Below are positions 1-64,000 of a stretch of 64,000 nt of DNA, piece after piece; within the stretch, counting starts at the first letter, position 1, and each line of letters opens with the position of its first letter. The notes below the pieces were generated by a model. It was not told the DNA's origin and did not search any database. It worked only from the letters and a program-made list of their open reading frames with translations. The stretch comes from an uncultured Planctomycetia bacterium (GTDB lineage Bacteria; Omnitrophota; Gorgyraeia; Duberdicusellales; 4484-171). The stretch covers positions 77,020 through 141,019 of the forward strand of contig CAZAYU010000002.1 in the NCBI GenBank assembly GCA_964489445.1, given 5' to 3'. The position numbers and the translations under genes were made by a program.

Positions 1-88
1 TAAAGATATAGAAAATGCTTTCACAGAGGATAATTCTTTAAAAAGAGTAAGTGTTATTCTCTCGACTCGGAAAAAACCAAGTAGTATT

Positions 89-3000
89 TTGTCACGGGTT
101 AACGGAAAAGAGGAAGAACATTTGCCTAGCTGGCAGGATAGGTTTTCTGCTCTCAAAGGGTTCTTGGAAAAAGAAGGTATCTCTCAGGATATTTGCATTG
201 CAGTTTCTTATGCTGTCTGTTCCAAGATTGTGGATTCTCGAAAATTAAAATATCGATTACGTTTTTTTCAAAAGTACGGATTCTTAACAGAAAAAGAATG
301 CCGTCTTTTGATTAAAAGAAAATACATTGATTGGGAAAGATTTTCTCAAAGGATAGCGGAAGAGTATAGAGTATTGATAAACTCTTCACAGAAGTTTACG
401 GAGAAACAAGTTAAACTTATTTTAAAAAGAGGGTTTTCTGAGCAAGCAGCATGTGATTTAAAAAATAAATATCGAAAGTATGGAATTACAAAGAGTGAGC
501 TTGTTCAGTCAATGTGTAATCAGGATCCGGAAAAATACTTAGGTAAATTAATCATGCCTCGCGCTAGAGCAGATGGGAATAGAATGATATTTCGAAGGCA
601 TCTGGAAGATGAAATAGGAGTATTTTTCCTTCCAGCGGAAAGAAACGAAATAATAGACGGATTATTAGAATTTATTACTGGGAGGAAATGGGAGCACAAT
701 GAAGTTTTCGTTCGTAAATTAAATAAATTAACCCAATGTAACACTATAACCTTAAAGCAGAAAAATATGCTACTGAATATTGGAAGATATGCTTCCGAAG
801 CGTTTACCAATCAATTTAAACCTAAAGATGTTGCTCAACGGATAAAACAAAATATGATTTTGTATTTGGATCCATCATTGCAGAATGGACTGGTTACTCC
901 CCGGCAAGCTTTATTTTTAGTAGTTAGGGGGTATTTATATCCGGAATTTAAAAGCATTATGAATGAATACTGCTTGACTAAAACTGAGTTGTTGGAGGTT
1001 ATTCATGGGTATAGCAATCCGGGAGAAATTTTGGAAAAACTAAGGCCACAAAGGATTAATTATTTGCATCGAAAAACAAAATTGCCTGAATATTTCATAA
1101 AAATAATATTGATTAAACGGGGCAGCAAGATTACAGATGGATATTTAGAGGATTTGCTTAAAGAAGCAAAATACCTAATTAAAACATACGCAATACCTGT
1201 ATACATTGCTTTGAATTGGTATATCCGAGGCAATAATGCACAAAGCTTTAAGCAAAGGGTAGTCGGTTTAAGCCGACAGGAAGGGCTTCCGATTAGGTTG
1301 ACTTATCACTTATTTTTTCAAAGGGAGCTAACACAGAAAGATATCAATCGAAATATTATTATGCTATCTGAATCCTGTGGGAGAATTCTTCAGGAGAAAA
1401 AGGTGGCATATCAAAAGATGCAGGAGTCGTTATCTGCTTTAGAAAAAGATATTTATCGGGATGTAAGTTTTGTTCAGGCCGTGATTATCCGAAAAAAAAT
1501 CGAACAATTAGTAAAAGCACGTCCGAATAATGAAATATTAAATGGCTTAAAAAAAGAATTTGGGGTTAAGTATCATATACTACAGGAATTAGTAGATTTA
1601 ATTTTTAATCAACTTAAAAATGATAATTTAAGTGAGGCGATTTATTCTGGGGCAAGAAATAAAGGAGTGTCTCTGGCGGTGTATAGAATAGTAGAAGCAA
1701 GAAAGGAAATAAAAAAAATTGCCAAGACTGCTAGCAAAGAAATAACTGATTTTCAAAATAATAATTTAATGTATTTATACCAAAAACGTAAAAAAGCCAG
1801 TGTGAGAGAAAATTCAGAATTGAAAAAATGTTTGTCTGAAAAGATTGTTCAAAGAATATCTGGGAAGCTTGGAGGAGTTTTAGAAGAAAGTGTAATTATA
1901 GAATTAGGAGAAAAGATTATTTCCGGATTTTTTAATACTAAAAATGGAAAAGTAAAAAATAAATTAGAGCGTTTTAGAGAAAATGGATCATTGACTTTGC
2001 AACAATGTGCGCTTGTTGAGTCACACAGGTGGCAGGTGTTTAGTCGGGAAAACTGGCTTGACCGATTATCGGATAATTTAGTATTTGATGTCTCTAGGCT
2101 TAAAAGAGAGTTTGATTTTTCTGATAGTTTGGTAATAAATATTATTCTTAAAGGATATTATTACTCTTGGATTTGCGAGTTATATAGGCAATACCCTCAT
2201 CTTAAAAAATCCTTTTTAGACAGAATGTTTCGTGCTGAATTTCCGGAAAAATATCTTTTATGTCATTGTGGGCCATTGGATAGAGAGGTTAAAGCTGCTC
2301 AAGTTTTTATGAAAGAGCTGACCAAAAGTACTGATTTTTCTCTACCGAAGCAGGTTGAGGAGCTGTTAAGTCAGGATTATACATATCGGCAGTTAGTAGT
2401 TTTGGTATTGAATGCCAGGGTTAACCATTCAGAGTCAAATATTAGTTTAGGTAAGCAAGCGGCTCGTTATTTTGTTCAAGCGCATCTTTCAATTGCTGAA
2501 GAAATTGCTAAGGAATATCGTTATCGGTATTGTAGCAGGCAATGTATTCAAGAGGGAACAACGGCTTTATACGAAGCCTTAAAAAGTTATACTCCGGATT
2601 ATCAAAGCGAAAACGGATTTCCGGAACATGCGCGTAAGTTTATAAAACAGCGATATGAACAAATATTAAAAATGACAAGGAAGGATTATCAAAACCAAAA
2701 TTACCATTCTGTGAGTATTGATGCGCCGGCATATGGTGATTCTAGCCGAATTACAAAGCAGGAGATATTGGGTGTTAATGACATAGCCTCTGGTTTTGGA
2801 AATAATCTTCATCAGCTTAATCCGGAAGATAACATTATTTTTTCTGAAAAAGCTCAAAATGGATCAATAAAGCAAAAAGAAGAAAGGGAAGACCTAAGGA
2901 AAAATATTTTTTCAGATGTTGCAAGAAAACTTTATCAGCAAAAAAATATTTCTTCTGCTTGGTTAGAAATTTTATTAAGTGAAATTAATCAATATTCCGG

Positions 3001-6000
3001 AGATTCGGAAGATCTTTCTCAGCAATTTAATGTCGACGTTGAGGAGGTCGAGAAATGCCTTAAAATTGGGTTAGCAAAAATAGGTGAGCATATTATTGCT
3101 CATCCAGAGTTGATTGCACATTTTTCTATTTCTGCTGTTTCAGAAGTTAAACAGAAAAAAGGAACTTTGCAGTATGAGGAAAAAAAGGGTTCTAGTTCAG
3201 CATTAAAGGTAGTTGAACATTTATGTTGCAATGAAGAATTTATTGAAATTACTAACTGTGCTTCTTATCGTCATTTACGTTCTCCGCCTAAAAAGATAGT
3301 TATCCCTGAATGCAGCTACAGTCTCGCCAGATTTTTTCGCTTGTCTTTTGGCAGGGCAAGCTCGCCAGTAAATCAAGACAAAAATATTGCTTTCAAATAT
3401 AATCAAAATAATCCGGAGTCTATCATCGCTGAAACTTTCCTTGCTCGAATGTACGGAAACATAAATCCTGATAGAAAGGCTAAGATACTCTGGCAGCTAT
3501 TATTAGGAGCGGGGATAATTCCTTTTTGGCAGACAGCAAAGATAATATCAAAAACTATTATTTTTATGGTTTGGGCTACTTTTTGTTTCAAGTGGAACCA
3601 AAAATACAGAGAGCAGTTTTTTAAGACAGTCAAGGAAGACCTTAGTTGCCGCTATAGTAAGACTGCGTATATCGGCAATCAGACGACCGCGTGTAGAGTA
3701 GATTTTAAAGAAAGAATACAGAATAGAAAAATTGTGGAAGAGTTTACTCAATGCATAAGAAAAATATTCTCCTCCGTTATATTTATCTGGTGTTTTACAA
3801 CATTTTCTTGTTTGATGAAATTTGTTGATACGCTTGATGGACGTGCTGTAATAGTGTATTGTTTTGGTCTTCCAGAAATGGTGTTGTTTTTTGTTATATT
3901 GCCTGCGGCTGCATATTTATTCCTGATTAATGTGATCTATAATATCGACGTAATAGTTAGAGATTTAGAAAAATCTTTAGCTATAGAAACATCTATTATT
4001 TCGAGAAAATCTTCTTCTAATTGCGATAACAGTTCTAGCTCGTCGATTGAACGTAGATATACATCAAGTTTAAGAGAAATTAGCCATATTGGTGAAATTA
4101 TCAGGGAGTTAATCCGAAAAGATCCCTTTGCGGCTTTTTCATTTAATAATGAAAAACTTTGGATGCAAATTGTTCCGGATAAGAGTAATTGTCTGCGGTA
4201 TGTAATTTATCCTGAGGTTGGAGAGGTGCGTAGGCTATTTTTTCTAAGGGCGTTAAACAAACCGGTCGGTGATCCCTTTGTCGCTCCTTCTGGATCGTTA
4301 GGCCAAATTATTTTTTTCCTGAATAATTCTATTGAAATAGAAAAATTAGCCAGTGGTATGTTTTTGGAGGTGCAATCAAACATATGGCTGCGGCGGATGA
4401 ATCCAGAAATGCGTAATCTCCTTTTGCGCTGGATTATTTCGGCAGTTCAGCATATTATTTCAGCCGCGCATAAAGAGGGAATTTACGATTTTTACGCTTC
4501 GACTCCAAAATTTATAAAGAGTATATATTTAAGAGACGGCATAAGACTGGACCAAGGAAATTTAAAGAAACACTATCAACGGCCGTTTAGGCGACAATGG
4601 CAGAAAAAGGATATAGAAGTTTTAGATAAATATGTTAACTATACAGATAGTAATATTGTTCCACTTTGGTACTACAACAGAGAAAGTCGTTTATTAAAAA
4701 GCAGTAGCTCAATAAGTATTATTTCTGGCAAAGAACCGGAACCAATATCGGCAGTAAAGATAAATACTAACCCATTGACATCTAGCCAACAGGTATACCT
4801 AGAGAATGCTGCTAAAGGAAGAAAAATTCCTAGTTATTACTTAAATGTTATTTTTGAAAAATTCCGCAAATTAGAATTGATTAGTTCAGAAAGAGAATCT
4901 TGGGATAGATGCAGGCCTATTGTTCGGCTAGAAGCATTAAGAGTAGCCATGGCGAACCATTGGATAAAGCCGGGTAATATTAGCTTTTTAGAAGAAGTTA
5001 TCCGAAACCCGTTATCTCCGAAACAGCAAGATATTTTAGAGTTAATTTTAGATTTAGAACTTGATGTTCGGAATTTTTCACGAACGTACCAGATATTAGC
5101 TGATAAATTTAAAATAACTGTAAATTCTGTGGCGAATAACCATGTCAGACAGATATACAAAAAATTAAAAGTTAATTCTGGTTTAATTAAATCTGGATGG
5201 GGCCTAGTTGAGGCAGCAAAAATAGCAGCAGAAAGTGGATATATAAAATATGATGTTTCTAAATATGAAAGATTTGTGCAGAAATATTCTAAAATAGAAT
5301 TAACTGTTGGAGAGAAAAAATGTTTGATAAAGCAGATTTTTGGTATCGATAGTGAATATGTAAGGTCGCGTGACGCAAAGTTGATGAATGCAATGAGTAG
5401 CTGTAACCGGAGAATACGCAACAAATTGGGCATTCGCAAGAAATGGAATCGAGGCGATAGCATGATGCCGGTAGCAGATTATGTTTTACGGCAAGATATG
5501 ATTTCTACTGAAGACATAGTTACAGTTGCCGTGAGCTTGCCGTACATTACCAAAATATTTAGTGTAGATTTCCTGAAAGTTTATTTTTCTAGAAAACATT
5601 CTGCCAGAGATATAAAGGAAGCTTTTAAAGTATTTTTACCCGGTAATGTCGAAAAAACGAAGAAAATTATTCTTTTTTATATTTGCAATGTAAAACAAAT
5701 TATATATCCACTAACGTCTGGATGTTTAGAAGCTTTAGAAGATGCCTTGAGAGTGAATTTACCGGCAACAGTAAAACAATTTGGGCCGACAGTGTTTTTT
5801 GGTTTATTCGGCGAGGGAGAAAAAGATCTCGGAGCATTGGTAAGAAAATTAATAAGTAAGCGCGTTCATGATTTTAATCCGGGAGATCTTTCTTGCAGGA
5901 AGGAAAAGCTTGCTAGAGTATCAATAAAAGAACCGGAAGAAGAACCAGAGGAAGAATTTAAAACCGCTAATTCCGCTAACGTTGAGGAAATCAAAATGTT

Positions 6001-9000
6001 AACTAAATTTTTTAGTCCAGAGGAATTTGACCCCAACCTTCTCTATAAGGTTGGCGAAAAAATATTAGGAAACGGTTTTCTTTTGCCTGTTTTGGAAGAG
6101 AAAATTGATTTTATAATGGGTTTGCTTTTAGATCGTAACCGAAGGCATGATTATGTTTATGCTTTTTTAATTTTAAAAAAGGCAATGGAGGACCATCCTC
6201 AAAGAACCGCAGAGTTGTTTATTCCGCATCTCTTTTCTAAACAGTTGCCAATTAATAATGACGGGCTACCGTTTATTGAAAAGTTATATAAAGAAAGAAA
6301 TGGCTGGTTTGATTATTTTATTCATAAGCTATGGCCATATTTATCACAACCGTTAAAAAATGATATAAGCCAATTACAGAATCACAAGTCTTTATCATCT
6401 ACGGGTGTTGATTATTGGGGCATGAGCAGCTCATCTATAAATTACAAAAATTATAACGATTATGTTTGCACAAACAAAGAAACTATTGTTGGTTCTTCAG
6501 CGATAAATAATCGGCCGGTTAAATCTTTTACCGAATTAAATAAAGAGGAAGTTTTTAAATTAGTACCTAAAGGGTCCCGGCGGCACACAAGGAATGTTAT
6601 TCGACTAGTTGGGCAAATAGGAAATGTAGTCGGTTTAGCTCAGAAAGAGTTATGTTGTCTAAAATATCTTGCTTGCGCACATGATATTGGCAAGGGAAAC
6701 AAAAATATTTCTCACCTTTTCTTATCTTCAGAAATTTGGGACAAAAATGCAAAAGAAAGAAGGCTAGCCAGAAAACATTCTCGGTATACAGTTGTTATAC
6801 TGGAAAAACATTTTGGCATTCAGCTTCCACATGGCGAACGGCAGATTATTTTTTGGCATAATCGTTTGAAGGCGATTAATTGGAAATGGGTATCTTCGCA
6901 GAATAAGTTATTTTGGTTGATTTTAATCATCGCTGATATTATTGATGGTAGCATTGATACTTCAAGAAAACATAAGGTTGGAAAAAATCTTAAATTTGAT
7001 CCGGCTATGACGCTAAAGCGAATAAGGATAGTGGTTGGTGATTTGCTATCTGCCGATGACAATGTTAAAAAAATATATAATGTAGTTGAACGTTTATGTT
7101 TCAATGAAGAATTTATCGAGACAGCCAACCGCGCTTCCTATCGTCATTTACGTTCTCCGCCTGAAGAAATAGCTATTCCCAAATGTGGTGATAGCGTTAG
7201 TAAATCTGTTTATTCGGGCTGGAAGAATGGAAAGGCTGTTTCTAGCTCTGCAGTGTTTAGAGGAGTAAATTATTCTGCCAGCAAGATAGATATTAAGGAA
7301 ATAAGTATACCTAATATCCGTAATCATCATTATCAAATAATACTTAAAAAAACTAATAATGGTAATTGGCCGGGAATATGCAAGGTTTGGGTTAATTCAA
7401 CCTCAGTAGGTGACCTTGAATATTGGGTGCGTGAAACTCTAGTAGTTCTTAGACGTTTTTATATTAAAAGGAAATATCGAGGGGAGGGTATAGGCCAAAC
7501 GGTTATGCATTTTATTGCTGATTTAGTGTGGGAGAAAAATATTCGTTTTAATACTAAGACATTACTGGGGATAAGCGCTGTTACTGATGCCGTTCTCGTG
7601 CGTACCTTCTGCAATGCTATTGAAAATATTGTTTACGGCTCATTAGACGATCCTAAATCGACAGACAAAGAAGATCTTTTATCTAAAGTAAATAGTGGAG
7701 GAGGATTAAATTTTAGAGGCGATCCGATTGGCTTAAGCGCTCTTTATCCTAAAGAAAAAGAATGGCCTATTTTTTTTGAAAGCGCATCTTCAGTTGTAAA
7801 TGCTGACTATTGTAGCTCTAGTTTGCCGGTTAGTATATCGGATGAATTAATCACAGAAATTAAAGTTTTACGCAGAAGGGATGAGCCAGGTTACTCTAAT
7901 TTTATGCAATTACTGGATAAGGCCAACAGTTATGATATTAAGGCTGCCATAGACAGGATTGAACCTTATTTAAGAAGTTATTTTATATTGTTATTATCTA
8001 AAAAAGATCCTGAAAAATTAATTTTAAAATCAATTTCTCCCATGGATATTCTCCCTCTTGAAAAGATTGCTGATATTTTATCGATAGATTCTAGCGCCTT
8101 CATGATAGCCCAGTCGGCAGATGAATACAAAAATAGTATTTCTTTATATATCCCGGGTGAAACTAAATTGGTTAAGATATTTATCAGGTCGCTTAGTATG
8201 TTGCCGATTACAATATCTCGGTTTGCAGACAATAGGGAGCCGCTACCGCCATATATTAATGAATTTTTAGGCCGGAAAGGCGTCAAGAGCTGCATAATAC
8301 ATGACGGCTATCGCACAAGAGTACAACTGTTTTATGGATTGACTTGGAGATTTTCTATAGATTATTTTGAACTTGATTCTTCTCTTTGGGGCAAAGGTAT
8401 CGGCGATATTTTGTATGTGAATCTTGAACGCTACGCAAAGGAATGCGGGTTTACTGTTATATCGGTTGAAGGAGGATGTCCGGTAGAGCCGAAAAGTGAG
8501 GTGTTTTTTGCTAGGCAGGGATTCTCAGAATCTTTTGCGATTAGAGATGAAGGCGGAAGAGAAAGCAATCCCCAAATGACATTTATTGTGTTTAAAAAAA
8601 TAATTTCTAGCGCATTTGCAGATAACTCTAGCTCTCCAATGGATAAAGAAGATTATAAGGATTTTGGTCAAAAACAAGGATCAAAAGAACAAGCCGCTAA
8701 TGAAAAAGAAGAAATTGAAAATGCTTTGAGAAAAACAAGAGTCAGGAATGAAGCTGCAAAGATTTTTGGTATCTCTCCTGCTCAATTTTACCGGAAAATT
8801 AAAAAACATGGCATTGATCTAAACACATTTTCGAAAAAAAAGGGACGGCTTTCTGATATTACAAAAGAAAAAATGGAGGAATTGATTATCAGACACAAAG
8901 GTTCTGTTGCCGCTATAGCTTATGAATTGAAGGTGTCTGGCACAGCGGTTTCTCTCTTATTAAAAAAATATGGACAAGCAGATTGGGCCAAGGAACAAAG

Positions 9001-12000
9001 AAAAAAATATGGCAAAATAATAAATAAAAAACGTTTTCAAATGATGATGTCTTCCTGGAAAAAGAATAGAAAAACTGCGGTAAGAGAAGTAACCAGAATT
9101 TGCTTTGGTGAAGAGAATATCAACGCGGATGATGAAATATTTTTTTGGGAAAAAGAAAATCGGATAAAAGTGACAAAAATATTGGATGCTGTAGTAAAGG
9201 ATATTATCGGAGAAGGGTTTCATGTGATACCCGAAATCAGGAGGAACAAATTTATTTTGGCTTGTGGCTTAAGAGAGTTATTGGTAAGCGCTAAAGCGGC
9301 TTCTTCCCGGGAACTATTAAAGGAAGCTGGATTGATTCCGGCTGGAAACTGTTTAGATGGCTTAGAAGTAAGTAGCTCTGCGTTGTTTAATTTTGGTTGG
9401 AGGTTGGCTTTACCGGTAAGTAGAGCGATTAATCATTATTCGCTTAAATGCTTTAGAGTAAAGCAGCCAAAAAGCAATTTAATAGTTATTGATGTGAAGA
9501 TAGGAAAGGAAAAAAAAGGATGCATAAAGTCATTAAGTAGCAAGCGTTTGATTTTGTCTGCCGGAGAAAGTTTGCCATTTAAGTCCTGTGAAATAATAGA
9601 TGTTAAAAGTATTGAATTTATCGAAAAAGATAGCCGGAAAAAATCCAGCTCTTCACTTAAAACAATAGGATTTGGTTCATCTGATTTATCGTTTGACAGG
9701 TGTCACAAAGAAGCACAAAGATTAATTAAGACTTTGCAATATAAAGGCATACCCTGGACAGATGCTTATATGCGGGTATTGCCGGAGGTAGAAAAGGTTA
9801 CGAAAAAATATCCGGATAAATGGTTTATATCAGCAATTAATTTGGGTATAGCAATTACAAAAGAAGGTCTTCTTCCTTGCCCAATATTATATTACGGTGT
9901 GGGGCTAGCAGTTATAAGCTCTAATGCAAGCTTTGACCAGTATAAACAAAATCTTAATTGTCTAAAATATTGGGCGGAAGAAATAAGCCGAATTGTTTGG
10001 AAAAATGTAAATGAGGAAGGTGAGAAATATAATTTTAGACAGATAAGCACAACAAAGAGTAAAAATATAATTTGGAGAAATACTGCTTATAGGAAAATAG
10101 ATGATTCGCTAAAAAGTATTGAAGTCAATGGAATAACCAGTTCAAGGCGTTTACGAACTGCGTTGGATGAGTCTTCTGGCTATTCAATAAATTGGCCTTC
10201 CAGTTGTCTAGTTACGTTTTGTAGTGATCAATCCGAGTATAAAAATTACATAATACGTTTTTTATCTAGATGTTTGGGTAATGGGCATTCGAAGAATGTA
10301 AATGTAAAGGAAAGATTGGAAGAGAATGTTTCAAGTTCATCGGTAGAGATAGTATTTAATTCACCAGATTGGGAGGCCATTAGGAATACAGAGCTTTTTT
10401 CTGTAGTTGTGCCTATTTCCGGTCGTACCGATGATTACAATATATTTTATCAAAAGACATATGATTGGCTATTATATTTTTTCCGATTATCTTTGTTTAA
10501 AGAGCAAATCGCAGATTTATTGTCATATACTTTGGCGGAGATATTTCACGATGCAGTAAGAAAAAATTTAGATTTGCGTGCAGCGTATTCACTTTCCGGA
10601 TTTTTTGTTTTGGATAATAGTACAGAATGCGCACCGGTATATTTAAATGCGGAATTTATTCAAAAAGCAAATAGTCAGACTGATTATCAATGGTTGCTTT
10701 CAACTCAGAAAGAATATGCAAAACAAGGTCCGGATTATTTATTAAGTGAAAAGATTCAAAAAAACAGACAAGATATTGATGATGATTTTAGGTATGGATT
10801 AGCGCAATTCGCTAGATTAATTTATGAGTTGCCTTGTTGTCTAAAGTATGCGGTAAGCTCTATAGCGCCTTTTAAAACTACAGTAGAATTTACTGTCAAA
10901 ATTATGAATTTACCTGATTTTGTAGAAAAAGATGTTCCAATTTGTACATTGAAAAAAGAAAAATTGCAAAAAGCAAAAGTGTTACTTACGAGCGAATTAT
11001 CAAAATGGAAGAATCAGTTAGACCTAACTTTAGCGTTTAGCGGGCAAGAAAATCGTGAGCATATTTTTTTCCGTAAAGGTTTAATGCAGTTATCAATGAA
11101 AAATCTTATTAGTTTACGGACATTTGAAGAAATTAGAGAGGTATTATTAAGTGCGCATAAGATTATTTTTAAAATACATGAAAATATCATAACTTTACCA
11201 TCTTTATCAGGAAAAGAAAAACTTAAAATTTCTTCAGGACGATTAGCAAATATAAACTTTAACTGTGCATTTTTAAAGCAATGGCTTGGAGAACTTTTTA
11301 AGGAAATAGAGGTTATTGAAAATATTGGTCATCATTCAAACGGAAAAGCTAAAGTAAGAACACTTTTGCCTAAAAAAGTCAGTTCTTCAATTATGAAAGC
11401 AGAGAAAGAAGCTATTACCTCACTGGCGGTTATTTCTTGTTTGACTAGAGGAGAAGAAGAATTATCTTTGTTGGATACCTCCTTTTATTTCCCGCAGTAC
11501 CTGCGAAAAAAAACAAGCGAATTTGTCTATGGTTCAAATAATCCGGTTTCTTCTTCGGCGGTTAAAAGTAATGAATATTTATTTGGCCTCAAAATCATCA
11601 GCATGAAAATTATTTACTCAGAGAACCCGGAAAGTGTTTTAGAACAAATTCTACAGCTTAGCATGCGTTTTGCGGTTGAAGACGGAGAAATGCTGATGAC
11701 AAAAGAGTATATAAAAGATGAGATCGAAAATGATTCCAAAGATTTCAATTTAGCCTTTGTTGATGCCGCCGGAGTAATTATTGGATATCTTTTGACTCAA
11801 GAATCTCCGCGTCATCCCAATGCCTTGTGGTTTACTTTTATGGGAGTAGAGAAGGAACGCAGGAATAAAGGTTTTGCAAAGATGATGATGAAAATCGCCG
11901 CCTTGAAGGCTGTAGAATATAATATAGAAAGGATAAAATTAGGAGTAAGAAAAGAGAATAAAATAGCTATCGCTATGTATGAAAGATGCGGGTTTCAAAG

Positions 12001-15000
12001 AGATCCAATAACTTATTTTAAAAGCGAAAAAGAGGAAATTAATTTCCAAGATTATTCGGAAACGATGAGTAAAAAATATGGTTTTAAAATGAGCTCTCAA
12101 GATAAAATCACAATTGACGGAGTTGGCTATGAATTTGTGGATTTCTCTGCTGTGCCGTCTGAGATAGTAAAAAGTATAATAAACACTTCGTCGTTAGAAT
12201 TAAACGAGGAATTTAAGGAGTCGCGTATTATTGCCTTTGGTTTAAATTATAACCCTAGATTAACCAGCTTCCTGCGGGTTATAAGCACATTAATTGAAGT
12301 GTATGGGCGCTTTAAGGAAAAAGACATCAGTTTACGAATCGTTCGCCTCTGGGATGAACAGGAGTTGAATTTTGAGAAACCGATAGAGTGCTATACTTTT
12401 CAAATTTCTCATAGTGAGCAAATTAAATTGGTTATCGAGAGCAAAACAAGATCTAAGGAAGCAGTTGTTGAGGCAATGAATATCGTTGCCTGTCTTCTGA
12501 CGCAACCGGAATTTGAAAACGGATTAAACTGTCGTAATGCTCCTGAAAAACAAAAATTCGATGAGCTCTTCCATAAATTTAGAATAATTTTGTCTTTGGA
12601 AGGATCGTCGCCTGATTCTCCTCTTTCTGTTGCTACCGCTGCCTCACCGAAGAGCACTAGCTCGCCTGTTAATAAAAATTGGCGCCAGAAACTTATAAAT
12701 GCCGCAGATGATTTAAGAGTATTAAAATTGGAAGGTATTATTTTAAGCCGGCTTAGTGATTTCGAAAGAACAATACTGCAAAAGCGTACGGAATTTCCTC
12801 CGGTAGATAGAAAAAATGTGGCTGCTGAACTAGGGTATCCAGTATGGAAGGTAGCCAATATTGAGCGAATGCTTTCGGTAAAGGTTCCGGCACTGTTAAA
12901 ATTATGGAAACATGCCGATGCAGTCTTAATAGCATTATTCAACGGCTGTAGGGTAAATATTAATTATATCGGTATAAAAAATATAGATTTGCTCAGCCGG
13001 ATGATTGAACCTGCTGTTCGTTTCAGTAAGAAAGAGACCGAATTAATGAAATTTTTGTGTCAGATTATCGAATACAGAGAACAAAAAAGCAGCGAAATTA
13101 ATAGTCTTATAGTAATCAAAAGAGAAATGTCTTTAGGAATTTTTCAAGTTAAACCATCTACGTGGAGAATATTTGTTCAGAACTTCCGTGGTACAGATGA
13201 TCCTCTTTCTTCATCATCTCTGGTTTTTAGTTCCAGTTTGTCGACGGAAATAGAAGAAGTAATTGCACAGACATTAACGTCTGTCGCCTCGCCGGTGAGT
13301 ATAAGTGAAAAAAGAATCAGGAAAGTAAGAATATTTTTAAAAGAGCACCTTAATCCTAACATCATCGGTATTATAGTACACGGCTCTACAGCTAGAGGTG
13401 ATGCCTTAGAAGAAAGCGATTTTGATTTTGGTTTAATTAAAATAAACGGCGATTTTACTTATGAATTGACTCAGGCGGACCTAGATTTTCACAGAGGGCT
13501 TTTAAGATGTTTGGCACCTGTGAAGGTAGATAACCAGCTTAAACCTCTAATTTGGAAAGGAGAGGAGGCTTTTAATAAATTTGTAAGTTTATATTTTTTG
13601 GAACGCAAATACGCTACTGCCATTGAAGATGTACCGTGGGTTAATAAGCTGGAAGCTTTTATTAAAAGTTACCGCATAATTGCGAGAAACAAAGAGCTGG
13701 AAAATATAATTTATCAAAGAATAGAGGATGCTAGAAAATCGATTATGAAATCTGTACGAAATAAAGAAAATAAAACAGCTTTTACCAGCTCGTCAATAGA
13801 TGGTAGCAAGAGGCAAAGGATTAATAATCTGGCTGAATATAAGAGGCTAATGAAATTGAATGCACAGTTGTTAGTACGAAGTAACACTGTTTCTTCGAGC
13901 TTTCCGGCGGAAAAAGATGGAGAGGTAGAACGCTCTTTGATAAGTGTGGATTCTTTTATGGATTTTACAGGGCCGGTTTATTATCCTGCCAGCGAATTGG
14001 ATTTAGAAAGTATGGTTTGGTTGGCGAGATTATTTCCAAAACTTAAGATGTTGATGTATGTCGATGTTTTGGATCCGGATGAAATGAATGCAGCAACTGT
14101 TTTTAAACCAGAGGAAGATGACGGTGAAGGTGTTAGTGGAGCATTTCGATATTATGGGCCCGACGATATGTCATTATTGCAGCGTCAGATGCAAAATAAA
14201 CTATCTCAATTTCAATATCATAATGAGGCTATTATTGATTACAAAAATACTGGGGTAGATATTATTTCGGTTGAAGACATGGAATTGCTACTTAAGGTAT
14301 CTTTTAAAAGAAACATCAAAAAAGCCCCGTGGCTAAATAGCAGAGTTATAGAAATTAATTTTTTAGTTTGTGATATTTTTGATTACAAAAAAATATTTAA
14401 CGTAATTTATGTTAACTATCCCGGATATTGTGGTGGCTTAGCAAGAGTAGAAGAATTTTGGGTATTAATGCGTAAGCAGATTTCTGAGCAGGGATGTTTG
14501 TTAGAGACAAATATACATCGTAAAACACCTAAAACTAGAGTTTTTAAGAAGAAACTTTTTTCTAAGACGGACCAGATAAAATTAACCCAATATCCGCGCA
14601 TAGATGTTTTACGACCGATAAAAATTATCTCTGCCTCGCCGCTAAACTACTCGAACTTAGCATTGGGTTCAGTAAGAGAATCCAGGGTTAGCTCGACAAT
14701 AAGTCATTGTTCCAAAGTTGTTTCGATAAGAAAATTAACGCTTGCTGATTTTGATGTGTCTAATTACTCATCTTCTTCTGTATCCGCAAGTTCTAATTTA
14801 GTGACAAGTAGTATTCTCGGTAATTTATACAATATGAGAAACATGTTCATTGCGTATCAGGATATTCTTAGTAGTTCCGGGAAGATGATTCAAGCGTGGG
14901 TTAATGAGTCAATAGCTGCTATGTATAAGCCGGATATTAGGTCAAAAGAGATCAGAAGAGCAAAAAAGATTACAGAGCTAATGCCTGATCCTCAAAGAAT

Positions 15001-15991
15001 AAGTCTTACGGACAATGGAAGATATAACTGGTTTGGTTGGTTTAATCTTGAGAATATTGATGTTTGGCGGATTTTAGGGTTTGGATGTATTGATCCTTGT
15101 CAATTTTGTCTACAGGAAAATGTAAAATCAAAAGCAGTTAATTATCCATTACCGGTGATTATCAAGTTGGTAATTGAAGAGAACCCAGCAGCGCAATTTA
15201 ATTTTTGGCATAATAATGAACCGTTTCAGTGGTATGATCCGTTTTTTAAGAGTTCCTTAGACGGACTAATTGAATTTACTGTACGACGATATCCGCATAT
15301 GTTTTTTTATGTGACAACAAGAGGCTTTGAATTGAGTGATTGTCGTTCAGAAAAGACTGCCAGAAATATTTGCAATTTGGTAAATGAATATCCGCAACTA
15401 AAGAATCGTATTTTTAATGTTTCTTTTCATCTTTGCTTAGGAACTCTTAAGTATGACATTATCCGCGCGATAGCATATCGGGGTAAACAGCCAGAAATAT
15501 TTAATCAAGTCCGAAAAAATTATATTGAAAGGTATAGAAATATCTTTTCAGCTTTAAACAGTGCAATTCAAAGAATTTATATTTATCGAGACGGTCCAAA
15601 TAATTTTTTAGGAGAAATTAATTGGGATATTTTTGCTAAAGCAACTCAAGAGATAGGGAGGCACGAATGGCAGGTAGAGTCACATACGATAGGCAATCAT
15701 GATTCTTATAATAAAAGCAGGGATTTTATCAACAGGCTTAAGCAGGCATTTAATGGCAAATATGTTAGGGCTTCTTATATGAGAATACAGAACCGGGATT
15801 TTATTCCAGAGGATAACGTTCCTCAGATAGAGACATTCAAGAGTGGAAAAGTTATTATTCGCAGTAATGGGGAGGAAATTGCAAGATCGACATTAGTTGA
15901 CTTAGATTATCATCCAGAAGCTGCGCTGAGAATTAATGGGTGCGGATTAGGTGTTGAGAGCAATTATGGTGCACCAATAAATGTTCAGTAA
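89..15991 (+). CDS. Giant multidomain protein of at least 5300 aa. The 5' end is uncertain. The first in-frame start-like codon is TTG at 89; a TTG at 122 has a GAGGA Shine-Dalgarno 7 nt upstream. The same frame is open, with no stop, back to window position 2, so the gene may begin upstream of the window.
   Basis: Single stop-free frame of 15.9 kb in an AT-rich sequence, which is impossible by chance. Codon and composition usage match the neighbouring genes. Multiple enzyme and HTH motifs are recognisable (listed as separate features). No N-terminal signal peptide. Confidence 0.85.
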   Translation: MSRVNGKEEEHLPSWQDRFSALKGFLEKEGISQDICIAVSYAVCSKIVDSRKLKYRLRFFQKYGFLTEKECRLLIKRKYIDWERFSQRIAEEYRVLINSSQKFTEKQVKLILKRGFSEQAACDLKNKYRKYGITKSELVQSMCNQDPEKYLGKLIMPRARADGNRMIFRRHLEDEIGVFFLPAERNEIIDGLLEFITGRKWEHNEVFVRKLNKLTQCNTITLKQKNMLLNIGRYASEAFTNQFKPKDVAQRIKQNMILYLDPSLQNGLVTPRQALFLVVRGYLYPEFKSIMNEYCLTKTELLEVIHGYSNPGEILEKLRPQRINYLHRKTKLPEYFIKIILIKRGSKITDGYLEDLLKEAKYLIKTYAIPVYIALNWYIRGNNAQSFKQRVVGLSRQEGLPIRLTYHLFFQRELTQKDINRNIIMLSESCGRILQEKKVAYQKMQESLSALEKDIYRDVSFVQAVIIRKKIEQLVKARPNNEILNGLKKEFGVKYHILQELVDLIFNQLKNDNLSEAIYSGARNKGVSLAVYRIVEARKEIKKIAKTASKEITDFQNNNLMYLYQKRKKASVRENSELKKCLSEKIVQRISGKLGGVLEESVIIELGEKIISGFFNTKNGKVKNKLERFRENGSLTLQQCALVESHRWQVFSRENWLDRLSDNLVFDVSRLKREFDFSDSLVINIILKGYYYSWICELYRQYPHLKKSFLDRMFRAEFPEKYLLCHCGPLDREVKAAQVFMKELTKSTDFSLPKQVEELLSQDYTYRQLVVLVLNARVNHSESNISLGKQAARYFVQAHLSIAEEIAKEYRYRYCSRQCIQEGTTALYEALKSYTPDYQSENGFPEHARKFIKQRYEQILKMTRKDYQNQNYHSVSIDAPAYGDSSRITKQEILGVNDIASGFGNNLHQLNPEDNIIFSEKAQNGSIKQKEEREDLRKNIFSDVARKLYQQKNISSAWLEILLSEINQYSGDSEDLSQQFNVDVEEVEKCLKIGLAKIGEHIIAHPELIAHFSISAVSEVKQKKGTLQYEEKKGSSSALKVVEHLCCNEEFIEITNCASYRHLRSPPKKIVIPECSYSLARFFRLSFGRASSPVNQDKNIAFKYNQNNPESIIAETFLARMYGNINPDRKAKILWQLLLGAGIIPFWQTAKIISKTIIFMVWATFCFKWNQKYREQFFKTVKEDLSCRYSKTAYIGNQTTACRVDFKERIQNRKIVEEFTQCIRKIFSSVIFIWCFTTFSCLMKFVDTLDGRAVIVYCFGLPEMVLFFVILPAAAYLFLINVIYNIDVIVRDLEKSLAIETSIISRKSSSNCDNSSSSSIERRYTSSLREISHIGEIIRELIRKDPFAAFSFNNEKLWMQIVPDKSNCLRYVIYPEVGEVRRLFFLRALNKPVGDPFVAPSGSLGQIIFFLNNSIEIEKLASGMFLEVQSNIWLRRMNPEMRNLLLRWIISAVQHIISAAHKEGIYDFYASTPKFIKSIYLRDGIRLDQGNLKKHYQRPFRRQWQKKDIEVLDKYVNYTDSNIVPLWYYNRESRLLKSSSSISIISGKEPEPISAVKINTNPLTSSQQVYLENAAKGRKIPSYYLNVIFEKFRKLELISSERESWDRCRPIVRLEALRVAMANHWIKPGNISFLEEVIRNPLSPKQQDILELILDLELDVRNFSRTYQILADKFKITVNSVANNHVRQIYKKLKVNSGLIKSGWGLVEAAKIAAESGYIKYDVSKYERFVQKYSKIELTVGEKKCLIKQIFGIDSEYVRSRDAKLMNAMSSCNRRIRNKLGIRKKWNRGDSMMPVADYVLRQDMISTEDIVTVAVSLPYITKIFSVDFLKVYFSRKHSARDIKEAFKVFLPGNVEKTKKIILFYICNVKQIIYPLTSGCLEALEDALRVNLPATVKQFGPTVFFGLFGEGEKDLGALVRKLISKRVHDFNPGDLSCRKEKLARVSIKEPEEEPEEEFKTANSANVEEIKMLTKFFSPEEFDPNLLYKVGEKILGNGFLLPVLEEKIDFIMGLLLDRNRRHDYVYAFLILKKAMEDHPQRTAELFIPHLFSKQLPINNDGLPFIEKLYKERNGWFDYFIHKLWPYLSQPLKNDISQLQNHKSLSSTGVDYWGMSSSSINYKNYNDYVCTNKETIVGSSAINNRPVKSFTELNKEEVFKLVPKGSRRHTRNVIRLVGQIGNVVGLAQKELCCLKYLACAHDIGKGNKNISHLFLSSEIWDKNAKERRLARKHSRYTVVILEKHFGIQLPHGERQIIFWHNRLKAINWKWVSSQNKLFWLILIIADIIDGSIDTSRKHKVGKNLKFDPAMTLKRIRIVVGDLLSADDNVKKIYNVVERLCFNEEFIETANRASYRHLRSPPEEIAIPKCGDSVSKSVYSGWKNGKAVSSSAVFRGVNYSASKIDIKEISIPNIRNHHYQIILKKTNNGNWPGICKVWVNSTSVGDLEYWVRETLVVLRRFYIKRKYRGEGIGQTVMHFIADLVWEKNIRFNTKTLLGISAVTDAVLVRTFCNAIENIVYGSLDDPKSTDKEDLLSKVNSGGGLNFRGDPIGLSALYPKEKEWPIFFESASSVVNADYCSSSLPVSISDELITEIKVLRRRDEPGYSNFMQLLDKANSYDIKAAIDRIEPYLRSYFILLLSKKDPEKLILKSISPMDILPLEKIADILSIDSSAFMIAQSADEYKNSISLYIPGETKLVKIFIRSLSMLPITISRFADNREPLPPYINEFLGRKGVKSCIIHDGYRTRVQLFYGLTWRFSIDYFELDSSLWGKGIGDILYVNLERYAKECGFTVISVEGGCPVEPKSEVFFARQGFSESFAIRDEGGRESNPQMTFIVFKKIISSAFADNSSSPMDKEDYKDFGQKQGSKEQAANEKEEIENALRKTRVRNEAAKIFGISPAQFYRKIKKHGIDLNTFSKKKGRLSDITKEKMEELIIRHKGSVAAIAYELKVSGTAVSLLLKKYGQADWAKEQRKKYGKIINKKRFQMMMSSWKKNRKTAVREVTRICFGEENINADDEIFFWEKENRIKVTKILDAVVKDIIGEGFHVIPEIRRNKFILACGLRELLVSAKAASSRELLKEAGLIPAGNCLDGLEVSSSALFNFGWRLALPVSRAINHYSLKCFRVKQPKSNLIVIDVKIGKEKKGCIKSLSSKRLILSAGESLPFKSCEIIDVKSIEFIEKDSRKKSSSSLKTIGFGSSDLSFDRCHKEAQRLIKTLQYKGIPWTDAYMRVLPEVEKVTKKYPDKWFISAINLGIAITKEGLLPCPILYYGVGLAVISSNASFDQYKQNLNCLKYWAEEISRIVWKNVNEEGEKYNFRQISTTKSKNIIWRNTAYRKIDDSLKSIEVNGITSSRRLRTALDESSGYSINWPSSCLVTFCSDQSEYKNYIIRFLSRCLGNGHSKNVNVKERLEENVSSSSVEIVFNSPDWEAIRNTELFSVVVPISGRTDDYNIFYQKTYDWLLYFFRLSLFKEQIADLLSYTLAEIFHDAVRKNLDLRAAYSLSGFFVLDNSTECAPVYLNAEFIQKANSQTDYQWLLSTQKEYAKQGPDYLLSEKIQKNRQDIDDDFRYGLAQFARLIYELPCCLKYAVSSIAPFKTTVEFTVKIMNLPDFVEKDVPICTLKKEKLQKAKVLLTSELSKWKNQLDLTLAFSGQENREHIFFRKGLMQLSMKNLISLRTFEEIREVLLSAHKIIFKIHENIITLPSLSGKEKLKISSGRLANINFNCAFLKQWLGELFKEIEVIENIGHHSNGKAKVRTLLPKKVSSSIMKAEKEAITSLAVISCLTRGEEELSLLDTSFYFPQYLRKKTSEFVYGSNNPVSSSAVKSNEYLFGLKIISMKIIYSENPESVLEQILQLSMRFAVEDGEMLMTKEYIKDEIENDSKDFNLAFVDAAGVIIGYLLTQESPRHPNALWFTFMGVEKERRNKGFAKMMMKIAALKAVEYNIERIKLGVRKENKIAIAMYERCGFQRDPITYFKSEKEEINFQDYSETMSKKYGFKMSSQDKITIDGVGYEFVDFSAVPSEIVKSIINTSSLELNEEFKESRIIAFGLNYNPRLTSFLRVISTLIEVYGRFKEKDISLRIVRLWDEQELNFEKPIECYTFQISHSEQIKLVIESKTRSKEAVVEAMNIVACLLTQPEFENGLNCRNAPEKQKFDELFHKFRIILSLEGSSPDSPLSVATAASPKSTSSPVNKNWRQKLINAADDLRVLKLEGIILSRLSDFERTILQKRTEFPPVDRKNVAAELGYPVWKVANIERMLSVKVPALLKLWKHADAVLIALFNGCRVNINYIGIKNIDLLSRMIEPAVRFSKKETELMKFLCQIIEYREQKSSEINSLIVIKREMSLGIFQVKPSTWRIFVQNFRGTDDPLSSSSLVFSSSLSTEIEEVIAQTLTSVASPVSISEKRIRKVRIFLKEHLNPNIIGIIVHGSTARGDALEESDFDFGLIKINGDFTYELTQADLDFHRGLLRCLAPVKVDNQLKPLIWKGEEAFNKFVSLYFLERKYATAIEDVPWVNKLEAFIKSYRIIARNKELENIIYQRIEDARKSIMKSVRNKENKTAFTSSSIDGSKRQRINNLAEYKRLMKLNAQLLVRSNTVSSSFPAEKDGEVERSLISVDSFMDFTGPVYYPASELDLESMVWLARLFPKLKMLMYVDVLDPDEMNAATVFKPEEDDGEGVSGAFRYYGPDDMSLLQRQMQNKLSQFQYHNEAIIDYKNTGVDIISVEDMELLLKVSFKRNIKKAPWLNSRVIEINFLVCDIFDYKKIFNVIYVNYPGYCGGLARVEEFWVLMRKQISEQGCLLETNIHRKTPKTRVFKKKLFSKTDQIKLTQYPRIDVLRPIKIISASPLNYSNLALGSVRESRVSSTISHCSKVVSIRKLTLADFDVSNYSSSSVSASSNLVTSSILGNLYNMRNMFIAYQDILSSSGKMIQAWVNESIAAMYKPDIRSKEIRRAKKITELMPDPQRISLTDNGRYNWFGWFNLENIDVWRILGFGCIDPCQFCLQENVKSKAVNYPLPVIIKLVIEENPAAQFNFWHNNEPFQWYDPFFKSSLDGLIEFTVRRYPHMFFYVTTRGFELSDCRSEKTARNICNLVNEYPQLKNRIFNVSFHLCLGTLKYDIIRAIAYRGKQPEIFNQVRKNYIERYRNIFSALNSAIQRIYIYRDGPNNFLGEINWDIFAKATQEIGRHEWQVESHTIGNHDSYNKSRDFINRLKQAFNGKYVRASYMRIQNRDFIPEDNVPQIETFKSGKVIIRSNGEEIARSTLVDLDYHPEAALRINGCGLGVESNYGAPINVQ
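2530..2700 (+). other. Sigma-70 region-2-like segment inside the giant ORF (CIQEGTTALYEALKSYTPDYQSENGFPEHARKFIKQRYEQIL).
   Basis: Resembles the sigma-70 r2 consensus (LIQEGNxGLMKAVEKFDPxxGxxFSTYAxxWIRQAI) in spacing and residue classes. Motif-level only. Confidence 0.35.
3208..3313 (+). repeat. Copy A of a 35-aa intragenic motif (VVEHLCCNEEFIEITNCASYRHLRSPPKKIVIPEC).
   Basis: About 80% nucleotide identity over roughly 105 nt to copy B at 7082..7186. The same reading frame is conserved. Confidence 0.85.
3480..3960 (+). other. Cluster of 3-4 hydrophobic, putative transmembrane, segments inside the giant ORF, about aa 1131-1291.
   Basis: Stretches IIFMVWATFCFKW, IFSSVIFIWCFTTFSCLM and AVIVYCFGLPEMVLFFVILPAAAYLFLINVIY are each 13-30 consecutive hydrophobic residues. 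Confidence 0.5.
5012..5180 (+). other. LuxR/GerE-type helix-turn-helix module inside the giant ORF (LSPKQQDILELILDLELDVRNFSRTYQILADKFKITVNSVANNHVRQIYKKLKV).
   Basis: Matches the LuxR-type pattern LSxRExxVLxLxxxGxSxxEIAxxLxISxxTVxxHxxxIxxKL. Confidence 0.45.
6590..6900 (+). other. HD-domain phosphohydrolase-like module inside the giant ORF. The HD dyad is at nt 6680..6685 (H2198-D2199).
   Basis: RRHTRNVIRLVGQIG...LKYLACAHDIGK has the HD-superfamily signature of a first His followed by the xxHDIGK motif. His and Asp residues further downstream fit the metal-ligand positions. Confidence 0.5.
7082..7186 (+). repeat. Copy B of the 35-aa intragenic motif (VVERLCFNEEFIETANRASYRHLRSPPEEIAIPKC).
   Basis: Paired with copy A at 3208..3313. 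The two copies are 3874 nt apart. Confidence 0.85.
7447..7640 (+). other. GNAT acetyltransferase-like core number 1 inside the giant ORF (RRFYIKRKYRGEGIGQTVMHF...).
   Basis: Matches the acetyl-CoA-binding motif A pattern R-x-x-G-x-G/A (YRGEGIGQTVM). Confidence 0.45.
8368..8500 (+). other. GNAT acetyltransferase-like core number 2 inside the giant ORF (LWGKGIGDILYVNLERYAKECGFTVISVE).
   Basis: WGKGIGDIL followed by an aromatic/acidic and GF segment is typical of GNAT motifs A and B. Confidence 0.4.
8707..8975 (+). other. Two tandem Fis/NtrC-type HTH motifs inside the giant ORF (NALRKTRVRNEAAKIFGISPAQFYRKIKKHGIDL and EELIIRHKGSVAAIAYELKVSGTAVSLLLKKYG).
   Basis: Both fit the C-terminal HTH of sigma-54 activators and Fis (AL..T.GN...AA..LGISR.TLYRKLKKYGI). 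Confidence 0.5.
11790..12010 (+). other. GNAT acetyltransferase-like core number 3 inside the giant ORF (VEKERRNKGFAKMMMKIAALKAVEYNIERIKLGVRKENKIAIAMYERCGFQ).
   Basis: RRNKGFAKMMM (motif A) followed by AIAMYERCGF (motif B, YxxxGF) is classic GNAT spacing. Confidence 0.5.
12737..12900 (+). other. Sigma-70 region-4-like HTH inside the giant ORF (LSDFERTILQKRTEFPPVDRKNVAAELGYPVWKVANIERMLSVKV).
   Basis: Resembles the r4 pattern LxxRERxVLxLRF...TLxEVGxxxGVTRERIRQIExKAL. Confidence 0.3.
13361..13445 (+). other. Minimal Pol-beta-type nucleotidyltransferase motif inside the giant ORF (IIGIIVHGSTARGDALEESDFDFGLI).
   Basis: hG[GS]x9-13Dh[DE]h signature: HGSTARGDALEESDFDF. Confidence 0.5.
15078..15988 (+). 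other. C-terminal radical-SAM-like segment of the giant ORF. Cys codons lie at nt 15086, 15098 and 15107 (C5000-x3-C5004-x2-C5007).
   Basis: GFGCIDPCQFC is a CxxxCxxC cluster. It is followed by WHNNEPFQW (GGEP-like) and YVTTRGF (TNG-like) at the expected spacing for a radical SAM core. Confidence 0.4.
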
Positions 15992-16069
15992 ACATAAGTC
16001 AAATATCTAATAATTTGGTAGAAAAAAAATATTGATGTGATAAAATAAAGTTATAAAGGAGGTAGATTA

Positions 16070-16381
16070 ATGAATATTCAAGGATTGAAGAATCGCAGGT
16101 TATTTGAAAGAACTCCTTGCGCTCTTCTGGGAGACTACAACAATAGCAATCATAAGGCAGTAGGAACCAAGTGCTATGACATATCTACAACTGGTGCCGG
16201 ATTATTTCTGTTTGAACGTCTAGCTAAGGGATTTGAAATGCAGCTTAACCTGATTACTAAAAAAATAGCGCCTTTATCTTTAGCCGGAAAAATTTGCTGG
16301 TGCCGAAAGGAAGCCACTGGCTATCGGGCTGGAATCGCTTTTAATAAAAGTTTAAATCTTCCCTTAGAGGCACTTGCCTAA
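16070..16381 (+). CDS. PilZ-domain protein, a putative c-di-GMP receptor.
   Basis: RRLFER (RxxxR) and DISTTGAGL (DxSxxG) motifs. A strong AAGGAGG Shine-Dalgarno lies 7 nt upstream. The start is 79 nt downstream of the giant ORF stop. Confidence 0.6.
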   Translation: MNIQGLKNRRLFERTPCALLGDYNNSNHKAVGTKCYDISTTGAGLFLFERLAKGFEMQLNLITKKIAPLSLAGKICWCRKEATGYRAGIAFNKSLNLPLEALA

Positions 16382-16409
16382 GAAAATTTCTGTTTAGTGT
16401 CTATCAATT

Positions 16410-17381
16410 ATGTGTCGGTTTATATTTAGAAGGTTGTTGTTTTTATTACCGCTTTTATTGGGGGTAACATTTCTTACATTCTTCTTGATCAAGATTGCTC
16501 CGGGTGATTTTCTCGATAGTCTAAGACTAAATCCGCAAATTTCTCCGGATACTGTAAAAATATACGAACAAAAATTTCACCTGGATAAACCGTTTGCTAT
16601 TCAATATTTAGTCTGGCTAAAAAATGTGCTTCAAGGTGATTTTGGCTATTCTTTTTCCCACAAAACAGAAGTATTCAGAGTAATAACCTCACGCTTGTTT
16701 AATACTTTTATTCTTTCGTTGTCTGCATTAATTTTTACTTGGATATTTGTTATTCCTTTGGGAGTGGTCTCTGCACTAAAGAAAGGAAAATTTATTGATA
16801 AGTTTCTTTCTTATTTTTCTTATTTAGGAATATCTGTTCCCTCTTTCCTTTTAGCGTTTATCTTTCTTTATTTAGCTACGTTTACCGGCTGGATTCCTTT
16901 AGGCGGAATGCGTTCAGTTAGATTTGATGAATTTACTTTTTTGGGTAAGATCTTAGATTTAGGAAAACATCTAATAATTCCGACTTTAGTTCTATCCATT
17001 GGTAGCATTTGTTCTTTGCAACGAGTATTACGTGCTAACATGTTGGAAGTATTAGGCTCACCGTATATTTTAGGAGCCAAAGCAAGAGGAATTTCTAAGT
17101 GGCGGATTGTTTATGTACATGCACTAAAAAATGCAGTAAATCCGCTAATTACTATTTTTGGGTATCAATTTTCAGCTTTATTAAGTGGAGCAGCGTTGGT
17201 AGAAATTATTTTAGGCTGGCCGGGTTTAGGTACGGTAATGTTGGAAGCGGTTCAGTCTCAAGACTTGTATCTTGTTATGGGGGCGATACTTATGGGGGGA
17301 GTTTTACTTGTTTTTGGAAATTTATTAGCCGATATTTTATTAGGAATTTTTGATCCGCGGATAAGACACGAGAAAAGCTAA
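16410..17381 (+). CDS. ABC transporter permease of the OppB/DppB family.
   Basis: Six transmembrane segments with the BPD_transp_1 layout. N-terminal segment MCRFIFRRLLFLLPLLLGVTFLTFFL is typical of OppB. Confidence 0.8.
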   Translation: MCRFIFRRLLFLLPLLLGVTFLTFFLIKIAPGDFLDSLRLNPQISPDTVKIYEQKFHLDKPFAIQYLVWLKNVLQGDFGYSFSHKTEVFRVITSRLFNTFILSLSALIFTWIFVIPLGVVSALKKGKFIDKFLSYFSYLGISVPSFLLAFIFLYLATFTGWIPLGGMRSVRFDEFTFLGKILDLGKHLIIPTLVLSIGSICSLQRVLRANMLEVLGSPYILGAKARGISKWRIVYVHALKNAVNPLITIFGYQFSALLSGAALVEIILGWPGLGTVMLEAVQSQDLYLVMGAILMGGVLLVFGNLLADILLGIFDPRIRHEKS

Positions 17382-17399
17382 TTTTAGAGTAGCCATGGG

Positions 17400-17560
17400 G
17401 CAATAAATAGGATTAAGCGGTAAGGATTAAGGGGTAGCGAGAAGCAAAGTGCATCGAGCAGAGAGCATGGAGAAAGAAGAGGGTAAAAATTAGAAGGGAG
17501 AAGTTTTCGAGGGGTGATGGGACGACAGGCGAAAGGACGACAGAAAATAGGAAAGTTTAT
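17400..17560. repeat. GA-rich intergenic element, copy C. It contains the tandem short repeats AGGATTAAG (x2) and GGACGACAG (x2).
   Basis: Shares TAGGATTAAG and GATGGGACGACAG / GATGGACGATAG with the copy at 23600..23720. Confidence 0.55.
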
Positions 17561-17602
17561 AGTTGATAGTCTAGAGTCTATAGAAAGAGTAAGTAAATAA
17601 AA

Positions 17603-17629
17603 ATCTGTTTTAACTTAGTTAAAACAGAT
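17603..17629 (+). promoter_or_regulatory. Perfect 11-bp stem with a 5-nt loop (ATCTGTTTTAA cttag TTAAAACAGAT). It lies 12 nt upstream of the oppC-like start, between oppB and oppC.
   Basis: Inverted repeat read directly. It abuts the AGGT Shine-Dalgarno of the downstream gene. Confidence 0.45.
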
Positions 17630-17640
17630 AGGTAAACAGA

Positions 17641-18696
17641 ATGAATATTTGGAAAAAAATTTTTAAGAGTAAAGCCGGAGCAGTTTCTTTGGTTACTTTA
17701 TCTGTGCTTTATCTGGGGATAATTTTTGCTGCTTTCTTTGCGCCTTACAACTATGATCAGGATGATGTTCTGAATTCTTACTCTCCGCCGACAAAAATTC
17801 ATTTATTTAATTTTTCTGCCAAGCAGTTTACACCGTTTGTTTACGGAAAAAAATGCGTGGTTAATAAATATTATCAGCGTATTTATTCTGAAGATAAGAG
17901 CAAAATATATCCAGTAAAGTTTTTTACTAAAGGTTTCAAATATAAGCTATTCGGGATTTGGAATTGCAATCGGCATTTGTTTGGAACGGATGAGGGTAAA
18001 ATTTATTTGTTGGGTGCAGATTTAAGAGGCCGAGATTTATTTTCTCGGATTCTTTACGGAGGAAGGATATCGCTTTCTATAGTGGTTGTTGCTGGTTTGA
18101 TTTCTTTTTCCATTGGACTGTTGGTCGGAGGAATTTCTGGTTACTTTGGCGGTAAAATTGATAATTTTACTATGCGTGTTTGTGAAATAATCATGATGAT
18201 TCCTTCTTTTTATTTATTATTAGTATTACGTTCTTCTTTTCCGGTAAACTGGGGATCGGCACAAGTATATTTTATGGTAGTAATAATTCTTTCATTGATT
18301 GGCTGGGCTTCTTTAGCCCGGACGATTCGGGGGATGGCGCTTTCTTTGCGGGAGAATGATTTTGTTTACGCGGCAAAATCTGCCGGATTAGGAAATTTTA
18401 AAATAATCATTAAGCATATTTTACCGCATACACTTTCGTATTCGCTAGTTGCATTAGTATTAAGTATTCCTTCTTATATTTTAGCAGAAGCGGCTCTTAG
18501 CCTTATTGGATTGGGAATCCAAGAGCCGCAAGCAAGCTGGGGAAATTTATTGTCTTCGGCTTTAGGAATAGTAAATATTCGTCTTTATCCCTGGATATTA
18601 ATTCCCGGAATATTTATTATAATTACCGGGATGTGTTTTTATATTTTAGGCGATACATTACGTGATATTTTTGATCCGAAAAGAAAGATTCTATGA
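17641..18696 (+). CDS. ABC transporter permease of the OppC/DppC family.
   Basis: N-terminal transmembrane segment, a long periplasmic loop, then a permease core. Its stop overlaps the start of the next gene. Confidence 0.8.
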   Translation: MNIWKKIFKSKAGAVSLVTLSVLYLGIIFAAFFAPYNYDQDDVLNSYSPPTKIHLFNFSAKQFTPFVYGKKCVVNKYYQRIYSEDKSKIYPVKFFTKGFKYKLFGIWNCNRHLFGTDEGKIYLLGADLRGRDLFSRILYGGRISLSIVVVAGLISFSIGLLVGGISGYFGGKIDNFTMRVCEIIMMIPSFYLLLVLRSSFPVNWGSAQVYFMVVIILSLIGWASLARTIRGMALSLRENDFVYAAKSAGLGNFKIIIKHILPHTLSYSLVALVLSIPSYILAEAALSLIGLGIQEPQASWGNLLSSALGIVNIRLYPWILIPGIFIIITGMCFYILGDTLRDIFDPKRKIL

Positions 18697-19478
18697 TTTT
18701 AGAAATTAACAATTTAAGTGTCGCATACAATAGCGAAAAAATATTAGTTTCTGCCCTAAATAACATCAACCTTTACTTAGAGCAGGGTGAAATATTAAGT
18801 GTGGTTGGAGAATCAGGCTCAGGTAAAAGTACGCTTGCTTTCTCATTATTAGATTTATTGCCACAGGATGCGCAAAGAAAAGGTGAGGCTTACTTTAAAG
18901 GAGAAAATATTTTTTGTTTTAAAGACAAAGAAATGGAAAATTTACGCGGGAAACGAATCGGCCTTATATTTCAAGAACCGTCGGTAACTTTTAATCCGGT
19001 ATTAAGTATTAGCTATCAGTTCCAGGAGATTTTAAAAACTCGGATGGGGATAAATAGTAAAGAGGAAAGAATAGAAATTATGGTTGATCTTTTTAAAAAA
19101 GTACATTTGGATGGTTGGAAGCGAATATTGAGTAGTTATCCGCACCAATTAAGCGGAGGTGAACTTCAACGGATTGCAATCGCGATGGCTGTTTCTTTTA
19201 AGCCGGATATTTTGCTTTGCGATGAGCCAACTAGCTCTTTAGATGTGACTATTGAGAGTCAAATTATTCATTTATTTAAAGAGTTGAAGGAAACATTGGG
19301 CTTAACTTTGTTGTTTATTACGCATAATCTCGAATTGGCAAGAGTGTTATCGGATCGGGTGGCTGTTTTACATCAGGGTTGTTTGCGGGAAGTAAATAAT
19401 AAACAAAAGTTGTTTGATTACCCCCAAGACAAATACACAAAACAACTTTTATCTTCTTTCCAAGAGTTAGAAGGGTGA
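18693..19478 (+). CDS. Oligopeptide/dipeptide ABC transporter ATPase, OppD-like.
   Basis: Walker A GESGSGKST, the LSGGELQR signature, and Walker B ILLCDEPTSSLD. Confidence 0.85.
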   Translation: MILEINNLSVAYNSEKILVSALNNINLYLEQGEILSVVGESGSGKSTLAFSLLDLLPQDAQRKGEAYFKGENIFCFKDKEMENLRGKRIGLIFQEPSVTFNPVLSISYQFQEILKTRMGINSKEERIEIMVDLFKKVHLDGWKRILSSYPHQLSGGELQRIAIAMAVSFKPDILLCDEPTSSLDVTIESQIIHLFKELKETLGLTLLFITHNLELARVLSDRVAVLHQGCLREVNNKQKLFDYPQDKYTKQLLSSFQELEG

Positions 19479-19488
19479 TTTCTAATTC

Positions 19489-20442
19489 TTGAAAAGTGGA
19501 AAGGTAGATAAATATTTATGGGATGCAAGAATGATTAATAGCATTTATAAGTTATTGGAAGTAAAAGACTTAAGTGTGCAATTTTCCCAGGGTAAAAAAA
19601 ATGTTAAAGCAGTAGACGGGGTGAATTTTTTTCTTCAAAAAGGAGTTATTACCGCTTTAGCCGGTGAGAGTGGATGTGGGAAAACTACACTGGCAAAAAC
19701 AATTTTAAAATTTCATAAACCGGCTGGAGGAAAGATATACCTAAATAGTAGAGACATTACATTAAAAAGTAATGAGCGGTATTTAAGAAAAAATATTCAA
19801 GTTGTTTTTCAAAATCCGTTTTCTAGCCTTGATTTCCGGTATTCTATTTTTTCCTCTCTTTATGAATCTTTATCCGTATTTAAAAAGATAAAAAAAGATC
19901 AAGCCGAAGAAATTATTGTAAAATCGTTAAACGATGTAGAATTAGATAAAGGGATAATGCTTCGCTATCCGCAGCAATTAAGCGGAGGACAGGTACAAAG
20001 AGTGTGTATTGCCCGTGCTTTAATCAACAAGCCTTCTTTAGTCATTCTAGACGAGCCGACATCAAGCTTAGATGTAACTACTGCTTCCAAAATTGTTAGG
20101 TTGCTTGCGAAAATACAACAGGATTCAGGCGTTACTTTTTTATTTATTTCACATAACTTGCGGCTTTTAAAGAAAGTTTCTGATTTTTGTTTTATTATGT
20201 ATGCGGGTAAGGTTGTAGAGTTTGGTCCTAAGCAGCTGGTCTATGATAATCCGCTTCATCCTTATACTAAACTTTTGATGGAAGCCTCTTACTATAGATT
20301 AAAACGTTTTAAAGATTCAAAGGTTTCTTTAAATGGATGTTCTTTTTCTTCGCGCTGCACCTACCAAGAGGATAAATGCTCAAAGGAATCCAACTTCAAG
20401 GAGGTAGAGCCAGGTCATTTTGTCTCTTGCTGTCTTTTTTAA
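19489..20442 (+). CDS. Oligopeptide/dipeptide ABC transporter ATPase, OppF-like, with a Cys-rich C-terminal extension. The start may be the internal ATG near 19531.
   Basis: Walker A GESGCGKTT, LSGGQVQR, ILDEPTSSLD. The C-terminus contains CSFSSRCTYQEDKCS...CC. Confidence 0.8.
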   Translation: MKSGKVDKYLWDARMINSIYKLLEVKDLSVQFSQGKKNVKAVDGVNFFLQKGVITALAGESGCGKTTLAKTILKFHKPAGGKIYLNSRDITLKSNERYLRKNIQVVFQNPFSSLDFRYSIFSSLYESLSVFKKIKKDQAEEIIVKSLNDVELDKGIMLRYPQQLSGGQVQRVCIARALINKPSLVILDEPTSSLDVTTASKIVRLLAKIQQDSGVTFLFISHNLRLLKKVSDFCFIMYAGKVVEFGPKQLVYDNPLHPYTKLLMEASYYRLKRFKDSKVSLNGCSFSSRCTYQEDKCSKESNFKEVEPGHFVSCCLF

Positions 20443-20471
20443 CCATCTTCCACCTTGAAGGTGGAAGATGG
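20443..20471. terminator. Perfect 14-bp-arm palindrome CCATCTTCCACCTTGAAGGTGGAAGATGG immediately after the oppF-like stop, followed by TTGTTGTG. Likely an intrinsic terminator and a member of a repeated palindromic element family.
   Basis: The reverse complement is identical except for the single central base. It starts 1 nt after the stop codon at 20440..20442. Confidence 0.55.
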
Positions 20472-20488
20472 TTGTTGTGACTGAAGGT

Positions 20489-20517
20489 GTTTGACATAGT
20501 ATGCATTTTTGGGTAAT
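20489..20517 (+). promoter_or_regulatory. Candidate promoter TTGACA-N17-TAATTT upstream of the metH activation-domain gene.
   Basis: Consensus -35 box with a weak -10 box. Confidence 0.3.
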
Positions 20518-20566
20518 TTATAGTATAATTGTTTTAATTTAAAGATATTAATTTAAGAAATATAAG

Positions 20567-21199
20567 ATGAGATTAGAATTTTTTGAAAACATTAATATTC
20601 CTGCGCCTAAAGAGAAGATTTATTTGCGTTTGGGATTTTCCAAGCAAAATACACAATTATCCACCGATGAATTCCTAAAGTATGAAGCAGATATTAATTC
20701 GGCCTTAGAAAAAATAAGTTTAAAAGGCTCGTTGGTGATTCTGGATATAAAAAATAATGATGGCAAAAAAATTATGCTAGAAGGAAATATTGGAATAGAA
20801 AGTAGTCGTTTGGCTAAATTTTTAGGTGAATGCTCCGAGCTTATTTTTATCGGGATAACTGCTGGAAGTGATATAATAAAAATGATAAATATCGAGCAAA
20901 TTAGTAAAAATTTAAGCAAAGCGGTAGTCCTTGATGCAGTAGCTAGTGAGATGGTTGATTTTGCTTTGGGTTGGGTTGCCGGACGTAAAGCAAAAGATCT
21001 AAGACGACAAAACAAATTTATTACTGAGCAAAGAATGTCAGCAGGGTATGGTGATTTTAATATCCAATATCAAAAAGTTATTTGTGAATTATTAAAATTA
21101 GACAGATTAGGCGTGCAATTAACGCAGAGCTATATTCTTGATCCTGAGAAGTCGGTTACTGCAGTCTATGGAGTTAAACAAGAACATATTAATAAATAA
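20567..21199 (+). CDS. Stand-alone activation (AdoMet-binding/reactivation) domain of cobalamin-dependent methionine synthase.
   Basis: About 210 aa with the RMSAGYGDF (RxxPGYGD-like) motif, encoded immediately upstream of a MetH core that lacks this domain. Confidence 0.55.
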   Translation: MRLEFFENINIPAPKEKIYLRLGFSKQNTQLSTDEFLKYEADINSALEKISLKGSLVILDIKNNDGKKIMLEGNIGIESSRLAKFLGECSELIFIGITAGSDIIKMINIEQISKNLSKAVVLDAVASEMVDFALGWVAGRKAKDLRRQNKFITEQRMSAGYGDFNIQYQKVICELLKLDRLGVQLTQSYILDPEKSVTAVYGVKQEHINK

Positions 21200-21217
21200 G
21201 GGTGAGTGTAGAGTATT

Positions 21218-23614
21218 ATGAAAAAAATTGATCAAATACTAAAACAAAGAGTGTTGATTTTAGACGGTGCCGTCGGAACTCAATTGCAAAAAATGGGGCT
21301 TCCTTGCGGAGTTTCTCCGGAAATTTGGTGTGTTCAGAATCCGAATATATTAATGAAATTGCATCAAGAATATATTCAGTCCGGCTCAGATGTTATTTAT
21401 ACTGCAACTTTTGGCGCAAACAGAATTAAATTGGCACAGTTTGGCTGTAAGTCGGTGCCTGAGATAAATAATCAGTTAGCGTTAATTGCTAAAAAAGCTG
21501 CTGGTAAAAATGCTTTAGTTGCCGGAGGTATCGGGCCAACGGGTGAGTTAATCGAGCCGTTTGGAAATTTAAAATTTGAAGAGGCAGTTAATATTTTTAA
21601 AGAGCAAGTTAAAAGTTTATTGAAAGCTGGTGTTGATTTTTTTGTTATTGAAACAATGATCGATATTCAGGAGGCTCGTGCTGCGTTAATTGCGGTTTCG
21701 GAATTAACGGATAAGTTTAGGATGGTAAGTATGACTTTTGAGCCCGATGGAAATACTTTGGGTGGAACACCGCCTGAAGCAGCATTGATTACTTTGCAAA
21801 GTTTAGGGGCCAGTGCTTTTGGTTGTAATTGCTCAACCGGACCTGAGGCGATGGTTGATATTATCAGAAAAATAAAGCCGTATGCGACAATTCCGTTGTT
21901 AGCAAAACCGAATGCCGGTTTTCCCAGATTGTCCGGTGGTAAGACTATTTTTACTATGAATTCTAAAGAATTTGCTAAATATTCAGTGGATCTGGTTAAA
22001 GCTGGTGCTAATATTTTGGGTGGCTGCTGTGGAACTGATCCCGAATATATTAAGGCATTAATAGAAAAAATAAAACATATTAAGCCGAAAGAAATTAGGC
22101 AAAAGAATTTATCAGCATTATCTTCGGCCCGAAAAAGCATTATTCTTGGAGATAATATGCCTTTGGTGGTTGTTGGTGAGTGCATTAATCCTACCGGAAA
22201 AAAAGAATTGAGTTCGCAGCTTAAAAAAGGTCAAATATCATTATTAAGGGATTTAGCTAAGCAGCAACAGCAGAAGGGCGCAGACATTTTAGATGTTAAT
22301 ATTAGTGTCGGTCAAATAGATGAACAGAAATTAATAATTGATGTTGTTTCTGCGTTGAGTAATGACACACATTTACCGTTGGTAATTGACTCATCGACAC
22401 CGGAAGTTATTGAAAAATTTTTAAGGCTTTATCCAGGAAGAGCGTTGATTAATTCTATTTCTGCAGATAACCAAAAGATGAAAAAATTGCTTAATATAGC
22501 TTCTCGGTATGGGGCAATGTTTATTTTGCTTCCGATTAGCGGGAAAAATATTCCGAAAAATTTACCAGAAAAGAAAAAAAATATTAATACTATTATTCGG
22601 GAAGCAAAAAAAGTTGGATTTAATAAAGATGGTTTTATAATTGATGCTTTAGCCTTGTCAATTTCTGCAAATCCTAATTCTGCTTATGAAATATTGGAAA
22701 CAATTAAATGGGCAAAAGAAAATGGACACAAAACAGTAATTGGATTGTCTAATGTTTCGTTTGGAATGCCGCAAAGGGCATTGCTGAACTCCACCTTTCT
22801 TATTTTAGCGCGGAGTAAGGGTTTAGATTGTGTTATTGCTAATCCTTTATCTAGTGAAGTTACAAACGCAAAAAAAGCAGTTGATTTATTATTGCGGGAA
22901 AAAGGAGCCAACAAAAGGTTCTTCCAAAATGTAAACGATAGATTGTTAATTATTCCGGATGTAAAAAATCTTAATCAAGTAGAGAAAGAAATTTATCAGC
23001 TTATTTTAGAAGGTCGGAAAGAACAAATTAAAAAAGCAATAAATAAAGCGGTGGCTAATGGTGTAAAAGCACAGTCTTTAATTGATAAAGTATTAGTTCC
23101 GGCGCTTGAGCAAACCGGAAAACTTTTTGATCAACGGATTTATTTTTTACCCCAATTAATTTCTGTTGCTGAAACCGCAAAAATTGTTTTTGGGCTTCTT
23201 CAGGCAAAACTTAAAACTAAAAAAACAATAGCTAAAAAAGCAATAGTTATTTTAGCAACAGTCAAAGGAGACATCCACGATATCGGGAAGAATATTGTTG
23301 CCTTGATGTTGGAAAATTACGGGTTTAAAGTAATTGATTTAGGAAAAGATGTTTCCGCAGAAAAAATTATTAACGCGGCTATTTTTTATAAAGCTTCACT
23401 TATTGGTCTTTCGGCATTAATGACGACTACAATGATAAATATGAAAGATGTAGTAGAATTAGCTAAAACAAAAAAAATAGAATGTAAGTTCTTAATTGGT
23501 GGGGCGGTAGTAACTCAAAATTATGCTAAAACCTTAGGTGCTGAGTATGCATCGGATGGCTTGGAAGCGGTGAGAGCGGCGAAGAGACTGGTGAAAAGTA
23601 CTAAGATAGGATAG
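21218..23614 (+). CDS. metH: Cobalamin-dependent methionine synthase core (Hcy S-methyltransferase, pterin-binding and B12-binding domains). It lacks the activation domain.
   Basis: N-terminal Hcy-binding barrel (ILDGAVGTQL...GGCCGT), a pterin-binding segment (VVGECINPTGKK), and the B12 DxHxxG motif GDIHDIGKNIV plus the SAL/GG motifs. Confidence 0.85.
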   Translation: MKKIDQILKQRVLILDGAVGTQLQKMGLPCGVSPEIWCVQNPNILMKLHQEYIQSGSDVIYTATFGANRIKLAQFGCKSVPEINNQLALIAKKAAGKNALVAGGIGPTGELIEPFGNLKFEEAVNIFKEQVKSLLKAGVDFFVIETMIDIQEARAALIAVSELTDKFRMVSMTFEPDGNTLGGTPPEAALITLQSLGASAFGCNCSTGPEAMVDIIRKIKPYATIPLLAKPNAGFPRLSGGKTIFTMNSKEFAKYSVDLVKAGANILGGCCGTDPEYIKALIEKIKHIKPKEIRQKNLSALSSARKSIILGDNMPLVVVGECINPTGKKELSSQLKKGQISLLRDLAKQQQQKGADILDVNISVGQIDEQKLIIDVVSALSNDTHLPLVIDSSTPEVIEKFLRLYPGRALINSISADNQKMKKLLNIASRYGAMFILLPISGKNIPKNLPEKKKNINTIIREAKKVGFNKDGFIIDALALSISANPNSAYEILETIKWAKENGHKTVIGLSNVSFGMPQRALLNSTFLILARSKGLDCVIANPLSSEVTNAKKAVDLLLREKGANKRFFQNVNDRLLIIPDVKNLNQVEKEIYQLILEGRKEQIKKAINKAVANGVKAQSLIDKVLVPALEQTGKLFDQRIYFLPQLISVAETAKIVFGLLQAKLKTKKTIAKKAIVILATVKGDIHDIGKNIVALMLENYGFKVIDLGKDVSAEKIINAAIFYKASLIGLSALMTTTMINMKDVVELAKTKKIECKFLIGGAVVTQNYAKTLGAEYASDGLEAVRAAKRLVKSTKIG

Positions 23615-23720
23615 GATTAAGAGATAAGTGAAGAAAACGATGGACGATAGATGGCGGAAGAGGGACGATAGAGAGAAAGGATAAAGGAAAAAGTAAAAAA
23701 TAGAGAATCTTAAAACTTAT
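23600..23720. repeat. GA-rich intergenic element, copy A (GATAGGATTAAGAGATAAG...GATGGACGATAGATGGCGGAAGAGGGACGATAGAGAG).
   Basis: Purine-rich. Motifs shared with copies at 17400..17560 and 25700..25770. Confidence 0.55.
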
Positions 23721-23834
23721 GTTAGAAGGAAAAGAAGCAGAAAAAAAAGTTATAAAGTAGCAATTATCTACATAATCTATATAAAATGAGTTTAATAAAA
23801 AAGAAGTATAGTATTTGAGTTAAATTTTTTAATT

Positions 23835-23880
23835 TATCCTTTATCCTTGAACCTTTAACCTTTTTATCAATCAGCCAATA
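23835..23880. repeat. CT-rich element (TTTATCCTTTATCCTTGAACCTTTAACCTTTTTATC), partner of the element at 25838..25885.
   Basis: Shared TTTATCCTTTA and CTTGAACCTTTANCCTT cores. Partly complementary to GGATAAAGG in the adjacent GA-rich tract. Confidence 0.5.
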
Positions 23881-23891
23881 ACAGGGGGAGA

Positions 23892-24842
23892 ATGAAAAAA
23901 GGTGTTTTAAAAATCAGCTGTTTAAGTATATCTCTTTTATTGTGTTTTGTATCTATTCCGATATTTGGTGCAGGATCAGGTGTTCCGGAAGAAAAAATTA
24001 CAATTATTACTTATTATCCTGCACCTTTTGGTGTATACAATGAATTACGTTCTAGGAAAATGGCAATCGGCGATGAATACGTTGATAATGCCGGAGACTA
24101 TTGCTGGCAAGGAGAAGGATGCTCAAACGAAATACCTGAAAATATTCGCTTGCAGGTAAACACTCCTGGTTCCTATTTGTCAATCGGAGAAATGACAATT
24201 GCAGGAGGTAGTGCCAGAGGTCTACATATTGGCACTACACATGACCTTAGCGGTAAAGGCGGAGGCATCTGGTATACAACAAACACTTCAGGAGGTAATT
24301 TGTCTGTTGCCAGCACTGATTATATGAGTATCGATACCTCTGAAGACCCTACCACCGGTAGACAATACCCAATCAGAATGCAAACCTGGAGCGACTCCGG
24401 AAGCTGGAAATTGGGTAATGTAGGTATTGGAACGGTAACTCCCCGAGCAGTTTTAGATGTTGCATCCACTACCAGCGGTTTTGTTCCTCCGCGGATGTCT
24501 GCTTTCCAGCGTGATGTTATTTCTAGTCCTGTAGAGGGCTCAATGGTTTATGTTAATGACCCAACAGTTAAGGAGTACAACTACTATGATGGAGTCAGTT
24601 GGCAGGCGTTAGGGGGAGGCGGAGGTTGTTATGTAGACTATAGTCGACCTGGGGGGCAACCGGTAGGAGCAAGCTGTTCAGTAAGTGGATTTACTATCAG
24701 GGCTTCGCTTGGTTCCTGGGGGTTTTGTAGCAGTTATATTTCTGGAGAGAGTGCAGCAGCTTATTTCCTTCCACCAGGTGGTTCATGTTATTCTGGTACA
24801 ACTTCTAAGCCTTATAGTTACGCTTATCTTTGTTGTGAATAG
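23892..24842 (+). CDS. Secreted Gly/Ser/Thr-rich protein with a Cys-rich C-terminal module (8 Cys in the last 90 aa, ending CCE).
   Basis: N-terminal signal peptide MKKGVLKISCLSISLLLCFVSIPIFGAGSG. The internal motif pair GNVGIGTVTPRAVLDV...PRMSAFQRDVISSPVEGSMVYVND is reminiscent of widespread tail-fibre/lectin-like exported proteins. Confidence 0.6.
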   Translation: MKKGVLKISCLSISLLLCFVSIPIFGAGSGVPEEKITIITYYPAPFGVYNELRSRKMAIGDEYVDNAGDYCWQGEGCSNEIPENIRLQVNTPGSYLSIGEMTIAGGSARGLHIGTTHDLSGKGGGIWYTTNTSGGNLSVASTDYMSIDTSEDPTTGRQYPIRMQTWSDSGSWKLGNVGIGTVTPRAVLDVASTTSGFVPPRMSAFQRDVISSPVEGSMVYVNDPTVKEYNYYDGVSWQALGGGGGCYVDYSRPGGQPVGASCSVSGFTIRASLGSWGFCSSYISGESAAAYFLPPGGSCYSGTTSKPYSYAYLCCE

Positions 24843-24909
24843 TTATTTATTTTGTTTCTTGGGAACATACTTAGTGTTTTTTTGCTTAATAGACTTATTT
24901 AAAAGAGTA

Positions 24910-25701
24910 ATGATTAGTAAGCGCTTATGTTGTATTTTGATTTTTTTTGCCTTTATTTTTCCGGTTTTTGCTTGGCAAGTTGAAACACTTCAAACCGATA
25001 GTCCTAAACAACAATTAACTATTAATCTAGTTTTTGCGCCTTTAGATTATTCGGGAAAAGAGGAAATTAAGGAGGATGTTTCTTTAATTACTACACGTTT
25101 AAAAAGTATTTTTCCGTTTAATGAATTTAATGGTTTTCGGTTTTTTTTATTAATATTTGATGGGCAAAAGTCGGGTGACATATTTGAAGAGAGTAAGACT
25201 TTTCCTTATCTCAAAATAAATAATGATTTTATTCAAGAATTAAATGATGAAATCAGGGGAAATTATAAATTAGTAATTTTGAATAAACAAGGAAATGCTA
25301 GCGGTGCCGAGTTGTCAAATATAAATGAGACCTCGATTATAATTTTAGGGAAAAACAGTTTTGGAGAAAAGAATCGATTAGCTAAAGCGTTTTTACATGA
25401 GTTTGGGCATAGTTTGGGTTTAAGAGAAGAAAATCCAACGAGCATTCAGGAAATTATCCCCGGAAAACCAAATTGTGCTTTAAATAAGAACATTGCGGTT
25501 GAGTGGTGGGGTGAGATAGCCGAAGAAAATAGTGGAGTAGATTATTTTGAGATAAAGTCAAACGATAAAATATTTATAAAACCGACTTTGCGTTCAATAA
25601 TGAATGACCCGTTTAAGTCTTACGGTTATGGACCGGTGAATGAGCAATATTTATGTGAAGAACTGGAAATTGAGAGAGATAGAGGAAACTATGGAAGATA
25701 G
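24910..25701 (+). CDS. Secreted HExxH zinc metallopeptidase-like protein.
   Basis: Signal peptide MISKRLCCILIFFAFIFPVFAWQ and the HEFGHSLGL zincin motif. The start was moved to the ATG at 24910; the track ORF beginning at 24685 overlaps the upstream gene in another frame. Confidence 0.6.
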   Translation: MISKRLCCILIFFAFIFPVFAWQVETLQTDSPKQQLTINLVFAPLDYSGKEEIKEDVSLITTRLKSIFPFNEFNGFRFFLLIFDGQKSGDIFEESKTFPYLKINNDFIQELNDEIRGNYKLVILNKQGNASGAELSNINETSIIILGKNSFGEKNRLAKAFLHEFGHSLGLREENPTSIQEIIPGKPNCALNKNIAVEWWGEIAEENSGVDYFEIKSNDKIFIKPTLRSIMNDPFKSYGYGPVNEQYLCEELEIERDRGNYGR

Positions 25702-25770
25702 ATGATGAAAGAGGGACGAAAAAGTAGAGGAGAAAAGAATAAAAAATAAAAAAGTAAGAGAAAACCGGAT
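25700..25770. repeat. GA-rich intergenic element, copy B (GATGATGAAAGAGGGACGAAAAAGTAGAGGAGAAAAG...).
   Basis: Shares AGAGGGACGA with copy A. Confidence 0.5.
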
Positions 25771-25772
25771 TG

Positions 25773-25794
25773 CCACCTTCAAGGTGGAAGATGG
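25773..25794. repeat. Second copy of the palindromic element (CCACCTTCAAGGTGGAAGATGG).
   Basis: Exact 22-nt match to the reverse complement of the 20443..20471 element. Confidence 0.6.
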
Positions 25795-25837
25795 ATAATC
25801 ATTGACGTGTTACATATTTTATTGAATTTATTTTCTG

Positions 25838-25885
25838 ATTTATCCTTTAATCTTTAATCTTGAACCTTTATCCTTGAGAACTGTT
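25838..25885. repeat. CT-rich element (GATTTATCCTTTAATCTTTAATCTTGAACCTTTATCCTTGAGAA), partner of the element at 23835..23880.
   Basis: Direct-repeat relationship with the CT-rich element upstream of the secreted cassette. Confidence 0.5.
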
Positions 25886-25955
25886 TAACTAATTCTGGTA
25901 GCAGGTTTCTGGTTCCTGATAGTAATTACCCAATTTATCCGGCTACGTATTTAGT

Positions 25956-25984
25956 TTGACAGGGTAGAGGTTAGTATATATAAT
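25956..25984 (+). promoter_or_regulatory. Perfect-consensus sigma-70 promoter TTGACA-N17-TATAAT immediately upstream of lysS.
   Basis: -35 at 25956..25961, -10 at 25979..25984. The predicted transcription start is about 25991, only 3-4 nt before the lysS ATG at 25995. Confidence 0.55.
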
Positions 25985-25994
25985 CGTAAGCACT

Positions 25995-27434
25995 ATGGAA
26001 ACTGAAGAAAAACTTAATAGAATTAAGAAGGAATTTGGAAATCCATTTTCTGAAAACTACTTTTCTAAACCATTGCTGGCCAATGAGATATTATCTGCAT
26101 TTGAAGAGGGGAAAGTAGTTTCGTTTGCTGGAAGGCTAATTACGAAAAGAGAACACGGAAAGTCTGGTTTTGCTCATTTAAGTGACGAAAGCGGAAAAAT
26201 ACAAATTTATGCCCAGGCGAATGCATTAGGAGCCGGTTTTCAATTATTTAAGGAATTAGATATTGGAGATATTATTGGGGTAAGCGGTGAGCTATTTAAA
26301 ACTAGAACTGGGGAATCAACAATAGTAGTCAAAGAAATAAAATTGCTTTCTAAGGCTTTGAGACCGCTGCCGGAAAAGTGGCACGGGCTAAAAGATGTTG
26401 AAGTTCGTTATCGTCAACGATATTTAGACTTGATTGCTAATCCGGATTCAAGAGATGTGTTTATTAAACGCTCAAAGATTGTTTCTTTAATCCGTGATTT
26501 TTTTAATAACCGGAAATTTACCGAAGTAGAAACTCCAATGCTTCATCCTCTTCCCGGAGGTGCAGCCGGCAAACCATTTGCGACACATCATAATGCTACC
26601 GACGCACAAGTTTATTTACGAATAGCTCCGGAGCTTTATCTTAAGCGCTTGCTAGTCGGCGGATTAGAGAAAGTGTACGAAATCAATCGGAGTTTTCGTA
26701 ACGAAGGGGTGTCTACTCGGCATAATCCGGAATTTACAATGCTGGAAGCGTATTGTGCCTACAATAATTATGAATACATGATGAATACTTGTGAGGAGTT
26801 ATTTTTATTCCTTATCAAGGAGATGGGATTAAATACAGTTTTGGAATATCAAGGGAAAAGGATAGATTTTACTTCTCCTTGGCCGAGGATTTCGTTTGCG
26901 GAGTTATTCAAGAAAGAATTTGATATCAACCCGGATGATTCACAGGAGGTTATGGTTGAAAAGATTAGCAAGAAATTGAAATTGTCCCAGGGATTAAGTC
27001 GTAGTCAAATATTGAACATTACTGAAGAGTTAATTGAAAAAAATTATCCGGATGATAAACCAGCGTTTATTACTGATTTTTTTACCTGGACTTCTCCATT
27101 AGCTAAGAATAAGAAGGATAATCCGGACATTGTGGAGAGGTTTGAATTATTTATTGCCGGGCTAGAAGTAGCTAATGCTTATTCGGAGTTAAATGATCCA
27201 GTAGAGCAAAGAAAAAGATTTAAAAAACAGTTAGATGTTGAAGAAGAATTGCCTAAAAAAATAGATGAAGATTTTTTATTGAGCTTAGAATACGGAATGC
27301 CGCCGGCCACCGGGCTGGGGATTGGTATTGATAGATTAGTAATGATTATTTTAAACCAGCCTTCAATAAGAGATGTGATCCTTTTTCCTCTCCTCAAAAA
27401 TAAAGAGAATGACGGCGCAGAGAATAGAGAGTAG
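25995..27434 (+). CDS. lysS: Lysyl-tRNA synthetase, class II.
   Basis: N-terminal OB fold plus class-II core motifs (FRNEG, GxGxGxDR). Full-length 479 aa. Confidence 0.9.
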   Translation: METEEKLNRIKKEFGNPFSENYFSKPLLANEILSAFEEGKVVSFAGRLITKREHGKSGFAHLSDESGKIQIYAQANALGAGFQLFKELDIGDIIGVSGELFKTRTGESTIVVKEIKLLSKALRPLPEKWHGLKDVEVRYRQRYLDLIANPDSRDVFIKRSKIVSLIRDFFNNRKFTEVETPMLHPLPGGAAGKPFATHHNATDAQVYLRIAPELYLKRLLVGGLEKVYEINRSFRNEGVSTRHNPEFTMLEAYCAYNNYEYMMNTCEELFLFLIKEMGLNTVLEYQGKRIDFTSPWPRISFAELFKKEFDINPDDSQEVMVEKISKKLKLSQGLSRSQILNITEELIEKNYPDDKPAFITDFFTWTSPLAKNKKDNPDIVERFELFIAGLEVANAYSELNDPVEQRKRFKKQLDVEEELPKKIDEDFLLSLEYGMPPATGLGIGIDRLVMIILNQPSIRDVILFPLLKNKENDGAENRE

Positions 27435-27479
27435 AAGGTAGAGGGTAGAGAAAATTATCCATCGACTATTTTTTTAATA

Positions 27480-28646
27480 ATGAAAACAGAATTATTTTTA
27501 GCTAGCCGTTATCTTTTTCGGGGAAAAGCTCGTCATGTATCTTTTATTGGGGTTATTTCTTGTTTGGGAATTGCTTTGGGAGTGGCTACGTTAATTGTGG
27601 TAATTTCGGTAATGAACGGATTTGACAATGATTTAACTGAAAGGCTAACAAGATTTAACTACCATTTAATTGTGGAGGCTGGAGACGATACTGAAGACGT
27701 AAATTTAGCACAAATTAGTGAAGAAATAAGCGAACTTAAGGAAGTTAGCAATTGTTCACAGTTTTTACAAACCCAAGTGTTTGCAAAACTAGGAAAAATA
27801 GTATTTCCTTTGACGGTAAAAGGGATAGATTTAAATAATGAGCAAGAAAGAGAAGAATTCTATAAATATGTGTTGCAGGAAAATGGAGAAAAAGGATTTT
27901 TTATTGGTGAAGGCTTAAGCCGAAAAATTTCTCCGGTAAAAAATATTGAATTTTATCCGTTAAAAAAGAGCTTTAAATCGCAAACAGAAGAAATCAGGGG
28001 AGTATTTAAGGTTGGTTTGTATGATGTAGATAATGGTTATTTAATTTCTGATTTAGAAACTGCAAAATCTTTGTCAGATAACTATCTTATTTTTTTGGGA
28101 ATACGGCTTAAAGATTCGTTTTCAGCACCTAACGTAAAACAAAAGATACTGGAAAAGTTAAAATACAGGGTGTTTGTGTCAACATGGATAGAGTCGAATC
28201 AGATTCTGTTTTCTGCATTAAAATTAGAAAAAATAACGATGTTTATTATTTTAAGTTTAATAATTTTAGTTGCTTCGTTTAATATCTTTGCTACGTTAAC
28301 TACCGGAGTAGTGGAAAAAACTAAAGATATCGGAATTTTAAAATCGCTGGGTTTTTCAAAGCGAAGAATTCTTATGCTGTTTAGCTTGCAGGGAGTATTA
28401 TTGGGTGGCATTGGTACGGCAATAGGCACGATGTTAGGACTGGGAATATGTATTTTTTTAAAACAGTATCCGCTTATTAAATTACCAGAAGCAATTTATT
28501 ATATTGAATATCTTCCAATAGCCATAAATTATCGGGACATTTCATTAATTATGTTTACCGGTTTTTTGCTGTCTTATATTTGCAGTTTTTTTCCGGCCCT
28601 ACGGGCAGCAAAAATGCTTCCTTCGGAGGCGTTGCGTTATGAATAA
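27480..28646 (+). CDS. Lipoprotein-releasing system permease, LolC/LolE (FtsX-like) family.
   Basis: N-terminal transmembrane segment, a large periplasmic domain, then a C-terminal four-helix FtsX domain. The start MKTELFLASRYLFRGKARH is typical of LolC/E. Confidence 0.8.
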   Translation: MKTELFLASRYLFRGKARHVSFIGVISCLGIALGVATLIVVISVMNGFDNDLTERLTRFNYHLIVEAGDDTEDVNLAQISEEISELKEVSNCSQFLQTQVFAKLGKIVFPLTVKGIDLNNEQEREEFYKYVLQENGEKGFFIGEGLSRKISPVKNIEFYPLKKSFKSQTEEIRGVFKVGLYDVDNGYLISDLETAKSLSDNYLIFLGIRLKDSFSAPNVKQKILEKLKYRVFVSTWIESNQILFSALKLEKITMFIILSLIILVASFNIFATLTTGVVEKTKDIGILKSLGFSKRRILMLFSLQGVLLGGIGTAIGTMLGLGICIFLKQYPLIKLPEAIYYIEYLPIAINYRDISLIMFTGFLLSYICSFFPALRAAKMLPSEALRYE

Positions 28647-29337
28647 AGACAACAGCCTGGCAGAAAGACAATTGATAGAAGTTGCAGAGGTAGATAAAGT
28701 GTATATATCAGCGAAACAAAGATTTTATGCGCTTAAAGAAGTTTCCTTAAATATTAAACAGGGGGATTATCTTGCTTTAGTGGGTCCTTCAGGGGCGGGA
28801 AAATCTACATTACTCCATATTCTAGGAGGAATAGATTGCCCGGCAGGTGGTTCTGTAAAATACAAAGGGAAAAATATTTATCAAATGAATGATAAACAGC
28901 TTTCTTCGTGGAGGGCTGCTCATATAGGTTTTGTATTTCAATTTTATCATTTAATTGAAGAGCTAACGGTACTAGAGAATGTGACATTAGCTCTTAATTT
29001 GCGCAGGAAAAAATATGCTTTAAAAACAGGATTAGAATTGTTAGAATATCTAGGTATTGAGAATCGCAAAGAAGCTTTTCCTTCGCAGCTAAGCGGAGGA
29101 GAACGCCAAAAAACAGCCCTAGCTAGAGCTTTAGCTAATGATCCGGATATTTTACTTTGCGATGAGCCAACAGGTAATTTAGATAGTGACTCTCAGGCAA
29201 AGGTTGCTCAGCTTTTGTGTAAGCTGAATAAGGAAAAAGGAAAAACCATTATACTAGTTACGCATAATCTAGAATTAGCGAAAAGTGCAAAAAATACGCT
29301 ATTTCTTAAAAACGGACAAATTGTCATCAACTGTTAA
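28639..29337 (+). CDS. lolD: Lipoprotein-releasing system ATPase.
   Basis: Walker A GPSGAGKST, LSGGERQK, LLCDEPTGNLD. Overlaps the end of lolC/E. Confidence 0.8.
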   Translation: MNKDNSLAERQLIEVAEVDKVYISAKQRFYALKEVSLNIKQGDYLALVGPSGAGKSTLLHILGGIDCPAGGSVKYKGKNIYQMNDKQLSSWRAAHIGFVFQFYHLIEELTVLENVTLALNLRRKKYALKTGLELLEYLGIENRKEAFPSQLSGGERQKTALARALANDPDILLCDEPTGNLDSDSQAKVAQLLCKLNKEKGKTIILVTHNLELAKSAKNTLFLKNGQIVINC

Positions 29338-29436
29338 GTTGACGACAAAGATAAGTTGCGAATTTGTATTGATGTTTAAGTGACAAGCTTAAAAAAACTT
29401 TTTATATTATGATGAACTCAATAAGGGGGTAGTTAT

Positions 29437-30315
29437 ATGAAGATTTGGTTGAATGGGAAATTAGTGGACAAGAAAGACGCAAAAGTTTCAGTATTTGATC
29501 ATGGGTTTTTATATGGAGATGGCGTGTTTGAAGGTATACGTTCTTACAATTGTCTAGTATTTAAACTCAATGAGCATATTGACCGGTTGTTTGAGTCAGC
29601 TCATTCTATCATGTTGGATATTCCGCTAACCAAAAAAGAGATAGTTAAAGAAATTATAAATACCTTAAAAGCTAATTGTCTAAAGGATGGCTATGTTAGA
29701 GTGATAGTCTCCCGTGGAGAGGGTGATTTAGGTTTAGATCCACGGAAATGCAAAGGGAAAGAGTCAGTAGTTATAATTGCTGATAAGATTGCTCTTTATC
29801 CTAAAGAACTTTATGAAAAAGGGATGGATATTGTAACTGTTCCGACTGTAAGGAATATTCCGGAAGCATTGAATCCTCAGATTAAATCTTTAAATTATTT
29901 AAACAATATTTTAGCAAAAATCGAAGCATTAAACTCTGGTCATCAAGAAGCGCTAATGCTTGATCATCTTGGTTATGTGGCTGAATGTTCGGGAGACAAT
30001 ATTTTTGTAGTTGAAGGAGGCCAACTATATACACCCCCTCAATGTATGGGTACCTTAAGAGGGATTACCAGAGATAGTGTTTTGAAGATTGCGAAAAAAT
30101 TAAAAATACTTACTCACGAACATGTATTAACTCGGCATGAGTTGTATATTAGCCAGGAGTGTTTTTTAACCGGAACAGCAGCGGAGACCATACCAGTGGT
30201 AAAGGTGGATGGAAGGGTAATAGGTGATGGGAAGCCGGGTAAAATTACTAAAAAAATAATGTCTGAATTTCATAAAGTAACCAAAACCGAGGGTGTAAAA
30301 TACAGAATTACTTAA
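29437..30315 (+). CDS. ilvE: Branched-chain amino acid aminotransferase (class IV PLP aminotransferase).
   Basis: VFDHGFLYGDGVFEGIRSY N-terminus and the overall class IV layout. Confidence 0.8.
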   Translation: MKIWLNGKLVDKKDAKVSVFDHGFLYGDGVFEGIRSYNCLVFKLNEHIDRLFESAHSIMLDIPLTKKEIVKEIINTLKANCLKDGYVRVIVSRGEGDLGLDPRKCKGKESVVIIADKIALYPKELYEKGMDIVTVPTVRNIPEALNPQIKSLNYLNNILAKIEALNSGHQEALMLDHLGYVAECSGDNIFVVEGGQLYTPPQCMGTLRGITRDSVLKIAKKLKILTHEHVLTRHELYISQECFLTGTAAETIPVVKVDGRVIGDGKPGKITKKIMSEFHKVTKTEGVKYRIT

Positions 30316-30345
30316 TCCCTAAGCTATATTGCTTAATCTACAATT

Positions 30346-30819
30346 ATGTTGTGTAATATTTGCCATAAGAATTTAGCGACAGTTCATTTTACAGAGATCG
30401 TTAGTGATGAAATTGTAGAAATGCATATTTGTCAGGATTGTTCTAAAAGTAAAAAAAAAGAACTAATCGGGAGTGTAGATATTTTTGATTTTATTAAAAA
30501 AGAAAATAAAGAGAAAAATGATAGTTTGCCAAAGTGCAATATTTGCGGTATTTCTTACCAAGAATTTAAAAAGAATGGACTGCTGGGTTGCGCAAGGTGC
30601 TACAGTGGTTTCCGTAAGCAACTTTTACCGCTACTTAAAAAGATTCACAGTCGCACTTGGCATGTTGGGAAGAGTCATTTTTTAGATGAGAAGCAAGCGG
30701 TTGCTAAGATGACTGTTGGAAAGTTGAGAGAGCAGCTAAATAGAGCTATTAGCCTTGAAGAATATGAAGAGGCATCGAAATTACGTGATAAAATAAAAAT
30801 AATTGAAAAAGATGCTTAA
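30346..30819 (+). CDS. mcsA: McsA-like protein arginine kinase activator (zinc fingers plus a UVR motif).
   Basis: Two CxxC pairs, then a C-terminal UVR-like EEYEEASKLRDKI. Located immediately upstream of mcsB. Confidence 0.7.
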   Translation: MLCNICHKNLATVHFTEIVSDEIVEMHICQDCSKSKKKELIGSVDIFDFIKKENKEKNDSLPKCNICGISYQEFKKNGLLGCARCYSGFRKQLLPLLKKIHSRTWHVGKSHFLDEKQAVAKMTVGKLREQLNRAISLEEYEEASKLRDKIKIIEKDA

Positions 30820-30915
30820 AAAAGAATATTCTAGATAAAAGGTGTTTTAGCCGTAATGTGTGGAAAAATAAGCTATCTGTGATAAATTTATCCAAAAAAA
30901 TAATAGGGGAAAATA

Positions 30916-31974
30916 TTGGAAGACTCTATTGATATTCAAAATAGTTGGTTGAGCAAAACTGAATCAGATATTATTTTTTCTTCCAGAATTCGTTTAGCAC
31001 GAAATATGATGGATTTACCTTTTCCTTCACGTGCTGATGATTCGCAGAAAAAAGAAATTTTAAAAAAAGTCAATGCAAACTGGTTTAATACAGAATTGTT
31101 AAACGACTGTCAATTTATTGAAATGCAAACGCTAAGCAACTTAGATAAACAGGTGTTTTTAGAGCGTCATTTGGTAAGCAATGAGCATATTGTAGATGGA
31201 GATGGAAAAGGGTTAATTGTTTCGGATAACCAAGAAATTTCAATTATGATTAATGAGGAAGATCATTTAAGGATGCAGGTTATTACTAGTGGCTTTAATC
31301 TTCAAAAATGCTGGAGATTGTTATCTGGCATTGATGAGTATTTTAATAAGCAGTTTTCTTTTGCCTTTCTGCCAGACTTAGGTTATTTAACAGCTTGCCC
31401 TACAAATTTAGGCACGGCAATGAGAGCCTCATGTATGATGCATTTGCCAGGGCTAATTTTAACTAAGAGAATTAATAAAGTACTAGAGTTATTAGCAAAA
31501 ATATCCTTTACGATCAGAGGATTTTTCGGAGAAGGAACTCAAGCATTAGGCAATTTTTTTCAAATATCTAATCAATCTAGTTTAGGGTTTTCCGAAGAAG
31601 AGATAGTTGAAAATCTGGAAGGGGTTATTAACCAGGTTAAAAAGCAGGAGGAAGATGCTCGTTTAATCTTATCCAAAAAGCAGAATTTGCAGGTGGAAGA
31701 CAGTATTTGGCGGGCATTAGGGATATTAAGAAATGCTCGGATGATTAATAGCCAAGAAGCATTAAGTCACCTTTCTCTCTTGTTTTTAGGGGTAGATTTA
31801 GGTATAATTAACGATAATGATTTTTTTGGAATTTGCAACGCTAGAAAGTTAGTATTTAGCTTGTTGCTTATTATCCAACCGGCACATTTACAATTAGCCA
31901 AAGGTAAAGTGCTGAAAGAAAAAGAAAGAGATTGTGTGAGGGCAGAAATTTTGAGGGAGAAGTTAAAAAAGTAG
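30916..31974 (+). CDS. mcsB: Protein arginine kinase (ATP:guanido phosphotransferase). TTG start.
   Basis: Active-site CPTNLGT motif. Located between mcsA and clpC. Confidence 0.8.
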   Translation: MEDSIDIQNSWLSKTESDIIFSSRIRLARNMMDLPFPSRADDSQKKEILKKVNANWFNTELLNDCQFIEMQTLSNLDKQVFLERHLVSNEHIVDGDGKGLIVSDNQEISIMINEEDHLRMQVITSGFNLQKCWRLLSGIDEYFNKQFSFAFLPDLGYLTACPTNLGTAMRASCMMHLPGLILTKRINKVLELLAKISFTIRGFFGEGTQALGNFFQISNQSSLGFSEEEIVENLEGVINQVKKQEEDARLILSKKQNLQVEDSIWRALGILRNARMINSQEALSHLSLLFLGVDLGIINDNDFFGICNARKLVFSLLLIIQPAHLQLAKGKVLKEKERDCVRAEILREKLKK

Positions 31975-32153
31975 ACTGTTAGAAGATTACTGTCACAGTT
32001 TGATTAATAATTTAGCATTGTATATTTTGTTTTTAGGGAAGATGTTGTAAAATTTTCTAGTTATAAGTTCACAATCCTGAGAGGGATTAATTTGATTGTG
32101 TAATTTTTTCGTGTTTTGACTTAAAAAATTATAATTTTATTGAGGAGGGAAAA

Positions 32154-34601
32154 ATGTTTAATCGTTTTACAGAAAGAGCGAGAAAAGTATTAGTATTATC
32201 AAAAGAGGAAGCTAGAAGGTTTAATCATGATTATATTGGAACAGAGCATATCTTGCTGGGGCTTATTCGTGAGGGAGAAGGAGTAGCTTGCGCAGTATTG
32301 CAGAACTTAGGTGTTGATTTAGAACGATTACGCATAGAAATTGAGAAATTATTGCCTACTGGAAGTGCTGCTTCGGTTTTAGGTGATATTCCGTTTACTC
32401 CTCGATCTAAAAAGGCTCTGGAATTATCTGCAGAAGAAGCACGTAGTTTGGGGCATAATTATATTGGGACAGAACACATATTATTGGGTTTATTGCGTGA
32501 AGAAGAAGGCATTGCCTCGCAAGTATTATTTTCTTTAGGTGTTGACTTAAGAAAAATACGAAAAGAAATTTCTACTCTTTTAGGAGGAGAAGGAAGTCCT
32601 CAGCCGTCCGGCAATCATCCAGCGTCTAAAACTCCGGCGCTTGATTCTTTTGGGAGAGAGTTAACAAAGTTAACAAAAGAAGGAAAGCTAGATCCGGTAA
32701 TTGGAAGGAAAGCAGAAATCGAAAGAGTTATCCAAATCCTTTCTCGCAGGACAAAGAATAATCCGGTTCTTTTAGGTGAAGCTGGTGTTGGGAAAACAGC
32801 AATCGTTGAAGGGCTGGCCCAAAATATTGTTAAAGGCGATGTGCCGGAATTATTGCGTAACAAAAGAATAGTAGTATTAGATTTAGCACTAATGATTGCC
32901 GGGACAAAGTATCGAGGGCAGTTTGAAGAAAGAATCAAAGCAGTAATGGAAGAAATAAAACGTTCAAAAGATGTTATTATTTTTATTGACGAGTTGCATA
33001 CATTAGTTGGTGCGGGTGCTGCAGAAGGGGCTATTGATGCTTCGAATATATTAAAACCGGCTCTATCGAGAGGAGAGATTCAATGTATTGGAGCAACTAC
33101 TCTTGATGAGTATCGCAAGCATATTGAAAAAGATTCAGCGTTAGAAAGAAGATTTCAACAGATATACGTTGAACCAAGTACAGTAAAAGAAACTATTCAA
33201 ATTCTAGAAGGGTTAAGAGATAGGTATGAGGCACATCATCGGGTAAAAATTACTGATGCAGCATTGGAGGCGGCTTCAAAAATGTCGGATCGCTATGTTT
33301 CTGGAAGATTTCTTCCGGATAAAGCGATTGATTTAATTGATGAAGCTGGTGCTAGATCACGGTTATCAGTACTAACTGCTCCTAAAGAAATAAAAGAGTT
33401 AGATGAGAAAACAGTGGATATTGTTACTGAGAAGGAAGCACTAATAAAACAGCAAGATTTTGAAAAAGCTGCTCGTTTACGCGATGAGGAGAAAACACTT
33501 CGTCTTAAATTGGAAGCGTTAAGAAGAGAATGGAGCAAGAAAAGAGATCAGATTACTCCGGAAATTGGCGAAGAAGAAATAGCTCGTTTGGTAGCTCAAG
33601 TAACTGGGGTACCGATTTATCGTTTAGAGGAAAAAGAGTCAGAAAGATTAATGAAGATTGAAGAAGAGTTAGGCAAAAAAGTGATCGGACAAGGGGAGGC
33701 AATTACCTCTATTGCTCGGTCTGTTCGTCGAGCGCGGGCGGGAATAAAAGAGCCTCGCCGACCGATAGGTTCATTTATTTTTTTAGGTCCTACTGGAGTA
33801 GGCAAAACACTTCTTGCTCGAGCGTTAGCGGAGTTTATGTTTGGTAATGAAGAATCGTTAATTCAATTGGATATGAGTGAATATATGGAAAAGTTTAATG
33901 TGTCCAGGTTGATTGGGGCTCCTCCAGGGTATGTTGGATTCGAAGAGGGTGGACAGCTTACCGAACGGATAAGAAGAAGACCTTATGCTGTAGTATTATT
34001 AGATGAGATTGAAAAAGCCCATCCAGATGTGTTTAATCTGCTTTTACAAATACTGGAAGAGGGGCGGCTAACAGATAGTTATGGCAGAAGAGTTGATTTT
34101 AGGAATGTTATTTTATTAATGACTTCCAATGTCGGGGCGGATATTATTCAAAAAAGAGGCTCTTTGGGGTTCAAAGCTATAAGTGAAGATATAAGCTATG
34201 AAGATATAAAACAGCTTTTAATGAATGAAGTCAAGAAGACATTTAAGCCAGAGTTTTTGAATCGTTTAGACGAAATTACTGTTTTTCGGCCGCTAAGCAA
34301 GAAGGATCTAGAAAAAATAGTAGATAATGAAATTTCTTATGTTAATAGCCGGGTTGCAGAGCAGAATTTTATGATTCAGTTGTCATCAAAAGCCAAGAGT
34401 TTTTTCATCGAAAAAGGCTTTGACCCAGTTTTTGGTGCTCGTCCACTTAAAAGGGTAATTCAGAGATTTTTAGAAGATCCGTTAGCTGAAGATATTATTA
34501 AAGGGACTTTTTCTCAAAAAATAAAGCAAGGCAGCCAGGAGGGGAAAGGCTTAGTAAAGATAAAAGTAACCCTTAAAGGGGAAAATTTAAAATTTGAATG
34601 A
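32154..34601 (+). CDS. clpC: ATP-dependent Clp protease ATP-binding subunit ClpC.
   Basis: Two Clp_N repeats, two AAA+ modules ([16 protein letters not shown]), and a UVR-like linker. Confidence 0.9.
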
Positions 34602-35503
34602 GACAGTGGATAGCTGTTTTTCTCGGGATAACTTTTTTATTGATTACGAATAATGCTTTTTCTTTTTCGGAAGACTGTTTAGAAATTAATCTAAACGAGA
34701 ACCGAATTAAATTAGTGAATTTAAATGTTGGGGGTTATATTGTAAACGGTAATGTCGCTTACAATATAAAAAAAGAAAATGGCTCTTTGCTGATAAACTT
34801 AGAAAGTAAAGAAATAAAGTTACTAAATGAAAAAGAGACAGAGAAAAGTATATCCTGGGTAAAATTACGTTTGGTAAAAACAAAAAACATTGTCTTCATA
34901 AATCATTTTTCTTCTTCTCAGCTTACAGCCACTGGATTATTGGATTTAGAAAGAGGAGAGTTAAAACTTAATGTTAGTGCAAACTGGCATGAATCTTCAA
35001 AATATCTTCAAGGTAATATTAAACTGAAAGCAAAGCTTTGGGGAAGATTCAGCGATTTCTTAACCAGTGGGTCATTGACGGTTAAGAAAGGTTATTACCA
35101 GGGTAACGAGTTTGATAATTTACGTATGGATTTTTTTGGAAAATTACCTTTGTTAAATATTACTGACTCAGAAGTTATTCTTTCTGATGGAAGCATCTTG
35201 GAGATAGAAGGAAGTTTGAATTTAAGCGACTCCTCTAATATGATGCCGGGTGCAGAGTTCATTGCTCAGAAAATTGTTGTTGATGGCTGGCAATTATTTT
35301 CGGCGAAAAAATCAGAGATCGGGCTTAAAAAAAATATTGATGAGAAAATAGGAGTATCCTTGAATGCAGGACGGGAAGAGGAGTGTTCCAGTACATATCC
35401 TAAAACAGAATTGCGTTATAACTGGCAAGGAGACAATTTTTTAAAGTTGAGAGTTGACGAAGAAGAAACTACTTTTGGTATTGAAAAAAGAAGGGATTTT
35501 TAA
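34598..35503 (+). CDS. Exported hypothetical protein, beta-rich, possibly AsmA/TamB-like.
   Basis: Signal peptide [23 protein letters not shown]. Start overlaps the clpC stop. No recognisable catalytic motif. Confidence 0.5.
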
Positions 35504-36267
35504 TGGAACTATTTAATAAAGCGAAGGAGTTATTCCATTATTCCGGAAGCTTGGGATTCTTTATAAAGGATACTCTTAAGTGGACGTTAATAAAGAAAAG
35601 AGATGTAAAAACATTATTTAGGGAGATAGTTTTTATTGGCATAGACAGCTTTCCTCTAGTTTCGCTAATCGCTTTTTTTATTGGAATAATTATTGCTTTT
35701 CAAAGCGCACATCAACTAAAAATGTTCAATTCAGAAATTCAACTGGCTCCATTGGTAGCTCTATCAATGGTCAGAGAACTAGGACCGGTTATCGGAGCTT
35801 TAATTGTCGCAGCTAGAAGTGGAGCGTCAATTACTGCTGGCATTGGCGCGATGAAGATCAGTGAACAGATAGACGCTTTAGAATCTTTTGGCATTGAGCC
35901 GATAGATTATCTAGTGGTGCCTAAGTTTATTGCCTTGATAGTGTGTATGCCTATTCTGGTTATTTATGCTGATTTTTTAGGAATATTGGGTGGTTATTTA
36001 GTGGGAGCCTTTAAACTTTCGATTCCCTATGCTCTTTATTTTAGGATGACTTTTGATGTTTTAGGGATAAAAGATATTCTTAGTGGGTTTATTAAGAGTA
36101 TTGCTTTTGGAGGAATAATTGCATTTATTTCTTGTTATGAAGGATTTCGTCCCTTTTCCTCTAAAGATGTTTCTCGGGCGGTTACTCATTCAGTAGTACG
36201 TTCTTTTATTTTAATTATTATCTGTGACAGCATACTAACTGCAATTTTTTATTTTAGCTGGATGTAA
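35503..36267 (+). CDS. mlaE: Mla-system ABC transporter permease.
   Basis: MlaE/Ttg2B topology and conserved segments. Confidence 0.8.
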   Translation: MELFNKAKELFHYSGSLGFFIKDTLKWTLIKKRDVKTLFREIVFIGIDSFPLVSLIAFFIGIIIAFQSAHQLKMFNSEIQLAPLVALSMVRELGPVIGALIVAARSGASITAGIGAMKISEQIDALESFGIEPIDYLVVPKFIALIVCMPILVIYADFLGILGGYLVGAFKLSIPYALYFRMTFDVLGIKDILSGFIKSIAFGGIIAFISCYEGFRPFSSKDVSRAVTHSVVRSFILIIICDSILTAIFYFSWM

Positions 36268-36301
36268 GATAGTTATAAAAAAAGTATTTTAAGCAAAAGC
36301 A

Positions 36302-37054
36302 ATGATAAAAATAAATAATATTTATAAATCTTTTTCCGGGAAGCAAGTTTTAAAAGGAATAAACTTAACAGTTAACAAGGGAGAAACATTTTTATTGATT
36401 GGCAGAAGTGGTGCGGGCAAAACAGTTCTTCTTAAAAATATCATTGGATTAATAACTCCTGATTCAGGAAGCATCCATATTGATGGAGTTGATATAACTC
36501 AATTAAATAAGCAAAATCTGGAAAAGGTAAGATTGGAATTTGGACTGGTGTTTCAAAGTGGAGCTCTTTTTGATTTTTTAACTGTAAAAGAAAATGTTGG
36601 TTTTTTTTTAAAGCAATACACTGATTTGAAAGATTCGCAAATTACAGAAAGAGTACAAGAAACATTAAGTATGGTAGGATTAAAGGGCATTGAAAAACTG
36701 TATCCTTATGAATTAAGTGGGGGTATGCAAAAACGAGTAGCAATCGCCCGGGCAATAATTTATAATCCGAAAATTATAATTTATGACGAGCCAACTACTG
36801 GCATAGACCCGATTTCGGTTGATAAGATAGTGTCTTTGATTGAAGATCTTCATAAACGACTATCAATTACTTCGTTAGTAGTTACTCATGATTTAGAAGT
36901 TGGGTTAAAATTAGCTAATCGTCTCGCTTTTTTATTAGGCGGGAAAATTATTTTTGAAGGTGACACTCAGGATCTACAAACAACAAGTGACCAACGGTTG
37001 ATACAATTTTTAAAGGGAAGTTCTGGCGGGCCGATTAAGGAAATGGAAGTATAG
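36302..37054 (+). CDS. mlaF: Mla-system ABC transporter ATPase.
   Basis: Walker A GRSGAGKT, LSGGMQKR, IIYDEPTTGID. Confidence 0.8.
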   Translation: MIKINNIYKSFSGKQVLKGINLTVNKGETFLLIGRSGAGKTVLLKNIIGLITPDSGSIHIDGVDITQLNKQNLEKVRLEFGLVFQSGALFDFLTVKENVGFFLKQYTDLKDSQITERVQETLSMVGLKGIEKLYPYELSGGMQKRVAIARAIIYNPKIIIYDEPTTGIDPISVDKIVSLIEDLHKRLSITSLVVTHDLEVGLKLANRLAFLLGGKIIFEGDTQDLQTTSDQRLIQFLKGSSGGPIKEMEV

Positions 37055-37160
37055 GTATAATTTTTTGTCTTAGATGAGGAAGGCTATCTTTAGACAATGT
37101 TTAAAGTGTAAATATTCAATTAAGTTATTATTTTTCTTAATTTAGTTAAAAGGGGGATAA

Positions 37161-37877
37161 ATGGGAAAAAATTTATGGGATAAAAAAACTAGCTTTATGT
37201 ATGTAAAAGTAGGAATTTTTTTTCTGACAGCTTTTTTTTTACTATTTATTGCTCTTTTATCAATGCGAAAGGTGGATATTTTTAAGGAAAAATATGTTAT
37301 TGCTGTTAAGTTTTATTTTGTTGAGGGCTTGCGTCCTTCTTCGCCGGTACGTTTTTGTGGTGTAGATGTTGGGGAAGTAGGCAAGTTAGTTATTCAAAAT
37401 GAGGAGGGGGGACATTCAGTTAAGGTTTATGCCCGGATAGAAAAAGGAGTAAAAATTCCTAAAGGTTCTTATTTTTTCATTAACAGTTTAAGTTTATTGG
37501 GAGAAAAGTATTTAGAGATTGACCCACCTTCTGTATTGACGGGGTATATGAATGCAGGAGACGTTATTGAAGGAATTTCTCCAATTCCGTTGTTTAATGT
37601 TTTTGCCAGCTTTAACAAAACAATGAAAGAAGTCAGTGAATTTGTAAAAGAGGGAAAAATAAAAACTTCTTTAGAATCTATTTTTTCAAATACTGAAGAC
37701 ATAACTATGGAATTAAAAGGGTTGGTAAAAGACTTAAAAGATAAGAAAGGAACGATAGGGCGGTTGCTCTATGATGATTCTTTATACCAAGAAACGGAAG
37801 AATTTATCCAAGACTTAAAGCAGCATCCCTGGAAATTATTGCATAAACCGAAGAAGTCTCGAGCAAAAAAGAGATAG
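37161..37877 (+). CDS. mlaD: Mla-system MCE-domain substrate-binding protein.
   Basis: N-terminal transmembrane anchor followed by an MCE domain (VRFCGVDVGEVGKL). Confidence 0.75.
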   Translation: MGKNLWDKKTSFMYVKVGIFFLTAFFLLFIALLSMRKVDIFKEKYVIAVKFYFVEGLRPSSPVRFCGVDVGEVGKLVIQNEEGGHSVKVYARIEKGVKIPKGSYFFINSLSLLGEKYLEIDPPSVLTGYMNAGDVIEGISPIPLFNVFASFNKTMKEVSEFVKEGKIKTSLESIFSNTEDITMELKGLVKDLKDKKGTIGRLLYDDSLYQETEEFIQDLKQHPWKLLHKPKKSRAKKR

Positions 37878-37986
37878 CTGATAGTAATGTGAAAGTAAAG
37901 TGTCGGGTTTAATTGTCGGCTATTGAATATGAGTTATTTATTCAAGCACAACAAGGACAAGCTTTAATTAGGTAGAAGGAACGGTT

Positions 37987-39315
37987 ATGTTTTATTGCGG
38001 AGAATGTGGTTATAAATCAATTAAATGGGTAGGTAAATGTCCGCTTTGCCAAGGCTGGGAGACTTTTATTCGGGAGAGCGATAGCCCTCAGAAAGAAATT
38101 GGGAGTAAATCTCCTCCTTGTTTACTGAGAGATGTCGAAAAAAAAGGAATTAAGAGAATTTCTACCGGATTAGATGAGCTCAATCGTATTTTAGGGGGAG
38201 GATTAGTTGAGGGTGAAATAATTTTAGTGGGAGGTCCTCCAGGAGTAGGTAAATCTACGCTTCTTTTGGATGTTGCTCGTCGACTTACAACTAAAGGAAA
38301 AACTCTTTATGTAAGCGCTGAGGAATCTCCCCGGCAAATTGCAATAAGAGCACAACGCTTAGGAGAAAAAACATTTGAAAATGTTTACATTGCGGGGGAA
38401 GATAATGCTGAAAATGTTTTTGAATATATTAAGCAAGAAAATTTTAAATTTGTAATTATTGATTCTATTCAAGTGGTGCATATTTCAAGTTGTGAGGGAG
38501 CAAAAGGAAGTGTTTCTCAAATTCGGGGGTGCGCTGATTATTTTACCAGGATTGCTAAAGCAATGGACGTGATTATTTTTTTAGTAGGACATGTCACTAA
38601 GGATGGGGTAATTGCTGGGCCGAAATTATTAGAACATATTGTAGACAGTGTTCTTTATTTTGAAGGTGAAAGCTTATCAAATTACCGGATTTTACGGTCA
38701 ATAAAAAATAGATTTGGTCCAACAGGAGATATTGCAGTGTTTGAGATGAAGTCTTCAGGACTGGTCGAAGTCAAAAAAATTACTGATATCTTCTTACCAC
38801 ACAAGGATGAATCTCTACCGGGAAGTTGTGTCATTTGTGCAATTGAGGGGTTGAGACCGATATTGATTGAATTGCAATCTTTGGTTAGTAAGGCGAGTTT
38901 TGGTACTGTCAGAAGAAGAAGCTTGGGTTTTGATTTTAATCGCTTTTCGCTTCTGGTTGCAATTATTGAAAAAAGAATAAAGATTTCCTTATCTAGCCAA
39001 GATATTTTTTTAAGCGTTGCCGGAGGACTAAAAATAAATGATCCAGCGGCAGATTTAGGAGCGGTTATGGCGATAATTTCTAGCTTTAAAGATAAAAGTA
39101 ATCCGCAAAGCATGGTATCTATTGGAGAAGTGGGTTTAGCCGGGGAAATCAGGAGAGTTAATAATATTAATCTAAGGCTGAAAGAAGTAGAAAGAGGTAA
39201 CTTTGAATTTTGTATTATTCCAAAGTCAAACTTAAAGGAGGTAGATAAACGGTTTAAATTTAAAATCAGAGGCTTTTCTTCTTTAAAAGATGTTATCAAC
39301 GAAGTGTTCAAGTAG
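37987..39315 (+). CDS. radA: DNA repair protein RadA/Sms.
   Basis: N-terminal C4 zinc finger CGECG...CPLCQ, a RecA-like ATPase GGPPGVGKST, and a C-terminal Lon-like domain. Confidence 0.9.
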   Translation: MFYCGECGYKSIKWVGKCPLCQGWETFIRESDSPQKEIGSKSPPCLLRDVEKKGIKRISTGLDELNRILGGGLVEGEIILVGGPPGVGKSTLLLDVARRLTTKGKTLYVSAEESPRQIAIRAQRLGEKTFENVYIAGEDNAENVFEYIKQENFKFVIIDSIQVVHISSCEGAKGSVSQIRGCADYFTRIAKAMDVIIFLVGHVTKDGVIAGPKLLEHIVDSVLYFEGESLSNYRILRSIKNRFGPTGDIAVFEMKSSGLVEVKKITDIFLPHKDESLPGSCVICAIEGLRPILIELQSLVSKASFGTVRRRSLGFDFNRFSLLVAIIEKRIKISLSSQDIFLSVAGGLKINDPAADLGAVMAIISSFKDKSNPQSMVSIGEVGLAGEIRRVNNINLRLKEVERGNFEFCIIPKSNLKEVDKRFKFKIRGFSSLKDVINEVFK

Positions 39316-39398
39316 AATCTTGGGATGTTTTATTCTACAGTGATTTCGGGTAGGCATAGTATAAGTATATCCGAATAATTATATTTAGGAGGAATATT

Positions 39399-40385
39399 AT
39401 GAGGGGATTAATTTTTTTGAGGATATTGTTTGTTTTTATCTTTGCTAGTATTGGTTATTCTTTAGGTGGAGATAATGCGCTTATCTTTGCTAGTATTGGT
39501 TTAGTCTTTGGCATGGGAATTGTTTTTTTTGAGGCTTTTGCTCGTAAGGTTTCTTTGAAAGGATTATCTAGCGCAGTATTTGGGATAGTGTTAGGTTTAA
39601 TAATTACTTGGATATTTTCCAAAACGTTGAATCAATTTTCTTTTCCGGAAGGGTTCGATAATATCATCAATACTATTAAATTGTTTGTTACGTTTATTTT
39701 TGTGTACCTAGGCCTTACATTAGGAATCAAAGGCAAGGACGATTTTTGTTTAGTTATTCCATATGTTAAGTTTAAACGCCAGGATTTAAGAGAAGAATCC
39801 ATAATTATTGATACTAGTAGTATCATTGACGGAAGGATATTGGATATTGTAAAAACAAAATTTATCGAGGCGAAATTTGTTGTTCCTCGATTTGTCCTTA
39901 ATGAACTACATGCTTTGGCTGATTCTACTGATCATATGAAGCGTCAAAAAGGAAAACGAGGGATAGAAATTCTCCATTCACTAAAAAAAGAGCCAAACAT
40001 TGAAGTAGAAGTCCAAGATGCTGATGTAGATAGCGTAAAAAGTGTGGATGAAAAAATAATTAGGTTGGCCCAATATTCAGATGCTCGAGTACTAACTACT
40101 GATTATAATTTAAATAGGATTGCTCAACTTCAAGGAGTAACGGTTTTGAATATTAATGATTTAGCTAATGCTTTAAAGCCGACGTTTATTGCCGGACAGC
40201 AATTTAATTTAAAATTAATCAAGGAAGGAAAAGAGCACAATCAGGCCCTAGGATATTTAGAAGACGGAACAATGGTGGTTGTTGAAAATGCTCGGAAACA
40301 TATTAGCCGTAATGTTGCAGTTGAGGTAACTTCTATATTGCAAAGTTCAAGCGGACGGATAGTGTTTACTAAAATGGTGCAGTAA
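39399..40385 (+). CDS. PIN/TRAM domain membrane protein (YacL-like).
   Basis: N-terminal transmembrane helices, a PIN domain with acidic residues, and a C-terminal TRAM-like beta segment. Confidence 0.6.
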   Translation: MRGLIFLRILFVFIFASIGYSLGGDNALIFASIGLVFGMGIVFFEAFARKVSLKGLSSAVFGIVLGLIITWIFSKTLNQFSFPEGFDNIINTIKLFVTFIFVYLGLTLGIKGKDDFCLVIPYVKFKRQDLREESIIIDTSSIIDGRILDIVKTKFIEAKFVVPRFVLNELHALADSTDHMKRQKGKRGIEILHSLKKEPNIEVEVQDADVDSVKSVDEKIIRLAQYSDARVLTTDYNLNRIAQLQGVTVLNINDLANALKPTFIAGQQFNLKLIKEGKEHNQALGYLEDGTMVVVENARKHISRNVAVEVTSILQSSSGRIVFTKMVQ

Positions 40386-40435
40386 GTTTTATATGCTTTA
40401 CAGGAGCAACATGAACCTTCTATAAGCATTTAATT

Positions 40436-41572
40436 ATGAAAGTTGCAGCAATAATAGTTTGTGCCGGAAGAGGAAAAAGGTTGAAAGGCCCAGATAAAGC
40501 ACTTTTAGACATTGGTGATGGACCGCTTTTTTCTTATAGCGTCAAATTATTCAAAGGAATTAGGCAAATTGAACAAATAATTTTAGTTTTAAGGAAAGAG
40601 AATTTTAAAATAGCGGAAAAATATATTTTAGGTGGACGTATCACGTTAACAAAAGGGGGGCCAAAAAGAAAAGACTCCGTATTTAATGGTTTGTCGGCTC
40701 TAAAGCCGGAAATAGATTATGTGCTGATTCATGATGCGGCAAGACCGTTTGCAAGCAAGAAAGTAATCTTACGCATTTTAAAAGAGCTAAAAAAATACCC
40801 AGGAGTTATTTGTGCTATGAATCCTGTGGATACTGTTAAATCTATAGATGGTAATTTTATCAAAAAAACACTTAACCGAGATAGCATAATCTTGGCACAA
40901 ACTCCTCAAGGATTTAGAAGAAAAATAATCTGTAAAGCCTACAATCAATTTAAGCACAAAAAGTTTACTGACGATGCGCAGCTTTTAGAATTATCTGGGC
41001 ATAAGGTAAAGTATGTTAAAGGTGAATCTGGCAATTTTAAAATAACCTATTTTCCTGATTTTCTATTGTCTAAGCAGATTTTTGCTAAGAAAAAACATTA
41101 TAAATCTGGTTTGGGGTTTGATGTGCACAAAATAAGTCGTCGGAAAAAAGATTTAATTTTAGGAGGCGTGAAAATTCCTTGTTTGTTTAGCTTGGAGGCA
41201 ATTTCTGATGGCGATGTGGTACTACACGCTTTAAGCGACGGATTGTGCGGCGCGTGCAATTTAGGAGATATTGGCGATTACTTTCCTCCGGAAGCAAAAG
41301 AATCAAAAGGTATTAACAGCTGTAATATTTTAAAATTTATATTGAATAAGCTTCACAATAAGTATAGTATTGAAAATATTGACATTACTATTGTAGCTGA
41401 AAAACCTCGTCTTGTTTCTTATAAAAAAGAAATAACTGATTCTCTAAGGAGCATTTTAAATATTACAATGGTAAATGTAAAGATTAAGTCAAAAGAAGGT
41501 TTGGATATTTTGGGAGGAAAAAACAGTATTAGTTGTTTTGCTAATGTCTTGGTAAGTGGCAATAAAAAATAA
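40436..41572 (+). CDS. ispDF: Bifunctional MEP cytidylyltransferase / MEcPP synthase (IspD-IspF fusion).
   Basis: N-terminal AIIVCAGRGKRL (IspD). C-terminal GLGFDVHKI...DGDVVLHALSDGL (IspF). Confidence 0.85.
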   Translation: MKVAAIIVCAGRGKRLKGPDKALLDIGDGPLFSYSVKLFKGIRQIEQIILVLRKENFKIAEKYILGGRITLTKGGPKRKDSVFNGLSALKPEIDYVLIHDAARPFASKKVILRILKELKKYPGVICAMNPVDTVKSIDGNFIKKTLNRDSIILAQTPQGFRRKIICKAYNQFKHKKFTDDAQLLELSGHKVKYVKGESGNFKITYFPDFLLSKQIFAKKKHYKSGLGFDVHKISRRKKDLILGGVKIPCLFSLEAISDGDVVLHALSDGLCGACNLGDIGDYFPPEAKESKGINSCNILKFILNKLHNKYSIENIDITIVAEKPRLVSYKKEITDSLRSILNITMVNVKIKSKEGLDILGGKNSISCFANVLVSGNKK

Positions 41573-41581
41573 AATAAATAA

Positions 41582-43018
41582 ATGGATAAGCAGAAAATAG
41601 TGGTTTACAATTCCTTAACCAGGAAAAAAGAAGAGTTTTTCCCAATTGATGATAAACAAATTCGCATGTATACTTGTGGAGTTACGGTATACGATGATTG
41701 TCATATAGGGCATGCTCGTAGTCTTTATGTATTTGATGTTATTCGTAAATATTTTGAATATCGTAAATTTAAAGTTAACTTTGTGAGAAATATAACAGAT
41801 ATTGATGATAAGATTGTCAACCGTGCTAAACAACTAAATGTTAGTTGGGAAAAACTATCGGCTAAATATATCAAAAGATATCAAGAAGACCTAAAAACCC
41901 TAGGCGTAAGTAGTAATCATGATGGAGTCGAAGAAGAGCCTCGAGCTACCAATAATATTCAGGAAATGATTGATTTTATTAGCGATTTAATTTGTAAAGG
42001 ATATGCTTACTGTGCGGAAAATGGTGTTTATTTTCGAGTCAGAAAATTTGATAAATATGGAGAATTATCTGGCCAGAATACCAATCAAATGTATAACAAT
42101 ATTCGGATAGAAGCTGACACTCAAAAAGAAGATCCTCTTGATTTTGCTCTCTGGAAAAAAAGTAAGGAAGGAGAGCCTTTCTGGGATAGCCCTTGGGGGG
42201 CAGGCAGGCCTGGTTGGCATATTGAGTGTTCAGCTATGAGCCAAAAATATCTTAGAGCAGAAACACTAGATATCCATGGAGGAGGAAGAGATTTAATATT
42301 TCCCCACCATGAAAATGAAAAAGCGCAAAGTGAAGCAAGAACTGGTAAATCTTTTGCTAACTATTGGATTCACCATGGGCTGCTAACGATTAACGGTCAG
42401 AAGATGTCTAAATCATTAGGTAATTTTATTACAATAAAAGACTTTATGAATAAATATCAAGACGCGGATATTTTGAAATTATTTTTTCTCTCGACACACT
42501 ACTCACATTCTATAGATTATACAGAAGTAAAGATTAACGAAGCAAAGAAACAACGGAAAATTTTTAATGAATTTTTTGATAAAGTGCATCTACGTGTTTT
42601 AAAGCCAGAAGGAAAAAATAATCCATTCTCTGAGAAGGATAAAACATGGATAGACGATATTTGTGCCAAGTTCAGAAAAGCTATGAATGATAATTTTAAT
42701 ACTCCACAGGCTTTAGGATATTTGTTTGAGCTAATTGATGCTGGGAATGGTTTCATTTCCTCTGATAAGCAAGACGCGAGTCTTTATGTTGTAACGAAAA
42801 TAGAAGAATTTTTTAGTATTTTAGGGCTGCGGGTGAAACCACATATTACTATGCCGCAAGACGTGGAGAAGCTCATTTGCAAGAGAGATGAAGCTAGAAA
42901 ACGAAAGGACTTTAAACAGTCAGATGAGATACGGAAAGAAATTGAGTTGCTCGGATATTTGGTTGTAGATACCAGTAGCACTATAAGACTTATTGAAAAG
43001 GAGCCGGATGAGCTATAA
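41582..43018 (+). CDS. cysS: Cysteinyl-tRNA synthetase.
   Basis: HIGH (HIGHARS) and KMSKS motifs; class I layout. Confidence 0.9.
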   Translation: MDKQKIVVYNSLTRKKEEFFPIDDKQIRMYTCGVTVYDDCHIGHARSLYVFDVIRKYFEYRKFKVNFVRNITDIDDKIVNRAKQLNVSWEKLSAKYIKRYQEDLKTLGVSSNHDGVEEEPRATNNIQEMIDFISDLICKGYAYCAENGVYFRVRKFDKYGELSGQNTNQMYNNIRIEADTQKEDPLDFALWKKSKEGEPFWDSPWGAGRPGWHIECSAMSQKYLRAETLDIHGGGRDLIFPHHENEKAQSEARTGKSFANYWIHHGLLTINGQKMSKSLGNFITIKDFMNKYQDADILKLFFLSTHYSHSIDYTEVKINEAKKQRKIFNEFFDKVHLRVLKPEGKNNPFSEKDKTWIDDICAKFRKAMNDNFNTPQALGYLFELIDAGNGFISSDKQDASLYVVTKIEEFFSILGLRVKPHITMPQDVEKLICKRDEARKRKDFKQSDEIRKEIELLGYLVVDTSSTIRLIEKEPDEL

Positions 43019-43673
43019 GAGCAGAAATAAAAGACAAGCTTTATTTATTACAGTTGAAGGGTTAGAAGGAAGCGGAAAGAGCAGTGTTATTAAATATATT
43101 TATGGTTTGCTTAAAGAAAAAAAATTTAAAGTAAATGTGTATCGAGAACCTGGGTCAACTAAAATCGGAGAAAAAATTAGAAAAATATTATTGGATAACA
43201 AGAACAAGAAATTATCTTCTCATACGGAGCTTCTCTTGTATCTGGCTTCCAGAACACAACTCATCGAAGAGAAGATCAAAATTGATATGAAGAGATATGA
43301 TTTTATAATCTGTGATAGATTTTTTGATTCAACGCTTGTTTATCAAGGGGTTGCTCTAAATCTAGGTAAAATAACTGAAGAAGCAGTAAAATTATTCTCG
43401 TTGGGAGTAAGTCCGGACTTAACATTTTTTTTAGACACTCCGGTCGAGGATGGATTAGCGCGTTTAACGACTAAAGATCGAATTGAATCACGGCCGCTAG
43501 ATTTTCATAAAAGATTACGTGTAGGTTATTTAAGGATTGCTAAAAAATATCCGAAAAGAGTAATCAAGGTAAACGCGAAAGGAAATTTGCCAGAAATCTA
43601 TAAAAGAGTAAAGGTGTTGTTGGATGATTTTATTGTTCGGAAGCTAAAGCAAGGAAATATCGATAAGCTGTAA
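42993..43673 (+). CDS. tmk: Thymidylate kinase. The start is ambiguous: 42993 or the internal ATG about 15 nt downstream.
   Basis: P-loop VEGLEGSGKSS and a DRF-like segment. Confidence 0.85.
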   Translation: MKRSRMSYKSRNKRQALFITVEGLEGSGKSSVIKYIYGLLKEKKFKVNVYREPGSTKIGEKIRKILLDNKNKKLSSHTELLLYLASRTQLIEEKIKIDMKRYDFIICDRFFDSTLVYQGVALNLGKITEEAVKLFSLGVSPDLTFFLDTPVEDGLARLTTKDRIESRPLDFHKRLRVGYLRIAKKYPKRVIKVNAKGNLPEIYKRVKVLLDDFIVRKLKQGNIDKL

Positions 43674-43677
43674 AAAA

Positions 43678-44442
43678 ATGGATATTCTGAACTATTTTAG
43701 CATTTTAAAAGATCAGGAAACTATAGGGTCTTCTTATCTGTTTGTGGGTGGCGATTTTTTATTAGTTCAAGATGTATTCAGAACTATTAATTGCCAGAAG
43801 GAGAAAAATTTTTGTGGTATTTGCTGGGATTGTAAAAAAATAAAAGAGATGAACCATCCGGACTTGTTTATTGTCGAGCCGGAAGGGATGACAACTAAAA
43901 TTTCTGCTATACGTGGAATAAATCAGTTTCTTTCTTTGAAAAGTTTTCGAGCGCCGTACAAAATAGTAATTATTAAAGATGGGTTGAGTTTGTCGACAGA
44001 CGCAGCAAATGCTTTCTTAAAAACATTGGAAGAACCACCACATAATTCGTTTATTGCTATTTGTACTCCCAAGATAGAAGGGCTCCTGCCAACAATAGTG
44101 TCTCGTTGTCGGAAGATTTTTCTTCCTTGCGCTGGCAACAGCAGCGGTTTTACTAATTCACTAGATGTCATTGATTTTGTAAATGGAAAAAAGATGGAGT
44201 TTAGAGATCGCCGTAAATTTTCTGTTTTTCTCTGGGAATTTATTCTATTTTTACGCGGCACATTAACAAATAAAGCTGGGTACCAAAAGGGAGCTAACGG
44301 ACTTTGTAAATATCCTGAATCTTGGAAATTTTATAGTGTAAAACAAATTTCTTGTATGCTAAAAAATGCTTTGAGAATTTATGAATCACGCGGTAACATT
44401 AATATAAATTTGGCATTAGAATTGATAAGAGCAGAGTTTTAA
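43678..44442 (+). CDS. holB: DNA polymerase III delta-prime subunit-like protein.
   Basis: KTLEEPP...LPTIVSRCRKIF box. Sits in the conserved tmk-holB position. Confidence 0.65.
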   Translation: MDILNYFSILKDQETIGSSYLFVGGDFLLVQDVFRTINCQKEKNFCGICWDCKKIKEMNHPDLFIVEPEGMTTKISAIRGINQFLSLKSFRAPYKIVIIKDGLSLSTDAANAFLKTLEEPPHNSFIAICTPKIEGLLPTIVSRCRKIFLPCAGNSSGFTNSLDVIDFVNGKKMEFRDRRKFSVFLWEFILFLRGTLTNKAGYQKGANGLCKYPESWKFYSVKQISCMLKNALRIYESRGNININLALELIRAEF

Positions 44443-44489
44443 TATTTATGGTAGAGGTAATAAGGAAAAAATAGGAATATAATTTTAAA

Positions 44490-45296
44490 ATGGAGACAAA
44501 CATGAAAACAATATTAGTACGATTGAGAGAGTCTGGTCAAATGATTGCTTATCGAGTGAATGACGATGTCAACCTTCATGACTCTGTTATAGTAGAGGCA
44601 GATAGAGGCGTTGACTATGGAGAGGTTATCAAAGTTTGTAGGGCTGATTTTGGGACTGACAAACAGGATGGCAAGATCAAGGTTTCTAAAAGCATTATTC
44701 GTAAAGCTTCCTCAGAGGATTTAAAGCAAATAAAGTCTAATAAACAGGAAGCAAAAGATGCTGCTAAATTATGTTCACGTAAAATAAAAGAATATAAATT
44801 AGCAATGAAATTAGTAGATTCTGAGTATTCTTTTGATAAAAAGAAAATTGTTTTTTATTTTACTTCTGAAGAAAGGGTTGATTTCCGGGAGTTAGTTAAA
44901 GAATTAGCAAAAGTATTTAAAATTAGAATAGAAATGCGCCAAGTGGGAGTAAGGGACGAAGCAAAGCTTTTTGGAGGGGTTGGCCCTTGTGGGCAGACAC
45001 TATGTTGTGTCCGGTTTTTAAAGAGCTTTGAGCCAGTGAGCATGAAAATGGCTAAATTGCAGAGATTATCCTTAAGCTCAGGAAAGATTTCCGGAATTTG
45101 TGGAAGGTTAATGTGTTGTTTATTCTATGAGTATAAGAATTATCGAGAATTATCAAAAGGCCTTCCCAAGGAAGGGCAAACCATAGCAACACCCCAAGGC
45201 AAAGGTAGAGTGATATCTGTTAATGTTTTGAAAAGAACAATTTGTGTTGAGCTAGAAGATGGAAGGATGGAGAAAATATCATTCAATAATGAGTAA
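44490..45296 (+). CDS. ricT: PSP1-domain protein (RicT/YaaT family).
   Basis: FGGVGPCGQTLCC...GICGRLMCC Cys motifs of PSP1/RicT. Conserved position after holB. Confidence 0.7.
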   Translation: METNMKTILVRLRESGQMIAYRVNDDVNLHDSVIVEADRGVDYGEVIKVCRADFGTDKQDGKIKVSKSIIRKASSEDLKQIKSNKQEAKDAAKLCSRKIKEYKLAMKLVDSEYSFDKKKIVFYFTSEERVDFRELVKELAKVFKIRIEMRQVGVRDEAKLFGGVGPCGQTLCCVRFLKSFEPVSMKMAKLQRLSLSSGKISGICGRLMCCLFYEYKNYRELSKGLPKEGQTIATPQGKGRVISVNVLKRTICVELEDGRMEKISFNNE

Positions 45297-46818
45297 GTTC
45301 TATATTACAACCCCATTATATTATGTAAATGCCAGCCCGCATATCGGTCATGCGTATACAAATGTTATTGCTGATTGTTTATCTCGCTTTAAAAAGACAT
45401 GTGGTGATCAAGTTTTTTTTCTAACTGGAACTGATGAGCACGGAGAGAAAGTGAAAAAGATGGCTCAAGCTTCTGGCAAAGATATTGTCGAGTTTACAGA
45501 AGAGAAGTCATTGGTGTTTAAAGATTTATGGAAAACACTTAATATATCTTATGATTATTTTATTCGGACTACGTTTCCATTTCATGAACAAGTTGTTCGG
45601 GAGACAATTAATTTTTTGTTTCAAAAAGGCGATATATACAAGGAAAAATACAAAGGATTTTATTGCACTCCCTGTGAATCATTTTGGACTAATTCTCAAT
45701 TGTCGGATAAGAAAAATTGTCCTGATTGCAAGAGAGGTTTAGAATTAATTGAGGAAGAAAATTATTTTTTCCGGCTTTCTAAATATCAAGATTGGTTGAT
45801 AAAACATCTTATTGACAATCCTAATTTTGTAAGGCCAAGCACGAGGTACAATGAGGTTGTTTCTTTTTTAAAAATGAACAAGCTGGATGATCTATGCATA
45901 TCTCGTCCCAAAAAACGTTTATCTTGGGGAATTAATTTTCCACTAGATGATAATTATGTTGTTTATGTTTGGTTTGATGCATTGCTTAACTATGTCAGTG
46001 GTGCTGGTTTTAAAACTGATGATAAAAAATTTAGTCAATTATGGCCAGCAGATATTCATCTTATGGCAAAGGACATTTTAAGGCATCATGCTATTTTTTG
46101 GCCAATTATTTTAAAAGCATTAGAGCTAAAAATTCCTAAGATGATTTTTGCCCATGGTTGGTGGAAGAAGGATGAAGCGAAGATGTCCAAGTCAATAGGG
46201 AATATTGTTGACCCGAATGATTTGGTTAAGATAATTGGAGCAGATGCAGTAAGATATTTTTTGTTACGGGAAATTTCTGTAGGGTCAGATGGAAATTTTT
46301 CTTGGCCGGCAATTATTAATCGGGTAAATAGTGATTTAGCGAATGATTTAGGCAATTTAGTGTATCGGACGCTTAATATGGCAGAAAAATATTTTAATGG
46401 AGTAATTGTTTCTGAAATATGTGATATTCCTCCTGTATTTGAAAAAACCATCAATAGTCTACACTCACAATATATCGGGCATATGAATAATAGCCAACTA
46501 TCATTAGCGCTTGAGCGTGTATTTGAATTTATCGGTATAATGAATAAATATATTGAAGACTCTAAACCCTGGATTCTCTGGCGGGAGAAGAAGGAAATGC
46601 AGATTAAATATTTTCTTTTTTCTTTGTTGGAGGGAATTCGTATTGTTTCTTTATATCTTTATCCATTCATTCCTCAAACTGCTAACTCTATTAATCGACA
46701 ATTGGGGCTCAAAGAAGATAATTTTAATTTCCAAGATATCGCCTGGGGGACAGTTAAAAGCTTTACAGTTAAAAAAGAATCTCCACTTTTTCCTCGCGTT
46801 GAACAAGAGAAAGAGTAA
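45289..46818 (+). CDS. metG: Methionyl-tRNA synthetase, short form. The start was set to the ATG for MSKFYITT; the track ORF begins 30 nt earlier, inside ricT.
   Basis: HIGH-region PHIGHAYT, zinc knuckle CPDC, and KMSKS. Confidence 0.9.
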   Translation: MSKFYITTPLYYVNASPHIGHAYTNVIADCLSRFKKTCGDQVFFLTGTDEHGEKVKKMAQASGKDIVEFTEEKSLVFKDLWKTLNISYDYFIRTTFPFHEQVVRETINFLFQKGDIYKEKYKGFYCTPCESFWTNSQLSDKKNCPDCKRGLELIEEENYFFRLSKYQDWLIKHLIDNPNFVRPSTRYNEVVSFLKMNKLDDLCISRPKKRLSWGINFPLDDNYVVYVWFDALLNYVSGAGFKTDDKKFSQLWPADIHLMAKDILRHHAIFWPIILKALELKIPKMIFAHGWWKKDEAKMSKSIGNIVDPNDLVKIIGADAVRYFLLREISVGSDGNFSWPAIINRVNSDLANDLGNLVYRTLNMAEKYFNGVIVSEICDIPPVFEKTINSLHSQYIGHMNNSQLSLALERVFEFIGIMNKYIEDSKPWILWREKKEMQIKYFLFSLLEGIRIVSLYLYPFIPQTANSINRQLGLKEDNFNFQDIAWGTVKSFTVKKESPLFPRVEQEKE

Positions 46819-46821
46819 AAA

Positions 46822-47598
46822 ATGTTGATTGACGCGCATTGTCATTTTAATTCACTTTCTAAAGATAAGATACACCAGGTTGCCTCTGCTTGTTCAGAAA
46901 ACTATTGGTTTATTGATTCCAGTATTGACAAAAAGAGCTCTCAAATTTCTTTGGAAATATCTGGTAAATATGATTTCATTTATTCCTCTTTAGGGTTTCA
47001 CCCTTTTAGCTTAGAACAATATACTTCTCAGGATATTAATGATTATCAAAAGATGGTTTCAAATAATAAAAAAATTATAGCTATCGGGGAAATTGGCTTG
47101 GACTATAAAGCTAAAACTTCCCTAAGAAAACAAGAAGAAACTTTAAAAGATTTTCTTCAGTTAGCAAAAAAAAATAATTTAGCGATAGTTATTCATAATC
47201 GGCTAGAGCTTTTTGAAAAAAGAGAAGACTTGCGAATATTAAATATTTTAGATAGTGTGGTTTTCAATTATCCAAAGGTTATGTTCCATTGTTTTTCTTA
47301 TTCTCCTGATTTTTTACAGGAAGCTATCAAACGCAAAGTATTCATTTCGTTTTCGCTTAATATTTTAAGAAACAACAAAAATATTATTGCTTCTTTAAAA
47401 CAATGTCCATTAAACAAGCTTATCCTAGAAACTGATTCTCCGTATATGCGAATTAACAATTTGCCTTCTAGTCCGTTGAACATTTCTGAAGTCTATTCTC
47501 ATGTTGCTTCAGTTCGAAGTATCAAAGAAGAAGATTTAGAGGATACAGTGCTTAGTAATATTAATAGTTTATTTTTTAAGGAAAAAGGGGCAGAATAG
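46822..47598 (+). CDS. tatD: TatD-family metal-dependent hydrolase/DNase.
   Basis: MLIDAHCHFN start and the TIM-barrel TatD layout. Confidence 0.8.
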   Translation: MLIDAHCHFNSLSKDKIHQVASACSENYWFIDSSIDKKSSQISLEISGKYDFIYSSLGFHPFSLEQYTSQDINDYQKMVSNNKKIIAIGEIGLDYKAKTSLRKQEETLKDFLQLAKKNNLAIVIHNRLELFEKREDLRILNILDSVVFNYPKVMFHCFSYSPDFLQEAIKRKVFISFSLNILRNNKNIIASLKQCPLNKLILETDSPYMRINNLPSSPLNISEVYSHVASVRSIKEEDLEDTVLSNINSLFFKEKGAE

Positions 47599-47693
47599 AT
47601 ATTGGTTATGATGGTATCTAAAGTTAGGTGGGAGTCCTTATGGCTAATATGATAAAATAAGTTGATTCGTTCTTTAGTCTGAAATATTGTGCT

Positions 47694-48713
47694 ATGAATA
47701 AAAAAAGAAAAAACACTAAAGACTCCCAATCATTAAGGATGGTTCTTCAGGAATTAAACGATAATCCTTATCGTCAGTTCAAGGTTGCTTTTTGTTTAAC
47801 GAGCTTGATACCGTTTTTGGTATTTTTTTATCTTTTAGTTGGAAGAATTGGTACTTTTGATGTTTTAACTGGCAATATTGGCTGGATATTGGGAATAACT
47901 GTTTTTATTGTGGTTTGTGGCTTTTATTTTGGCTATATAATCATTAAAAAGATTTTAAAGCGAGTTATATTTTATGCGATAAAAGCAAAACGTAGTGATC
48001 AGTTAAAGTCGGTGTTTGTTGCTTCTGTTTCCCATGAGTTAAAAAATCCCCTTTCGATAATTAAAATGAACCTTTTCAATATGCTAAAAGGCTTAGCTGG
48101 AGAGATAAATAATGAACAGAGAAGGATAGTTGAGCTTTGTCGCAATGTAACTGATCGGATGAGTTGTTTAGTCAATAACCTTTTAGATTTGCACAAGATT
48201 GAAGTAGGAATGGTTGAAATAAGAAGAGAGCTTTGTGATTTTACGAATATTTTGGAGACACAGGTACGTGAGCTTGAAAGTGGAATTAAAAAGAAAAATA
48301 TAAAATTGGTTAAAAATTTAGTTACAAGTAATTTATTCATGTGGTTAGATGGGGATAAGATTACCCAGGTGGTTAATAATATTTTAGGAAATGCTGTCAA
48401 ATATACACCGGAAGGTGGCAGGATTACATTAAATGTCACTTGTAATCAGGAATTAGTTCGGTTAGAATGTGCAGATAGTGGCTCAGGAATACCGGCAGAC
48501 AAAACAGAAAAAATATTCGATAAGTTTGAAAGAATTGGTAGTTTAGAAGAAGGTACTGGGTTAGGTTTAGCAATAGCTAAAGATATTGTTGAGTTGCATA
48601 AGGGAAGAATTTGGGTTGAAAGCCTTCTTGGTAAAGGCAGTAACTTTATTGTGGTTTTGCCGCGTAACTTAAGACGGACTAAAAAAGAGAACAATGCAGG
48701 CGGACAAGAGTAG
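47694..48713 (+). CDS. Membrane sensor histidine kinase (HisKA plus HATPase_c).
   Basis: Two N-terminal transmembrane helices, the H-box VSHELKNPLS, and G1/G2 boxes (GSGIP, GTGLGL). Confidence 0.8.
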   Translation: MNKKRKNTKDSQSLRMVLQELNDNPYRQFKVAFCLTSLIPFLVFFYLLVGRIGTFDVLTGNIGWILGITVFIVVCGFYFGYIIIKKILKRVIFYAIKAKRSDQLKSVFVASVSHELKNPLSIIKMNLFNMLKGLAGEINNEQRRIVELCRNVTDRMSCLVNNLLDLHKIEVGMVEIRRELCDFTNILETQVRELESGIKKKNIKLVKNLVTSNLFMWLDGDKITQVVNNILGNAVKYTPEGGRITLNVTCNQELVRLECADSGSGIPADKTEKIFDKFERIGSLEEGTGLGLAIAKDIVELHKGRIWVESLLGKGSNFIVVLPRNLRRTKKENNAGGQE

Positions 48714-49089
48714 AAAAATATTAATCATTGAAGACGAAGAAGAATTAGCTTTTGGGTTGGCTATTTTTTTAAAATCACGGGGGTACTCAGTGGTGATTGC
48801 TAACGATAGCTTGCACGGAATAAGTTTGTCTCACAAAGAAGATGTAGACTTTGTGATTTTGGATTTAGGGCTTCCGGCCGGCGGTGGTTTATTCGTTTTA
48901 GAAAATTTAAAAAGATCAGTCGATACTATTAATATACCTGTTGTAATCGTGACTGCTAGCCAAGATCAAGAAGCCCAGAAAAAGGCTTTTAAGCTAGGAA
49001 TAGAAGCTTATTTACAAAAGCCTTTTGAGCCTGAGGACATATTAAGTTATATTGAAAAAGCTATTGGCAAGAATAATCCTTCTTTTTAA
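48694..49089 (+). CDS. Single-domain response regulator (CheY-like receiver).
   Basis: ILIIEDEEE...DFVILDLGLP...VVIVTA receiver motifs with no output domain. Confidence 0.8.
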   Translation: MQADKSRKILIIEDEEELAFGLAIFLKSRGYSVVIANDSLHGISLSHKEDVDFVILDLGLPAGGGLFVLENLKRSVDTINIPVVIVTASQDQEAQKKAFKLGIEAYLQKPFEPEDILSYIEKAIGKNNPSF

Positions 49090-49100
49090 AAAATAAAATA

Positions 49101-50135
49101 ATGCGTGCTTTAAAATTCAAGGACAACCGTCTTTTTTATTTAGATCAAGCTCAGCTTCCTTTAAAGGAGATTTGGCGGGAGTGTAAAAGCTTAGAAGTCG
49201 GATTTGATGCGATAAAAAAATTAAAAGTACGCGGAGCTCCATTAATCGGTGTATTTGCAGCGTATTGCGTCTGCATACATTTACATAATTTATCGCAAGA
49301 GAAAACTAAATTTCTAAAAGAAATAAAACATTGCTTAAAATATTTAAAATTCTGCCGACCTACAGCTGTCAATTTATCTTGGGCTTTGTCTAGATTAGAA
49401 AAAATAATTTATGCTAATCAAAAACAAAGCTTATCAGAAATAAAAAAAGAAATTTTGAATGAGGCAAAAAAAATACATAGAGAAGATATTTATCTGTGCA
49501 ATAAGATGGCGGATTATGGTGTTGAACTTATTTCTAAAGGAGATAGAATACTAACCCATTGTAACGCTGGGTTTTTAGCTACTTCTGGAGAAGGAACTGC
49601 TTTGGCGGTGATATTTAAAGCAAAGAAAGTTTATCAAAATATCAAAGTCTACATGGGCGAAACACGCCCTTTGTTACAGGGAGCTCGCTTAACTGCCTGG
49701 GAAATGCTTAAGAAAAAAATACCGGCAGTTTTGATTTGTGACAATATGGCTGCGCATTTTATGCAGCAAGGGTGTATTGATAAGATTTTTGTCGGAGCTG
49801 ATAGAATTGCTGCCAATGGTGATGCAGCAAATAAGATTGGCACTTATAGCTTAGCAGTTTTAGCTAAGTATCACAAAATACCGTTTTATATAGTTGCTCC
49901 CTTTAGCACTTTTGATTTAGGTTTATCTACGGGAAAACTTATTCCGATTGAGCAACGTGACCCTGAAGAAGTTAGCAGAGTAATGAATACATTGCAAATA
50001 GCCCATCATCGAGTAAAATCTGCAAATCCCGCCTTTGATGTTACTCCGAACAAGCTAATTACGGCGATAGTTAGTGACAAGGGAATAATCCTTCCGCCGT
50101 TTAAAAAAAATATTGCCAAGGTAATTAAAGAGTAA
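49101..50135 (+). CDS. mtnA: Methylthioribose-1-phosphate isomerase / eIF-2B-family isomerase.
   Basis: Full-length eIF-2B alpha/beta/delta fold with a conserved Cys/Asp catalytic region (LTHCNAG). Confidence 0.7.
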   Translation: MRALKFKDNRLFYLDQAQLPLKEIWRECKSLEVGFDAIKKLKVRGAPLIGVFAAYCVCIHLHNLSQEKTKFLKEIKHCLKYLKFCRPTAVNLSWALSRLEKIIYANQKQSLSEIKKEILNEAKKIHREDIYLCNKMADYGVELISKGDRILTHCNAGFLATSGEGTALAVIFKAKKVYQNIKVYMGETRPLLQGARLTAWEMLKKKIPAVLICDNMAAHFMQQGCIDKIFVGADRIAANGDAANKIGTYSLAVLAKYHKIPFYIVAPFSTFDLGLSTGKLIPIEQRDPEEVSRVMNTLQIAHHRVKSANPAFDVTPNKLITAIVSDKGIILPPFKKNIAKVIKE

Positions 50136-50300
50136 TTTTTTCTTAGATTATCTCAGATACGCTTAGTGGCAATTGATTGGATTTTGAATTACAGCAGAAA
50201 TAAATTTTTTAATAAAGTGTCGTGTTTTTAAAATTTTTGCAATTTACGCCCGGAATATTTGTAATAAAAAATTGTAGCTATTTAGATGGATAGAAGATGC

Positions 50301-50329
50301 TTGATAGTTGCTCTTAAGTATCTTATAAT
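50301..50329 (+). promoter_or_regulatory. Sigma-70-type promoter upstream of tsaE: TTGATA-N17-TATAAT.
   Basis: -35 box at 50301..50306, -10 box at 50324..50329, spacer exactly 17 nt. About 100-nt leader to tsaE. Confidence 0.5.
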
Positions 50330-50435
50330 GGCAGAAAATATAGGTTCCTTTACTACTGTACTGGGAATAAACTATCATAAAAAAATTATTATATTTAAGG
50401 TGAGAGCTCAGTTTGTATAGATTAGGTTATCAAAA

Positions 50436-50936
50436 GTGAAGCTAAAAGAGAAAGACTTAAAATTTAGGATCAACAGTGATTCTGTAGCTTGCACAATTGC
50501 GTATGGAAAGGTTTTTGCTAAAACCCTGAAGGAGAAAGATGTAATTATCCTTGAAGGAAATTTAGGCGGCGGGAAGACCGTGTTTACTAAAGGGGTATTA
50601 AGCGGGCTTGGTTATAAAGGAAGAGTACAGAGTCCATCATTTACTTTGATTCGGAAATACAAAGTAAACAGTCTCGAGGTTTATCATCTTGATTTGTACC
50701 GCTTAAAATTAAAGGATATGTTTAATCTGGGAATAGATGATTTTTTGTATACTCAAAAGACAATAACATTAGTTGAATGGGGAGGGAAGATAAAACAAGA
50801 TTTAGACAGATACTTAAAAATAGAGTTTTTATTTTTAACTGAAAGTAGCCGGCAGATTAGCTTTTATGCGAAAGGCTATTCTCAAAAAGAAATTAATTTA
50901 ATAAAAGGAACCAAACATGCAGTTGTTGGCTATTGA
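50436..50936 (+). CDS. tsaE: tRNA t6A biosynthesis ATPase TsaE (YjeE).
   Basis: P-loop GNLGGGKT. Confidence 0.8.
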   Translation: MKLKEKDLKFRINSDSVACTIAYGKVFAKTLKEKDVIILEGNLGGGKTVFTKGVLSGLGYKGRVQSPSFTLIRKYKVNSLEVYHLDLYRLKLKDMFNLGIDDFLYTQKTITLVEWGGKIKQDLDRYLKIEFLFLTESSRQISFYAKGYSQKEINLIKGTKHAVVGY

Positions 50937-51579
50937 TGCTTCAAGTGAAAATATTTCTGTTTGTATTAGGCGCAACGAAAAAGAACTAATTAATATTAAC
51001 CGGCGGATAAAATTTGGGGCTTCCAAGCTGATAAGTTTTATTGATCAGAGCCTAAAGAAAACACACTTAGAACTGGAAGATTTTGATGCATTTATAATTG
51101 GCAAAGGTCCGGGGTCATTTACGGGTTTGAGAATATCTTTTAGTGTGATTAAGGCATTTACGATGGTCTTGGGTAAGCCGGTTATTGGGGTAGGTAGTTT
51201 TTTTTCCTGCGCTTATCCCTTGAGAAAGGTAGCAGAAAAGGTAGCAGTTGTCTCTGATGCTCGAAGAGGGCTGTATTATTTGGCACTATATAAGAGTAAA
51301 GGAAAAGTGTTTAAAAAAGATGGCAAAGAAAGGTTAGCTACGATAGAGGATATTTTGAAAATAGGAAGAGAATATCTTTTTGTTACTTACGACTCTAAGC
51401 TGAGAACACAGATTTTAAAACTCAAGTCAAATATTAAGTTTTATTCTCGGGATGTGTATCCTCAGGCGAAATATCTTTTACCAGAGGCAGAAAAGTGTTA
51501 TGCCGAAGGTAAGTTTATTCCAATCGAAAAGCTTAAACCACTATATTTGCATCCTAAAACATGCCAGATAAGGAGATAG
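50917..51579 (+). CDS. tsaB: tRNA t6A biosynthesis protein TsaB (YeaZ).
   Basis: MQLLAIDAS start and an inactive Kae1-like fold. Overlaps the tsaE end. Confidence 0.75.
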   Translation: MQLLAIDASSENISVCIRRNEKELININRRIKFGASKLISFIDQSLKKTHLELEDFDAFIIGKGPGSFTGLRISFSVIKAFTMVLGKPVIGVGSFFSCAYPLRKVAEKVAVVSDARRGLYYLALYKSKGKVFKKDGKERLATIEDILKIGREYLFVTYDSKLRTQILKLKSNIKFYSRDVYPQAKYLLPEAEKCYAEGKFIPIEKLKPLYLHPKTCQIRR

Positions 51580-51583
51580 CTTT

Positions 51584-52699
51584 ATGATTAGGCCGTTGTG
51601 GATAGATGTGGATTTAAGAGCTTTAAGGGGTAATTTTAAGGCTATTAAGAATTATGTGGGGCCGAAGATTAAAATTGCTGTTACGATAAAACAGAATGCT
51701 TATGGTTATGGGTTTCTCCCGGTAGCCAGAGAATTGGCTGGTCAGGGAGTTGATTTCTTCGGAGTAGGAAGTTTAGAGGAGGCGATTACTTTAAGGAAAG
51801 ATGGGTTTAAAGGAGCAATACTTGTGCTAAGCTCTATATTGGATGAATTTGCTAGTATTTTCATTCAAAATGACATTACTCCAACCGTAGTTGATTTAAA
51901 ATTTGCCCAAAAATTAGATAAAGAGGCAAAAAAGAATAATAAAGTCATCTCGGTACATATAAAGGTCGATACTGGTATGGGCCGGCTGGGTTTTGATTGC
52001 CAGAAGTCAGAGGATTTTATTAAACAAGTAGCGGAATTAAAAAATGTTTACCCGGAAGGTATTTATACTCATTTTTCTTCTGCGGAAAGCGATCCTGAGT
52101 TTACCAATTTTCAAATCGAACAGTTCAATAAACTAATCGCAAAACTTAAGAAAAAAAATATTAACTTTAAATTTTCTCATTGTGCAAATAGTGTAGGGAT
52201 ACTTAATTATCAGAATGTCCACTTTAATATGGTTAGACCCGGAATTGCTTTATTCGGAGTTAATTTTTTAAGGAATGCCAATTTAAAGTTTAAGCCGGTT
52301 TTGAGTCTAAAAGCGAAAGTTATTTTTGTAAAAAGTGTGCCTAAAGGAAGCGGAGTAAGCTATGGGCGGACGTATATTGCTTCTGAGCCAACAAATATTG
52401 CTACTATTTCTATAGGTTATGCTGACGGTTATCCATGGTCTCTATCTAATCGGGCCAAAGTAATTATTAAAAATAAGTTTTACAAGGTGGCTGGGCGAAT
52501 TTGTATGGATCATACCATGGTAGATTTAGGAAAAACAACGTTGGTCAAACCGGGAGATGAAGTGGTTTTGATCGGGAAAAGCAAAAATTTAAAAATAGCT
52601 GTCAATGATTTAGCATGTTGGGCTCAAACTATTCCTTATGAAATAATTAGCCGGCTTTCATTAAAAATACCCCGCGTTTATAAATTTGCCTCTGCTTAG
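51584..52699 (+). CDS. alr: Alanine racemase.
   Basis: PLP-lysine motif VTIKQNAYGYG and the C-terminal beta domain. Confidence 0.85.
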   Translation: MIRPLWIDVDLRALRGNFKAIKNYVGPKIKIAVTIKQNAYGYGFLPVARELAGQGVDFFGVGSLEEAITLRKDGFKGAILVLSSILDEFASIFIQNDITPTVVDLKFAQKLDKEAKKNNKVISVHIKVDTGMGRLGFDCQKSEDFIKQVAELKNVYPEGIYTHFSSAESDPEFTNFQIEQFNKLIAKLKKKNINFKFSHCANSVGILNYQNVHFNMVRPGIALFGVNFLRNANLKFKPVLSLKAKVIFVKSVPKGSGVSYGRTYIASEPTNIATISIGYADGYPWSLSNRAKVIIKNKFYKVAGRICMDHTMVDLGKTTLVKPGDEVVLIGKSKNLKIAVNDLACWAQTIPYEIISRLSLKIPRVYKFASA

Positions 52700-52743
52700 C
52701 TTATGTTTAGCGTTGAGTGTATAAAGTGTTGGTACTTTTGCAA

Positions 52744-53832
52744 TTACTTAATCAGCAGAAGGCCAGTTATTCCTATAGTTAAAAAGAATAACGGAGTAAG
52801 CCAGACGCTAAAGAAAGGAAGGAGTATTCCTGATTTGCCTAAAGCGATACTAAACGAAAATAATACGTAATAAATAAATCCAAAAATAAATCCTACCCCC
52901 AAGGAAGAAAGTGCCACTTTGCGTTTTTTTATTTCTAAAGCTAGAGGAAGAATGCCGATGATTAAGAAAAAATGTGAAAATGGTTCAGCTATTTTCCGAT
53001 AGTAATCAATAATCAAATTAGACAGAAAACTTCCAGCATTTATTTGCTTCAGCCTGTAGATTTCCCTTTTTAGTGTATTCAATGAATAAAATTGTGAAAA
53101 GATACTTTGCTTTAGTAGCAATTCTTTAGGTTTTTCTCTTAAGTCAATTTTTTTTGTTTTCAAATTTATGGGGATATCCAACAATTCTCCTTGCTTGTCA
53201 ATGTTATATTCCATTACATTTTTACCAACCCAAGAGTCATTTTCAAATACAATTCTTTTGCATATTATTTTTTTAACGATTGTTTGATTTTTTCCTTCTT
53301 GGAAGACCATTACATTTGTAAGAGTTTTTTTCGAAGGAGAAAATGTCTCAGCGAAGATAATCATATTTCCGGAAGTAAAGGCAATATTTTTTTCTTCTGT
53401 TTTGGTGTTTGTTTGTTTATGCAAGAATTGTTCTTTTATTTCTTCGGCTTTTCTTTGTGAATGAATGAGTGTTTTTTCTTGGAGAAAAAATATGAATATT
53501 GAAACAAATAAGGCAAAAAATAATGCGGGTGCGGCAATTCTCAAAACGCTTAAACCGGAAGCCCGGATGCTAATAATTTCATTGTTTTTATTTAATTCAC
53601 CAAATGTGTAAAGGGTGCTGATGAGCAATGCCAGAGGGCTAACTTGAAGAATAATCAATGGTATAGAGTATAGATAGTATTGGATAATTTTTAAAAATGA
53701 AGGCTTTGTTTCCAGAATATTTTCAAGGTTCGAAAATAAGTCAATTATAAAATAAAGACCAATAAATATTAAAGCTATAAATATATAGCTGTAAATTATG
53801 TTTTTTAGTAGGTATTTATCGAAAATGCGCAT
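52744..53832 (-). CDS. LPS export permease, LptF/LptG (YjgP/YjgQ) family.
   Basis: Six transmembrane segments with a periplasmic beta-jellyroll insert. Paired with the adjacent paralogue. Confidence 0.75.
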   Translation of the reverse strand: MRIFDKYLLKNIIYSYIFIALIFIGLYFIIDLFSNLENILETKPSFLKIIQYYLYSIPLIILQVSPLALLISTLYTFGELNKNNEIISIRASGLSVLRIAAPALFFALFVSIFIFFLQEKTLIHSQRKAEEIKEQFLHKQTNTKTEEKNIAFTSGNMIIFAETFSPSKKTLTNVMVFQEGKNQTIVKKIICKRIVFENDSWVGKNVMEYNIDKQGELLDIPINLKTKKIDLREKPKELLLKQSIFSQFYSLNTLKREIYRLKQINAGSFLSNLIIDYYRKIAEPFSHFFLIIGILPLALEIKKRKVALSSLGVGFIFGFIYYVLFSFSIALGKSGILLPFFSVWLTPLFFLTIGITGLLLIK

Positions 53833-54907
53833 TTTTCAAGAGGAGAAAACCTCCAATAGAGCCAATTATTAAATTGGGAAGCCACATGCCTAGAAAAGGA
53901 GAAATCAAACGATAGTCAATAAGCGTTTCACCGAGAATAAATAGCAAGTAGTAGGAGATTGCGGCTACAAAAGCAATAACAAAATTAATTGATTTTTCCC
54001 GATGTTTTACTACCAAGGATATTCCAAATCCTAAAATGACAAAAGTAATTACTGAGAAAGAAAAGCTGATTCTTTTGTGGAATTCTGCTTGTAATTCTGT
54101 TGGGTCAACATTTAGTTTTTTTAGGTGTTTTATTTTTTTCCGTAGTTCCTTTAATCTCATATCCGAAGGTTTTTTGTTGATGCTTACTTGTTCTTTCTTT
54201 TGAATCGGAATATCCATAAAAAATACTTTAAAATTAAGACGGTAAAGTTCGGTTTTGTTTTTGGCGACTGTTTCATCCCGGAATCCGTCTTCTAGCTTTA
54301 TTGTCAATATGTCGTTTTCAATTACAAATTCACCTTCCTTAGCGAATATTGTTTTAGTGCTTCCTTGTTTTTCGTCTAGCTCATAAATATAAACATTTTT
54401 GAGTTTGTTTCCATTTTTATCTGTTACATATAGAATGTAGTTTTCGAAATGATCTAAAAATATTCCTGGCTCAATAAACGCAGAAATATTTTTAGAATAA
54501 ATATTTTTCATTTGACTACGATAACGATAGTGAAAGTCAGGAATGAATTGGTCGTTGAGAATAAAAAGGAGCAGGGAAAACATAGCTCCGATTATTAAAA
54601 AAATATTTAAAATTCTAAACAAAGATATTCCGGCAACGCGGATAGCAGTAATTTCGTTATCAGCTATTAATCTTCCCATTACTAGCAGCACACCCAACAA
54701 AAAAGAAAGAGGTATTGTAAAGCCTAAAAGATAGGGAACAAAAAAGGAGAATATTTTTAAAGCATCAATGGCATTGACGCCCTTGCGGATAACCATATCT
54801 GATATCTTCATCAGGTTCCCCATGAACATTACCATGCTAAGGATTAATAAGGAAAATATGGAAACAGAAACGAAATCTTTAATTATGTGGGTTCTGAGTA
54901 TTTTCAT
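53816..54907 (-). CDS. LPS export permease, LptF/LptG (YjgP/YjgQ) family.
   Basis: Same architecture as the adjacent paralogue. Overlaps it by 17 nt. Confidence 0.75.
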   Translation of the reverse strand: MKILRTHIIKDFVSVSIFSLLILSMVMFMGNLMKISDMVIRKGVNAIDALKIFSFFVPYLLGFTIPLSFLLGVLLVMGRLIADNEITAIRVAGISLFRILNIFLIIGAMFSLLLFILNDQFIPDFHYRYRSQMKNIYSKNISAFIEPGIFLDHFENYILYVTDKNGNKLKNVYIYELDEKQGSTKTIFAKEGEFVIENDILTIKLEDGFRDETVAKNKTELYRLNFKVFFMDIPIQKKEQVSINKKPSDMRLKELRKKIKHLKKLNVDPTELQAEFHKRISFSFSVITFVILGFGISLVVKHREKSINFVIAFVAAISYYLLFILGETLIDYRLISPFLGMWLPNLIIGSIGGFLLLKNAHFR

Positions 54908-55622
54908 TGTTGGTTATTGTTTTTGATAAAGTTATTACTGTTATTATTTTGGCCCCATTTTCTTTTAAAACTTGCGAGCAAGAATTAATTGTTGCTCCGG
55001 TAGTAAAGACATCATCGATAAGAATAATATTTCTATTTTTGAGTTCCTTTGCTATCCTAAATATCCCTTCTACATTTTTTTGTCTTTTTTGTCTTTTAAA
55101 TTTTGTTTGAGAAGGTCTAAATTCAGTAACGCTTATTATATCATCACTTAACGGAATTTTAAAATAATTTGACAGCAACTTAGCTAAGAGAAGAGATTGG
55201 TTGTATCCCCGTGCTTTTAGTTGGTGTTTATGAAGAGGCACGGGCACTATGCCGTCATAATTACTGCCATTGAACCCGATTTTTGTTAAGTGACTTATCA
55301 TTAATTGGGAAAATAGGTTTTTAAGGTAATCAAGATTGTGGTATTTAAATGAATGGATTAATGTGGGCATTGGCTCTTGATAAGCTGTAATGCTTATCAG
55401 ATTTGAGTAGTAAATTATTTTTTTAGAGCATCTCTTGCAAGGTGTTATTCTATAATGGAAAAGTTTTCTGAAACAATATGGGCAACGCGGAGGATACAGC
55501 AAAATTATTTTTTCTTTGCATTCTCGACACAAATAATTTTTGGGTATTTTTTTCTTACAGTATGCGCAGAGGCACGGGAAAAATATATTTTTGATTGCCG
55601 AAATATAGTTAATAGCCAACAT
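54879..55622 (-). CDS. comF: ComF-family protein (N-terminal zinc ribbon plus a phosphoribosyltransferase domain).
   Basis: CxxC pairs at the N-terminus and the PRTase motif IILIDDVFTTGATI. Confidence 0.7.
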   Translation of the reverse strand: MLAINYISAIKNIFFPCLCAYCKKKIPKNYLCRECKEKIILLYPPRCPYCFRKLFHYRITPCKRCSKKIIYYSNLISITAYQEPMPTLIHSFKYHNLDYLKNLFSQLMISHLTKIGFNGSNYDGIVPVPLHKHQLKARGYNQSLLLAKLLSNYFKIPLSDDIISVTEFRPSQTKFKRQKRQKNVEGIFRIAKELKNRNIILIDDVFTTGATINSCSQVLKENGAKIITVITLSKTITNNENTQNPHN

Positions 55623-55795
55623 GTTTGTATTTTAAAGAGTTTTCATTCTGTTGCAAGACAAATAAATCATGCTATTATTGTATTTTGGATCTAAGATTTT
55701 TAATTATTTTAGACTATAATTGATTTATCTATTCTTATTTTCTTATTTGTAGTATAATAAATTTTATATTTAGCAAAACTATTTAAATAATTAAA

Positions 55796-58549
55796 ATGAT
55801 TTTTTTTACGATAGGCGCAAGCTTAATCTATTGGTTATTTTCTGCATCAGTAAACTATTTTGTTTTATCCAATAAGACTTTCCTGAACGAAATTTTCAAT
55901 CCTAACCTTGAAGAAGTTATAACTCGTTTGACGGCAGTTTTTTTCTTAATTATGTCTTGTGCATATTCTCGGGTTATTTTTAATAAACGGCGGAGTATTG
56001 AAAAGCAGTTAAATGATGACTATGATTTAATTCCGTTAGTTTTGGATAAAATTAATTCACTGGTAGCAGTTTTTGATTCTTTGGGCAGAATAGTCAGATT
56101 TAATCGTGCTTGTGAGCAATTGACTGGATACACATTTGAGGAAGTGCGCGGAAAATACTTTTGGAAAATATTTTTAAGCGAAAAAGATGCGGATGAAGTC
56201 AAAATTAAGTTAATGAAAATAAAAACAGGAAATTTTCCAAAAGAATATGAGGAGCACTGGCTAACTAAAGAGGGTAGCTGTCGGCTGATAAAATGGTCTA
56301 ATACCGTAGTATTTAGCGAGAAAGAAGAGAAAAGGTATGTAATCAGTGCTGGCATTGATATCTCCGCCCATCAACATGTAGAAGAGTTTTTAAAAAAATC
56401 AGAAAAAGAGTATAAGGATATAATTGAGAATATCGGTATTGGCATTTCGTTTATTTCTGCGGACAGGAAAGTAGCATACATGAATAAGCAGATGGAGGCG
56501 TGGTTTCCGTCGAGAAGTGTTTTAGGTAGCTCACCCTGCCACAGCATTATTAGTGGTACCGATAAACAGGTCTGTACTGAATGTCCGACTTGTTTGGTTT
56601 TAAAAGACGGAAAAACTCACGAAGCGATAATTAAAATTTCTCTGGAAGAAAAAATATTACCTTGCAAGGTAGTGTCTTTTCCGGTTGAAAACCGACAGGG
56701 AAAAGTTGTGGCAGTAATAGAAACAATTGAAGACTTTACCGAAGTTGATAAGCGCGAGTCTGAAACTCGATATAAGTTTTTTGTGCAGGCAGTTTTAAAT
56801 TCATTATTACGCTTTTCTTTAGAAAATATTTCCTTAGATGGTTTTTTAAAGTGTGCTTTAAACGTCATTTTAACTGCCCCTATTTTCTCATCTTCATCGA
56901 TTGGATCGATATCTATTATCGACGACAAGACCAATACTTTAGCGCTAAAGGCTCAGAATCAAAATTCACAAATATTCCAGAAGCAGATTAAAGAAAATAA
57001 TTTAGTAAAGAAGCTACAGGATAGAGCGCTATCTACGGGGAAAATGCAATTTTCTGTTATGCTTTCGGTTTTTCCTGATTCCCGAAATAAACAAAAGAAC
57101 CAGTGTGGATACTATGCTGTTCCTATTTTATATGGAAATAATGTGTTAGGGGTTATTGATTTATATTTTGATGAAAACCAGCGGAAAGGCAAACGAGAAG
57201 AAGAGTTTTTTATTGCTTTGGTCAGTACATTGGCTGGGATTATCCACCATAAGAAATTCGAATCTAGGCTAAGAAAGACTAATGAATGTTTTGCTAGCCT
57301 AGGGGTTGATCCGCATAGTAATATTAAAAATCTTGTAAAATTATGTGGCGAGGTTTTAGGAGCCACTTCGGTGTTCTATAACTGCCTAACTCCTCAAGAG
57401 GATCAATTTTATAGTGCTGGATGCTATAACTCAGACTTTCATTATATTGAAAAGTTTGAAGCTTTCGGGAGTGTAGGCTATGATTTAATTAATAAGCAAC
57501 AAAAAGAACCGCTAGTGATAAATAACTTTTCTAAAACTATTTACGCAAAAACAGACGCTTGTTATTTGAATTACAAGTTTCAATCATATGTTGGGCAGGT
57601 TGTTGAGTCGCGAGGAGTTTTAACCGGGGTGCTAAATATTATTTTTCAAAGTGAATTTAACCTAGGAGAGGAAGATCGAAGGTTTTTAAGCGTTATTAGA
57701 TTAGCAATTGGTGTGGAAGAAGAAAGGATAAGTGCTAGTGATGAATTACAAGAAGCATATTCCAAACTAAAGGAAGCTCAACAAGGGTTGGTTCAATCAG
57801 AAAAATTAGCTGCTTTAGGAAGATTCTCTTCCGGTGTAGCCCATGAAGTAAAGAATCCTTTGGGAGTAATTTTAGGAGGCATAGAGTTCTTAGAAAAGAA
57901 ATTAGCTTCTAGTGATGCGATTGTGATCACTGCCATGAAAAAGATCAAAGAGTCTACTCTTAGGGCAGATAGTATAGTTCGTAATTTATTAAAATTTGCG
58001 ATGCCTTCGGAAGCTAAAAAAATAAAATTACGTCCCCAAGAGTTAATAAACGATACACTAGCTTTGTTAAAATATCGTGTTCCGCTAATAAATATTGATA
58101 TCAAAACTGATTTTTCTAAGGAAAATATTTATATTGAGGTTGATAAAAATCAATTAGGACAGGTATTGTTTAACGTGCTTATAAATGCTATAGAGGCAAT
58201 GGCTAAAAGAGGGAAAATAAAAATTAAAACTTATAAAACCATTATTAAAGAGTTTTCTTCTACTAAGGAAGTTTGTATTATAGAAATTAACGATAATGGG
58301 GAAGGGGTGTCCAAAGAAGATTTGCCTAAGTTATTTGAGCCATTCTTTACTACCAAAAGAGATAAAAAAGGAACTGGACTAGGATTATCAATGTCTAAGA
58401 TGATTGTTGAAAATCATAAAGGGTCTTTGTTAATTGAAAGTGAAGCGGGTAGAGGGACTATGGTGAAAGTAATTTTGCCGTATGTTGAGTGTAAGGATGA
58501 CGAACTTAATAGTAACTTAAGAACTAATGAAAAAAATATTAGTAATTGA
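55796..58549 (+). CDS. Multi-sensor histidine kinase (PAS/GAF plus HisKA plus HATPase_c) with a Cys cluster in a sensor domain.
   Basis: N-terminal transmembrane segments; a PAS-like segment with PCHS...CTECPTC at about nt 56536..56600; H-box VAHEVKNPL; G-boxes GTGLGL. Confidence 0.8.
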   Translation: MIFFTIGASLIYWLFSASVNYFVLSNKTFLNEIFNPNLEEVITRLTAVFFLIMSCAYSRVIFNKRRSIEKQLNDDYDLIPLVLDKINSLVAVFDSLGRIVRFNRACEQLTGYTFEEVRGKYFWKIFLSEKDADEVKIKLMKIKTGNFPKEYEEHWLTKEGSCRLIKWSNTVVFSEKEEKRYVISAGIDISAHQHVEEFLKKSEKEYKDIIENIGIGISFISADRKVAYMNKQMEAWFPSRSVLGSSPCHSIISGTDKQVCTECPTCLVLKDGKTHEAIIKISLEEKILPCKVVSFPVENRQGKVVAVIETIEDFTEVDKRESETRYKFFVQAVLNSLLRFSLENISLDGFLKCALNVILTAPIFSSSSIGSISIIDDKTNTLALKAQNQNSQIFQKQIKENNLVKKLQDRALSTGKMQFSVMLSVFPDSRNKQKNQCGYYAVPILYGNNVLGVIDLYFDENQRKGKREEEFFIALVSTLAGIIHHKKFESRLRKTNECFASLGVDPHSNIKNLVKLCGEVLGATSVFYNCLTPQEDQFYSAGCYNSDFHYIEKFEAFGSVGYDLINKQQKEPLVINNFSKTIYAKTDACYLNYKFQSYVGQVVESRGVLTGVLNIIFQSEFNLGEEDRRFLSVIRLAIGVEEERISASDELQEAYSKLKEAQQGLVQSEKLAALGRFSSGVAHEVKNPLGVILGGIEFLEKKLASSDAIVITAMKKIKESTLRADSIVRNLLKFAMPSEAKKIKLRPQELINDTLALLKYRVPLINIDIKTDFSKENIYIEVDKNQLGQVLFNVLINAIEAMAKRGKIKIKTYKTIIKEFSSTKEVCIIEINDNGEGVSKEDLPKLFEPFFTTKRDKKGTGLGLSMSKMIVENHKGSLLIESEAGRGTMVKVILPYVECKDDELNSNLRTNEKNISN

Positions 58550-58901
58550 TGATGAAGAAGATCTAACATTCTTTGTAAAAGCTAACCTAGAATTATCTGG
58601 TGATTACGAAGTTTTTGTGGCTACCAGTGGAAAGGAAGGCATACGCGCAGCCATACGTAGCAATCCTGATATAATACTTCTGGATATTATGATGCCTCGC
58701 ATGGATGGGTTTGAGGTTATCAGAAAACTAAAGAAAAACAGAAAAACATCAGGTATACCGGTTATAATGCTTACAGCTAAGGGAGACGAAGACTCTCGGA
58801 TGAAATCCGCTAGCTTACACAGTGAAGGATTTATTGTTAAGCCGGTACAGGTGGATTTTTTAAGGTCAAGCATTGAAGAGATACTTAAGGAAAGAAAATA
58901 A
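58527..58901 (+). CDS. Single-domain response regulator (CheY-like receiver).
   Basis: ILVIDDEED...IILLDIMMP...IMLTAKGD. Overlaps the kinase stop. Confidence 0.8.
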   Translation: MKKILVIDDEEDLTFFVKANLELSGDYEVFVATSGKEGIRAAIRSNPDIILLDIMMPRMDGFEVIRKLKKNRKTSGIPVIMLTAKGDEDSRMKSASLHSEGFIVKPVQVDFLRSSIEEILKERK

Positions 58902-58931
58902 AGCCAAGCTATTTATAATAATAGTAAAATA

Positions 58932-59318
58932 ATGAAGGGTGTTTTTTCGTGGAAAGTTGTTTTGTTGTATTCGTTATTAATTGTATTTTTTTCTACTATC
59001 CCACTTACAATCTCTGAAAGTTTAAGTTTTCCTTTGTCGGATAAATTATTTCATTTATTGATTTATTTTTTTTTATCATTAGAAGTTACAAATACTTTTT
59101 TAATTTCAAACCATAAGATCTTTATTCTTAGATTAAAGATGGGTAATTTTGTTAAGAAAAGAGTTTGTGCCCAGCTAGTCGGGTTTTTCTATGCTTTTTT
59201 TCTGGGTTTGTTGGTTGAAGTGGTCCAGCTGTGTTTGCCATTTAGAAATTTTGAGGCAGCAGATATTTTATCCAATGTTAGTGGAAGCCTATTGGGTTGC
59301 TTGGTAAAAATAATTTAA
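58932..59318 (+). CDS. VanZ-like family membrane protein.
   Basis: Four hydrophobic helices and the C-terminal DxxxNxxGxxxG-like motif (ADILSNVSGSLLG). Confidence 0.55.
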   Translation: MKGVFSWKVVLLYSLLIVFFSTIPLTISESLSFPLSDKLFHLLIYFFLSLEVTNTFLISNHKIFILRLKMGNFVKKRVCAQLVGFFYAFFLGLLVEVVQLCLPFRNFEAADILSNVSGSLLGCLVKII

Positions 59319-59319
59319 A

Positions 59320-60051
59320 ATGCTAATGTCTATAAAAAAAATACTTATATTTGTTTTTATTCTGCCAGCTCTTTTATCTTCCCCGTTTTTACAAGCAGCA
59401 AGTATTGAAAGCCGAATAGGAGACAAAAATATCTTACGTTATAAAGTGAGTTTTAACGGAATTCCTTCCGGAATAATAAACTGGCAATATCTTGGGCAAG
59501 AAGTTCTTGGGGGAGTTGACGTTGACGTGTTAAGAGTGACGTCTAATGCAAAAATAATGAATCTTTTAAATTTAGAGAGTGATGAGAGAGTTTTCTTAGA
59601 AAGCAAAACATCTCTTCCCTTGAAAGTGGAAAGAGATTTAAAAGTGTTTGGTAAAAAAGAAGTGATTAAGGAAGTGTACAATCAAAAAGAAGGTTACGTA
59701 GAGTTGATTAACAAGACAACAGAGGTGAAAAAAAGCACTATTTATCAAGATAAACCAATACAAAATATCTTAGCACTTCTGTATTTTTTTCCGGATGATA
59801 TAAAATTAATTTCCGGAAAATGGATGAATTTTAATCTTCCGACTTGTAAAATAAGAATAAAATTCATAAAAGAGAGAATCCTAAATATTGGAAAAGAAAA
59901 AATAAATACTTATTTTTTAATTGGCCGAGGGGCAAAAAGATTTAGTCTCTGGCTAGATAAAAAAACCAAGCTTCCTCTTAGACTAGAATTTATTTCTTTT
60001 GCCGGAAAAATTACTATTATTCGCGATGAGACTCCAGTGGATAGTCAGTAA
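59320..60051 (+). CDS. Exported hypothetical protein, DUF3108-like.
   Basis: Signal peptide, then YKVSFNGIPSG, as seen in DUF3108 proteins. Weak. Confidence 0.4.
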   Translation: MLMSIKKILIFVFILPALLSSPFLQAASIESRIGDKNILRYKVSFNGIPSGIINWQYLGQEVLGGVDVDVLRVTSNAKIMNLLNLESDERVFLESKTSLPLKVERDLKVFGKKEVIKEVYNQKEGYVELINKTTEVKKSTIYQDKPIQNILALLYFFPDDIKLISGKWMNFNLPTCKIRIKFIKERILNIGKEKINTYFLIGRGAKRFSLWLDKKTKLPLRLEFISFAGKITIIRDETPVDSQ

Positions 60052-60084
60052 GCCTCAAAAAACGGATTTTTAATTTTAGGGTTA

Positions 60085-60846
60085 TCAAGGAAAGACTTTT
60101 GTGGCAAATACTAGCCAACCAGTATGACAAGGCATTCTTTGTTCAGGTCGAGTTTTCCCCCGCCTTACTAATATTTTTCTTAACAAAATTTCCATAGTTT
60201 CAATATTTACAAATCCCTTATCCTCAAGAGCAAATACGAATTTAGTCAACTGTTCAAATGTAGGGCAAATAGATGCTAGGCGGCATCCACCTTTTAATGA
60301 TTTATAAGCAGCATCGATTAATTCCCATTGGCTTCCGATGTCAATCATTACAAAGTCTACTTCTTTTTCCGGGAATTCATCATGTATCTCAGCATGATTA
60401 AATTCTACCCACTGGCTTAATTGATTTTTTTCTAAGTTTTTTTGGGCGTTATCCAGAAATTCTTTATTTCGTTCATAGCTGAAAACTTTTCCGGTAGGTC
60501 GGACAAAATTAGCTAAAGCAGTAGTTAAGGCACCGCTTCCAATGCCTGATTCAATTACTTTAGCACCGGGAAATATATGTGCACGGGTTATTATTATTCC
60601 TATGTCTTTTGGATATAAAATCTGAGTTTTTCGCCTAACTTTCATGATCATTTCATGTAAATATGGCCTTAATATATAAAACGGGAGGTCAAGATTAGTT
60701 TTGACTTTTTCACCAAACTGTTTTCCAACTAAAGTATTAATCTTTATAAAACCTTTATCGGTGTGCAAGGTTCTATCATCTACCTTTAGGAGGAAATTTC
60801 TTTTTTCATCATTATACAAAAATACAAGATCACCTGTTTTTACCAT
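60085..60846 (-). CDS. trmI: tRNA (adenine-N1)-methyltransferase, TrmI/GCD14 family.
   Basis: SAM-MTase motif I VIESGIGSGALT and the N-terminal TrmI beta domain. Confidence 0.7.
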   Translation of the reverse strand: MVKTGDLVFLYNDEKRNFLLKVDDRTLHTDKGFIKINTLVGKQFGEKVKTNLDLPFYILRPYLHEMIMKVRRKTQILYPKDIGIIITRAHIFPGAKVIESGIGSGALTTALANFVRPTGKVFSYERNKEFLDNAQKNLEKNQLSQWVEFNHAEIHDEFPEKEVDFVMIDIGSQWELIDAAYKSLKGGCRLASICPTFEQLTKFVFALEDKGFVNIETMEILLRKILVRRGKTRPEQRMPCHTGWLVFATKVFP

Positions 60847-61105
60847 AGAATAGATTATAGCTTGATTTTTTTATTAATCAACCTGATTAATTTTGTATAG
60901 GTAAGATTGTAATCAAAGGTGAATTCTTTTTTTAGTGTTTAAATAATATTTAATTGCTTGTTTTTGGTAATACAATAAAAGTAAGACACGCATAGTGTTA
61001 ATTTGTTATCATTTTTTAACCTTTCCGCGAATTTAAATACTTCTTGCAAAACAATATGGTTTGTACTAAACTTTTCCTAAGATATTTCACCTTAAAAATT
61101 AAAAA

Positions 61106-62302
61106 ATGAAGTATATAGTTATTATTCCAGATGGAGCGGCAGATTATCCTATAGATATTTTAGGAGGTAAAACTCCCCTAGAGGCAGCGGATACTCCTTA
61201 TATGGATGCTTTGGCCCAGCAAGGTTTATTAGGAAGGGTAAAAACGGTTCCTAAAGGTTTTATTCCTTCTAGCGATGTTGCTAATTTATCTTTACTTGGG
61301 TATGATCCTAATGTTTATTATACAGGAAGAGGGCCTCTGGAAGCTGCTAACTTAGGTGTTGAGATAGGCAAAGATGACCTAGCGTTTCGCTGCAATTTGA
61401 TTACTGAGTCTGAAGGCATGCTTCTTGATTATAGCGCTGGGCATATTACTGACAAAGAAGCCAGAATTATCATGGAGGTTATCGGAAAAAGACTAGGAAC
61501 GGAAACAATAGAGTTTTTTTTCGGCACTAGCTATCGTAATCTAATGGTAATTAGAAATGTAAGCAATTTACAACTAGATAAGTTAAAGTTTTTTGCTCCT
61601 CATGATATTATAAGGAAGAGCATTAAAAAACACCTTCCTCGGGGCAAGAATAGCAATATTATCAATAAACTCATGGAAAGTTCAAAAGAGATTTTAGAAG
61701 GGCATGAAATCAATAAAGTGAGGGTCGATTTAGGTGAAAATCCAGCAAATATGATTTGGCTATGGGGCTGTGGCGGTAAGCCAGAAATGCCTTCCTTCGA
61801 AAATAAATTCGGATTTAAAGGAGCAGTTGTCTCTGCGGTAGATTTAATAAAAGGAATTGGAAGAATAATCAAGTTTAGAGTTCTAGATGTCGAAGGTGCT
61901 AATGGTTATTATGATACGAATTATCAAGGTAAAGCAGAAGCGGCGTTAAAATCTTTAGAGGACTTGGATTTTGTGTTTTTACACGTTGAAGCAACAGATG
62001 AGGCTGGGCATAATCAGGATTTACGAATGAAAATGACTTGCCTGGAAAGGATAGATAGATTAGTTGTTGGCACGTTGGTAAAACAATTAAAAGGAAAAGA
62101 TTGCCGATTTTTAATAACTCCGGATCATCCTACTCCTGTATTATTAAGAACTCACACTGATGAGCCTGTACCGTTTATAATTTCCGGGACAGGGATAAGT
62201 GGTGGAAAATTCTCCGCTTATTCTGAAGCAGAAGCTCAAAATAGCTCATTATATTTCGACAAGGGTTCGGATTTGCTTAACTACTTTTTGAAAAATGAAT
62301 AA
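61106..62302 (+). CDS. apgM: Cofactor-independent phosphoglycerate mutase, archaeal-type (ApgM family).
   Basis: MKYIVIIPDGAAD N-terminus and the metalloenzyme-superfamily motifs (HVEATDEAGH). Confidence 0.75.
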   Translation: MKYIVIIPDGAADYPIDILGGKTPLEAADTPYMDALAQQGLLGRVKTVPKGFIPSSDVANLSLLGYDPNVYYTGRGPLEAANLGVEIGKDDLAFRCNLITESEGMLLDYSAGHITDKEARIIMEVIGKRLGTETIEFFFGTSYRNLMVIRNVSNLQLDKLKFFAPHDIIRKSIKKHLPRGKNSNIINKLMESSKEILEGHEINKVRVDLGENPANMIWLWGCGGKPEMPSFENKFGFKGAVVSAVDLIKGIGRIIKFRVLDVEGANGYYDTNYQGKAEAALKSLEDLDFVFLHVEATDEAGHNQDLRMKMTCLERIDRLVVGTLVKQLKGKDCRFLITPDHPTPVLLRTHTDEPVPFIISGTGISGGKFSAYSEAEAQNSSLYFDKGSDLLNYFLKNE

Positions 62303-63542
62303 ACAAAAAAAATATTTTAAAAATAAATTAGTTATTCAAAAATATGGTGGCAGTTCGGTGGGAAATGTTGCTAAGATAAAAAATGCTGCTAATAGAATAA
62401 TTACGTATGTCAAACAGGGGAAAGGTGTGGTAGCTGTTGTTTCGGCCATGGGCGATACTACCAACGAGCTGATTGGTTTGGCTAAAGAAATTAGCCCTCG
62501 ACCTTCTTCTCGGGAAATGGACATGTTAATCTCAACTGGTGAACAGATATCTTGCGCATTATTGGCGATGGCTATTCATAAAAAAGGGTTTGACGCGGTT
62601 TCATTTACCGGATCACAAGTTGGAATAATTACAGACACCTATCATACTCAAGCAAAGATTTTAAATATTGAAGCTGACCGAATAAAGAAAAGCTTAAGAA
62701 AAGGAAAAGTTGTTATTGTAGCCGGGTTCCAAGGCTTGAGTACTTCTGCGGAGATAACTACTTTAGGCCGGGGTGGTTCGGATTTAAGCGCGGTGGCTTT
62801 AGCTGTGGTGCTTAAGGCTGATGTGTGTGAAATTTATACTGATGTTGAGGGCATATATACTGCTGATCCGCGAATTGTTCCGGAAGCTAAAAAGTTAAAA
62901 TGTATAACGTTTGATGAGATGCTTGAGCTTGCTTCTCGGGGAGCTCAAGTTATGCATACTCGCGCGGTAGAAGTAGCAAAAAAATTTAACATTCCTTTGT
63001 GTGTTCGAGGAAGTTTTTCGAAAAAGGAGGGGACAACTATTATGGAGAGATCATCATCTATCGAAGAGTCGGTAGTAAGAGGTGTAACTCTTGCTACTAA
63101 TGAAGCAAAAGTAACATTATGCAATGTGTATGATGCTCCGGGCGTTGCGGCGCGAATATTTAACGAATTAGCCAGTGAAAATGTTAATGTAGATATGATT
63201 GTTCAAAATGTAAGTCACAAAAGAACAACTGATATTTCGTTTACTGTTCCCAAAAATGATTTGGCGAAGACATTGAAGGTTTCTAAAAGTATTTCTAAGA
63301 GTATAAAAGTGGGGCAAACTGGCGTGGATGAAAATATTGCTAAAGTTTCTGTTGTTGGTGTAGGGATGAAATCACACTCAGGAGTAGCAGCAAAATGTTT
63401 TTCAATTCTGGCTAAAAATAAAATCAATATTGATATGATTTCTACTTCGGAAATTAGCATCTCTTGTGTGGTGAAAAAGGATTCCGGTAGAAAAGCGTTA
63501 AAAGCTTTGCACAGTGCGTTTAAATTAGAAAAAATAAAATAA
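62295..63542 (+). CDS. lysC: Aspartate kinase with tandem ACT domains.
   Basis: KYGGSSV start, kinase core, and two C-terminal ACT repeats. Confidence 0.85.
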   Translation: MNKQKKYFKNKLVIQKYGGSSVGNVAKIKNAANRIITYVKQGKGVVAVVSAMGDTTNELIGLAKEISPRPSSREMDMLISTGEQISCALLAMAIHKKGFDAVSFTGSQVGIITDTYHTQAKILNIEADRIKKSLRKGKVVIVAGFQGLSTSAEITTLGRGGSDLSAVALAVVLKADVCEIYTDVEGIYTADPRIVPEAKKLKCITFDEMLELASRGAQVMHTRAVEVAKKFNIPLCVRGSFSKKEGTTIMERSSSIEESVVRGVTLATNEAKVTLCNVYDAPGVAARIFNELASENVNVDMIVQNVSHKRTTDISFTVPKNDLAKTLKVSKSISKSIKVGQTGVDENIAKVSVVGVGMKSHSGVAAKCFSILAKNKINIDMISTSEISISCVVKKDSGRKALKALHSAFKLEKIK

Positions 63543-63563
63543 GACACTATTTTTGGAGTTAAT

Positions 63564-64000
63564 ATGAAAACTATACAAATATACGACACAACATTACGTG
63601 ATGGATCACAAACAGAAGGTATTTCTTTTTCTTGCCAAGATAAAATAATGCTCGCTAAAAGATTTGATGACTTTGGTATTGGTTTTATTGAAGGTGGTTG
63701 GCCATATTCTAATCCTAAAGATCAGGAGCTTTTTTCTTATTTTAGAAAAAACAAATTAAAGAAAAGCAAGTTAGTCCCTTTTGGATCGACAGCCCATCCG
63801 TTAAATCTTGCTAAAAATGACAAAAATCTTATCAGTCTAATTAAAGCTGATACTGAATATGTGACTATTTTTGGGAAAACTTGGGATTTACATGTGCGGG
63901 AAGTGTTAAGGATAAGCTTGGAAGATAATCTAAGAATAATTTTTGAGAGTGTAAATTTTTTAAAGAAAAAAAAGAAAAAAGTATTTTATGATGCTGAACA
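63564..64000 (+). CDS. 2-isopropylmalate/citramalate synthase family protein. The 3' end is truncated by the window.
   Basis: IYDTTLRDGSQ HMGL-like N-terminus. Only about 145 aa lie in the window. Confidence 0.75.
   Translation, partial: MKTIQIYDTTLRDGSQTEGISFSCQDKIMLAKRFDDFGIGFIEGGWPYSNPKDQELFSYFRKNKLKKSKLVPFGSTAHPLNLAKNDKNLISLIKADTEYVTIFGKTWDLHVREVLRISLEDNLRIIFESVNFLKKKKKKVFYDAE

Follow-up and report, generated by a model that had tools for sequence, protein, structure and literature searches.

Serine-run marks separate gene-sized cassettes in a giant gene of an Omnitrophota bacterium and may show where giant proteins are cut into pieces

The giant genes of Omnitrophota rank among the longest open reading frames (ORFs) known. 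The phylum is known for giant ORFs from three studies (Seymour 2023, PMC10066038; West-Roberts 2023, 10.1101/2023.11.21.568195; Nielsen & Lui 2026, 10.64898/2026.06.07.730766), which also describe "multi-enzyme" giants with GNAT, HD, HATPase, methyltransferase and radical-SAM content, often anchored by transmembrane (TM) segments and devoid of a signal peptide. The published size thresholds are an ORF longer than 20 kb (Seymour 2023), at least 10,000 aa (Nielsen & Lui 2026) and, for the term "giant", more than 30,000 aa (West-Roberts 2023). Most full-length giants of West-Roberts (10.1101/2023.11.21.568195) carry a divergent SecA_DEAD and/or an N-terminal C39 or S8 peptidase; C39 and S8 domains recur in Omnitrophota giants, and cleavage has already been hypothesised (10.1101/2023.11.21.568195; 10.64898/2026.06.07.730766). 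It is stated in the field that whether the products remain whole or are cut is undecided, and that their structural dissection is held up because no cleavage points are known.

The window, that is the whole stretch of 64,000 nucleotides analysed here, is open in frame +2 from position 2 to 15988 (5329 codons), with the stop codon at 15989-15991, in agreement with an original prediction of an uninterrupted 15.9-kb frame of at least 5300 aa. The two other frames of this DNA contain 0.099 stops per codon, so that the chance of an open frame of this length is about 1e-240. The expectation that the 5' end was open and the gene larger upstream was also borne out: ENA contig ERZ27315617:k141_159262 is 100% identical to the window across 23,962 nt, and the start ATG called on it lies 3861 nt upstream of window position 2. 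The full gene, P0001, has 6616 codons (6616 aa, 19.85 kb) and the window carries its 3' 80%; the TTG codons at 89 and 122, previously regarded as start-like, are thus internal. Its true N-terminus, MKLNNSIFNKNCKIKPKIK, has by inspection no hydrophobic signal-peptide core, as had been claimed. A Shine-Dalgarno-like sequence is present upstream of only 6 of the 26 genes in this DNA.

A second giant ORF lies upstream of P0001 in the same frame; it has at least 12,639 codons and runs off the end of the contig. The two are separated by a single TAA and 24 sense codons (72 nt), and the combined length is at least 19,279 codons. This second ORF had been overlooked in the original prediction, as had the serine punctuation, the cassette structure and the hydrophobic module. 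The downstream flank of P0001 holds pilZ, oppBCDF, metH, lysS, lolCDE and similar genes. The neighbouring OppB shows 70-78% identity to that of Candidatus Omnitrophota MAGs, including Ca. Susulua stagnicola, and P0002 (an Omnitrophota giant fragment, orthologous to the upstream giant) and the module relatives P0005 and P0017 are all annotated as Omnitrophota; judged from these matches, the host is an Omnitrophota bacterium. Five relatives have 10 kb of upstream flank in full, and in each of them an open frame fills it; the giant ORF has the same position, upstream of pilZ-oppB. Although the neighbouring oppB is 70-78% identical, the giants that are positional orthologues share no detectable similarity, which implies a very fast turnover of their content.

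The possibility that the frame is an artefact, either a chimeric assembly or a decaying pseudogene open by accident, is hardly credible. The data are metagenomic only and the upstream boundary, the single in-frame TAA, rests on one contig; however, two records are identical at every base across 24 kb, and such a frame is not expected by chance. Composition is uniform, and only this frame has a codon usage like that of the host (RSCU r = 0.96, compared with 0.69 for a frame-shifted control; GC3 0.29 in P0001 and 0.28 in host genes). The catalytic motifs of the enzymes are intact, blocks common to the upstream giant and its orthologue have a dN/dS of 0.16-0.18, indicating purifying selection, and giants are found at the same locus in five other genomes. 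The 16-kb frame thus makes up most of a gene of 6616 codons that is native to an Omnitrophota bacterium.

Since the host belongs to Omnitrophota and its relatives have a giant at the same position, P0001 is a member of the multi-enzyme, membrane-anchored class of giants already in the literature, and as a system it has precedents. It shares with the TM-only members of this class the phylum, a very long, poorly conserved and mostly "dark" ORF, many small enzyme and regulatory domains of which none dominates (GNAT, HD, methyltransferase, radical SAM), an apparent lack of a signal peptide (by inspection), candidate hydrophobic anchor segments (by hydropathy only) and an essentially unique sequence within a recurring type of architecture. 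It differs in being just below all the size thresholds, so that the locus would qualify for the 10-kaa catalogue only if the upstream ORF in the same frame (at least 12.6 kaa) is counted with it, and in its 3' flank of pilZ-opp and housekeeping genes: beside P0001, where the other flank is the second giant, there are no type II/IV secretion or pilus genes and no glycoside hydrolases. Pfam searches of P0001 and of the final 3308 aa of the upstream ORF gave no SecA_DEAD, C39 or S8 match at E <= 0.01, and HATPase_c was not detected in P0001. Concerning Archaeovorin (Velamenicoccus archaeovorus) and the Dockerin-type giants, which belong to the same phylum and for which cleavage into several products has been hypothesised (West-Roberts 2023), these are read as largely extracellular and are defined by glycosyltransferases, glycoside hydrolases, peptidases, NUDIX, SecA-like domains or dockerin/TSP3 repeats, whereas the content of P0001 is regulatory and cytoplasmic in type, and no dockerin, TSP3, glycosidase, glycosyltransferase or NUDIX domain occurs in it or in the tail of the upstream giant.

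The original prediction regarded the gene as a giant and as the strongest candidate for an undescribed system, and of this the genuine giant stands, while the novelty of the system does not, because a published Omnitrophota multi-enzyme class exists. We think it very unlikely that P0001 is a soluble giant of the cytoplasm that represents a wholly new kind, with no relation to the known bacterial giants. It is true that no full-length homologue was found in 5.8e9 proteins, 185,579 reference genomes (GTDB species representatives) and JGI metagenomes, and that P0001 has neither an adhesin/RTX repeat architecture nor any of the domains that typify Archaeovorin and the Dockerin type (SecA_DEAD, C39, dockerin and glycosidase). 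As predicted, it is in databases a single hypothetical protein, an unnamed orphan whose sole full-length match among 5.8 billion proteins is itself. A metagenome scan with a reduced alignment found a single locus. However, a turnover by whole-cassette replacement makes giants look like orphans, and the domain repertoire and the lack of sequence conservation are exactly as published for the multi-enzyme class. On the sequence comparisons, this reading is largely refuted by the modules shared with many other giants and by the syntenic giants of an Omnitrophota lineage, and a hydrophobic anchor module is present.

P0001 is a string of about 20 gene-sized cassettes and not one fold (Table 1). Most modules are of 180-400 aa, a few are spacers of 30-90 aa, and a single stretch approaching 2 kaa is almost unmarked. 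The modules of 88, 179, 218, 225 and 346 aa and the C-terminal part of the GNAT module at aa 5140-5506 have no assigned domain. The cassettes identified are radical SAM, a SAM-methyltransferase fold, a nucleotidyltransferase, three to four GNATs, an HD hydrolase, HTH regulators, a weak sigma-70-like piece and one hydrophobic module. Pfam matches were obtained for HD, three GNATs, the Fis-type HTH_8 and NTP_transf_2, while fold searches gave radical SAM and methyltransferase, and this content agrees with the cytoplasmic enzyme and DNA-binding motifs noted earlier. In the C-terminal radical SAM module both the CX3CX2C cluster motif and a partial TIM-barrel fold are present. The claim that the protein lacks the architecture of repeat adhesins or RTX proteins also holds: no tandem DNA repeats and no RTX or adhesin Pfam matches were found, and internal protein repeats are limited to two short pieces (about 41 aa). 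Within the hydrophobic module, aa 2449-2606 contain about four candidate transmembrane segments by Kyte-Doolittle hydropathy only, and this module probably spans the membrane. We also considered a fused anti-phage defence or toxin-antitoxin island; it found no support, as PADLOC gave only one weak match, to the NTase, and the NCBIfam MntA score was far below the cut-off.

Table 1. Modules and peptide marks of P0001 in the window. A slash separates a mark from the residue that follows it.
Feature	P0001 residues (aa)	Window position	Strand	Basis or remark
3' 5329 codons and stop of P0001		2..15991	+	frame scan, ENA contig match, host-like codon usage
Barely punctuated stretch	1288-2350	2..3190	+	no Pfam matches; strict-motif module is aa 413-2350; one relaxed SSAI at 845
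Weak sigma-70-like stretch	2105-2314	2453-3082	+	sigma-70 models E 0.003-0.01, far below cut-offs
Mark SSS/A	2351-2353	3191..3199	+	
Mini-module, 52 aa		3200..3355	+	aa 2357-2397 66% identical to HD-module C-terminal tail, aa 3648-3688
Variant mark ASSP/V	2406-2409	3356..3367	+	
Hydrophobic module, sole one in protein	2410-2623	3368..4009	+	Kyte-Doolittle hydropathy
Double mark SSS-NCDN-SSSSS/I	2624-2635	4010..4045	+	
Module, 218 aa	2636-2853	4046..4699	+	
Mark SSSS/I	2854-2857	4700..4711	+	
Module, 571 aa	2858-3428	4712..6424	+	no profile assignment
Mark SSSS/I	3429-3432	6425..6436	+	
HD-domain module	3433-3700	6437..7240	+	weak Pfam HD match, aa 3481-3561
Mark SSS/A	3701-3703	7241..7249	+	
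GNAT-like module	3704-3891	7250..7813	+	weak Acetyltransf_7/_CG/_10 matches
Mark SSS/L	3892-3894	7814..7822	+	
GNAT module with N-terminal extension	3895-4162	7823..8626	+	Acetyltransf_1 E=2e-7; 27% identity to P0002 module
Mark SSS/P	4163-4165	8627..8635	+	homologous P0002 module ends DNSSSSP
Fis-type HTH_8 module	4166-4410	8636..9370	+	Pfam E=9e-9
Mark SSS/A	4411-4413	9371..9379	+	
Short module, 88 aa	4414-4501	9380..9643	+	
Mark SSSS/L	4502-4505	9644..9655	+	
Module, 225 aa	4506-4730	9656..10330	+	
Mark SSSS/V	4731-4734	10331..10342	+	
Module, 346 aa	4735-5080	10343..11380	+	
Mark SSS/I	5081-5083	11381..11389	+	
Spacer module, 53 aa	5084-5136	11390..11548	+	
Mark SSS/A	5137-5139	11549..11557	+	
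GNAT module with C-terminal part	5140-5506	11558..12658	+	Acetyltransf_1 E=4e-13 at aa 5169-5285; RimI-like (NCBIfam)
Degenerate marks GSSP and TSSPV			+	at end of GNAT module 11558..12658
Module, 179 aa	5511-5689	12671..13207	+	
Double mark SSSS-LVF-SSS/L	5690-5699	13208..13237	+	pLDDT < 50
Nucleotidyltransferase module	5700-5882	13238..13786	+	NTP_transf_2 E=1e-6
Mark SSS/I	5883-5885	13787..13795	+	pLDDT < 50
Spacer, 32 aa	5886-5917	13796..13891	+	lone helix in structure prediction
Mark SSS/F	5918-5920	13892..13900	+	pLDDT < 50
Module X, class-I SAM-dependent methyltransferase fold	5921-6163	13901..14629	+	homologues within ~11 other long proteins
Variant mark SASP/L	6164-6167	14630..14641	+	confident fold of module X ends there
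Spacer, 41 aa	6169-6209	14645..14767	+	predicted disordered
Mark SSSS/V	6210-6213	14768..14779	+	ordered fold of last module begins directly after

The cassettes are separated by a mark at the peptide level, SSS(S) followed by L, I, A, V, P or F. We counted 21 SSS runs in P0001 where 3.4 were expected and 10 in the upstream giant where 1.3 were expected, in both cases above all 2000 shuffles, while the 45 ordinary ORFs of the window contain 4 against 4.7 expected, with no excess. The residue at +1 is L, I, P, A, V or F at 33 of 36 sites. Serine codon usage is equal inside and outside the runs (p=0.43), and the codons of the marks vary between copies and between orthologues with the peptide kept, as is also the case in other lineages; since codons vary between mark copies, selection acts on the peptide. 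A signal at the level of DNA or RNA (a DNA repeat, off-frame stops or a slippery site) was rejected on these same grounds, that is equal codon usage, differing copies and no tandem repeats. A proteome-wide habit or a recoding was rejected as well, because the ordinary ORFs of the window show no excess and their stops are normal.

We compared the marks with the boundaries of domains and of homologous proteins. In HMMER searches against 1.84e9 representatives, matches fall module by module, and the termini of stand-alone homologues project onto marks. Homologues of the nucleotidyltransferase module, for instance, are found inside other giants and as a stand-alone protein of 176 aa, whose ends project to aa 5706 and 5877; this protein and the stand-alone radical SAM proteins (380-446 aa) align end to end with the modules, and the N-termini of ten stand-alone homologues of the last module project to aa 6204-6216. 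Of 35 domains or folds in ten giants, only one contains a mark, an atypical SSS-G. In AF2 predictions order starts directly after SSSS, and in a second structure model, obtained from a shallow alignment and with a pLDDT of 59, all five marks are in segments with pLDDT < 50.

The marks also coincide with the points at which related giants cease to be alignable. Between the upstream giant and P0002, a protein identity of 74% falls to none exactly after SSSS and resumes past the next mark, and at the same breakpoint nucleotide identity drops from 82% to 40%. Judged from these alignments, the marks are the exact breakpoints of an exchange of cassettes between related giants; individual P0001 modules are shared with many other giants, and module order is not conserved among them. 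The marks might be nothing but junction scars of recombination or cassette capture, with no protein function of their own. The coincidence with replacement breakpoints, the very fast turnover beside a conserved oppB and the 52-aa mini-module, probably the remnant of a truncated HD cassette left between two marks, are all consistent with this. However, a DNA signal should keep its nucleotides, whereas here the codons differ and the peptide is kept, which is purifying selection on the peptide, and no repeats were found at the DNA level; we regard scars as improbable. The marks and the cassette breakpoints receive no mention in the three papers on Omnitrophota giants (Seymour 2023, West-Roberts 2023, Nielsen & Lui 2026), and the internal grammar of P0001, made of modules and marks, appears to be unreported.

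Concerning other giants of Omnitrophota type, their marks include SSSP[IV], ASSPA, RAEVR, RSELR, RSEVR, RTSP, LDNGG and KDGG, the last two being those of two syntenic relatives of this locus. In 15 of 30 giants the enrichment of a 4-mer was never reached in 200 shuffles, and control pseudo-giants were without it. About half of the sampled giants have no enriched peptide, and in L015 a shared module is flanked by hydrophobic segments instead of marks.

From these observations we infer, as the most likely reading but tentatively and with a confidence not far short of even, that a cognate endopeptidase recognises the marks and that the giant works as a polyprotein of a bacterium, or "protein operon". 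The single product of translation would be held at the inner membrane by the hydrophobic module, and the endopeptidase would cut at the marks, freeing regulators and small enzymes as separate proteins; functions would be gained or lost through insertion or replacement of cassettes between marks. That modules equal whole free-standing proteins argues for cleavage. The marks are short, strictly conserved and protein-specific, which is beyond the needs of a flexible linker. Another giant, P0004, contains a whole sigma-70 factor (regions 2-4), and this factor should have to be set free before it can work. Also in favour are a trypsin-like module in the punctuated giant P0021 and the double glycine at the end of LDNGG and KDGG. 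On the other hand, many endopeptidases cleave poorly between S and P, which would matter if the SSS-Pro of relatives were cut at that bond, it is hard to see what the pieces of 30-90 aa between neighbouring marks would do once free, and published topology work favours membrane-anchored whole proteins.

Such whole proteins would be "beads on a string" that stay uncut: a single chain, tethered to the membrane, would bring many small enzymes and regulators together, and its marks would be specific linkers (for docking or modification, e.g. serine phosphorylation or glycosylation) or a linker type propagated within a lineage. We consider this only slightly less likely than cleavage. The disordered inter-domain position of the marks also fits a linker, half of the giants lack any enriched peptide, and the single hydrophobic module suits the published reading of a TM-only, inner-membrane-anchored enzyme with cytoplasmic domains. 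Moreover, no protease was detected: protease domains are absent from P0001, from the last 3308 aa of the upstream giant and from the other genes of the window, and signatures such as GDSG, TAAHC and similar are absent from P0001 and the upstream-giant tail. However, a flexible linker needs no strict sequence of 4-6 residues kept through synonymous change, nor need linkers differ between giants as SSSP, RAEVR and LDNGG do; a membrane-tethered complete sigma factor, or many HTH regulators, would be hard to use unreleased, and the lack of a conserved module order also counts against this reading.

Extending the polyprotein reading, Omnitrophota giant ORFs in general could be cellular polyproteins, in which tens to hundreds of proteins would be made per ribosome pass, cut by a peptidase at a protein-specific mark and evolving as cassette arrays; we put this forward only as a possibility, held with limited confidence. 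If true, genes would be organised and regulated with no promoters, start or stop codons between them. The locus gives concrete candidate module boundaries, readable from sequence, and shows loci turning over by whole-cassette replacement. Since these readable marks frame domains, homologue ends and exchange breakpoints, the question of whole or cut products becomes testable. Even if the proteins are uncut, the marks offer a practical way to divide up thousands of kilo-residue proteins that could not otherwise be annotated.

It is useful to compare the locus with other systems of long or processed proteins. NRPS/PKS megasynthases and eukaryotic multi-enzyme fusions are likewise very long, non-repetitive and multi-domain, with modules separated by linkers, but profile searches found no adenylation, condensation, KS, AT or carrier-protein domains in P0001, and its modules are functionally unrelated, follow no assembly-line order and each represent a complete independent protein. 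Double glycine is the hallmark of C39 peptidase substrates, as in bacteriocin/PCAT leader processing, and the LDNGG and KDGG of the relatives end in GG; C39 is also recurrent in Omnitrophota giants. However, P0001 uses SSS and not GG, there is no C39 in the sequence examined, and the canonical C39 site lies in an N-terminal leader and is not repeated inside the protein. Viral polyproteins (picornavirus, potyvirus, coronavirus pp1ab) are similar in having one ORF with many proteins found independently elsewhere, short lineage-specific peptides at every junction, unstructured linkers and small peptides between some sites. The differences are that here the host is cellular, cleavage is inferred, no cis-encoded protease was found and the module set of the giants turns over far faster, by cassette replacement.

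The original prediction of a giant open frame entering the window at its 5' end was borne out. Frame +2 is free of stops from 2 to 15988 (5329 codons) and closes with a stop codon at 15989-15991, while stops occur at 0.099 per codon when this DNA is read in its other frames, a density that excludes a chance origin (about 1e-240). GC is even along the gene (0.33-0.37), and codon usage follows that of sixteen housekeeping genes from the window (correlation r = 0.96; 0.69 with the frame-shifted control). Among 5.8 billion proteins the sole match was the protein itself, P0001 (6616 aa), on ENA contig ERZ27315617:k141_159262 (here L001). This contig is identical to the window across a 23,962-nt overlap and places the ATG 3861 nt upstream of window position 2, confirming the suspicion that the gene starts before the window. 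The sequence is also non-repetitive, as had been claimed: no tandem repeats were found in the gene, and internal protein repeats are limited to two pieces of ~41 aa each. P0001 is native to an Omnitrophota bacterium and under selection as a coding sequence, and an artefact as the origin of the frame is very unlikely.

The enzyme and DNA-binding motifs of cytoplasmic type noticed earlier were recovered by Pfam as a weak HD domain, three GNATs (one strong, E=4e-13), a Fis-type HTH_8 and an NTP_transf_2 nucleotidyltransferase (NTase); neither the initial 2000 residues within the window nor the N-terminal 1400 aa outside it had a Pfam match. NCBIfam gave only a sigma-70-like stretch far below cut-off, the PDB sequence search only the GNATs and the NTase, and PADLOC nothing convincing. 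About four hydrophobic segments lie in the module at aa 2410-2623. The C-terminal module (window 14780-15988; alignment A2) belongs to a divergent radical-SAM (rSAM) family, not detected by the Pfam Radical_SAM model at E 0.01, whose conserved motifs are NW(F/I)NWFDL, G-C-x3-C-x2-C and DPFF. This family comprises stand-alone proteins of 380-446 aa and also occurs within many giants, and in other giants the module ends in a conserved tail, S(T/S)LDELDP(V/I).

Giant ORFs are a recognised Omnitrophota trait (PMC10066038; 10.1101/2023.11.21.568195). In a 2026 preprint with a catalogue of 916 proteins of 10 kaa or more, 46% are 'TM-only', interpreted as inner-membrane-anchored with cytoplasmic domains, singletons make up 80% of sequence clusters, and a 'multi-enzyme' class joins a regulatory module (methyltransferase, HATPase, GNAT, HAD, HD) to radical SAM (10.64898/2026.06.07.730766). 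The view that this gene is unlike known giant bacterial genes is therefore out of date: P0001 fits the domain type described for the multi-enzyme class and is a real giant of a kind already known, although alone it falls below the usual length thresholds and has neither the SecA and C39 domains nor the neighbouring secretion genes frequently described for Omnitrophota giants.

What seems to be undescribed is the punctuation of these proteins. In the translation, runs of three to five Ser followed by a hydrophobic residue or Pro recur at intervals, both in P0001 and in the upstream giant, the second ORF before it on L001 (see table). At 33 of 36 sites the run is followed by L, I, P, A, V or F, and Lys is enriched at -5 to -8. 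Ser codon usage does not differ inside and outside the runs (p=0.43), so that the mark is selected as a peptide and not as a nucleotide signal. Such marks are not mentioned in three Omnitrophota papers (PMC10066038; 10.1101/2023.11.21.568195; 10.64898/2026.06.07.730766) or in the other literature searched.

Upstream giant ORF, Ser runs and over-represented peptides in giant proteins
Protein or locus	Feature	Position	Occurrence
Upstream giant	ORF, open at contig end; stop TAA L001 9926-9928	L001 1-9928 (window position 1 = L001 13861)	
P0001	SSS runs		21 observed vs 3.4 expected (maximum 12 in 2000 shuffles)
Upstream giant, last 3308 aa	SSS runs		10 vs 1.3 expected (maximum 6)
45 ordinary window ORFs (14,947 aa)	SSS runs		4 vs 4.7 expected
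P0004, P0002, L006	SSSP / SSPV		SSSP 4-7 copies each vs 0.02-0.06 expected
L011	(A)SSPA		4 vs 0.01
P0049	RAEVR		15 exact copies; RAEV p=1e-27
P0035	R[AS]ELR		12 copies
P0057, P0043, P0056	RSE[VMA]R		7-14 copies
P0021	RTSP, also (D)RTSP		6 vs 0.02
P0048	AAMVG		4 vs 0.01 (AMVG)
L012	(S)LDNGG		5 vs ~0, p=1e-15
L007	KDGG		4 vs 0.06

Four independent lines (homology, domain avoidance, structure models and exchange breakpoints) establish that the marks are module boundaries. When the last 1197 residues of P0001 were searched exhaustively with HMMER against 1.84 billion representatives, no protein matched the whole query, the matches being to single modules: the NTase matched six other long proteins and one stand-alone protein of 176 aa, module X (aa 5921-6163, a methyltransferase fold) about eleven long proteins, and the rSAM module about seventeen, besides stand-alone proteins. 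Ten stand-alone rSAM homologues have N-termini that project to P0001 6204-6216, with SSSS at 6210-6213, and the stand-alone NTase projects to 5706-5877, within the module at 5700-5882. Across ten giants only one of 35 Pfam- or fold-defined domains contains a mark of its own giant, an atypical SSS-G placed by the model within the rSAM fold. Marks can frame a domain closely: in P0004 (a JGI protein of at least 4224 aa) the rSAM module spans 958-1350, one mark ending at 951 and the next starting at 1351; in P0017, another long protein, a PfkB domain at 176-494 lies between marks at 149-151 and 512. Residues 1-34 of the rSAM structure model are disordered, with SSSS at 30-33 and order starting directly after it. 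A multi-module model is of lower confidence (pLDDT 59) but has a confident module X, and each of its five marks falls in a segment with pLDDT below 50.

The exchange breakpoints come from P0002, a 1864-aa fragment from an Omnitrophota MAG that is orthologous to the upstream giant. The two proteins are 74% identical up to '...EKPYK-SSSS', unrelated from there on, and 72% identical again just past the next mark; at the Ser run the DNA goes from 82% identity to 40%. In the conserved blocks dN/dS is 0.18 and 0.16, and the four Ser codons of the run differ synonymously between the two genomes. That the marks are a pure 'recombination scar' left at such breakpoints is improbable, since it conflicts with synonymous variation under peptide conservation. 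The replaced stretch of P0002 holds two cassettes with SSSP or SSA marks at their borders, one an NTase (42% identity with P0001 5707-5875) and the other a GNAT (27% identity with P0001 3921-4152), which indicates that cassettes move between giants. P0001 is a cassette array of whole-protein modules limited by peptide-level marks, at which cassettes are exchanged. A Cys-containing element of 41 aa, VVE[HR]LC.NEEFIE..N.ASYRHLRSPP...IP.C, is present twice: at window 7082-7204 it forms the tail of the HD module, and at 3200-3355 it stands by itself between two marks and looks like a cassette remnant.

An unbiased k-mer scan for over-represented short peptides revealed that many related long proteins carry a hugely over-represented peptide of their own, at gene-sized spacing (median gaps ~190-440 aa). 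Mark codons differ between copies in every lineage with DNA sequence. In a calibrated test the best 4-mer was unmatched in 200 shuffles for 15 of 30 giants, and three pseudo-giants built by concatenating ordinary proteins of this genome had no such enrichment. Punctuation is not universal, as about half of the sampled giants show none. One of them, at L015 (JGI Ga0315289_10000815, 2-11515; at least 3838 codons, 5' end open), has the same rSAM cassette flanked by hydrophobic segments and no enriched peptide, which suggests that transmembrane helices may act as separators in some giants.

Concerning function, the marks would be recognition sites, and we tentatively propose, at somewhat less than an even chance, that they are putative proteolytic release sites and the giant a cellular polyprotein. 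As in viral polyproteins, the marks are short, strict and giant-specific; the modules equal complete independent proteins in free order. P0004, which also holds HD, methyltransferase, radical-SAM, M28 peptidase and HATPase modules, embeds deep inside (aa 3652-3866) a complete sigma-70 factor (regions 2, 3 and 4) that should need freeing to function. The punctuated giant P0021 carries a trypsin-like module at aa 150-295 (Pfam Trypsin_2, E=2.5e-11), framed by marks at 104 and 354. GG-ending marks resemble C39 substrates. The recurrence of C39 and S8 domains in Omnitrophota giants has been reported (10.1101/2023.11.21.568195; 10.64898/2026.06.07.730766). However, no protease was found in the sequence examined here, which counts against cleavage, and this reading is further weakened by the half of giants without marks and by the S-P bond, a poor site for many endopeptidases. 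The main rival, only slightly less likely, is an uncleaved, membrane-tethered enzyme string in which the marks serve as specific linkers, docking or modification sites. The value of P0001 lies in a punctuation and cassette grammar readable from sequence, which makes it directly testable whether, and where, giant proteins are processed.

The upstream giant has at least 12,639 codons and runs off the contig; 72 nt lie between its end and the P0001 start. Both share one frame and are separated, on this one contig, by a single TAA and 24 sense codons, giving a combined frame that contains one stop in at least 19,279 codons. The probability of no other stop within 24 codons is ~0.08 and the prior for the same frame 1/3. 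This arrangement hints that one ORF of such a size may have split recently, or at (programmed) read-through.

The downstream flank is ordinary chromosome: pilZ, oppBCDF, metH, lysS, lolCDE, ilvE, a McsA-like gene and mcsB, then a ClpB/ClpC-type AAA+ ATPase gene, radA, ispDF, cysS, metG, lptFG and a histidine kinase. Within the window it holds no protease domains except Clp- and RadA-type. Candidatus Omnitrophota MAGs, Ca. Susulua stagnicola among them, encode proteins 70-78% identical to the OppB of this locus, whose gene is the second one downstream of the giant, behind pilZ; a few matches are in bins labelled Planctomycetia or Methanosarcinales. In all five relatives with a full 10-kb upstream flank, whose giants are positional orthologues by their oppB and putative pilZ neighbourhood (L005, L006, L007, L011 and L012), the flank is filled by an uninterrupted frame (at least 2847-3166 codons), so that a giant gene at this position is a conserved clade feature. 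By BLAST these giants resemble neither P0001 nor the upstream giant nor one another, and such unalignable giants beside OppB of 70-78% identity imply extreme content turnover at a fixed locus, far faster than in the flanking genes. Genomes within this OppB range also use different marks; the mark thus seems to follow the giant gene rather than the host lineage.

Foreign labels occur among these loci, L007 (JAIWAR010000005.1) being assigned to a 'Methanosarcinales archaeon' and L004, L005, L006 and L008 to 'uncultured Planctomycetia'. In each of them oppB is Omnitrophota-like (76-77% identity) and, where the flank is complete (L005-L007), accompanied by a giant ORF; the labels probably reflect mis-binning or mislabelling. 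Cultured Omnitrophota attach to methanogens, which makes the archaeal label of L007 notable.

The small PilZ-domain protein directly after the giant (window 16070-16381) has a strong Shine-Dalgarno, one of few in the window, and the gap between giant ORF and oppB is of similar size in relatives. Two ORFs at 23892-25701 (316 and 338 aa), for which no NCBIfam family matched, overlap by ~158 nt, probably through one wrong start call or a frameshift. At 30346-39315 a McsA-like UVR-motif protein, the protein arginine kinase McsB and the ClpB/ClpC-type ATPase are encoded, with RadA later, after mlaEF-like genes, an order reminiscent of the Firmicutes clpC operon, here in a diderm Omnitrophota genome (Lol, Lpt and Mla systems present). 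The sole minus-strand block in the window, 52744-55622 (lptF, lptG and a ComF-like phosphoribosyltransferase), coincides with local dips in GC (0.31-0.32) and GC skew.

Follow-up and report, generated by a model that had tools for sequence, protein, structure and literature searches.

Sequence comparison resolves the giant protein P0001 into a string of autonomous cassettes, typically ~190-400 aa long, and a strict serine-run junction bounds every recognisable one of them. On balance, and with somewhat better than even confidence, we take P0001 as a whole to be a membrane-anchored modular giant of the Omnitrophota, whose cassettes would act individually and whose Ser junctions would be the joints between them. 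P0001 would be synthesised as a single chain lacking a signal peptide, and 2-4 internal helices predicted by a hydropathy scan would anchor it in the inner membrane, the stretches on either side lying in the cytoplasm. Every cassette would fold and act alone; the helix-turn-helix (HTH) cassettes would bind nucleic acid, RNA polymerase may be the partner of the sigma-like one, and both kinds would act beside the modifying enzymes attached to them, tethered or after release.

The giant gene and its cassettes

The window, that is the whole stretch of 64,000 nucleotides analysed, holds the 3' ~5,300-5,330 codons of P0001 (nt 2-15991, + strand, as are all features below), the frame being open already at the window edge. 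In full, P0001 has 6,616 aa, and its true start lies ~3.86 kb upstream of the window; P0001 segments are numbered here in amino acids counted from nt 89. The first-pass annotation missed this truncation of the frame. All five segments that it had described as HTH modules do lie where it placed them, and a single unbroken + strand ORF contains them all. Its immediate upstream neighbour is a second giant gene of at least 12,639 aa, and a PilZ-domain gene that recurs beside related giant genes follows immediately downstream (nt 16070-16381). The locus neighbours are housekeeping genes, with PilZ, an ABC transporter and MetH among them, and include no flanking secretion genes. The host is an Omnitrophota bacterium, with ClpB identities of 79%, 72% and 72% to Omnitrophota MAGs, and no full-length homologue of P0001 was found among 5.8 billion proteins.

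The cassette inventory comprises sigma-like, membrane, LuxR-like, HD, three GNAT, tandem HTH, nucleotidyltransferase and radical-SAM-like units, and other long modular proteins hold separate relatives of each. The HD-domain cassette (aa 2137-2370, nt 6497-7198) matches Pfam HD weakly and is 40% identical to P0002 (E 4e-44). A 41-aa copy of its C-terminal tail (nt 3209-3331; 66% identity to nt 7082-7204, E 3e-13) is stranded between two Ser junctions. GNAT cassettes 1 (aa 2396-2547, nt 7274-7729) and 2 (aa 2603-2844, nt 7895-8620) are followed farther on by a RimI-like third (aa 3853-3970, nt 11645-11998), which scores 50.9 bits against Pfam Acetyltransf_1. A cassette of unknown function (aa 3202-3310, nt 9692-10018) is common to P0009, P0011, P0012 and P0020, and the nucleotidyltransferase cassette (aa 4391-4559, nt 13259-13765; Pfam NTP_transf_2) is 42% identical to a module of P0005. 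The C-terminal cassette carries a CxxxCxxC motif (GCIDPCQFC, nt 15083-15109) that is radical-SAM-like by eye and has no Pfam or NCBIfam match. DNA-binding-type modules are thus interleaved with enzymatic domains, as had been proposed; the accompanying suggestion of a defence sensor was not sustained, PADLOC giving a generic nucleotidyltransferase match only.

An exhaustive search with aa 2113-3312 returned 21 significant matches, each to one cassette only, and all except one (20/21) were confined to a single inter-junction interval.

Serine-run junctions and cassette exchange

The junction motif consists of three or four serines followed by an aliphatic residue. Junctions are found at kkgSSSalk (nt 3191-3199), the double rkSSSncdnSSSSSier (4010-4045), llkSSSSisi, which opens the LuxR-like cassette (4700-4711), wgmSSSSiny (6425-6436), kavSSSavf (7241-7249), dycSSSlpv (7814-7822), adnSSSpmd (8627-8635), levSSSalf (9371-9379), rkkSSSSlkt (9644-9655), envSSSSvei (10331-10342), kkvSSSimk (11381-11389), npvSSSavk (11549-11557), the double dplSSSSlvfSSSlst (13208-13237), aftSSSidg (13787-13795), ntvSSSfpa (13892-13900) and snySSSSvsa (14768-14779); a further run, dilSSSgkm (14870-14878), is atypical, with no aliphatic residue after it. 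Runs of at least three serines number 21 in P0001 against 3.4 +/- 1.8 in shuffles, and 10 against 1.3 expected in the upstream giant, while 41 ordinary window proteins hold 4 against 4.5 expected. A hydrophobic residue follows the run in 18 of 21 cases in P0001 and 9 of 10 in the upstream giant, compared with a background of 38%. Eleven long ORFs from other bacteria contain one junction-type site in ~15 kaa.

Homologous cassettes in other long proteins have SSSPV or ASPLA motifs on their flanks, within ~20-40 aa, and the density of these motifs in the relatives is ~2-6 per kaa versus 0.1-0.3 expected. The form of the junction follows the lineage: SSS[LIAV] here, SSSPV in P0012, P0014 and P0020, ASPLA in P0011 and possibly DNGG in P0009. 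A swap of modules at such a site can be followed in P0005. Up to ...KPYKSSSS it shares 78% identity with the upstream giant, and there similarity stops at both the protein and the DNA level; next in P0005 come the nucleotidyltransferase and GNAT2 cassettes that P0001 also has, and then another cassette of the upstream giant. On the evidence of these alignments, giant genes have traded cassettes at Ser junctions, and the junctions mark the sites where modules were swapped; they might also mark where the protein is cut. The shared cassettes of the upstream giant have dN/dS of 0.16-0.18, the signature of purifying selection.

A strict motif that varies with lineage exceeds the needs of a passive linker; this counts against our reading and favours recognition of the junctions by a factor such as a protease, modifying enzyme or recombination system. 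The main rival to our reading, which the first-pass annotation had raised as an alternative, opts for the first of these: a lineage-specific protease would cut the junctions of an "operon in one reading frame", setting free a sigma-like factor together with a regulator of LuxR type and others of Fis type. We consider this polyprotein rather unlikely, though deserving of serious attention. It would account for a short, strict junction at all recognisable cassette boundaries, for a junction form that depends on lineage when the cassettes themselves are common to lineages with differing forms, and for the position of the first junction of full P0001, at residue 20 behind a short leader. In size its cassettes roughly match single proteins, they can be shuffled at will, and free diffusion would suit a sigma or transcription factor. 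Cleavage of Omnitrophota giants has been proposed, with the cleavage points unknown (West-Roberts et al. 2023, bioRxiv 10.1101/2023.11.21.568195), and two relatives embed HExxH metalloprotease-like modules. This support is circumstantial. Neither a peptidase domain nor HExxH was found in P0001 or in as much of the upstream giant as is visible, Ser-rich spacers are common flexible linkers too, and the partial conservation of junctions at the nucleotide level, instead of betraying a signal in the protein, could reflect shared ancestry or a site of recombination.

Helix-turn-helix and sigma-like cassettes

At least five HTH modules had been claimed for P0001. A tandem Fis-type pair and a LuxR-type unit stood up to analysis, a sigma region 2-like segment fell below curated cut-offs, and a sigma region 4 (r4)-like segment matched no curated profile.

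The clearest case is the tandem pair, annotated at nt 8707-8975. Unit 1 (aa 2872-2910, nt 8702-8818) matches Pfam HTH_8 (PF02954) with 42.4 bits (E 5.8e-11; gathering score 22). Unit 2 (aa 2919-2965, nt 8843-8983) alone fails HTH_8 directly; it is homologous to the tandem HTH arrays P0018, P0021 and P0007, and by itself aligns with HTH_8 units of array proteins. The pair matches tandem-HTH-array proteins with library-wide E of 2.8e-9 to 1e-4, and the matched proteins carry HTH_8, HTH_23 and HTH_28.

The LuxR-like cassette contains three units. In the first, u1, the HTH core is lost; u2 (aa 1634-1712, nt 4988-5224) has its GerE core at nt 5099-5179; and the degenerate u3 (aa 1738-1806, nt 5300-5506) aligns to unit three of a module in a 2,986-aa modular protein (locus L083). 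Pfam GerE (PF00196) on the annotated segment, nt 5012-5180, gave E 0.007 and 16.4 bits, under the gathering score of 23.5. The u2 score was reached by none of 1,000 shuffles, and the NarL DNA-binding domain ranked 2-3 in a PDB search of the segment (E ~0.45). Residues 1584-1813 align with aa 379-600 of the L083 protein at 27% identity over 238 aa (BLASTP E 1.8e-9), and that stretch passes Pfam GerE with 39 bits (E 6.3e-10). The LuxR-type HTH is thereby confirmed indirectly, through transitive homology, its own PF00196 score remaining sub-threshold. An AlphaFold2 single-sequence model of the module had a pLDDT of 47.7, too poor for a reading of its HTH geometry.

The sigma-70-family-like cassette (aa 791-998, nt 2459-3082) has an r2-like part at nt 2450-2686 and a weak r4-like part at nt 2891-3118. 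When aa 780-1020 were excised, seven sigma families of NCBIfam and no other family were matched, among them RpoH NF005143 (E 5.8e-5) and TIGR02937 sigma70-ECF (E 6.2e-5, 22.7 bits; cut-off 42.9). In the TIGR02937 match, aa 791-999 align to positions 2-162 of the 165 in the profile, which takes in r2 through r4, and the sigma match weakens to E 0.0037 within a 1,100-aa piece. All nine PDB sequence matches of the segment were to SigA region 2 (E 0.2-1.1), and Pfam gave no match. The score of the r4 part was reached by 11 of 1,000 shuffles, and this part had no r4 match in the PDB sequence search. Aromatic residues of sigma-70 region 2.3 melt promoters; in the SigA alignment these are absent from the cassette. 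The sigma r2-like character annotated at nt 2530-2700 is hence recovered at E ~6e-5 and below curated cut-offs, and the segment should not have been counted as an HTH, because sigma region 2 is not one.

The separate r4-like HTH annotated at nt 12737-12900 is weakly supported. The segment had no match in Pfam, NCBIfam or the PDB sequence search, and an ad hoc HMM built from sigma r4 sequences gave 7.3 bits, a score reached by 1 of 1,000 shuffles and third best in 9.9 kaa, after two LuxR-like units. The putative HTH (aa 4219-4271, nt 12743-12901) thus has a match to this HMM and a helix pattern from a low-confidence AlphaFold2 single-sequence model only (pLDDT 40.5, again too poor to judge the geometry).

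A further reading sees in the HTH-like cassettes relics, or modules for protein-protein interaction, that bind no nucleic acid and are kept for the open frame only. Several units are degenerate, u1 without its HTH core among them, the sigma-like cassette lies far under family cut-offs, and debris such as the stranded 41-aa HD fragment is tolerated. We nevertheless find it very doubtful: HTH unit 1 is well over its Pfam threshold, the LuxR-like layout is kept at 27% identity across distant giants, and the shared cassettes of the neighbouring giant are under purifying selection (dN/dS ~0.17).

Localisation, origin and known systems

A Kyte-Doolittle scan predicted two strongly hydrophobic membrane helices (aa 1225-1246 and 1265-1283; nt 3761-3937) and weaker ones at ~aa 1128-1170, all confined to one internal module (aa 1128-1283). 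P0001 has no N-terminal signal peptide, no adhesin or dockerin repeats, no adhesin-type domains and no secretion or translocation domain, in agreement with the earlier suggestion that it is not an adhesin. The same features bear on the proposal that the giant is delivered into a host cell as a prey-directed, MARTX-like effector array whose HTH and sigma-like cassettes and modifying enzymes reprogram or disable the host. Omnitrophota are epibiotic predators or parasites, this lifestyle and the roles proposed for the phylum's giant proteins speak for the idea, and the layout with short inter-domain junctions is multi-effector-like; yet P0001 lacks every one of the export and adhesion features just named, its neighbours include no secretion genes, and its cassettes are of types common in the bacterial cytoplasm, so that we judge this highly improbable. 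An artefact, whether an assembly chimera or genes merged because of sequencing errors or a genetic code that went unrecognised, is scarcely conceivable, and the ORF is real: although just one assembly was found with the exact sequence, the frame is stop-free for 19.8 kb at 35% GC with uniform GC content and skew, independent contigs from other samples hold the same continuous cassette-junction-cassette frames, dN/dS is 0.17, and the Ser runs draw on all six Ser codons.

In mode of action, not membership, our membrane-anchored modular giant may be compared with viral polyproteins and MARTX toxins: it has autonomous domains in one ORF, short recurring junctions and domain content shuffled among relatives, but neither a protease domain nor a translocation apparatus, cleavage being hypothetical. 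The sigma-like cassette resembles ECF-sized sigma-70 factors (TIGR02937) in its region 2, including the IQEG core-binding motif, in an r4-like helical segment at the right distance after r2 and in its size of ~210 aa; it differs in its bit score, a barely detectable r4 part, the missing region 2.3 aromatics and its embedding in a 6,616-aa chain. Unit u2 shares with NarL/FixJ-type LuxR/GerE proteins the pattern L(S/T)xx(E/Q)xxhL ... HTH ... KLxV and aligns with the NarL DNA-binding domain over its full length, but carries an 8-residue insertion and sits in a three-unit cassette rather than forming the C-terminal end of a response regulator. The HTH pair consists of two consecutive ~47-aa units of the same repeat type as HTH_8 and the array proteins P0007, P0018, P0019 and P0021, with two units versus up to ~9 in the arrays, and with no AAA+ sigma-54 activator domain attached.

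P0001 belongs to the known class of Omnitrophota giant modular proteins, as "signal-transduction/regulatory, TM-only"; this membership was missed by the first-pass annotation. Among the long proteins catalogued by Nielsen & Lui 2026 (bioRxiv 10.64898/2026.06.07.730766), 46% are TM-only and 80% are sequence singletons, and Module 1 comprises methyltransferase, HATPase, GNAT, HAD and HD. Neither that study nor West-Roberts et al. 2023 mentions HTH, sigma or LuxR cassettes or the junction motif. At 6.6 kaa P0001 falls below the 10-kaa cut-off of the catalogue, its neighbour having at least 12.6 kaa. With the "multi-enzyme" class of these giants (Pfam Module 1) it shares the phylum, giant genes in tandem, many unrelated Pfam domains in one ORF (GNAT, HD, a HATPase-like N-terminal part and a radical-SAM-like motif), internal membrane helices with no signal peptide, and an overall sequence that is unique.

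Gene, host and neighbourhood

The giant ORF lies on the forward strand, its frame open from nucleotide 2 of the window, which begins inside it, to a stop at nucleotide 15991. An identical database copy of its product (P0001), encoded on ENA contig ERZ27315617:k141_159262, revealed a full length of 6,616 aa and a start codon some 3.86 kb before the window begins; residues of the visible part are numbered here from nucleotide 89. The same contig carries, 72 nt upstream of the P0001 gene, a second giant gene with a product of at least 12,639 aa (the upstream giant), and no sequence similarity was found between the two neighbours. A small PilZ gene directly follows the P0001 gene, and the remainder of the window is ordinary chromosome, encoding an Opp-type ABC transporter, MetH, LysRS, LolCE and ClpB, at a GC content of 33-37% and with a positive GC skew that is steady across the whole length. 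The three best genome matches of ClpB (79%, 72% and 72% identity) are all Candidatus Omnitrophota MAGs, which places the host in the Omnitrophota, a phylum with known giant genes. Searches of the 64-kb window returned no Rfam family at gathering score and no tRNA gene; the region upstream of metH, a plausible place for a cobalamin riboswitch, likewise had no Rfam match.

The ORF is real. An assembly or merged-gene artefact and an alternative genetic code were both considered and rejected, given the use of all six serine codons in its serine runs and the recurrence of the same continuous frames on independent contigs. Two antisense ORFs on the reverse strand, at 4837-5463 (208 aa, opposite the LuxR-like cassette) and 12409-12942 (177 aa, opposite the r4-like cassette), are probably spurious.

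The PilZ-domain gene (16070-16381, forward strand), immediately downstream of the P0001 gene, has counterparts at comparison loci with related giants. In two of these (L084:15598-16293 and L085:6777-7478) a PilZ-domain gene is likewise the first gene after the last modular giant, so that this arrangement occurs at three independent loci, with an ABC transporter next in all three; at a further locus, with two giant genes in tandem, about 8.5 kb separate the second giant from two PilZ genes downstream of it (L086:23345-24124). This recurrence hints at a conserved locus with fast-changing giant-gene content, and possibly at a link to c-di-GMP.

Cassettes and the junctions between them

A word-indexed search with a 5,000-aa query recovered only the query itself, and no protein resembling the whole ORF was found. 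An exhaustive search with aa 2113-3312 gave 21 significant matches, each to a single module: two database proteins matched the HD module (P0002, the stronger at 40% identity and E 4e-44, and P0016), two the GNAT1 module (P0003 and P0004), nine the GNAT2 module, four the HTH pair and four a module of no known family at aa 3202-3310. All but one of these 21 homology blocks are confined to a single interval between serine runs. P0001 contains 21 runs of three or more serines, where composition-matched shuffles contain 3.4 ± 1.8 (maximum 10 in 500 shuffles), and the next residue is hydrophobic after 18 of them, against a background of 38%. The upstream giant shows the same pattern over its visible 3,308 aa (10 runs against 1.3 expected, nine followed by a hydrophobic residue), while the 41 ordinary proteins of the window contain four runs against 4.5 expected, two of them so followed. 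The resulting junction motif, Ser3-4 plus an aliphatic residue, occurs at 19 sites between 3191 and 14878 and again in the upstream giant (L001:2-9925), and bounds every recognisable cassette in both genes. In eleven long ORFs of other bacteria (1.2-1.6 kaa each, about 15 kaa together) a single such site occurs. Cassettes are delimited by a specific junction, and the ORF belongs, as a modular array of cassettes, to the known kind of Omnitrophota giant proteins: many-domain tiling is present, with P0001 itself below the 10-kaa catalogue threshold and the product of the adjacent gene above it.

In relatives, drawn from loci L082, L083, L084, L085 and L086, a related motif stands within about 20-40 aa of the same cassettes, at some 2-6 per kaa against 0.1-0.3 expected. 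It takes the form (S)SSP[VAL] in seven of them (P0003-5, P0012-14 and P0020) and [AS]ASPLA in P0011; in P0009, DNGG occurs four times in 558 aa in place of the serine motif and is a possible junction form.

Cassettes are exchanged at the junction. P0005, an ORF fragment filling a 5.6-kb JGI contig from a different metagenome (L082:1-5592), shares 78% identity with the upstream giant across 620 aa, and the similarity runs through AAG AGY TCY AGC TCA (K-S-S-S-S) and ends directly after it at both the protein and the DNA level. Past this breakpoint P0005 carries modules absent from both giants of the host genome, then a nucleotidyltransferase cassette with 42% identity to that of P0001 (13259-13765), then a GNAT2 cassette with 27% identity to that of P0001 (7895-8620) and, at its end, another upstream-giant cassette at 72% identity. 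Junction motifs bound each of the shared blocks in both partners. In two blocks conserved between P0005 and the upstream giant dN/dS is 0.18 and 0.16, and these shared cassettes are therefore under purifying selection. Within P0001, a 41-aa repeat (consensus VVE[HR]LC.NEEFIE..N.ASYRHLRSPP..I.IP.C.) occurs at 3209-3331 and 7082-7204 with 66% identity (E 3e-13); the copy at 7082-7204 forms the HD cassette's tail, and the one at 3209-3331 is an isolated fragment stranded between two junctions, which looks like the debris of cassette exchanges.

All six serine codons are used in the runs, a sign that selection acts on the protein sequence. The nucleotide sequence carries a signal of its own across the window junctions, L083:8962-21806 and L084:25-15372. 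AGCTC is present in 18 of 36 serine runs, against 8.9 ± 2.6 expected from serine codon usage (P about 0.001). The serine codon preceding proline is TCG at 13 of 21 sites in P0012 (background 9%) and at 26 of 33 in P0011 (background 13%), usually with CCG next, and P0011 (L084:25-15372) contains the identical 15-mers GCCGCCTCGCCGCTG nine times and AGCGCCTCGCCGCTG eight times. From the AGCTC excess, the TCG-CCG bias and the repeated 15-mers it follows that the junctions are also related, by descent or by function, as DNA or RNA; this conservation may go back to common ancestry, to a recombination site or to an RNA signal.

Transcription-factor-type cassettes

The first-pass annotation had placed at least five HTH modules of different families in the giant ORF. 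The two Fis-type HTHs that it put at 8707-8975 are borne out. Unit 1 (8702-8818) scores 42.4 bits (E 5.8e-11) against Pfam PF02954 HTH_8, whose gathering score is 22 bits. Unit 2 does not pass PF02954 directly and BLASTP gave no alignment between the two units; their kinship follows solely from intermediate sequences that link them. Searched exhaustively with HMMER against 1.84 billion representatives, the pair matched four proteins (P0007, P0018, P0019 and P0021; E 2.8e-9 to 1e-4) composed of units in tandem, each about 47 aa long, which Pfam assigns to HTH_8, HTH_23 or HTH_28. Unit 2 alone aligns to HTH_8 units of these tandem-array proteins, two of which (P0018 and P0021) pass HTH_8.

The LuxR/GerE-type HTH proposed at 5012-5180 missed the Pfam gathering score (PF00196 GerE, 16.4 bits and E 0.007 against 23.5 bits), but was upheld through a homologue that passes it. 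NarL reaches 0.11 in NCBIfam for this segment, and the NarL DNA-binding domain ranks second to third in a PDB sequence search with a full-domain alignment, direct evidence that is weak but consistent with a LuxR-like HTH. The homologue, a 2,986-aa modular protein (L083, NCBI contig JBAYNM010000015.1), was found as the neighbour of an unrelated match. Its aa 379-600 align with aa 1584-1813 at 27% identity over 238 aa (BLASTP E 1.8e-9; phmmer 39.7 bits), and its aa 434-482, which pass PF00196 at 39 bits (E 6.3e-10), align to 5012-5180. Both proteins share a three-unit layout: in P0001 the HTH core is gone from unit 1, the GerE HTH forms unit 2 (5012-5180, forward strand) and unit 3 (5300-5506, forward strand) is degenerate. 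A PDB sequence search with a 221-aa piece over units 2 and 3 gave unrelated proteins, and a scan of metagenomes with aa 780-1810 gave no relative. A word-indexed search with the LuxR-like and r4-like cassettes concatenated returned nothing at E <= 10, missing even its own query, and is therefore uninformative rather than negative.

The segment at 2530-2700, taken at first for a sigma region 2-like HTH, kept its sigma-70 similarity but not its count as an HTH, since region 2 contains none. Over aa 791-999 the cassette matches positions 2-162 of the 165 in NCBIfam TIGR02937 (sigma70-ECF) at 22.7 bits and E 6.2e-5, against a curated cut-off of 42.9 bits; it lies below every curated cut-off of the sigma models that it matches. 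RpoH (E 5.8e-5) and five more sigma models also match, all NCBIfam matches being to sigma families; within a 1,100-aa piece the match has E 0.0037, and the Pfam search gave none for the segment. All nine matches in a PDB sequence search are to region 2 of primary sigma factors, none individually significant. Together these profiles indicate a sigma-70-like cassette some 210 aa long. In the PDB alignment it lacks the aromatic residues that sigma-70 has in region 2.3. Its r4-like end (2891-3118) is marginal: 11 of 1,000 shuffles reach its score with an ad hoc HMM, and neither Pfam nor PDB gave an r4 match.

For the sigma r4-like HTH proposed at 12737-12900, Pfam, NCBIfam and PDB gave no match, and its standing comes from an ad hoc score. 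Small HMMs for sigma r4, GerE and HTH_8 were built ad hoc and used for rank and shuffle tests only. Scanned over 9.9 kaa of giant-protein sequence, the r4 model places 12743-12901 third, after the two LuxR-like units, and one shuffle in 1,000 scores as high, a lenient null because shuffling destroys helical periodicity. PDB sequence searches with the r4-like segments returned unrelated proteins only. An HTH at 12737-12900 is thus putative, plausible but unconfirmed. AlphaFold2 models built without an alignment had low confidence for both the LuxR-like cassette (aa 1541-1810, pLDDT 47.7) and the r4-like cassette (aa 4197-4373, pLDDT 40.5), and Foldseek searches of the PDB with them gave noise, nothing falling below 1e-3. 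Judged by homology, three HTH units (the LuxR-type and both Fis-type) and the sigma-70-like cassette are genuine homologues of DNA- or RNA-polymerase-binding families.

Further domains in P0001 comprise HD, three GNATs and a nucleotidyltransferase; a CxxxCxxC motif near the C-terminus was read off the sequence without profile support. The part upstream of the window includes a lanthionine-synthetase-kinase-like stretch and one homologous to a region of P0012, HATPase-like on reading. The long helical region at aa 1-780 (89-2430) matches no family; an L(T/S)xxQxxLLxxRG-type motif recurs in it and part of it is duplicated internally (aa 52-184 resembling aa 621-755; 25% identity, E 6e-4), and it could consist of further degenerate HTH-like units. 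The GNAT2 cassette of P0005 matches HTH_23 (E 7.6e-6) in its N-terminal part (aa 1436-1459); the equivalent stretch in P0001 (7895-8100, aa ~2650-2680), LPLEKIADILSIDSSAFMIAQ, resembles a decayed HTH.

One chain or many products

Hydropathy analysis detected strongly hydrophobic helices only at aa 1225-1283, with weaker ones at aa 1128-1170, and an N-terminus of P0001 that is not hydrophobic and has no signal peptide. Internal helices with no signal peptide make the topology "TM-only", a subclass without signal peptides that makes up 46% of the phylum's long proteins; 94% of the giant catalogue has TM helices or a signal peptide (Nielsen & Lui 2026, bioRxiv 10.64898/2026.06.07.730766). We lean modestly towards a model in which P0001 would remain one membrane-anchored chain whose cytoplasmic cassettes act autonomously, its HTH cassettes binding nucleic acid beside the attached enzymes.

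The main rival, cleavage at the junctions into free proteins, was also foreseen in the first-pass annotation as a polyprotein. The junction is recurrent, specific (21 runs against 3.4 expected) and strict yet variable between lineages, it bounds the homology blocks, the first one lies 20 residues from the N-terminus of P0001, and the cassettes are autonomous. Against it, neither P0001 nor the visible upstream giant has a peptidase profile or an HExxH motif, and we regard cleavage as rather doubtful. An embedded zinc protease is rejected for P0001 by the same lack of HExxH. Elsewhere, HExxH metalloprotease-like modules lie by membrane helices in P0011 (aa 1292-1452, L084:25-15372; weak Peptidase_M48 match) and in P0002 (HESGH, aa ~1055), and by motif these may be candidates for self-processing.

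A reading that joins exchange to cleavage seems unlikely: the junction would be a lineage-specific processing and assembly signal, taking the forms Ser3-4-aliphatic, SSSPV and ASPLA with a conserved nucleotide core AGC-TCR(-CCG), at which giants are rebuilt by recombination and then cut post-translationally into free proteins. The ORF would then be a single-frame "operon" whose products include a sigma-like factor and LuxR-type and Fis-type regulators. Prey-directed effector delivery is possible, with no supporting feature at the locus. The suggestion of a defence sensor fails, PADLOC returning only generic nucleotidyltransferase matches (PDC-S09, E 3.8e-6), and a giant adhesin or RTX surface protein, which the first reading had already discounted, is rejected by the lack of Ig-like, cadherin or RTX repeat matches in Pfam and of a signal peptide.

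Omnitrophota giant genes are an acknowledged puzzle. In the literature it is undecided whether the encoded polypeptides work as single chains or are cut; cleavage has been raised as a question, with cleavage points unknown, and the missing points hamper domain-wise analysis (West-Roberts et al. 2023, bioRxiv 10.1101/2023.11.21.568195). HTH, sigma or LuxR content, linkers, junctions and shuffling go unmentioned there and in Nielsen & Lui 2026. To the giant-protein repertoire this locus adds transcription-factor-type cassettes (sigma-like, LuxR-type and Fis-type) and a short, countable junction that delimits cassettes, matches homology-block edges, varies between lineages and is the cassette-swap point in a relative. 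The motif provides a rule for cutting giants into structure-prediction units and explicit sites to look for in metaproteomes; were cleavage true, it would represent a bacterial polyprotein strategy at a scale not described before. The giant-protein class is already known, and the junction motif is possibly a new and testable property of that class.

What the first reader, a model, noticed from the sequence alone, without database searches (positions are those of the whole stretch)
3208..7186. A 35-aa motif is duplicated 3.9 kb apart within the giant ORF (about 80% nucleotide identity)
nt 3208-3313 encode VVEHLCCNEEFIEITNCASYRHLRSPPKKIVIPEC. nt 7082-7186 encode VVERLCFNEEFIETANRASYRHLRSPPEEIAIPKC. 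The flanks are not obviously similar, so this is a conserved short module rather than a large segmental duplication. It could be a recurrent processing or cleavage site of a polyprotein, a docking motif, or a redox Cys motif (C...C...C spacing conserved). Such high nucleotide identity inside one gene could also drive recombination or deletion.
Basis: seen in the sequence. Interest (0 to 1): 0.6.

Follow-up and report, generated by a model that had tools for sequence, protein, structure and literature searches.

The report
Duplicated 35-residue motif, giant Omnitrophota gene
A 35-codon stretch really does occur twice, 3.9 kb apart, inside a giant gene (at least 19,512 codons) of an uncultured Omnitrophota bacterium, but it looks like an ordinary lineage-specific internal duplication of a small orphan peptide module, and nothing supports it being a cleavage site, a redox site or an RNA element.

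Summary
The repeat is real. Both lie in the frame of an ORF that is open from window base 2 to the stop at 15991. The DNA is 82% identical over 107 nt, 26 of 35 residues match, the spacing is 3873 nt, and the edges are sharp. It is the only significant internal repeat in the 5329 codons visible here. In other assemblies the gene is called at 19,512 aa or more and is cut by contig ends. Its only detectable homologue is a "Candidatus Omnitrophica" MAG protein.

The motif is an orphan: no convincing relative turned up in any protein or DNA collection searched. Conservation sits in the peptide (dN/dS about 0.18). I found no RNA structure, no shared promoter and no DGR-type mismatch pattern. The one orthologous fragment available lacks the motif at the copy-1 site. 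There, two Ser-rich junctions sit 8 residues apart.

Both copies end 15-18 residues before a recurrent Ser-rich junction, SS[SAP][VILFM] (22 observed, 2 expected), that separates single-domain modules.

Best reading: a small helical-hairpin plus Pro-rich-tail module was copied once within the gene and retained. Its function, possibly a docking or capping element, is only inferred. The upstream 14,000 or more codons could not be fetched. Interest is modest.

The parts
2..15991 (+). 3' part (5329 codons plus stop) of a giant ORF that runs off the 5' end of the window. The same gene is called at 19,512 aa or more and 19,280 aa or more in two other assemblies, cut by a contig end each time.
3209..3313 (+). 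Motif copy 1 (giant-ORF aa 1070-1104): VVEHLCCNEEFIEITNCASYRHLRSPPKKIVIPEC. It forms most of a roughly 52-aa mini-module between two Ser junctions.
7082..7186 (+). Motif copy 2 (aa 2361-2395): VVERLCFNEEFIETANRASYRHLRSPPEEIAIPKC. It is the C-terminal extension of the module that carries a weak HD-domain match.
3266..3289 (+). 24-nt core identical in both copies (encodes YRHLRSPP), copy 1.
7139..7162 (+). 24-nt core identical in both copies, copy 2.
3191..3202 (+). Ser junction (SSSA; next residue L) just upstream of copy 1. Two residues (L, K) separate it from the motif.
3359..3370 (+). Ser junction (SSPV), 15 residues after the end of copy 1.
7241..7255 (+). Ser junction (SSSAV), 18 residues after the end of copy 2.
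6581..6823 (+). Weak Pfam HD-domain match (aa 2194-2274, profile positions 3-73 of 116, E 0.0034, below the gathering score). Copy 2 starts 87 residues after it.
3761..3937 (+). Hydrophobic, probably transmembrane segments (aa 1254-1312) lying between the two copies.
   Evidence: Kyte-Doolittle scan, 19-residue window

Best explanation
The two copies are paralogous instances of a small, lineage-specific peptide module inside a giant multi-module Omnitrophota protein. A 35-codon segment was copied once, in frame, to a second place in the same gene. The most probable direction is from the C-terminal extension of the HD-type module (copy 2) into a linker where two Ser-rich junctions lay side by side (the copy-1 site). 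Since then the peptide, not the nucleic acid, has been kept. The module is predicted to be a helical hairpin (VVExLCxNEEFIExxNxAS) followed by an extended Pro-containing tail (YRHLRSPPxxIxIPxC). In both places it ends 15-18 residues before the next Ser-rich junction, so it sits at the C-terminal edge of a module. The function I consider most likely is a shared contact or docking element, or a module cap, that binds the same partner at two places. That function is inferred, not shown. Shown: the repeat exists, it is unique, its edges are sharp, its substitution pattern fits a constrained peptide, it is absent from one orthologue at the copy-1 site, and it has no RNA structure. Inferred: the direction of copying and the function.
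For: The repeat is real and far beyond chance. The substitutions fit a constrained peptide. Of 19 nt differences, 10 are synonymous and 9 non-synonymous over 22.5 and 82.5 sites, giving dS 0.67, dN 0.12 and dN/dS 0.18. The probability of 9 or fewer non-synonymous changes under neutrality is 0.003. There is no nucleic-acid signal. RNA folding z-scores are +0.1 to +0.95 on both strands, and the consensus fold has no meaningful covariation. Rfam finds nothing in the window. The two copies share no promoter-like site. The orthologous fragment from a Candidatus Omnitrophica MAG (55-65% aa identity) reads ...EVSSSSIGNMSPSAHSSSPVE... at the copy-1 site: two junctions 8 residues apart and no motif. 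That fits a later insertion in the window's lineage. Copy 1 is AT-shifted relative to copy 2: 13 of the 17 transitions are A or T in copy 1 and G or C in copy 2, and GC is 33% vs 41% against a 35% genome. That is what a derived copy drifting toward genome composition would look like. Position relative to module boundaries: SS[SAP][VILFM] occurs 22 times against 2.0 expected, and all six Pfam domain hits lie inside junction-delimited modules. AlphaFold2 on the 62-aa copy-1 segment with a two-sequence alignment gives helix 4-15, helix 18-29, coil 30-47 and helix 48-56, mean pLDDT 63.
Against: The selection test rests on 19 differences. If copy 2 is constrained and copy 1 is drifting neutrally (average omega about 0.55), the data are only marginally unlikely (p = 0.06). 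The polarity is inferred from composition and from a single orthologue fragment whose contig ends 37 residues after the site. That contig also carries frameshifts. No orthologue covering the copy-2 site was found. No partner, structure or homologue supports a docking role. The AlphaFold model of the HD module is useless (pLDDT 36), and the small model matches nothing in the PDB. At least 14,000 upstream codons of the gene could not be examined, so the true copy number is unknown.
Confidence: 0.55

Rival explanations
1. Neutral relic. A stray 105-nt in-frame duplication landed in a tolerant linker, has no function of its own, and is simply not yet erased. The only constraint is on copy 2, as part of its native module.
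For: Copy 1 sits between two junctions that are adjacent in the orthologue, which is the kind of place where an insertion would be tolerated. Copy 1 is AT-shifted and would carry most of the changes if copy 2 is ancestral. A model with one neutral copy is not firmly rejected (p = 0.06). The motif has no relatives anywhere.
Against: dS of 0.67 shows the copies are not young, yet 26 of 35 residues, the whole YRHLRSPP core and both flanking Cys are retained. The pooled dN/dS is 0.18.
Confidence: 0.25
2. Processing or sorting tag of a polyprotein. The giant protein is cut at or near the Ser-rich junctions, and the motif is a C-terminal recognition, docking or cleavage element of two of the released products.
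For: Both copies end 15-18 residues before a junction. The junction motif is strongly enriched and delimits single-domain modules. Post-translational cleavage of Omnitrophota giant proteins has been proposed, with cleavage points unknown (bioRxiv 10.1101/2023.11.21.568195).
Against: There are only 2 motif copies for 22 junctions in the visible part. Pfam finds no protease domain in the visible 5329 aa. The motif is absent at the orthologous copy-1 site although the junctions there are conserved. There is no experimental evidence for cleavage.
Confidence: 0.08
3. Nucleic-acid-level element. The repeat acts as DNA or RNA: a structured RNA, an internal promoter, a DGR template/variable repeat pair, or direct repeats bounding an inserted 3.9-kb cassette or promoting deletion.
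For: A 24-nt run is perfectly identical, including several four-fold degenerate sites. The copies are direct repeats in the same orientation, an in-frame 3873 nt apart.
Against: RNA folds no better than shuffles on either strand. There is no Rfam match. A weak promoter-like site appears in copy 1 only. A 24-nt identical run among 19 random differences has p = 0.08. Mismatches are not confined to adenines of one copy: 5 of 19 in copy 1 and 3 of 19 in copy 2, so it is not DGR-like. GC content between the copies matches the surroundings. I saw no integrase or reverse transcriptase among the Pfam hits of the genes scanned. Four assemblies show no variant across copy 2.
Confidence: 0.05
4. Visible tip of a larger, ancient domain duplication whose remainder has diverged beyond recognition.
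For: The 15-18 residue tails between the motif and the next junction are marginally similar (nt p = 0.04-0.09, aa p = 0.02, largely driven by the junction itself).
Against: There is no similarity in 100 or 250 aa on either side. The DNA is still 82% identical inside the motif while the flanks are at background, a step too sharp for uniform ancient divergence. The upstream contexts differ: an HD-type module versus a region with no domain hits.
Confidence: 0.04

Closest known systems
Internal repeats in Omnitrophota giant proteins (West-Roberts et al. 2023, bioRxiv 10.1101/2023.11.21.568195; 2026 preprint 10.64898/2026.06.07.730766, 'multi-enzyme' class and 'Module 1' regulatory domain set)
   Same: The host gene fits. 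It is at least 19,512 aa, its only homologue is labelled Candidatus Omnitrophica, it has a few TM segments, and HD, GNAT, HTH and nucleotidyltransferase domains tile it with none dominating. Having some element repeated within the polypeptide is reported as the rule: 65% of Pfam-positive long proteins.
   Different: The repeats described there are recognisable Pfam domains, usually in tandem and diverged at the DNA level. This one is a 35-residue orphan with no Pfam, PDB or database relative. It is dispersed (1291 codons apart), has only two copies in the visible part, and is still 82% identical in DNA.
Docking domains of modular megasynthases (PKS/NRPS), recalled from general knowledge
   Same: Short (about 20-40 residue), mostly helical elements at the ends of modules that mediate specific contacts. 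This is the kind of role I infer for the motif.
   Different: There is no sequence or structural relationship and no megasynthase domains are present. Docking domains sit at the true termini of separate polypeptides, and here cleavage is unproven. This is an analogy only, not a membership claim.
Ser-rich or polyserine inter-domain linkers of modular bacterial proteins (general knowledge)
   Same: The SS[SAP][VILFM] junctions that bracket the motif behave like inter-domain linkers. They are enriched 11-fold and no Pfam domain spans one.
   Different: They are very short (3-5 Ser) and are followed by a conserved small residue and then a hydrophobic residue. That is more motif-like than a flexible polyserine run. 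They are conserved in type in the orthologue.
Diversity-generating retroelement template/variable repeat pairs
   Same: Two direct repeats of about 100 nt, around 80-90% identical, a few kb apart, with one at the C-terminal end of a protein module.
   Different: The mismatches are not adenine-specific. Both copies are coding and in frame. I saw no reverse transcriptase among the Pfam hits of the genes scanned.

Membership tests
Omnitrophota giant gene (multi-enzyme / regulatory-domain class) | Single ORF of tens of thousands of codons | tested here: met
   The gene is called at 19,512 aa and 19,280 aa in two assemblies, each cut by a contig end. The window holds the last 5329 codons with no stop.
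Omnitrophota giant gene (multi-enzyme / regulatory-domain class) | Genome belongs to phylum Omnitrophota | tested here: inconclusive
   The only homologue of giant aa 1-1200 among 5.8 billion proteins is 'MAG: hypothetical protein HQ547_05405 [Candidatus Omnitrophica bacterium]' (56% identity, E 3e-164). No rRNA or marker-gene phylogeny could be run, and the genome was not found among the GTDB species representatives by motif.
Omnitrophota giant gene (multi-enzyme / regulatory-domain class) | Many different enzyme or regulatory Pfam domains tile the protein, none dominating | tested here: met
   HD (weak), three GNAT-type, HTH_8 and NTP_transf_2, each in a separate module. This matches 'Module 1' of the 2026 preprint.
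Polyprotein cleavage or processing site | The site recurs at the boundaries between mature products | tested here: not met
   Only 2 copies in 5329 aa, against 22 Ser-rich junctions.
Polyprotein cleavage or processing site | A cognate protease is encoded in cis or nearby | tested here: inconclusive
   Pfam finds no protease domain in the visible part of the giant ORF. The 14,000 or more upstream codons were not available.
Polyprotein cleavage or processing site | Mature N- or C-termini map to the site | not testable with these tools
   This needs (meta)proteomics.
Redox or metal-binding Cys motif (CxxC, ZAS HxxxCxxC) | Conserved closely spaced Cys/His ligands | tested here: not met
   Only C6 and C35 are shared. 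C7, C17 and H4 of copy 1 are F, R and R in copy 2. There is no CxxC.
DGR template/variable repeat | Mismatches confined to adenines of the template copy | tested here: not met
   5 of 19 mismatched positions are A in copy 1 and 3 of 19 are A in copy 2. 17 of the 19 are transitions, of all kinds.
Structured RNA element or known RNA family | Stable, conserved secondary structure, or an Rfam match | tested here: not met
   z-scores +0.13 to +0.95. The consensus fold is -6.75 kcal/mol, with 2 of 15 pairs showing a double change in a trivial 3-bp hairpin. No Rfam match.
Ordinary domain duplication (repeat of a folded domain) | Similarity extends over a domain-sized region (about 80 aa or more) | tested here: not met
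   Similarity is confined to 35-41 aa and the flanks are at the shuffle level.
HD phosphohydrolase domain (is copy 2 part of it?) | The motif lies inside the Pfam HD profile match | tested here: not met
   The HD match covers aa 2194-2274 (profile 3-73 of 116, E 0.0034, below the gathering score). The motif starts at aa 2361. The NCBIfam and PDB sequence searches of the module gave only non-significant matches: the PDB alignments overlapped the motif at E about 0.3, and the NCBIfam matches lay near the module's N-terminus, outside the motif.

The most novel reading that the evidence does not exclude
The giant protein is a true bacterial polyprotein or 'beads-on-a-string' assembly line. The conserved SS[SAP][VILFM] junctions would be its processing or hinge sites, and the 35-residue motif would be a C-terminal docking tag that brings two different released or tethered modules (the aa 1-1064 region and the HD-type enzyme) to the same partner. 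The unseen 5' three-quarters of the gene would then carry further copies.
Probability: 0.07. Interest if true: 0.75.

Novelty: new member of a known kind. Interest (0 to 1): 0.27.

Why it matters
On its own it matters little. Internal repeats are common in giant bacterial proteins, and this one has no demonstrable special role. Its value is as a marker. It shows that small in-frame cassettes can be copied between linker positions of an Omnitrophota giant gene, which bears on how such genes grow. It also drew attention to the Ser-rich junction motif that partitions the protein into single-domain modules. Whether Omnitrophota giant proteins act whole or are cut into pieces is an open question, and cleavage points are explicitly unknown (10.1101/2023.11.21.568195). 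The junction motif, more than the 35-residue repeat, gives a concrete site to test by proteomics.

Tried and rejected
**Searches for relatives of the motif**
- Word-indexed search of 5.8 billion proteins with the two-copy alignment: no candidates.
- Full HMMER scan of 1.84 billion representatives: one hit, P0012, a low-complexity repeat protein (ASFKHVVSPPEE x4). I judge it spurious.
- GTDB species genomes by peptide patterns and by a degenerate DNA pattern: one chance hit in a Clostridia MAG.
- JGI metagenome contigs: none. That collection evidently does not hold this organism's contigs.
- IMG/VR, phage and plasmid collections: nothing significant.
- PDB by sequence and NCBIfam on the HD module plus motif: only E about 0.3 noise.

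**Search for orthologues**
- The query aa 1-1200 gave one fragment, P0011. The query aa 1060-2760 gave none.
- A metagenome scan with a window/orthologue alignment gave none.

**Attempts to reach the unseen 5' part of the gene**
- The look-up of encoding contigs is limited to 10 kb flanks and 5000-aa products.
- Exact look-up of the C-terminal fragments (4732, 1683 and 976 aa) to reach their clusters: not in the collection.

**Structure**
- AlphaFold2 of the 256-aa HD module without an alignment: pLDDT 36, unusable.
- The 62-aa model reached pLDDT 63, but Foldseek against the PDB gave nothing.

**Ideas rejected**
- RNA structure.
- Shared internal promoter.
- DGR.
- Internal translation starts after junctions. 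The codon after the junction is not consistently a start codon.
- Special Ser codon usage or a DNA-level signal at junctions.
- EF-P-type polyproline pausing as a special feature. There are 4 PP in 5329 aa against 5.8 expected.
- A third weak copy at 10638-10664 (repeat finder D2). My estimate puts it at chance level, and the HMM does not see it.
- My eyeballed impression of a sigma-70-like region upstream of copy 1. Pfam did not confirm it.
- Similarity of the orthologue's post-junction tail to any part of the window protein: within the null.


Full report
**1. Observation**

Copy 1 is one base off: 3208-3313 gives stops, and the in-frame peptide VVEHLCCNEEFIEITNCASYRHLRSPPKKIVIPEC is encoded by 3209-3313. 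Both copies lie in the frame of an ORF that is open from window base 2 to the stop at 15991.

The repeat finder reports 3206-3312 vs 7079-7185: 107 nt, 82% identity, spacing 3873 nt = 1291 codons. A 24-nt core is identical in both copies and occurs nowhere else in the window, with 0 expected. A chunked self-BLASTP shows this is the only strong internal repeat in the 5329 visible residues (E 3e-14). An HMM of the two copies finds nothing else in six frames of the 64 kb.

Identity drops to background immediately outside the 35 codons. Flanks of 100-250 aa are no more similar than shuffles. The 15-18-residue tails running to the next Ser junction are only marginally similar, and that is driven by the junction itself. 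The 'C...C...C' detail is wrong, because only C6 and C35 are shared.

**2. What the host gene is**

- The neighbours are ordinary bacterial housekeeping genes: an Opp-type ABC transporter, MetH, class II and class I aminoacyl-tRNA synthetase genes, McsB-like, ClpC-like, MlaE, a RadA-like ATPase and a PAS/GAF histidine kinase.
- Exact-protein look-ups place the locus on metagenome contigs from several JGI, ENA and Logan samples, all 100% identical to the window where they overlap.
- In those assemblies the ORF is called at 19,512 aa and 19,280 aa. My arithmetic on the reported coordinates shows each is cut by a contig end, so the gene is at least 58.5 kb and the window holds only its last 27%.
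- One of the samples (3300023253) is cited in a paper on Ace Lake, Antarctica (PMC9716671).
- The only homologue of the first 1200 visible residues among 5.8 billion proteins is a 1460-aa fragment annotated 'Candidatus Omnitrophica bacterium' (56% identity, E 3e-164).
- Pfam finds only a weak HD match, three GNAT-type domains, an HTH_8 and a nucleotidyltransferase. There are a few hydrophobic segments at aa 1254-1312.
- This matches published descriptions of Omnitrophota giant genes, in particular the multi-enzyme class and the regulatory 'Module 1' domain set (GNAT, HD and others) of the 2026 preprint. It also fits West-Roberts et al., who raise the unanswered question of whether such proteins are cleaved.

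**3. Context of the two copies**

The visible protein is punctuated by a short Ser-rich motif, SS[SAP][VILFM].

- It occurs 22 times between aa 1065 and 4924, against 2.0 expected from shuffles (maximum 8 in 2000).
- It occurs only 8 times in 14,461 aa of the other window ORFs.
- Every Pfam hit lies inside one junction-delimited segment.
- The same motif type (ASSPV, TSSPI, SSSSAV, SSSSI, GSSAI) occurs in the orthologue.
- Ser codon usage at the junctions is unremarkable.

Copy 1 starts three residues after one junction (SSSA-LK-VVEH...) and ends 15 residues before the next (…GRA-SSPV). It therefore forms most of a 52-residue mini-module. Copy 2 is the C-terminal extension of the HD-type module. 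It starts 87 residues after the Pfam HD match and ends 18 residues before the next junction. Both copies thus sit at the C-terminal edge of a module.

**4. What is conserved**

- Of 19 nucleotide differences, 10 are synonymous and 9 non-synonymous (dS 0.67, dN 0.12, dN/dS 0.18).
- Neutrality of both copies is rejected (p = 0.003). A model with one neutral and one constrained copy is only marginally disfavoured (p = 0.06).
- The 24-nt identical run is not significant given 19 differences (p = 0.08).
- RNA folding of either strand of either copy is no better than shuffles (z +0.1 to +0.95). The consensus fold is weak, and Rfam finds nothing.
- A weak promoter-like match exists in copy 1 only.
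- Mismatches are not adenine-specific, so this is not a DGR template/variable pair.
- Seventeen of the 19 differences are transitions. Thirteen of those have A or T in copy 1 and G or C in copy 2 (33% vs 41% GC, in a 35% GC genome). This is consistent with copy 1 being the derived copy drifting toward genome composition. That is an inference, since no outgroup exists for copy 2.

**5. Comparative evidence**

The motif is an orphan.

- No candidates in the word-indexed protein search.
- Only a spurious low-complexity hit in a full HMMER scan of 1.84 billion representatives.
- Nothing in GTDB genomes except a chance hit.
- Nothing in JGI metagenome contigs, IMG/VR, phage or plasmid collections.
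- Nothing significant in the PDB or NCBIfam.

The single orthologous contig (L016, GCA_013203355.1) aligns at 55-65% identity up to the copy-1 site. There it reads ...EYQEVSSSSIGNMSPSAHSSSPVEFHILNF...: the two junctions are 8 residues apart, with no recognisable motif. The contig ends 37 residues later and has frameshifts at A-runs, so this is one imperfect witness. No orthologue of the copy-2 region could be found.

**6. Structure**

AlphaFold2 on the HD module without an alignment failed (pLDDT 36). On the 62-residue copy-1 segment with the two copies aligned it gave a moderate model (pLDDT 63): two helices covering SSSALKVVEHLC and EEFIEITNCASY, an extended RHLRSPPKKIVIPECSYS segment, and a short helix. 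Foldseek against the PDB found nothing. I treat this as a secondary-structure hint only.

**7. Interpretation**

The best-supported account is a one-off, in-frame, intragenic copy of a 35-codon peptide module. It probably went from the end of the HD-type module into a double-junction linker, after the split from the nearest sampled relative, and was then retained at the protein level. A shared contact, docking or capping role is plausible because both copies sit at module C-termini, but this is inferred.

The rivals, in order of weight:
- a functionless relic tolerated in a linker, which is not excluded;
- a polyprotein processing or sorting tag, which is weakly supported because the motif occurs twice against 22 junctions, is missing in the orthologue, and has no visible protease;
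- a nucleic-acid-level element or cassette boundary, for which the tests were negative;
- the tip of a larger ancient domain duplication, which the sharp step in identity and the dissimilar flanks argue against.

**8. Limits**

At least 14,000 upstream codons of the gene could not be fetched with the tools, so the total copy number is unknown. There is no strain variation in the available assemblies, no reads, and no proteomics.

**9. Verdict**

This is a real but ordinary feature: a new orphan repeat inside a known kind of gene. The more interesting by-product is the Ser-rich junction motif, which offers concrete candidate hinge or processing sites for a class of proteins whose processing is an open question.

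Noticed in passing
window 3191-14782 (giant ORF aa 1065-4927); also L016 about 100-135 and P0011: A short Ser-rich junction motif, SS[SAP][VILFM], recurs 22 times against 2.0 expected from shuffles, and only 8 times in 14,461 aa of the other window ORFs. It cuts the giant protein into segments of roughly 20-575 aa, each holding at most one Pfam domain. The same motif type occurs in the Omnitrophica orthologue. These are candidate inter-module hinges or processing sites.
   Followed up: partly
window 2-15991, extending upstream of the window: The ORF is only the last 5329 codons of a gene called at 19,512 aa or more (JGI 3300031697 Ga0307929_1000036) and 19,280 aa or more (ENA ERZ27315904 k141_200380), both cut by contig ends. 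In ERZ27315617 k141_159262 the gene is instead called at 6616 aa with its start inside the contig, which I could not explain.
   Followed up: partly
L016 4545-4556 and about 5900-5915: The orthologous gene in GCA_013203355.1 is split into 1460-aa, 449-aa and 115-aa ORFs by frame changes near short A-runs (one located at the A6 run at 4550-4555, the other only approximately). These could be assembly errors or real frameshifts. The reading frame also continues upstream of the annotated GTG start of P0011.
   Followed up: partly
window 3209-3313 vs 7082-7186: 17 of the 19 differences between the copies are transitions. 13 of these have A or T in copy 1 and G or C in copy 2 (GC 33% vs 41%). This suggests directional decay of copy 1 toward genome composition.
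   Followed up: partly
window 16070-16381 and 16410-20442: A small PilZ-domain gene and an Opp-type peptide ABC transporter (two permeases, two ATPases) lie directly downstream of the giant gene on the same strand.
   Followed up: no
window 1-64000: Nearly all ORFs are on the + strand, and GC skew is strongly positive (about +0.1 to +0.3) across the whole 64 kb at about 35% GC. There are no tRNA genes and no Rfam matches in the window.
   Followed up: no
window about 14771-15988 (last module of the giant ORF): A CX3CX2C string (CIDPCQFC), typical of radical SAM enzymes, occurs in the last module. Pfam Radical_SAM was not detected at E < 0.1.
   Followed up: no
window 10638-10664: A 27-nt stretch is 78% identical to the start of the motif (it encodes YLNAEFIQKAN, compared with LCxNEEFIExxN). 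My estimate puts it at chance level and the motif HMM does not detect it.
   Followed up: yes
window 23892-24842 and 24685-25701: Two ORFs with no Pfam match at E <= 1e-5 in my scan overlap by about 160 nt as listed. In other assemblies the first one carries a PF26696 (PTL_trimer) hit, and the second is called shorter (263-275 aa).
   Followed up: no
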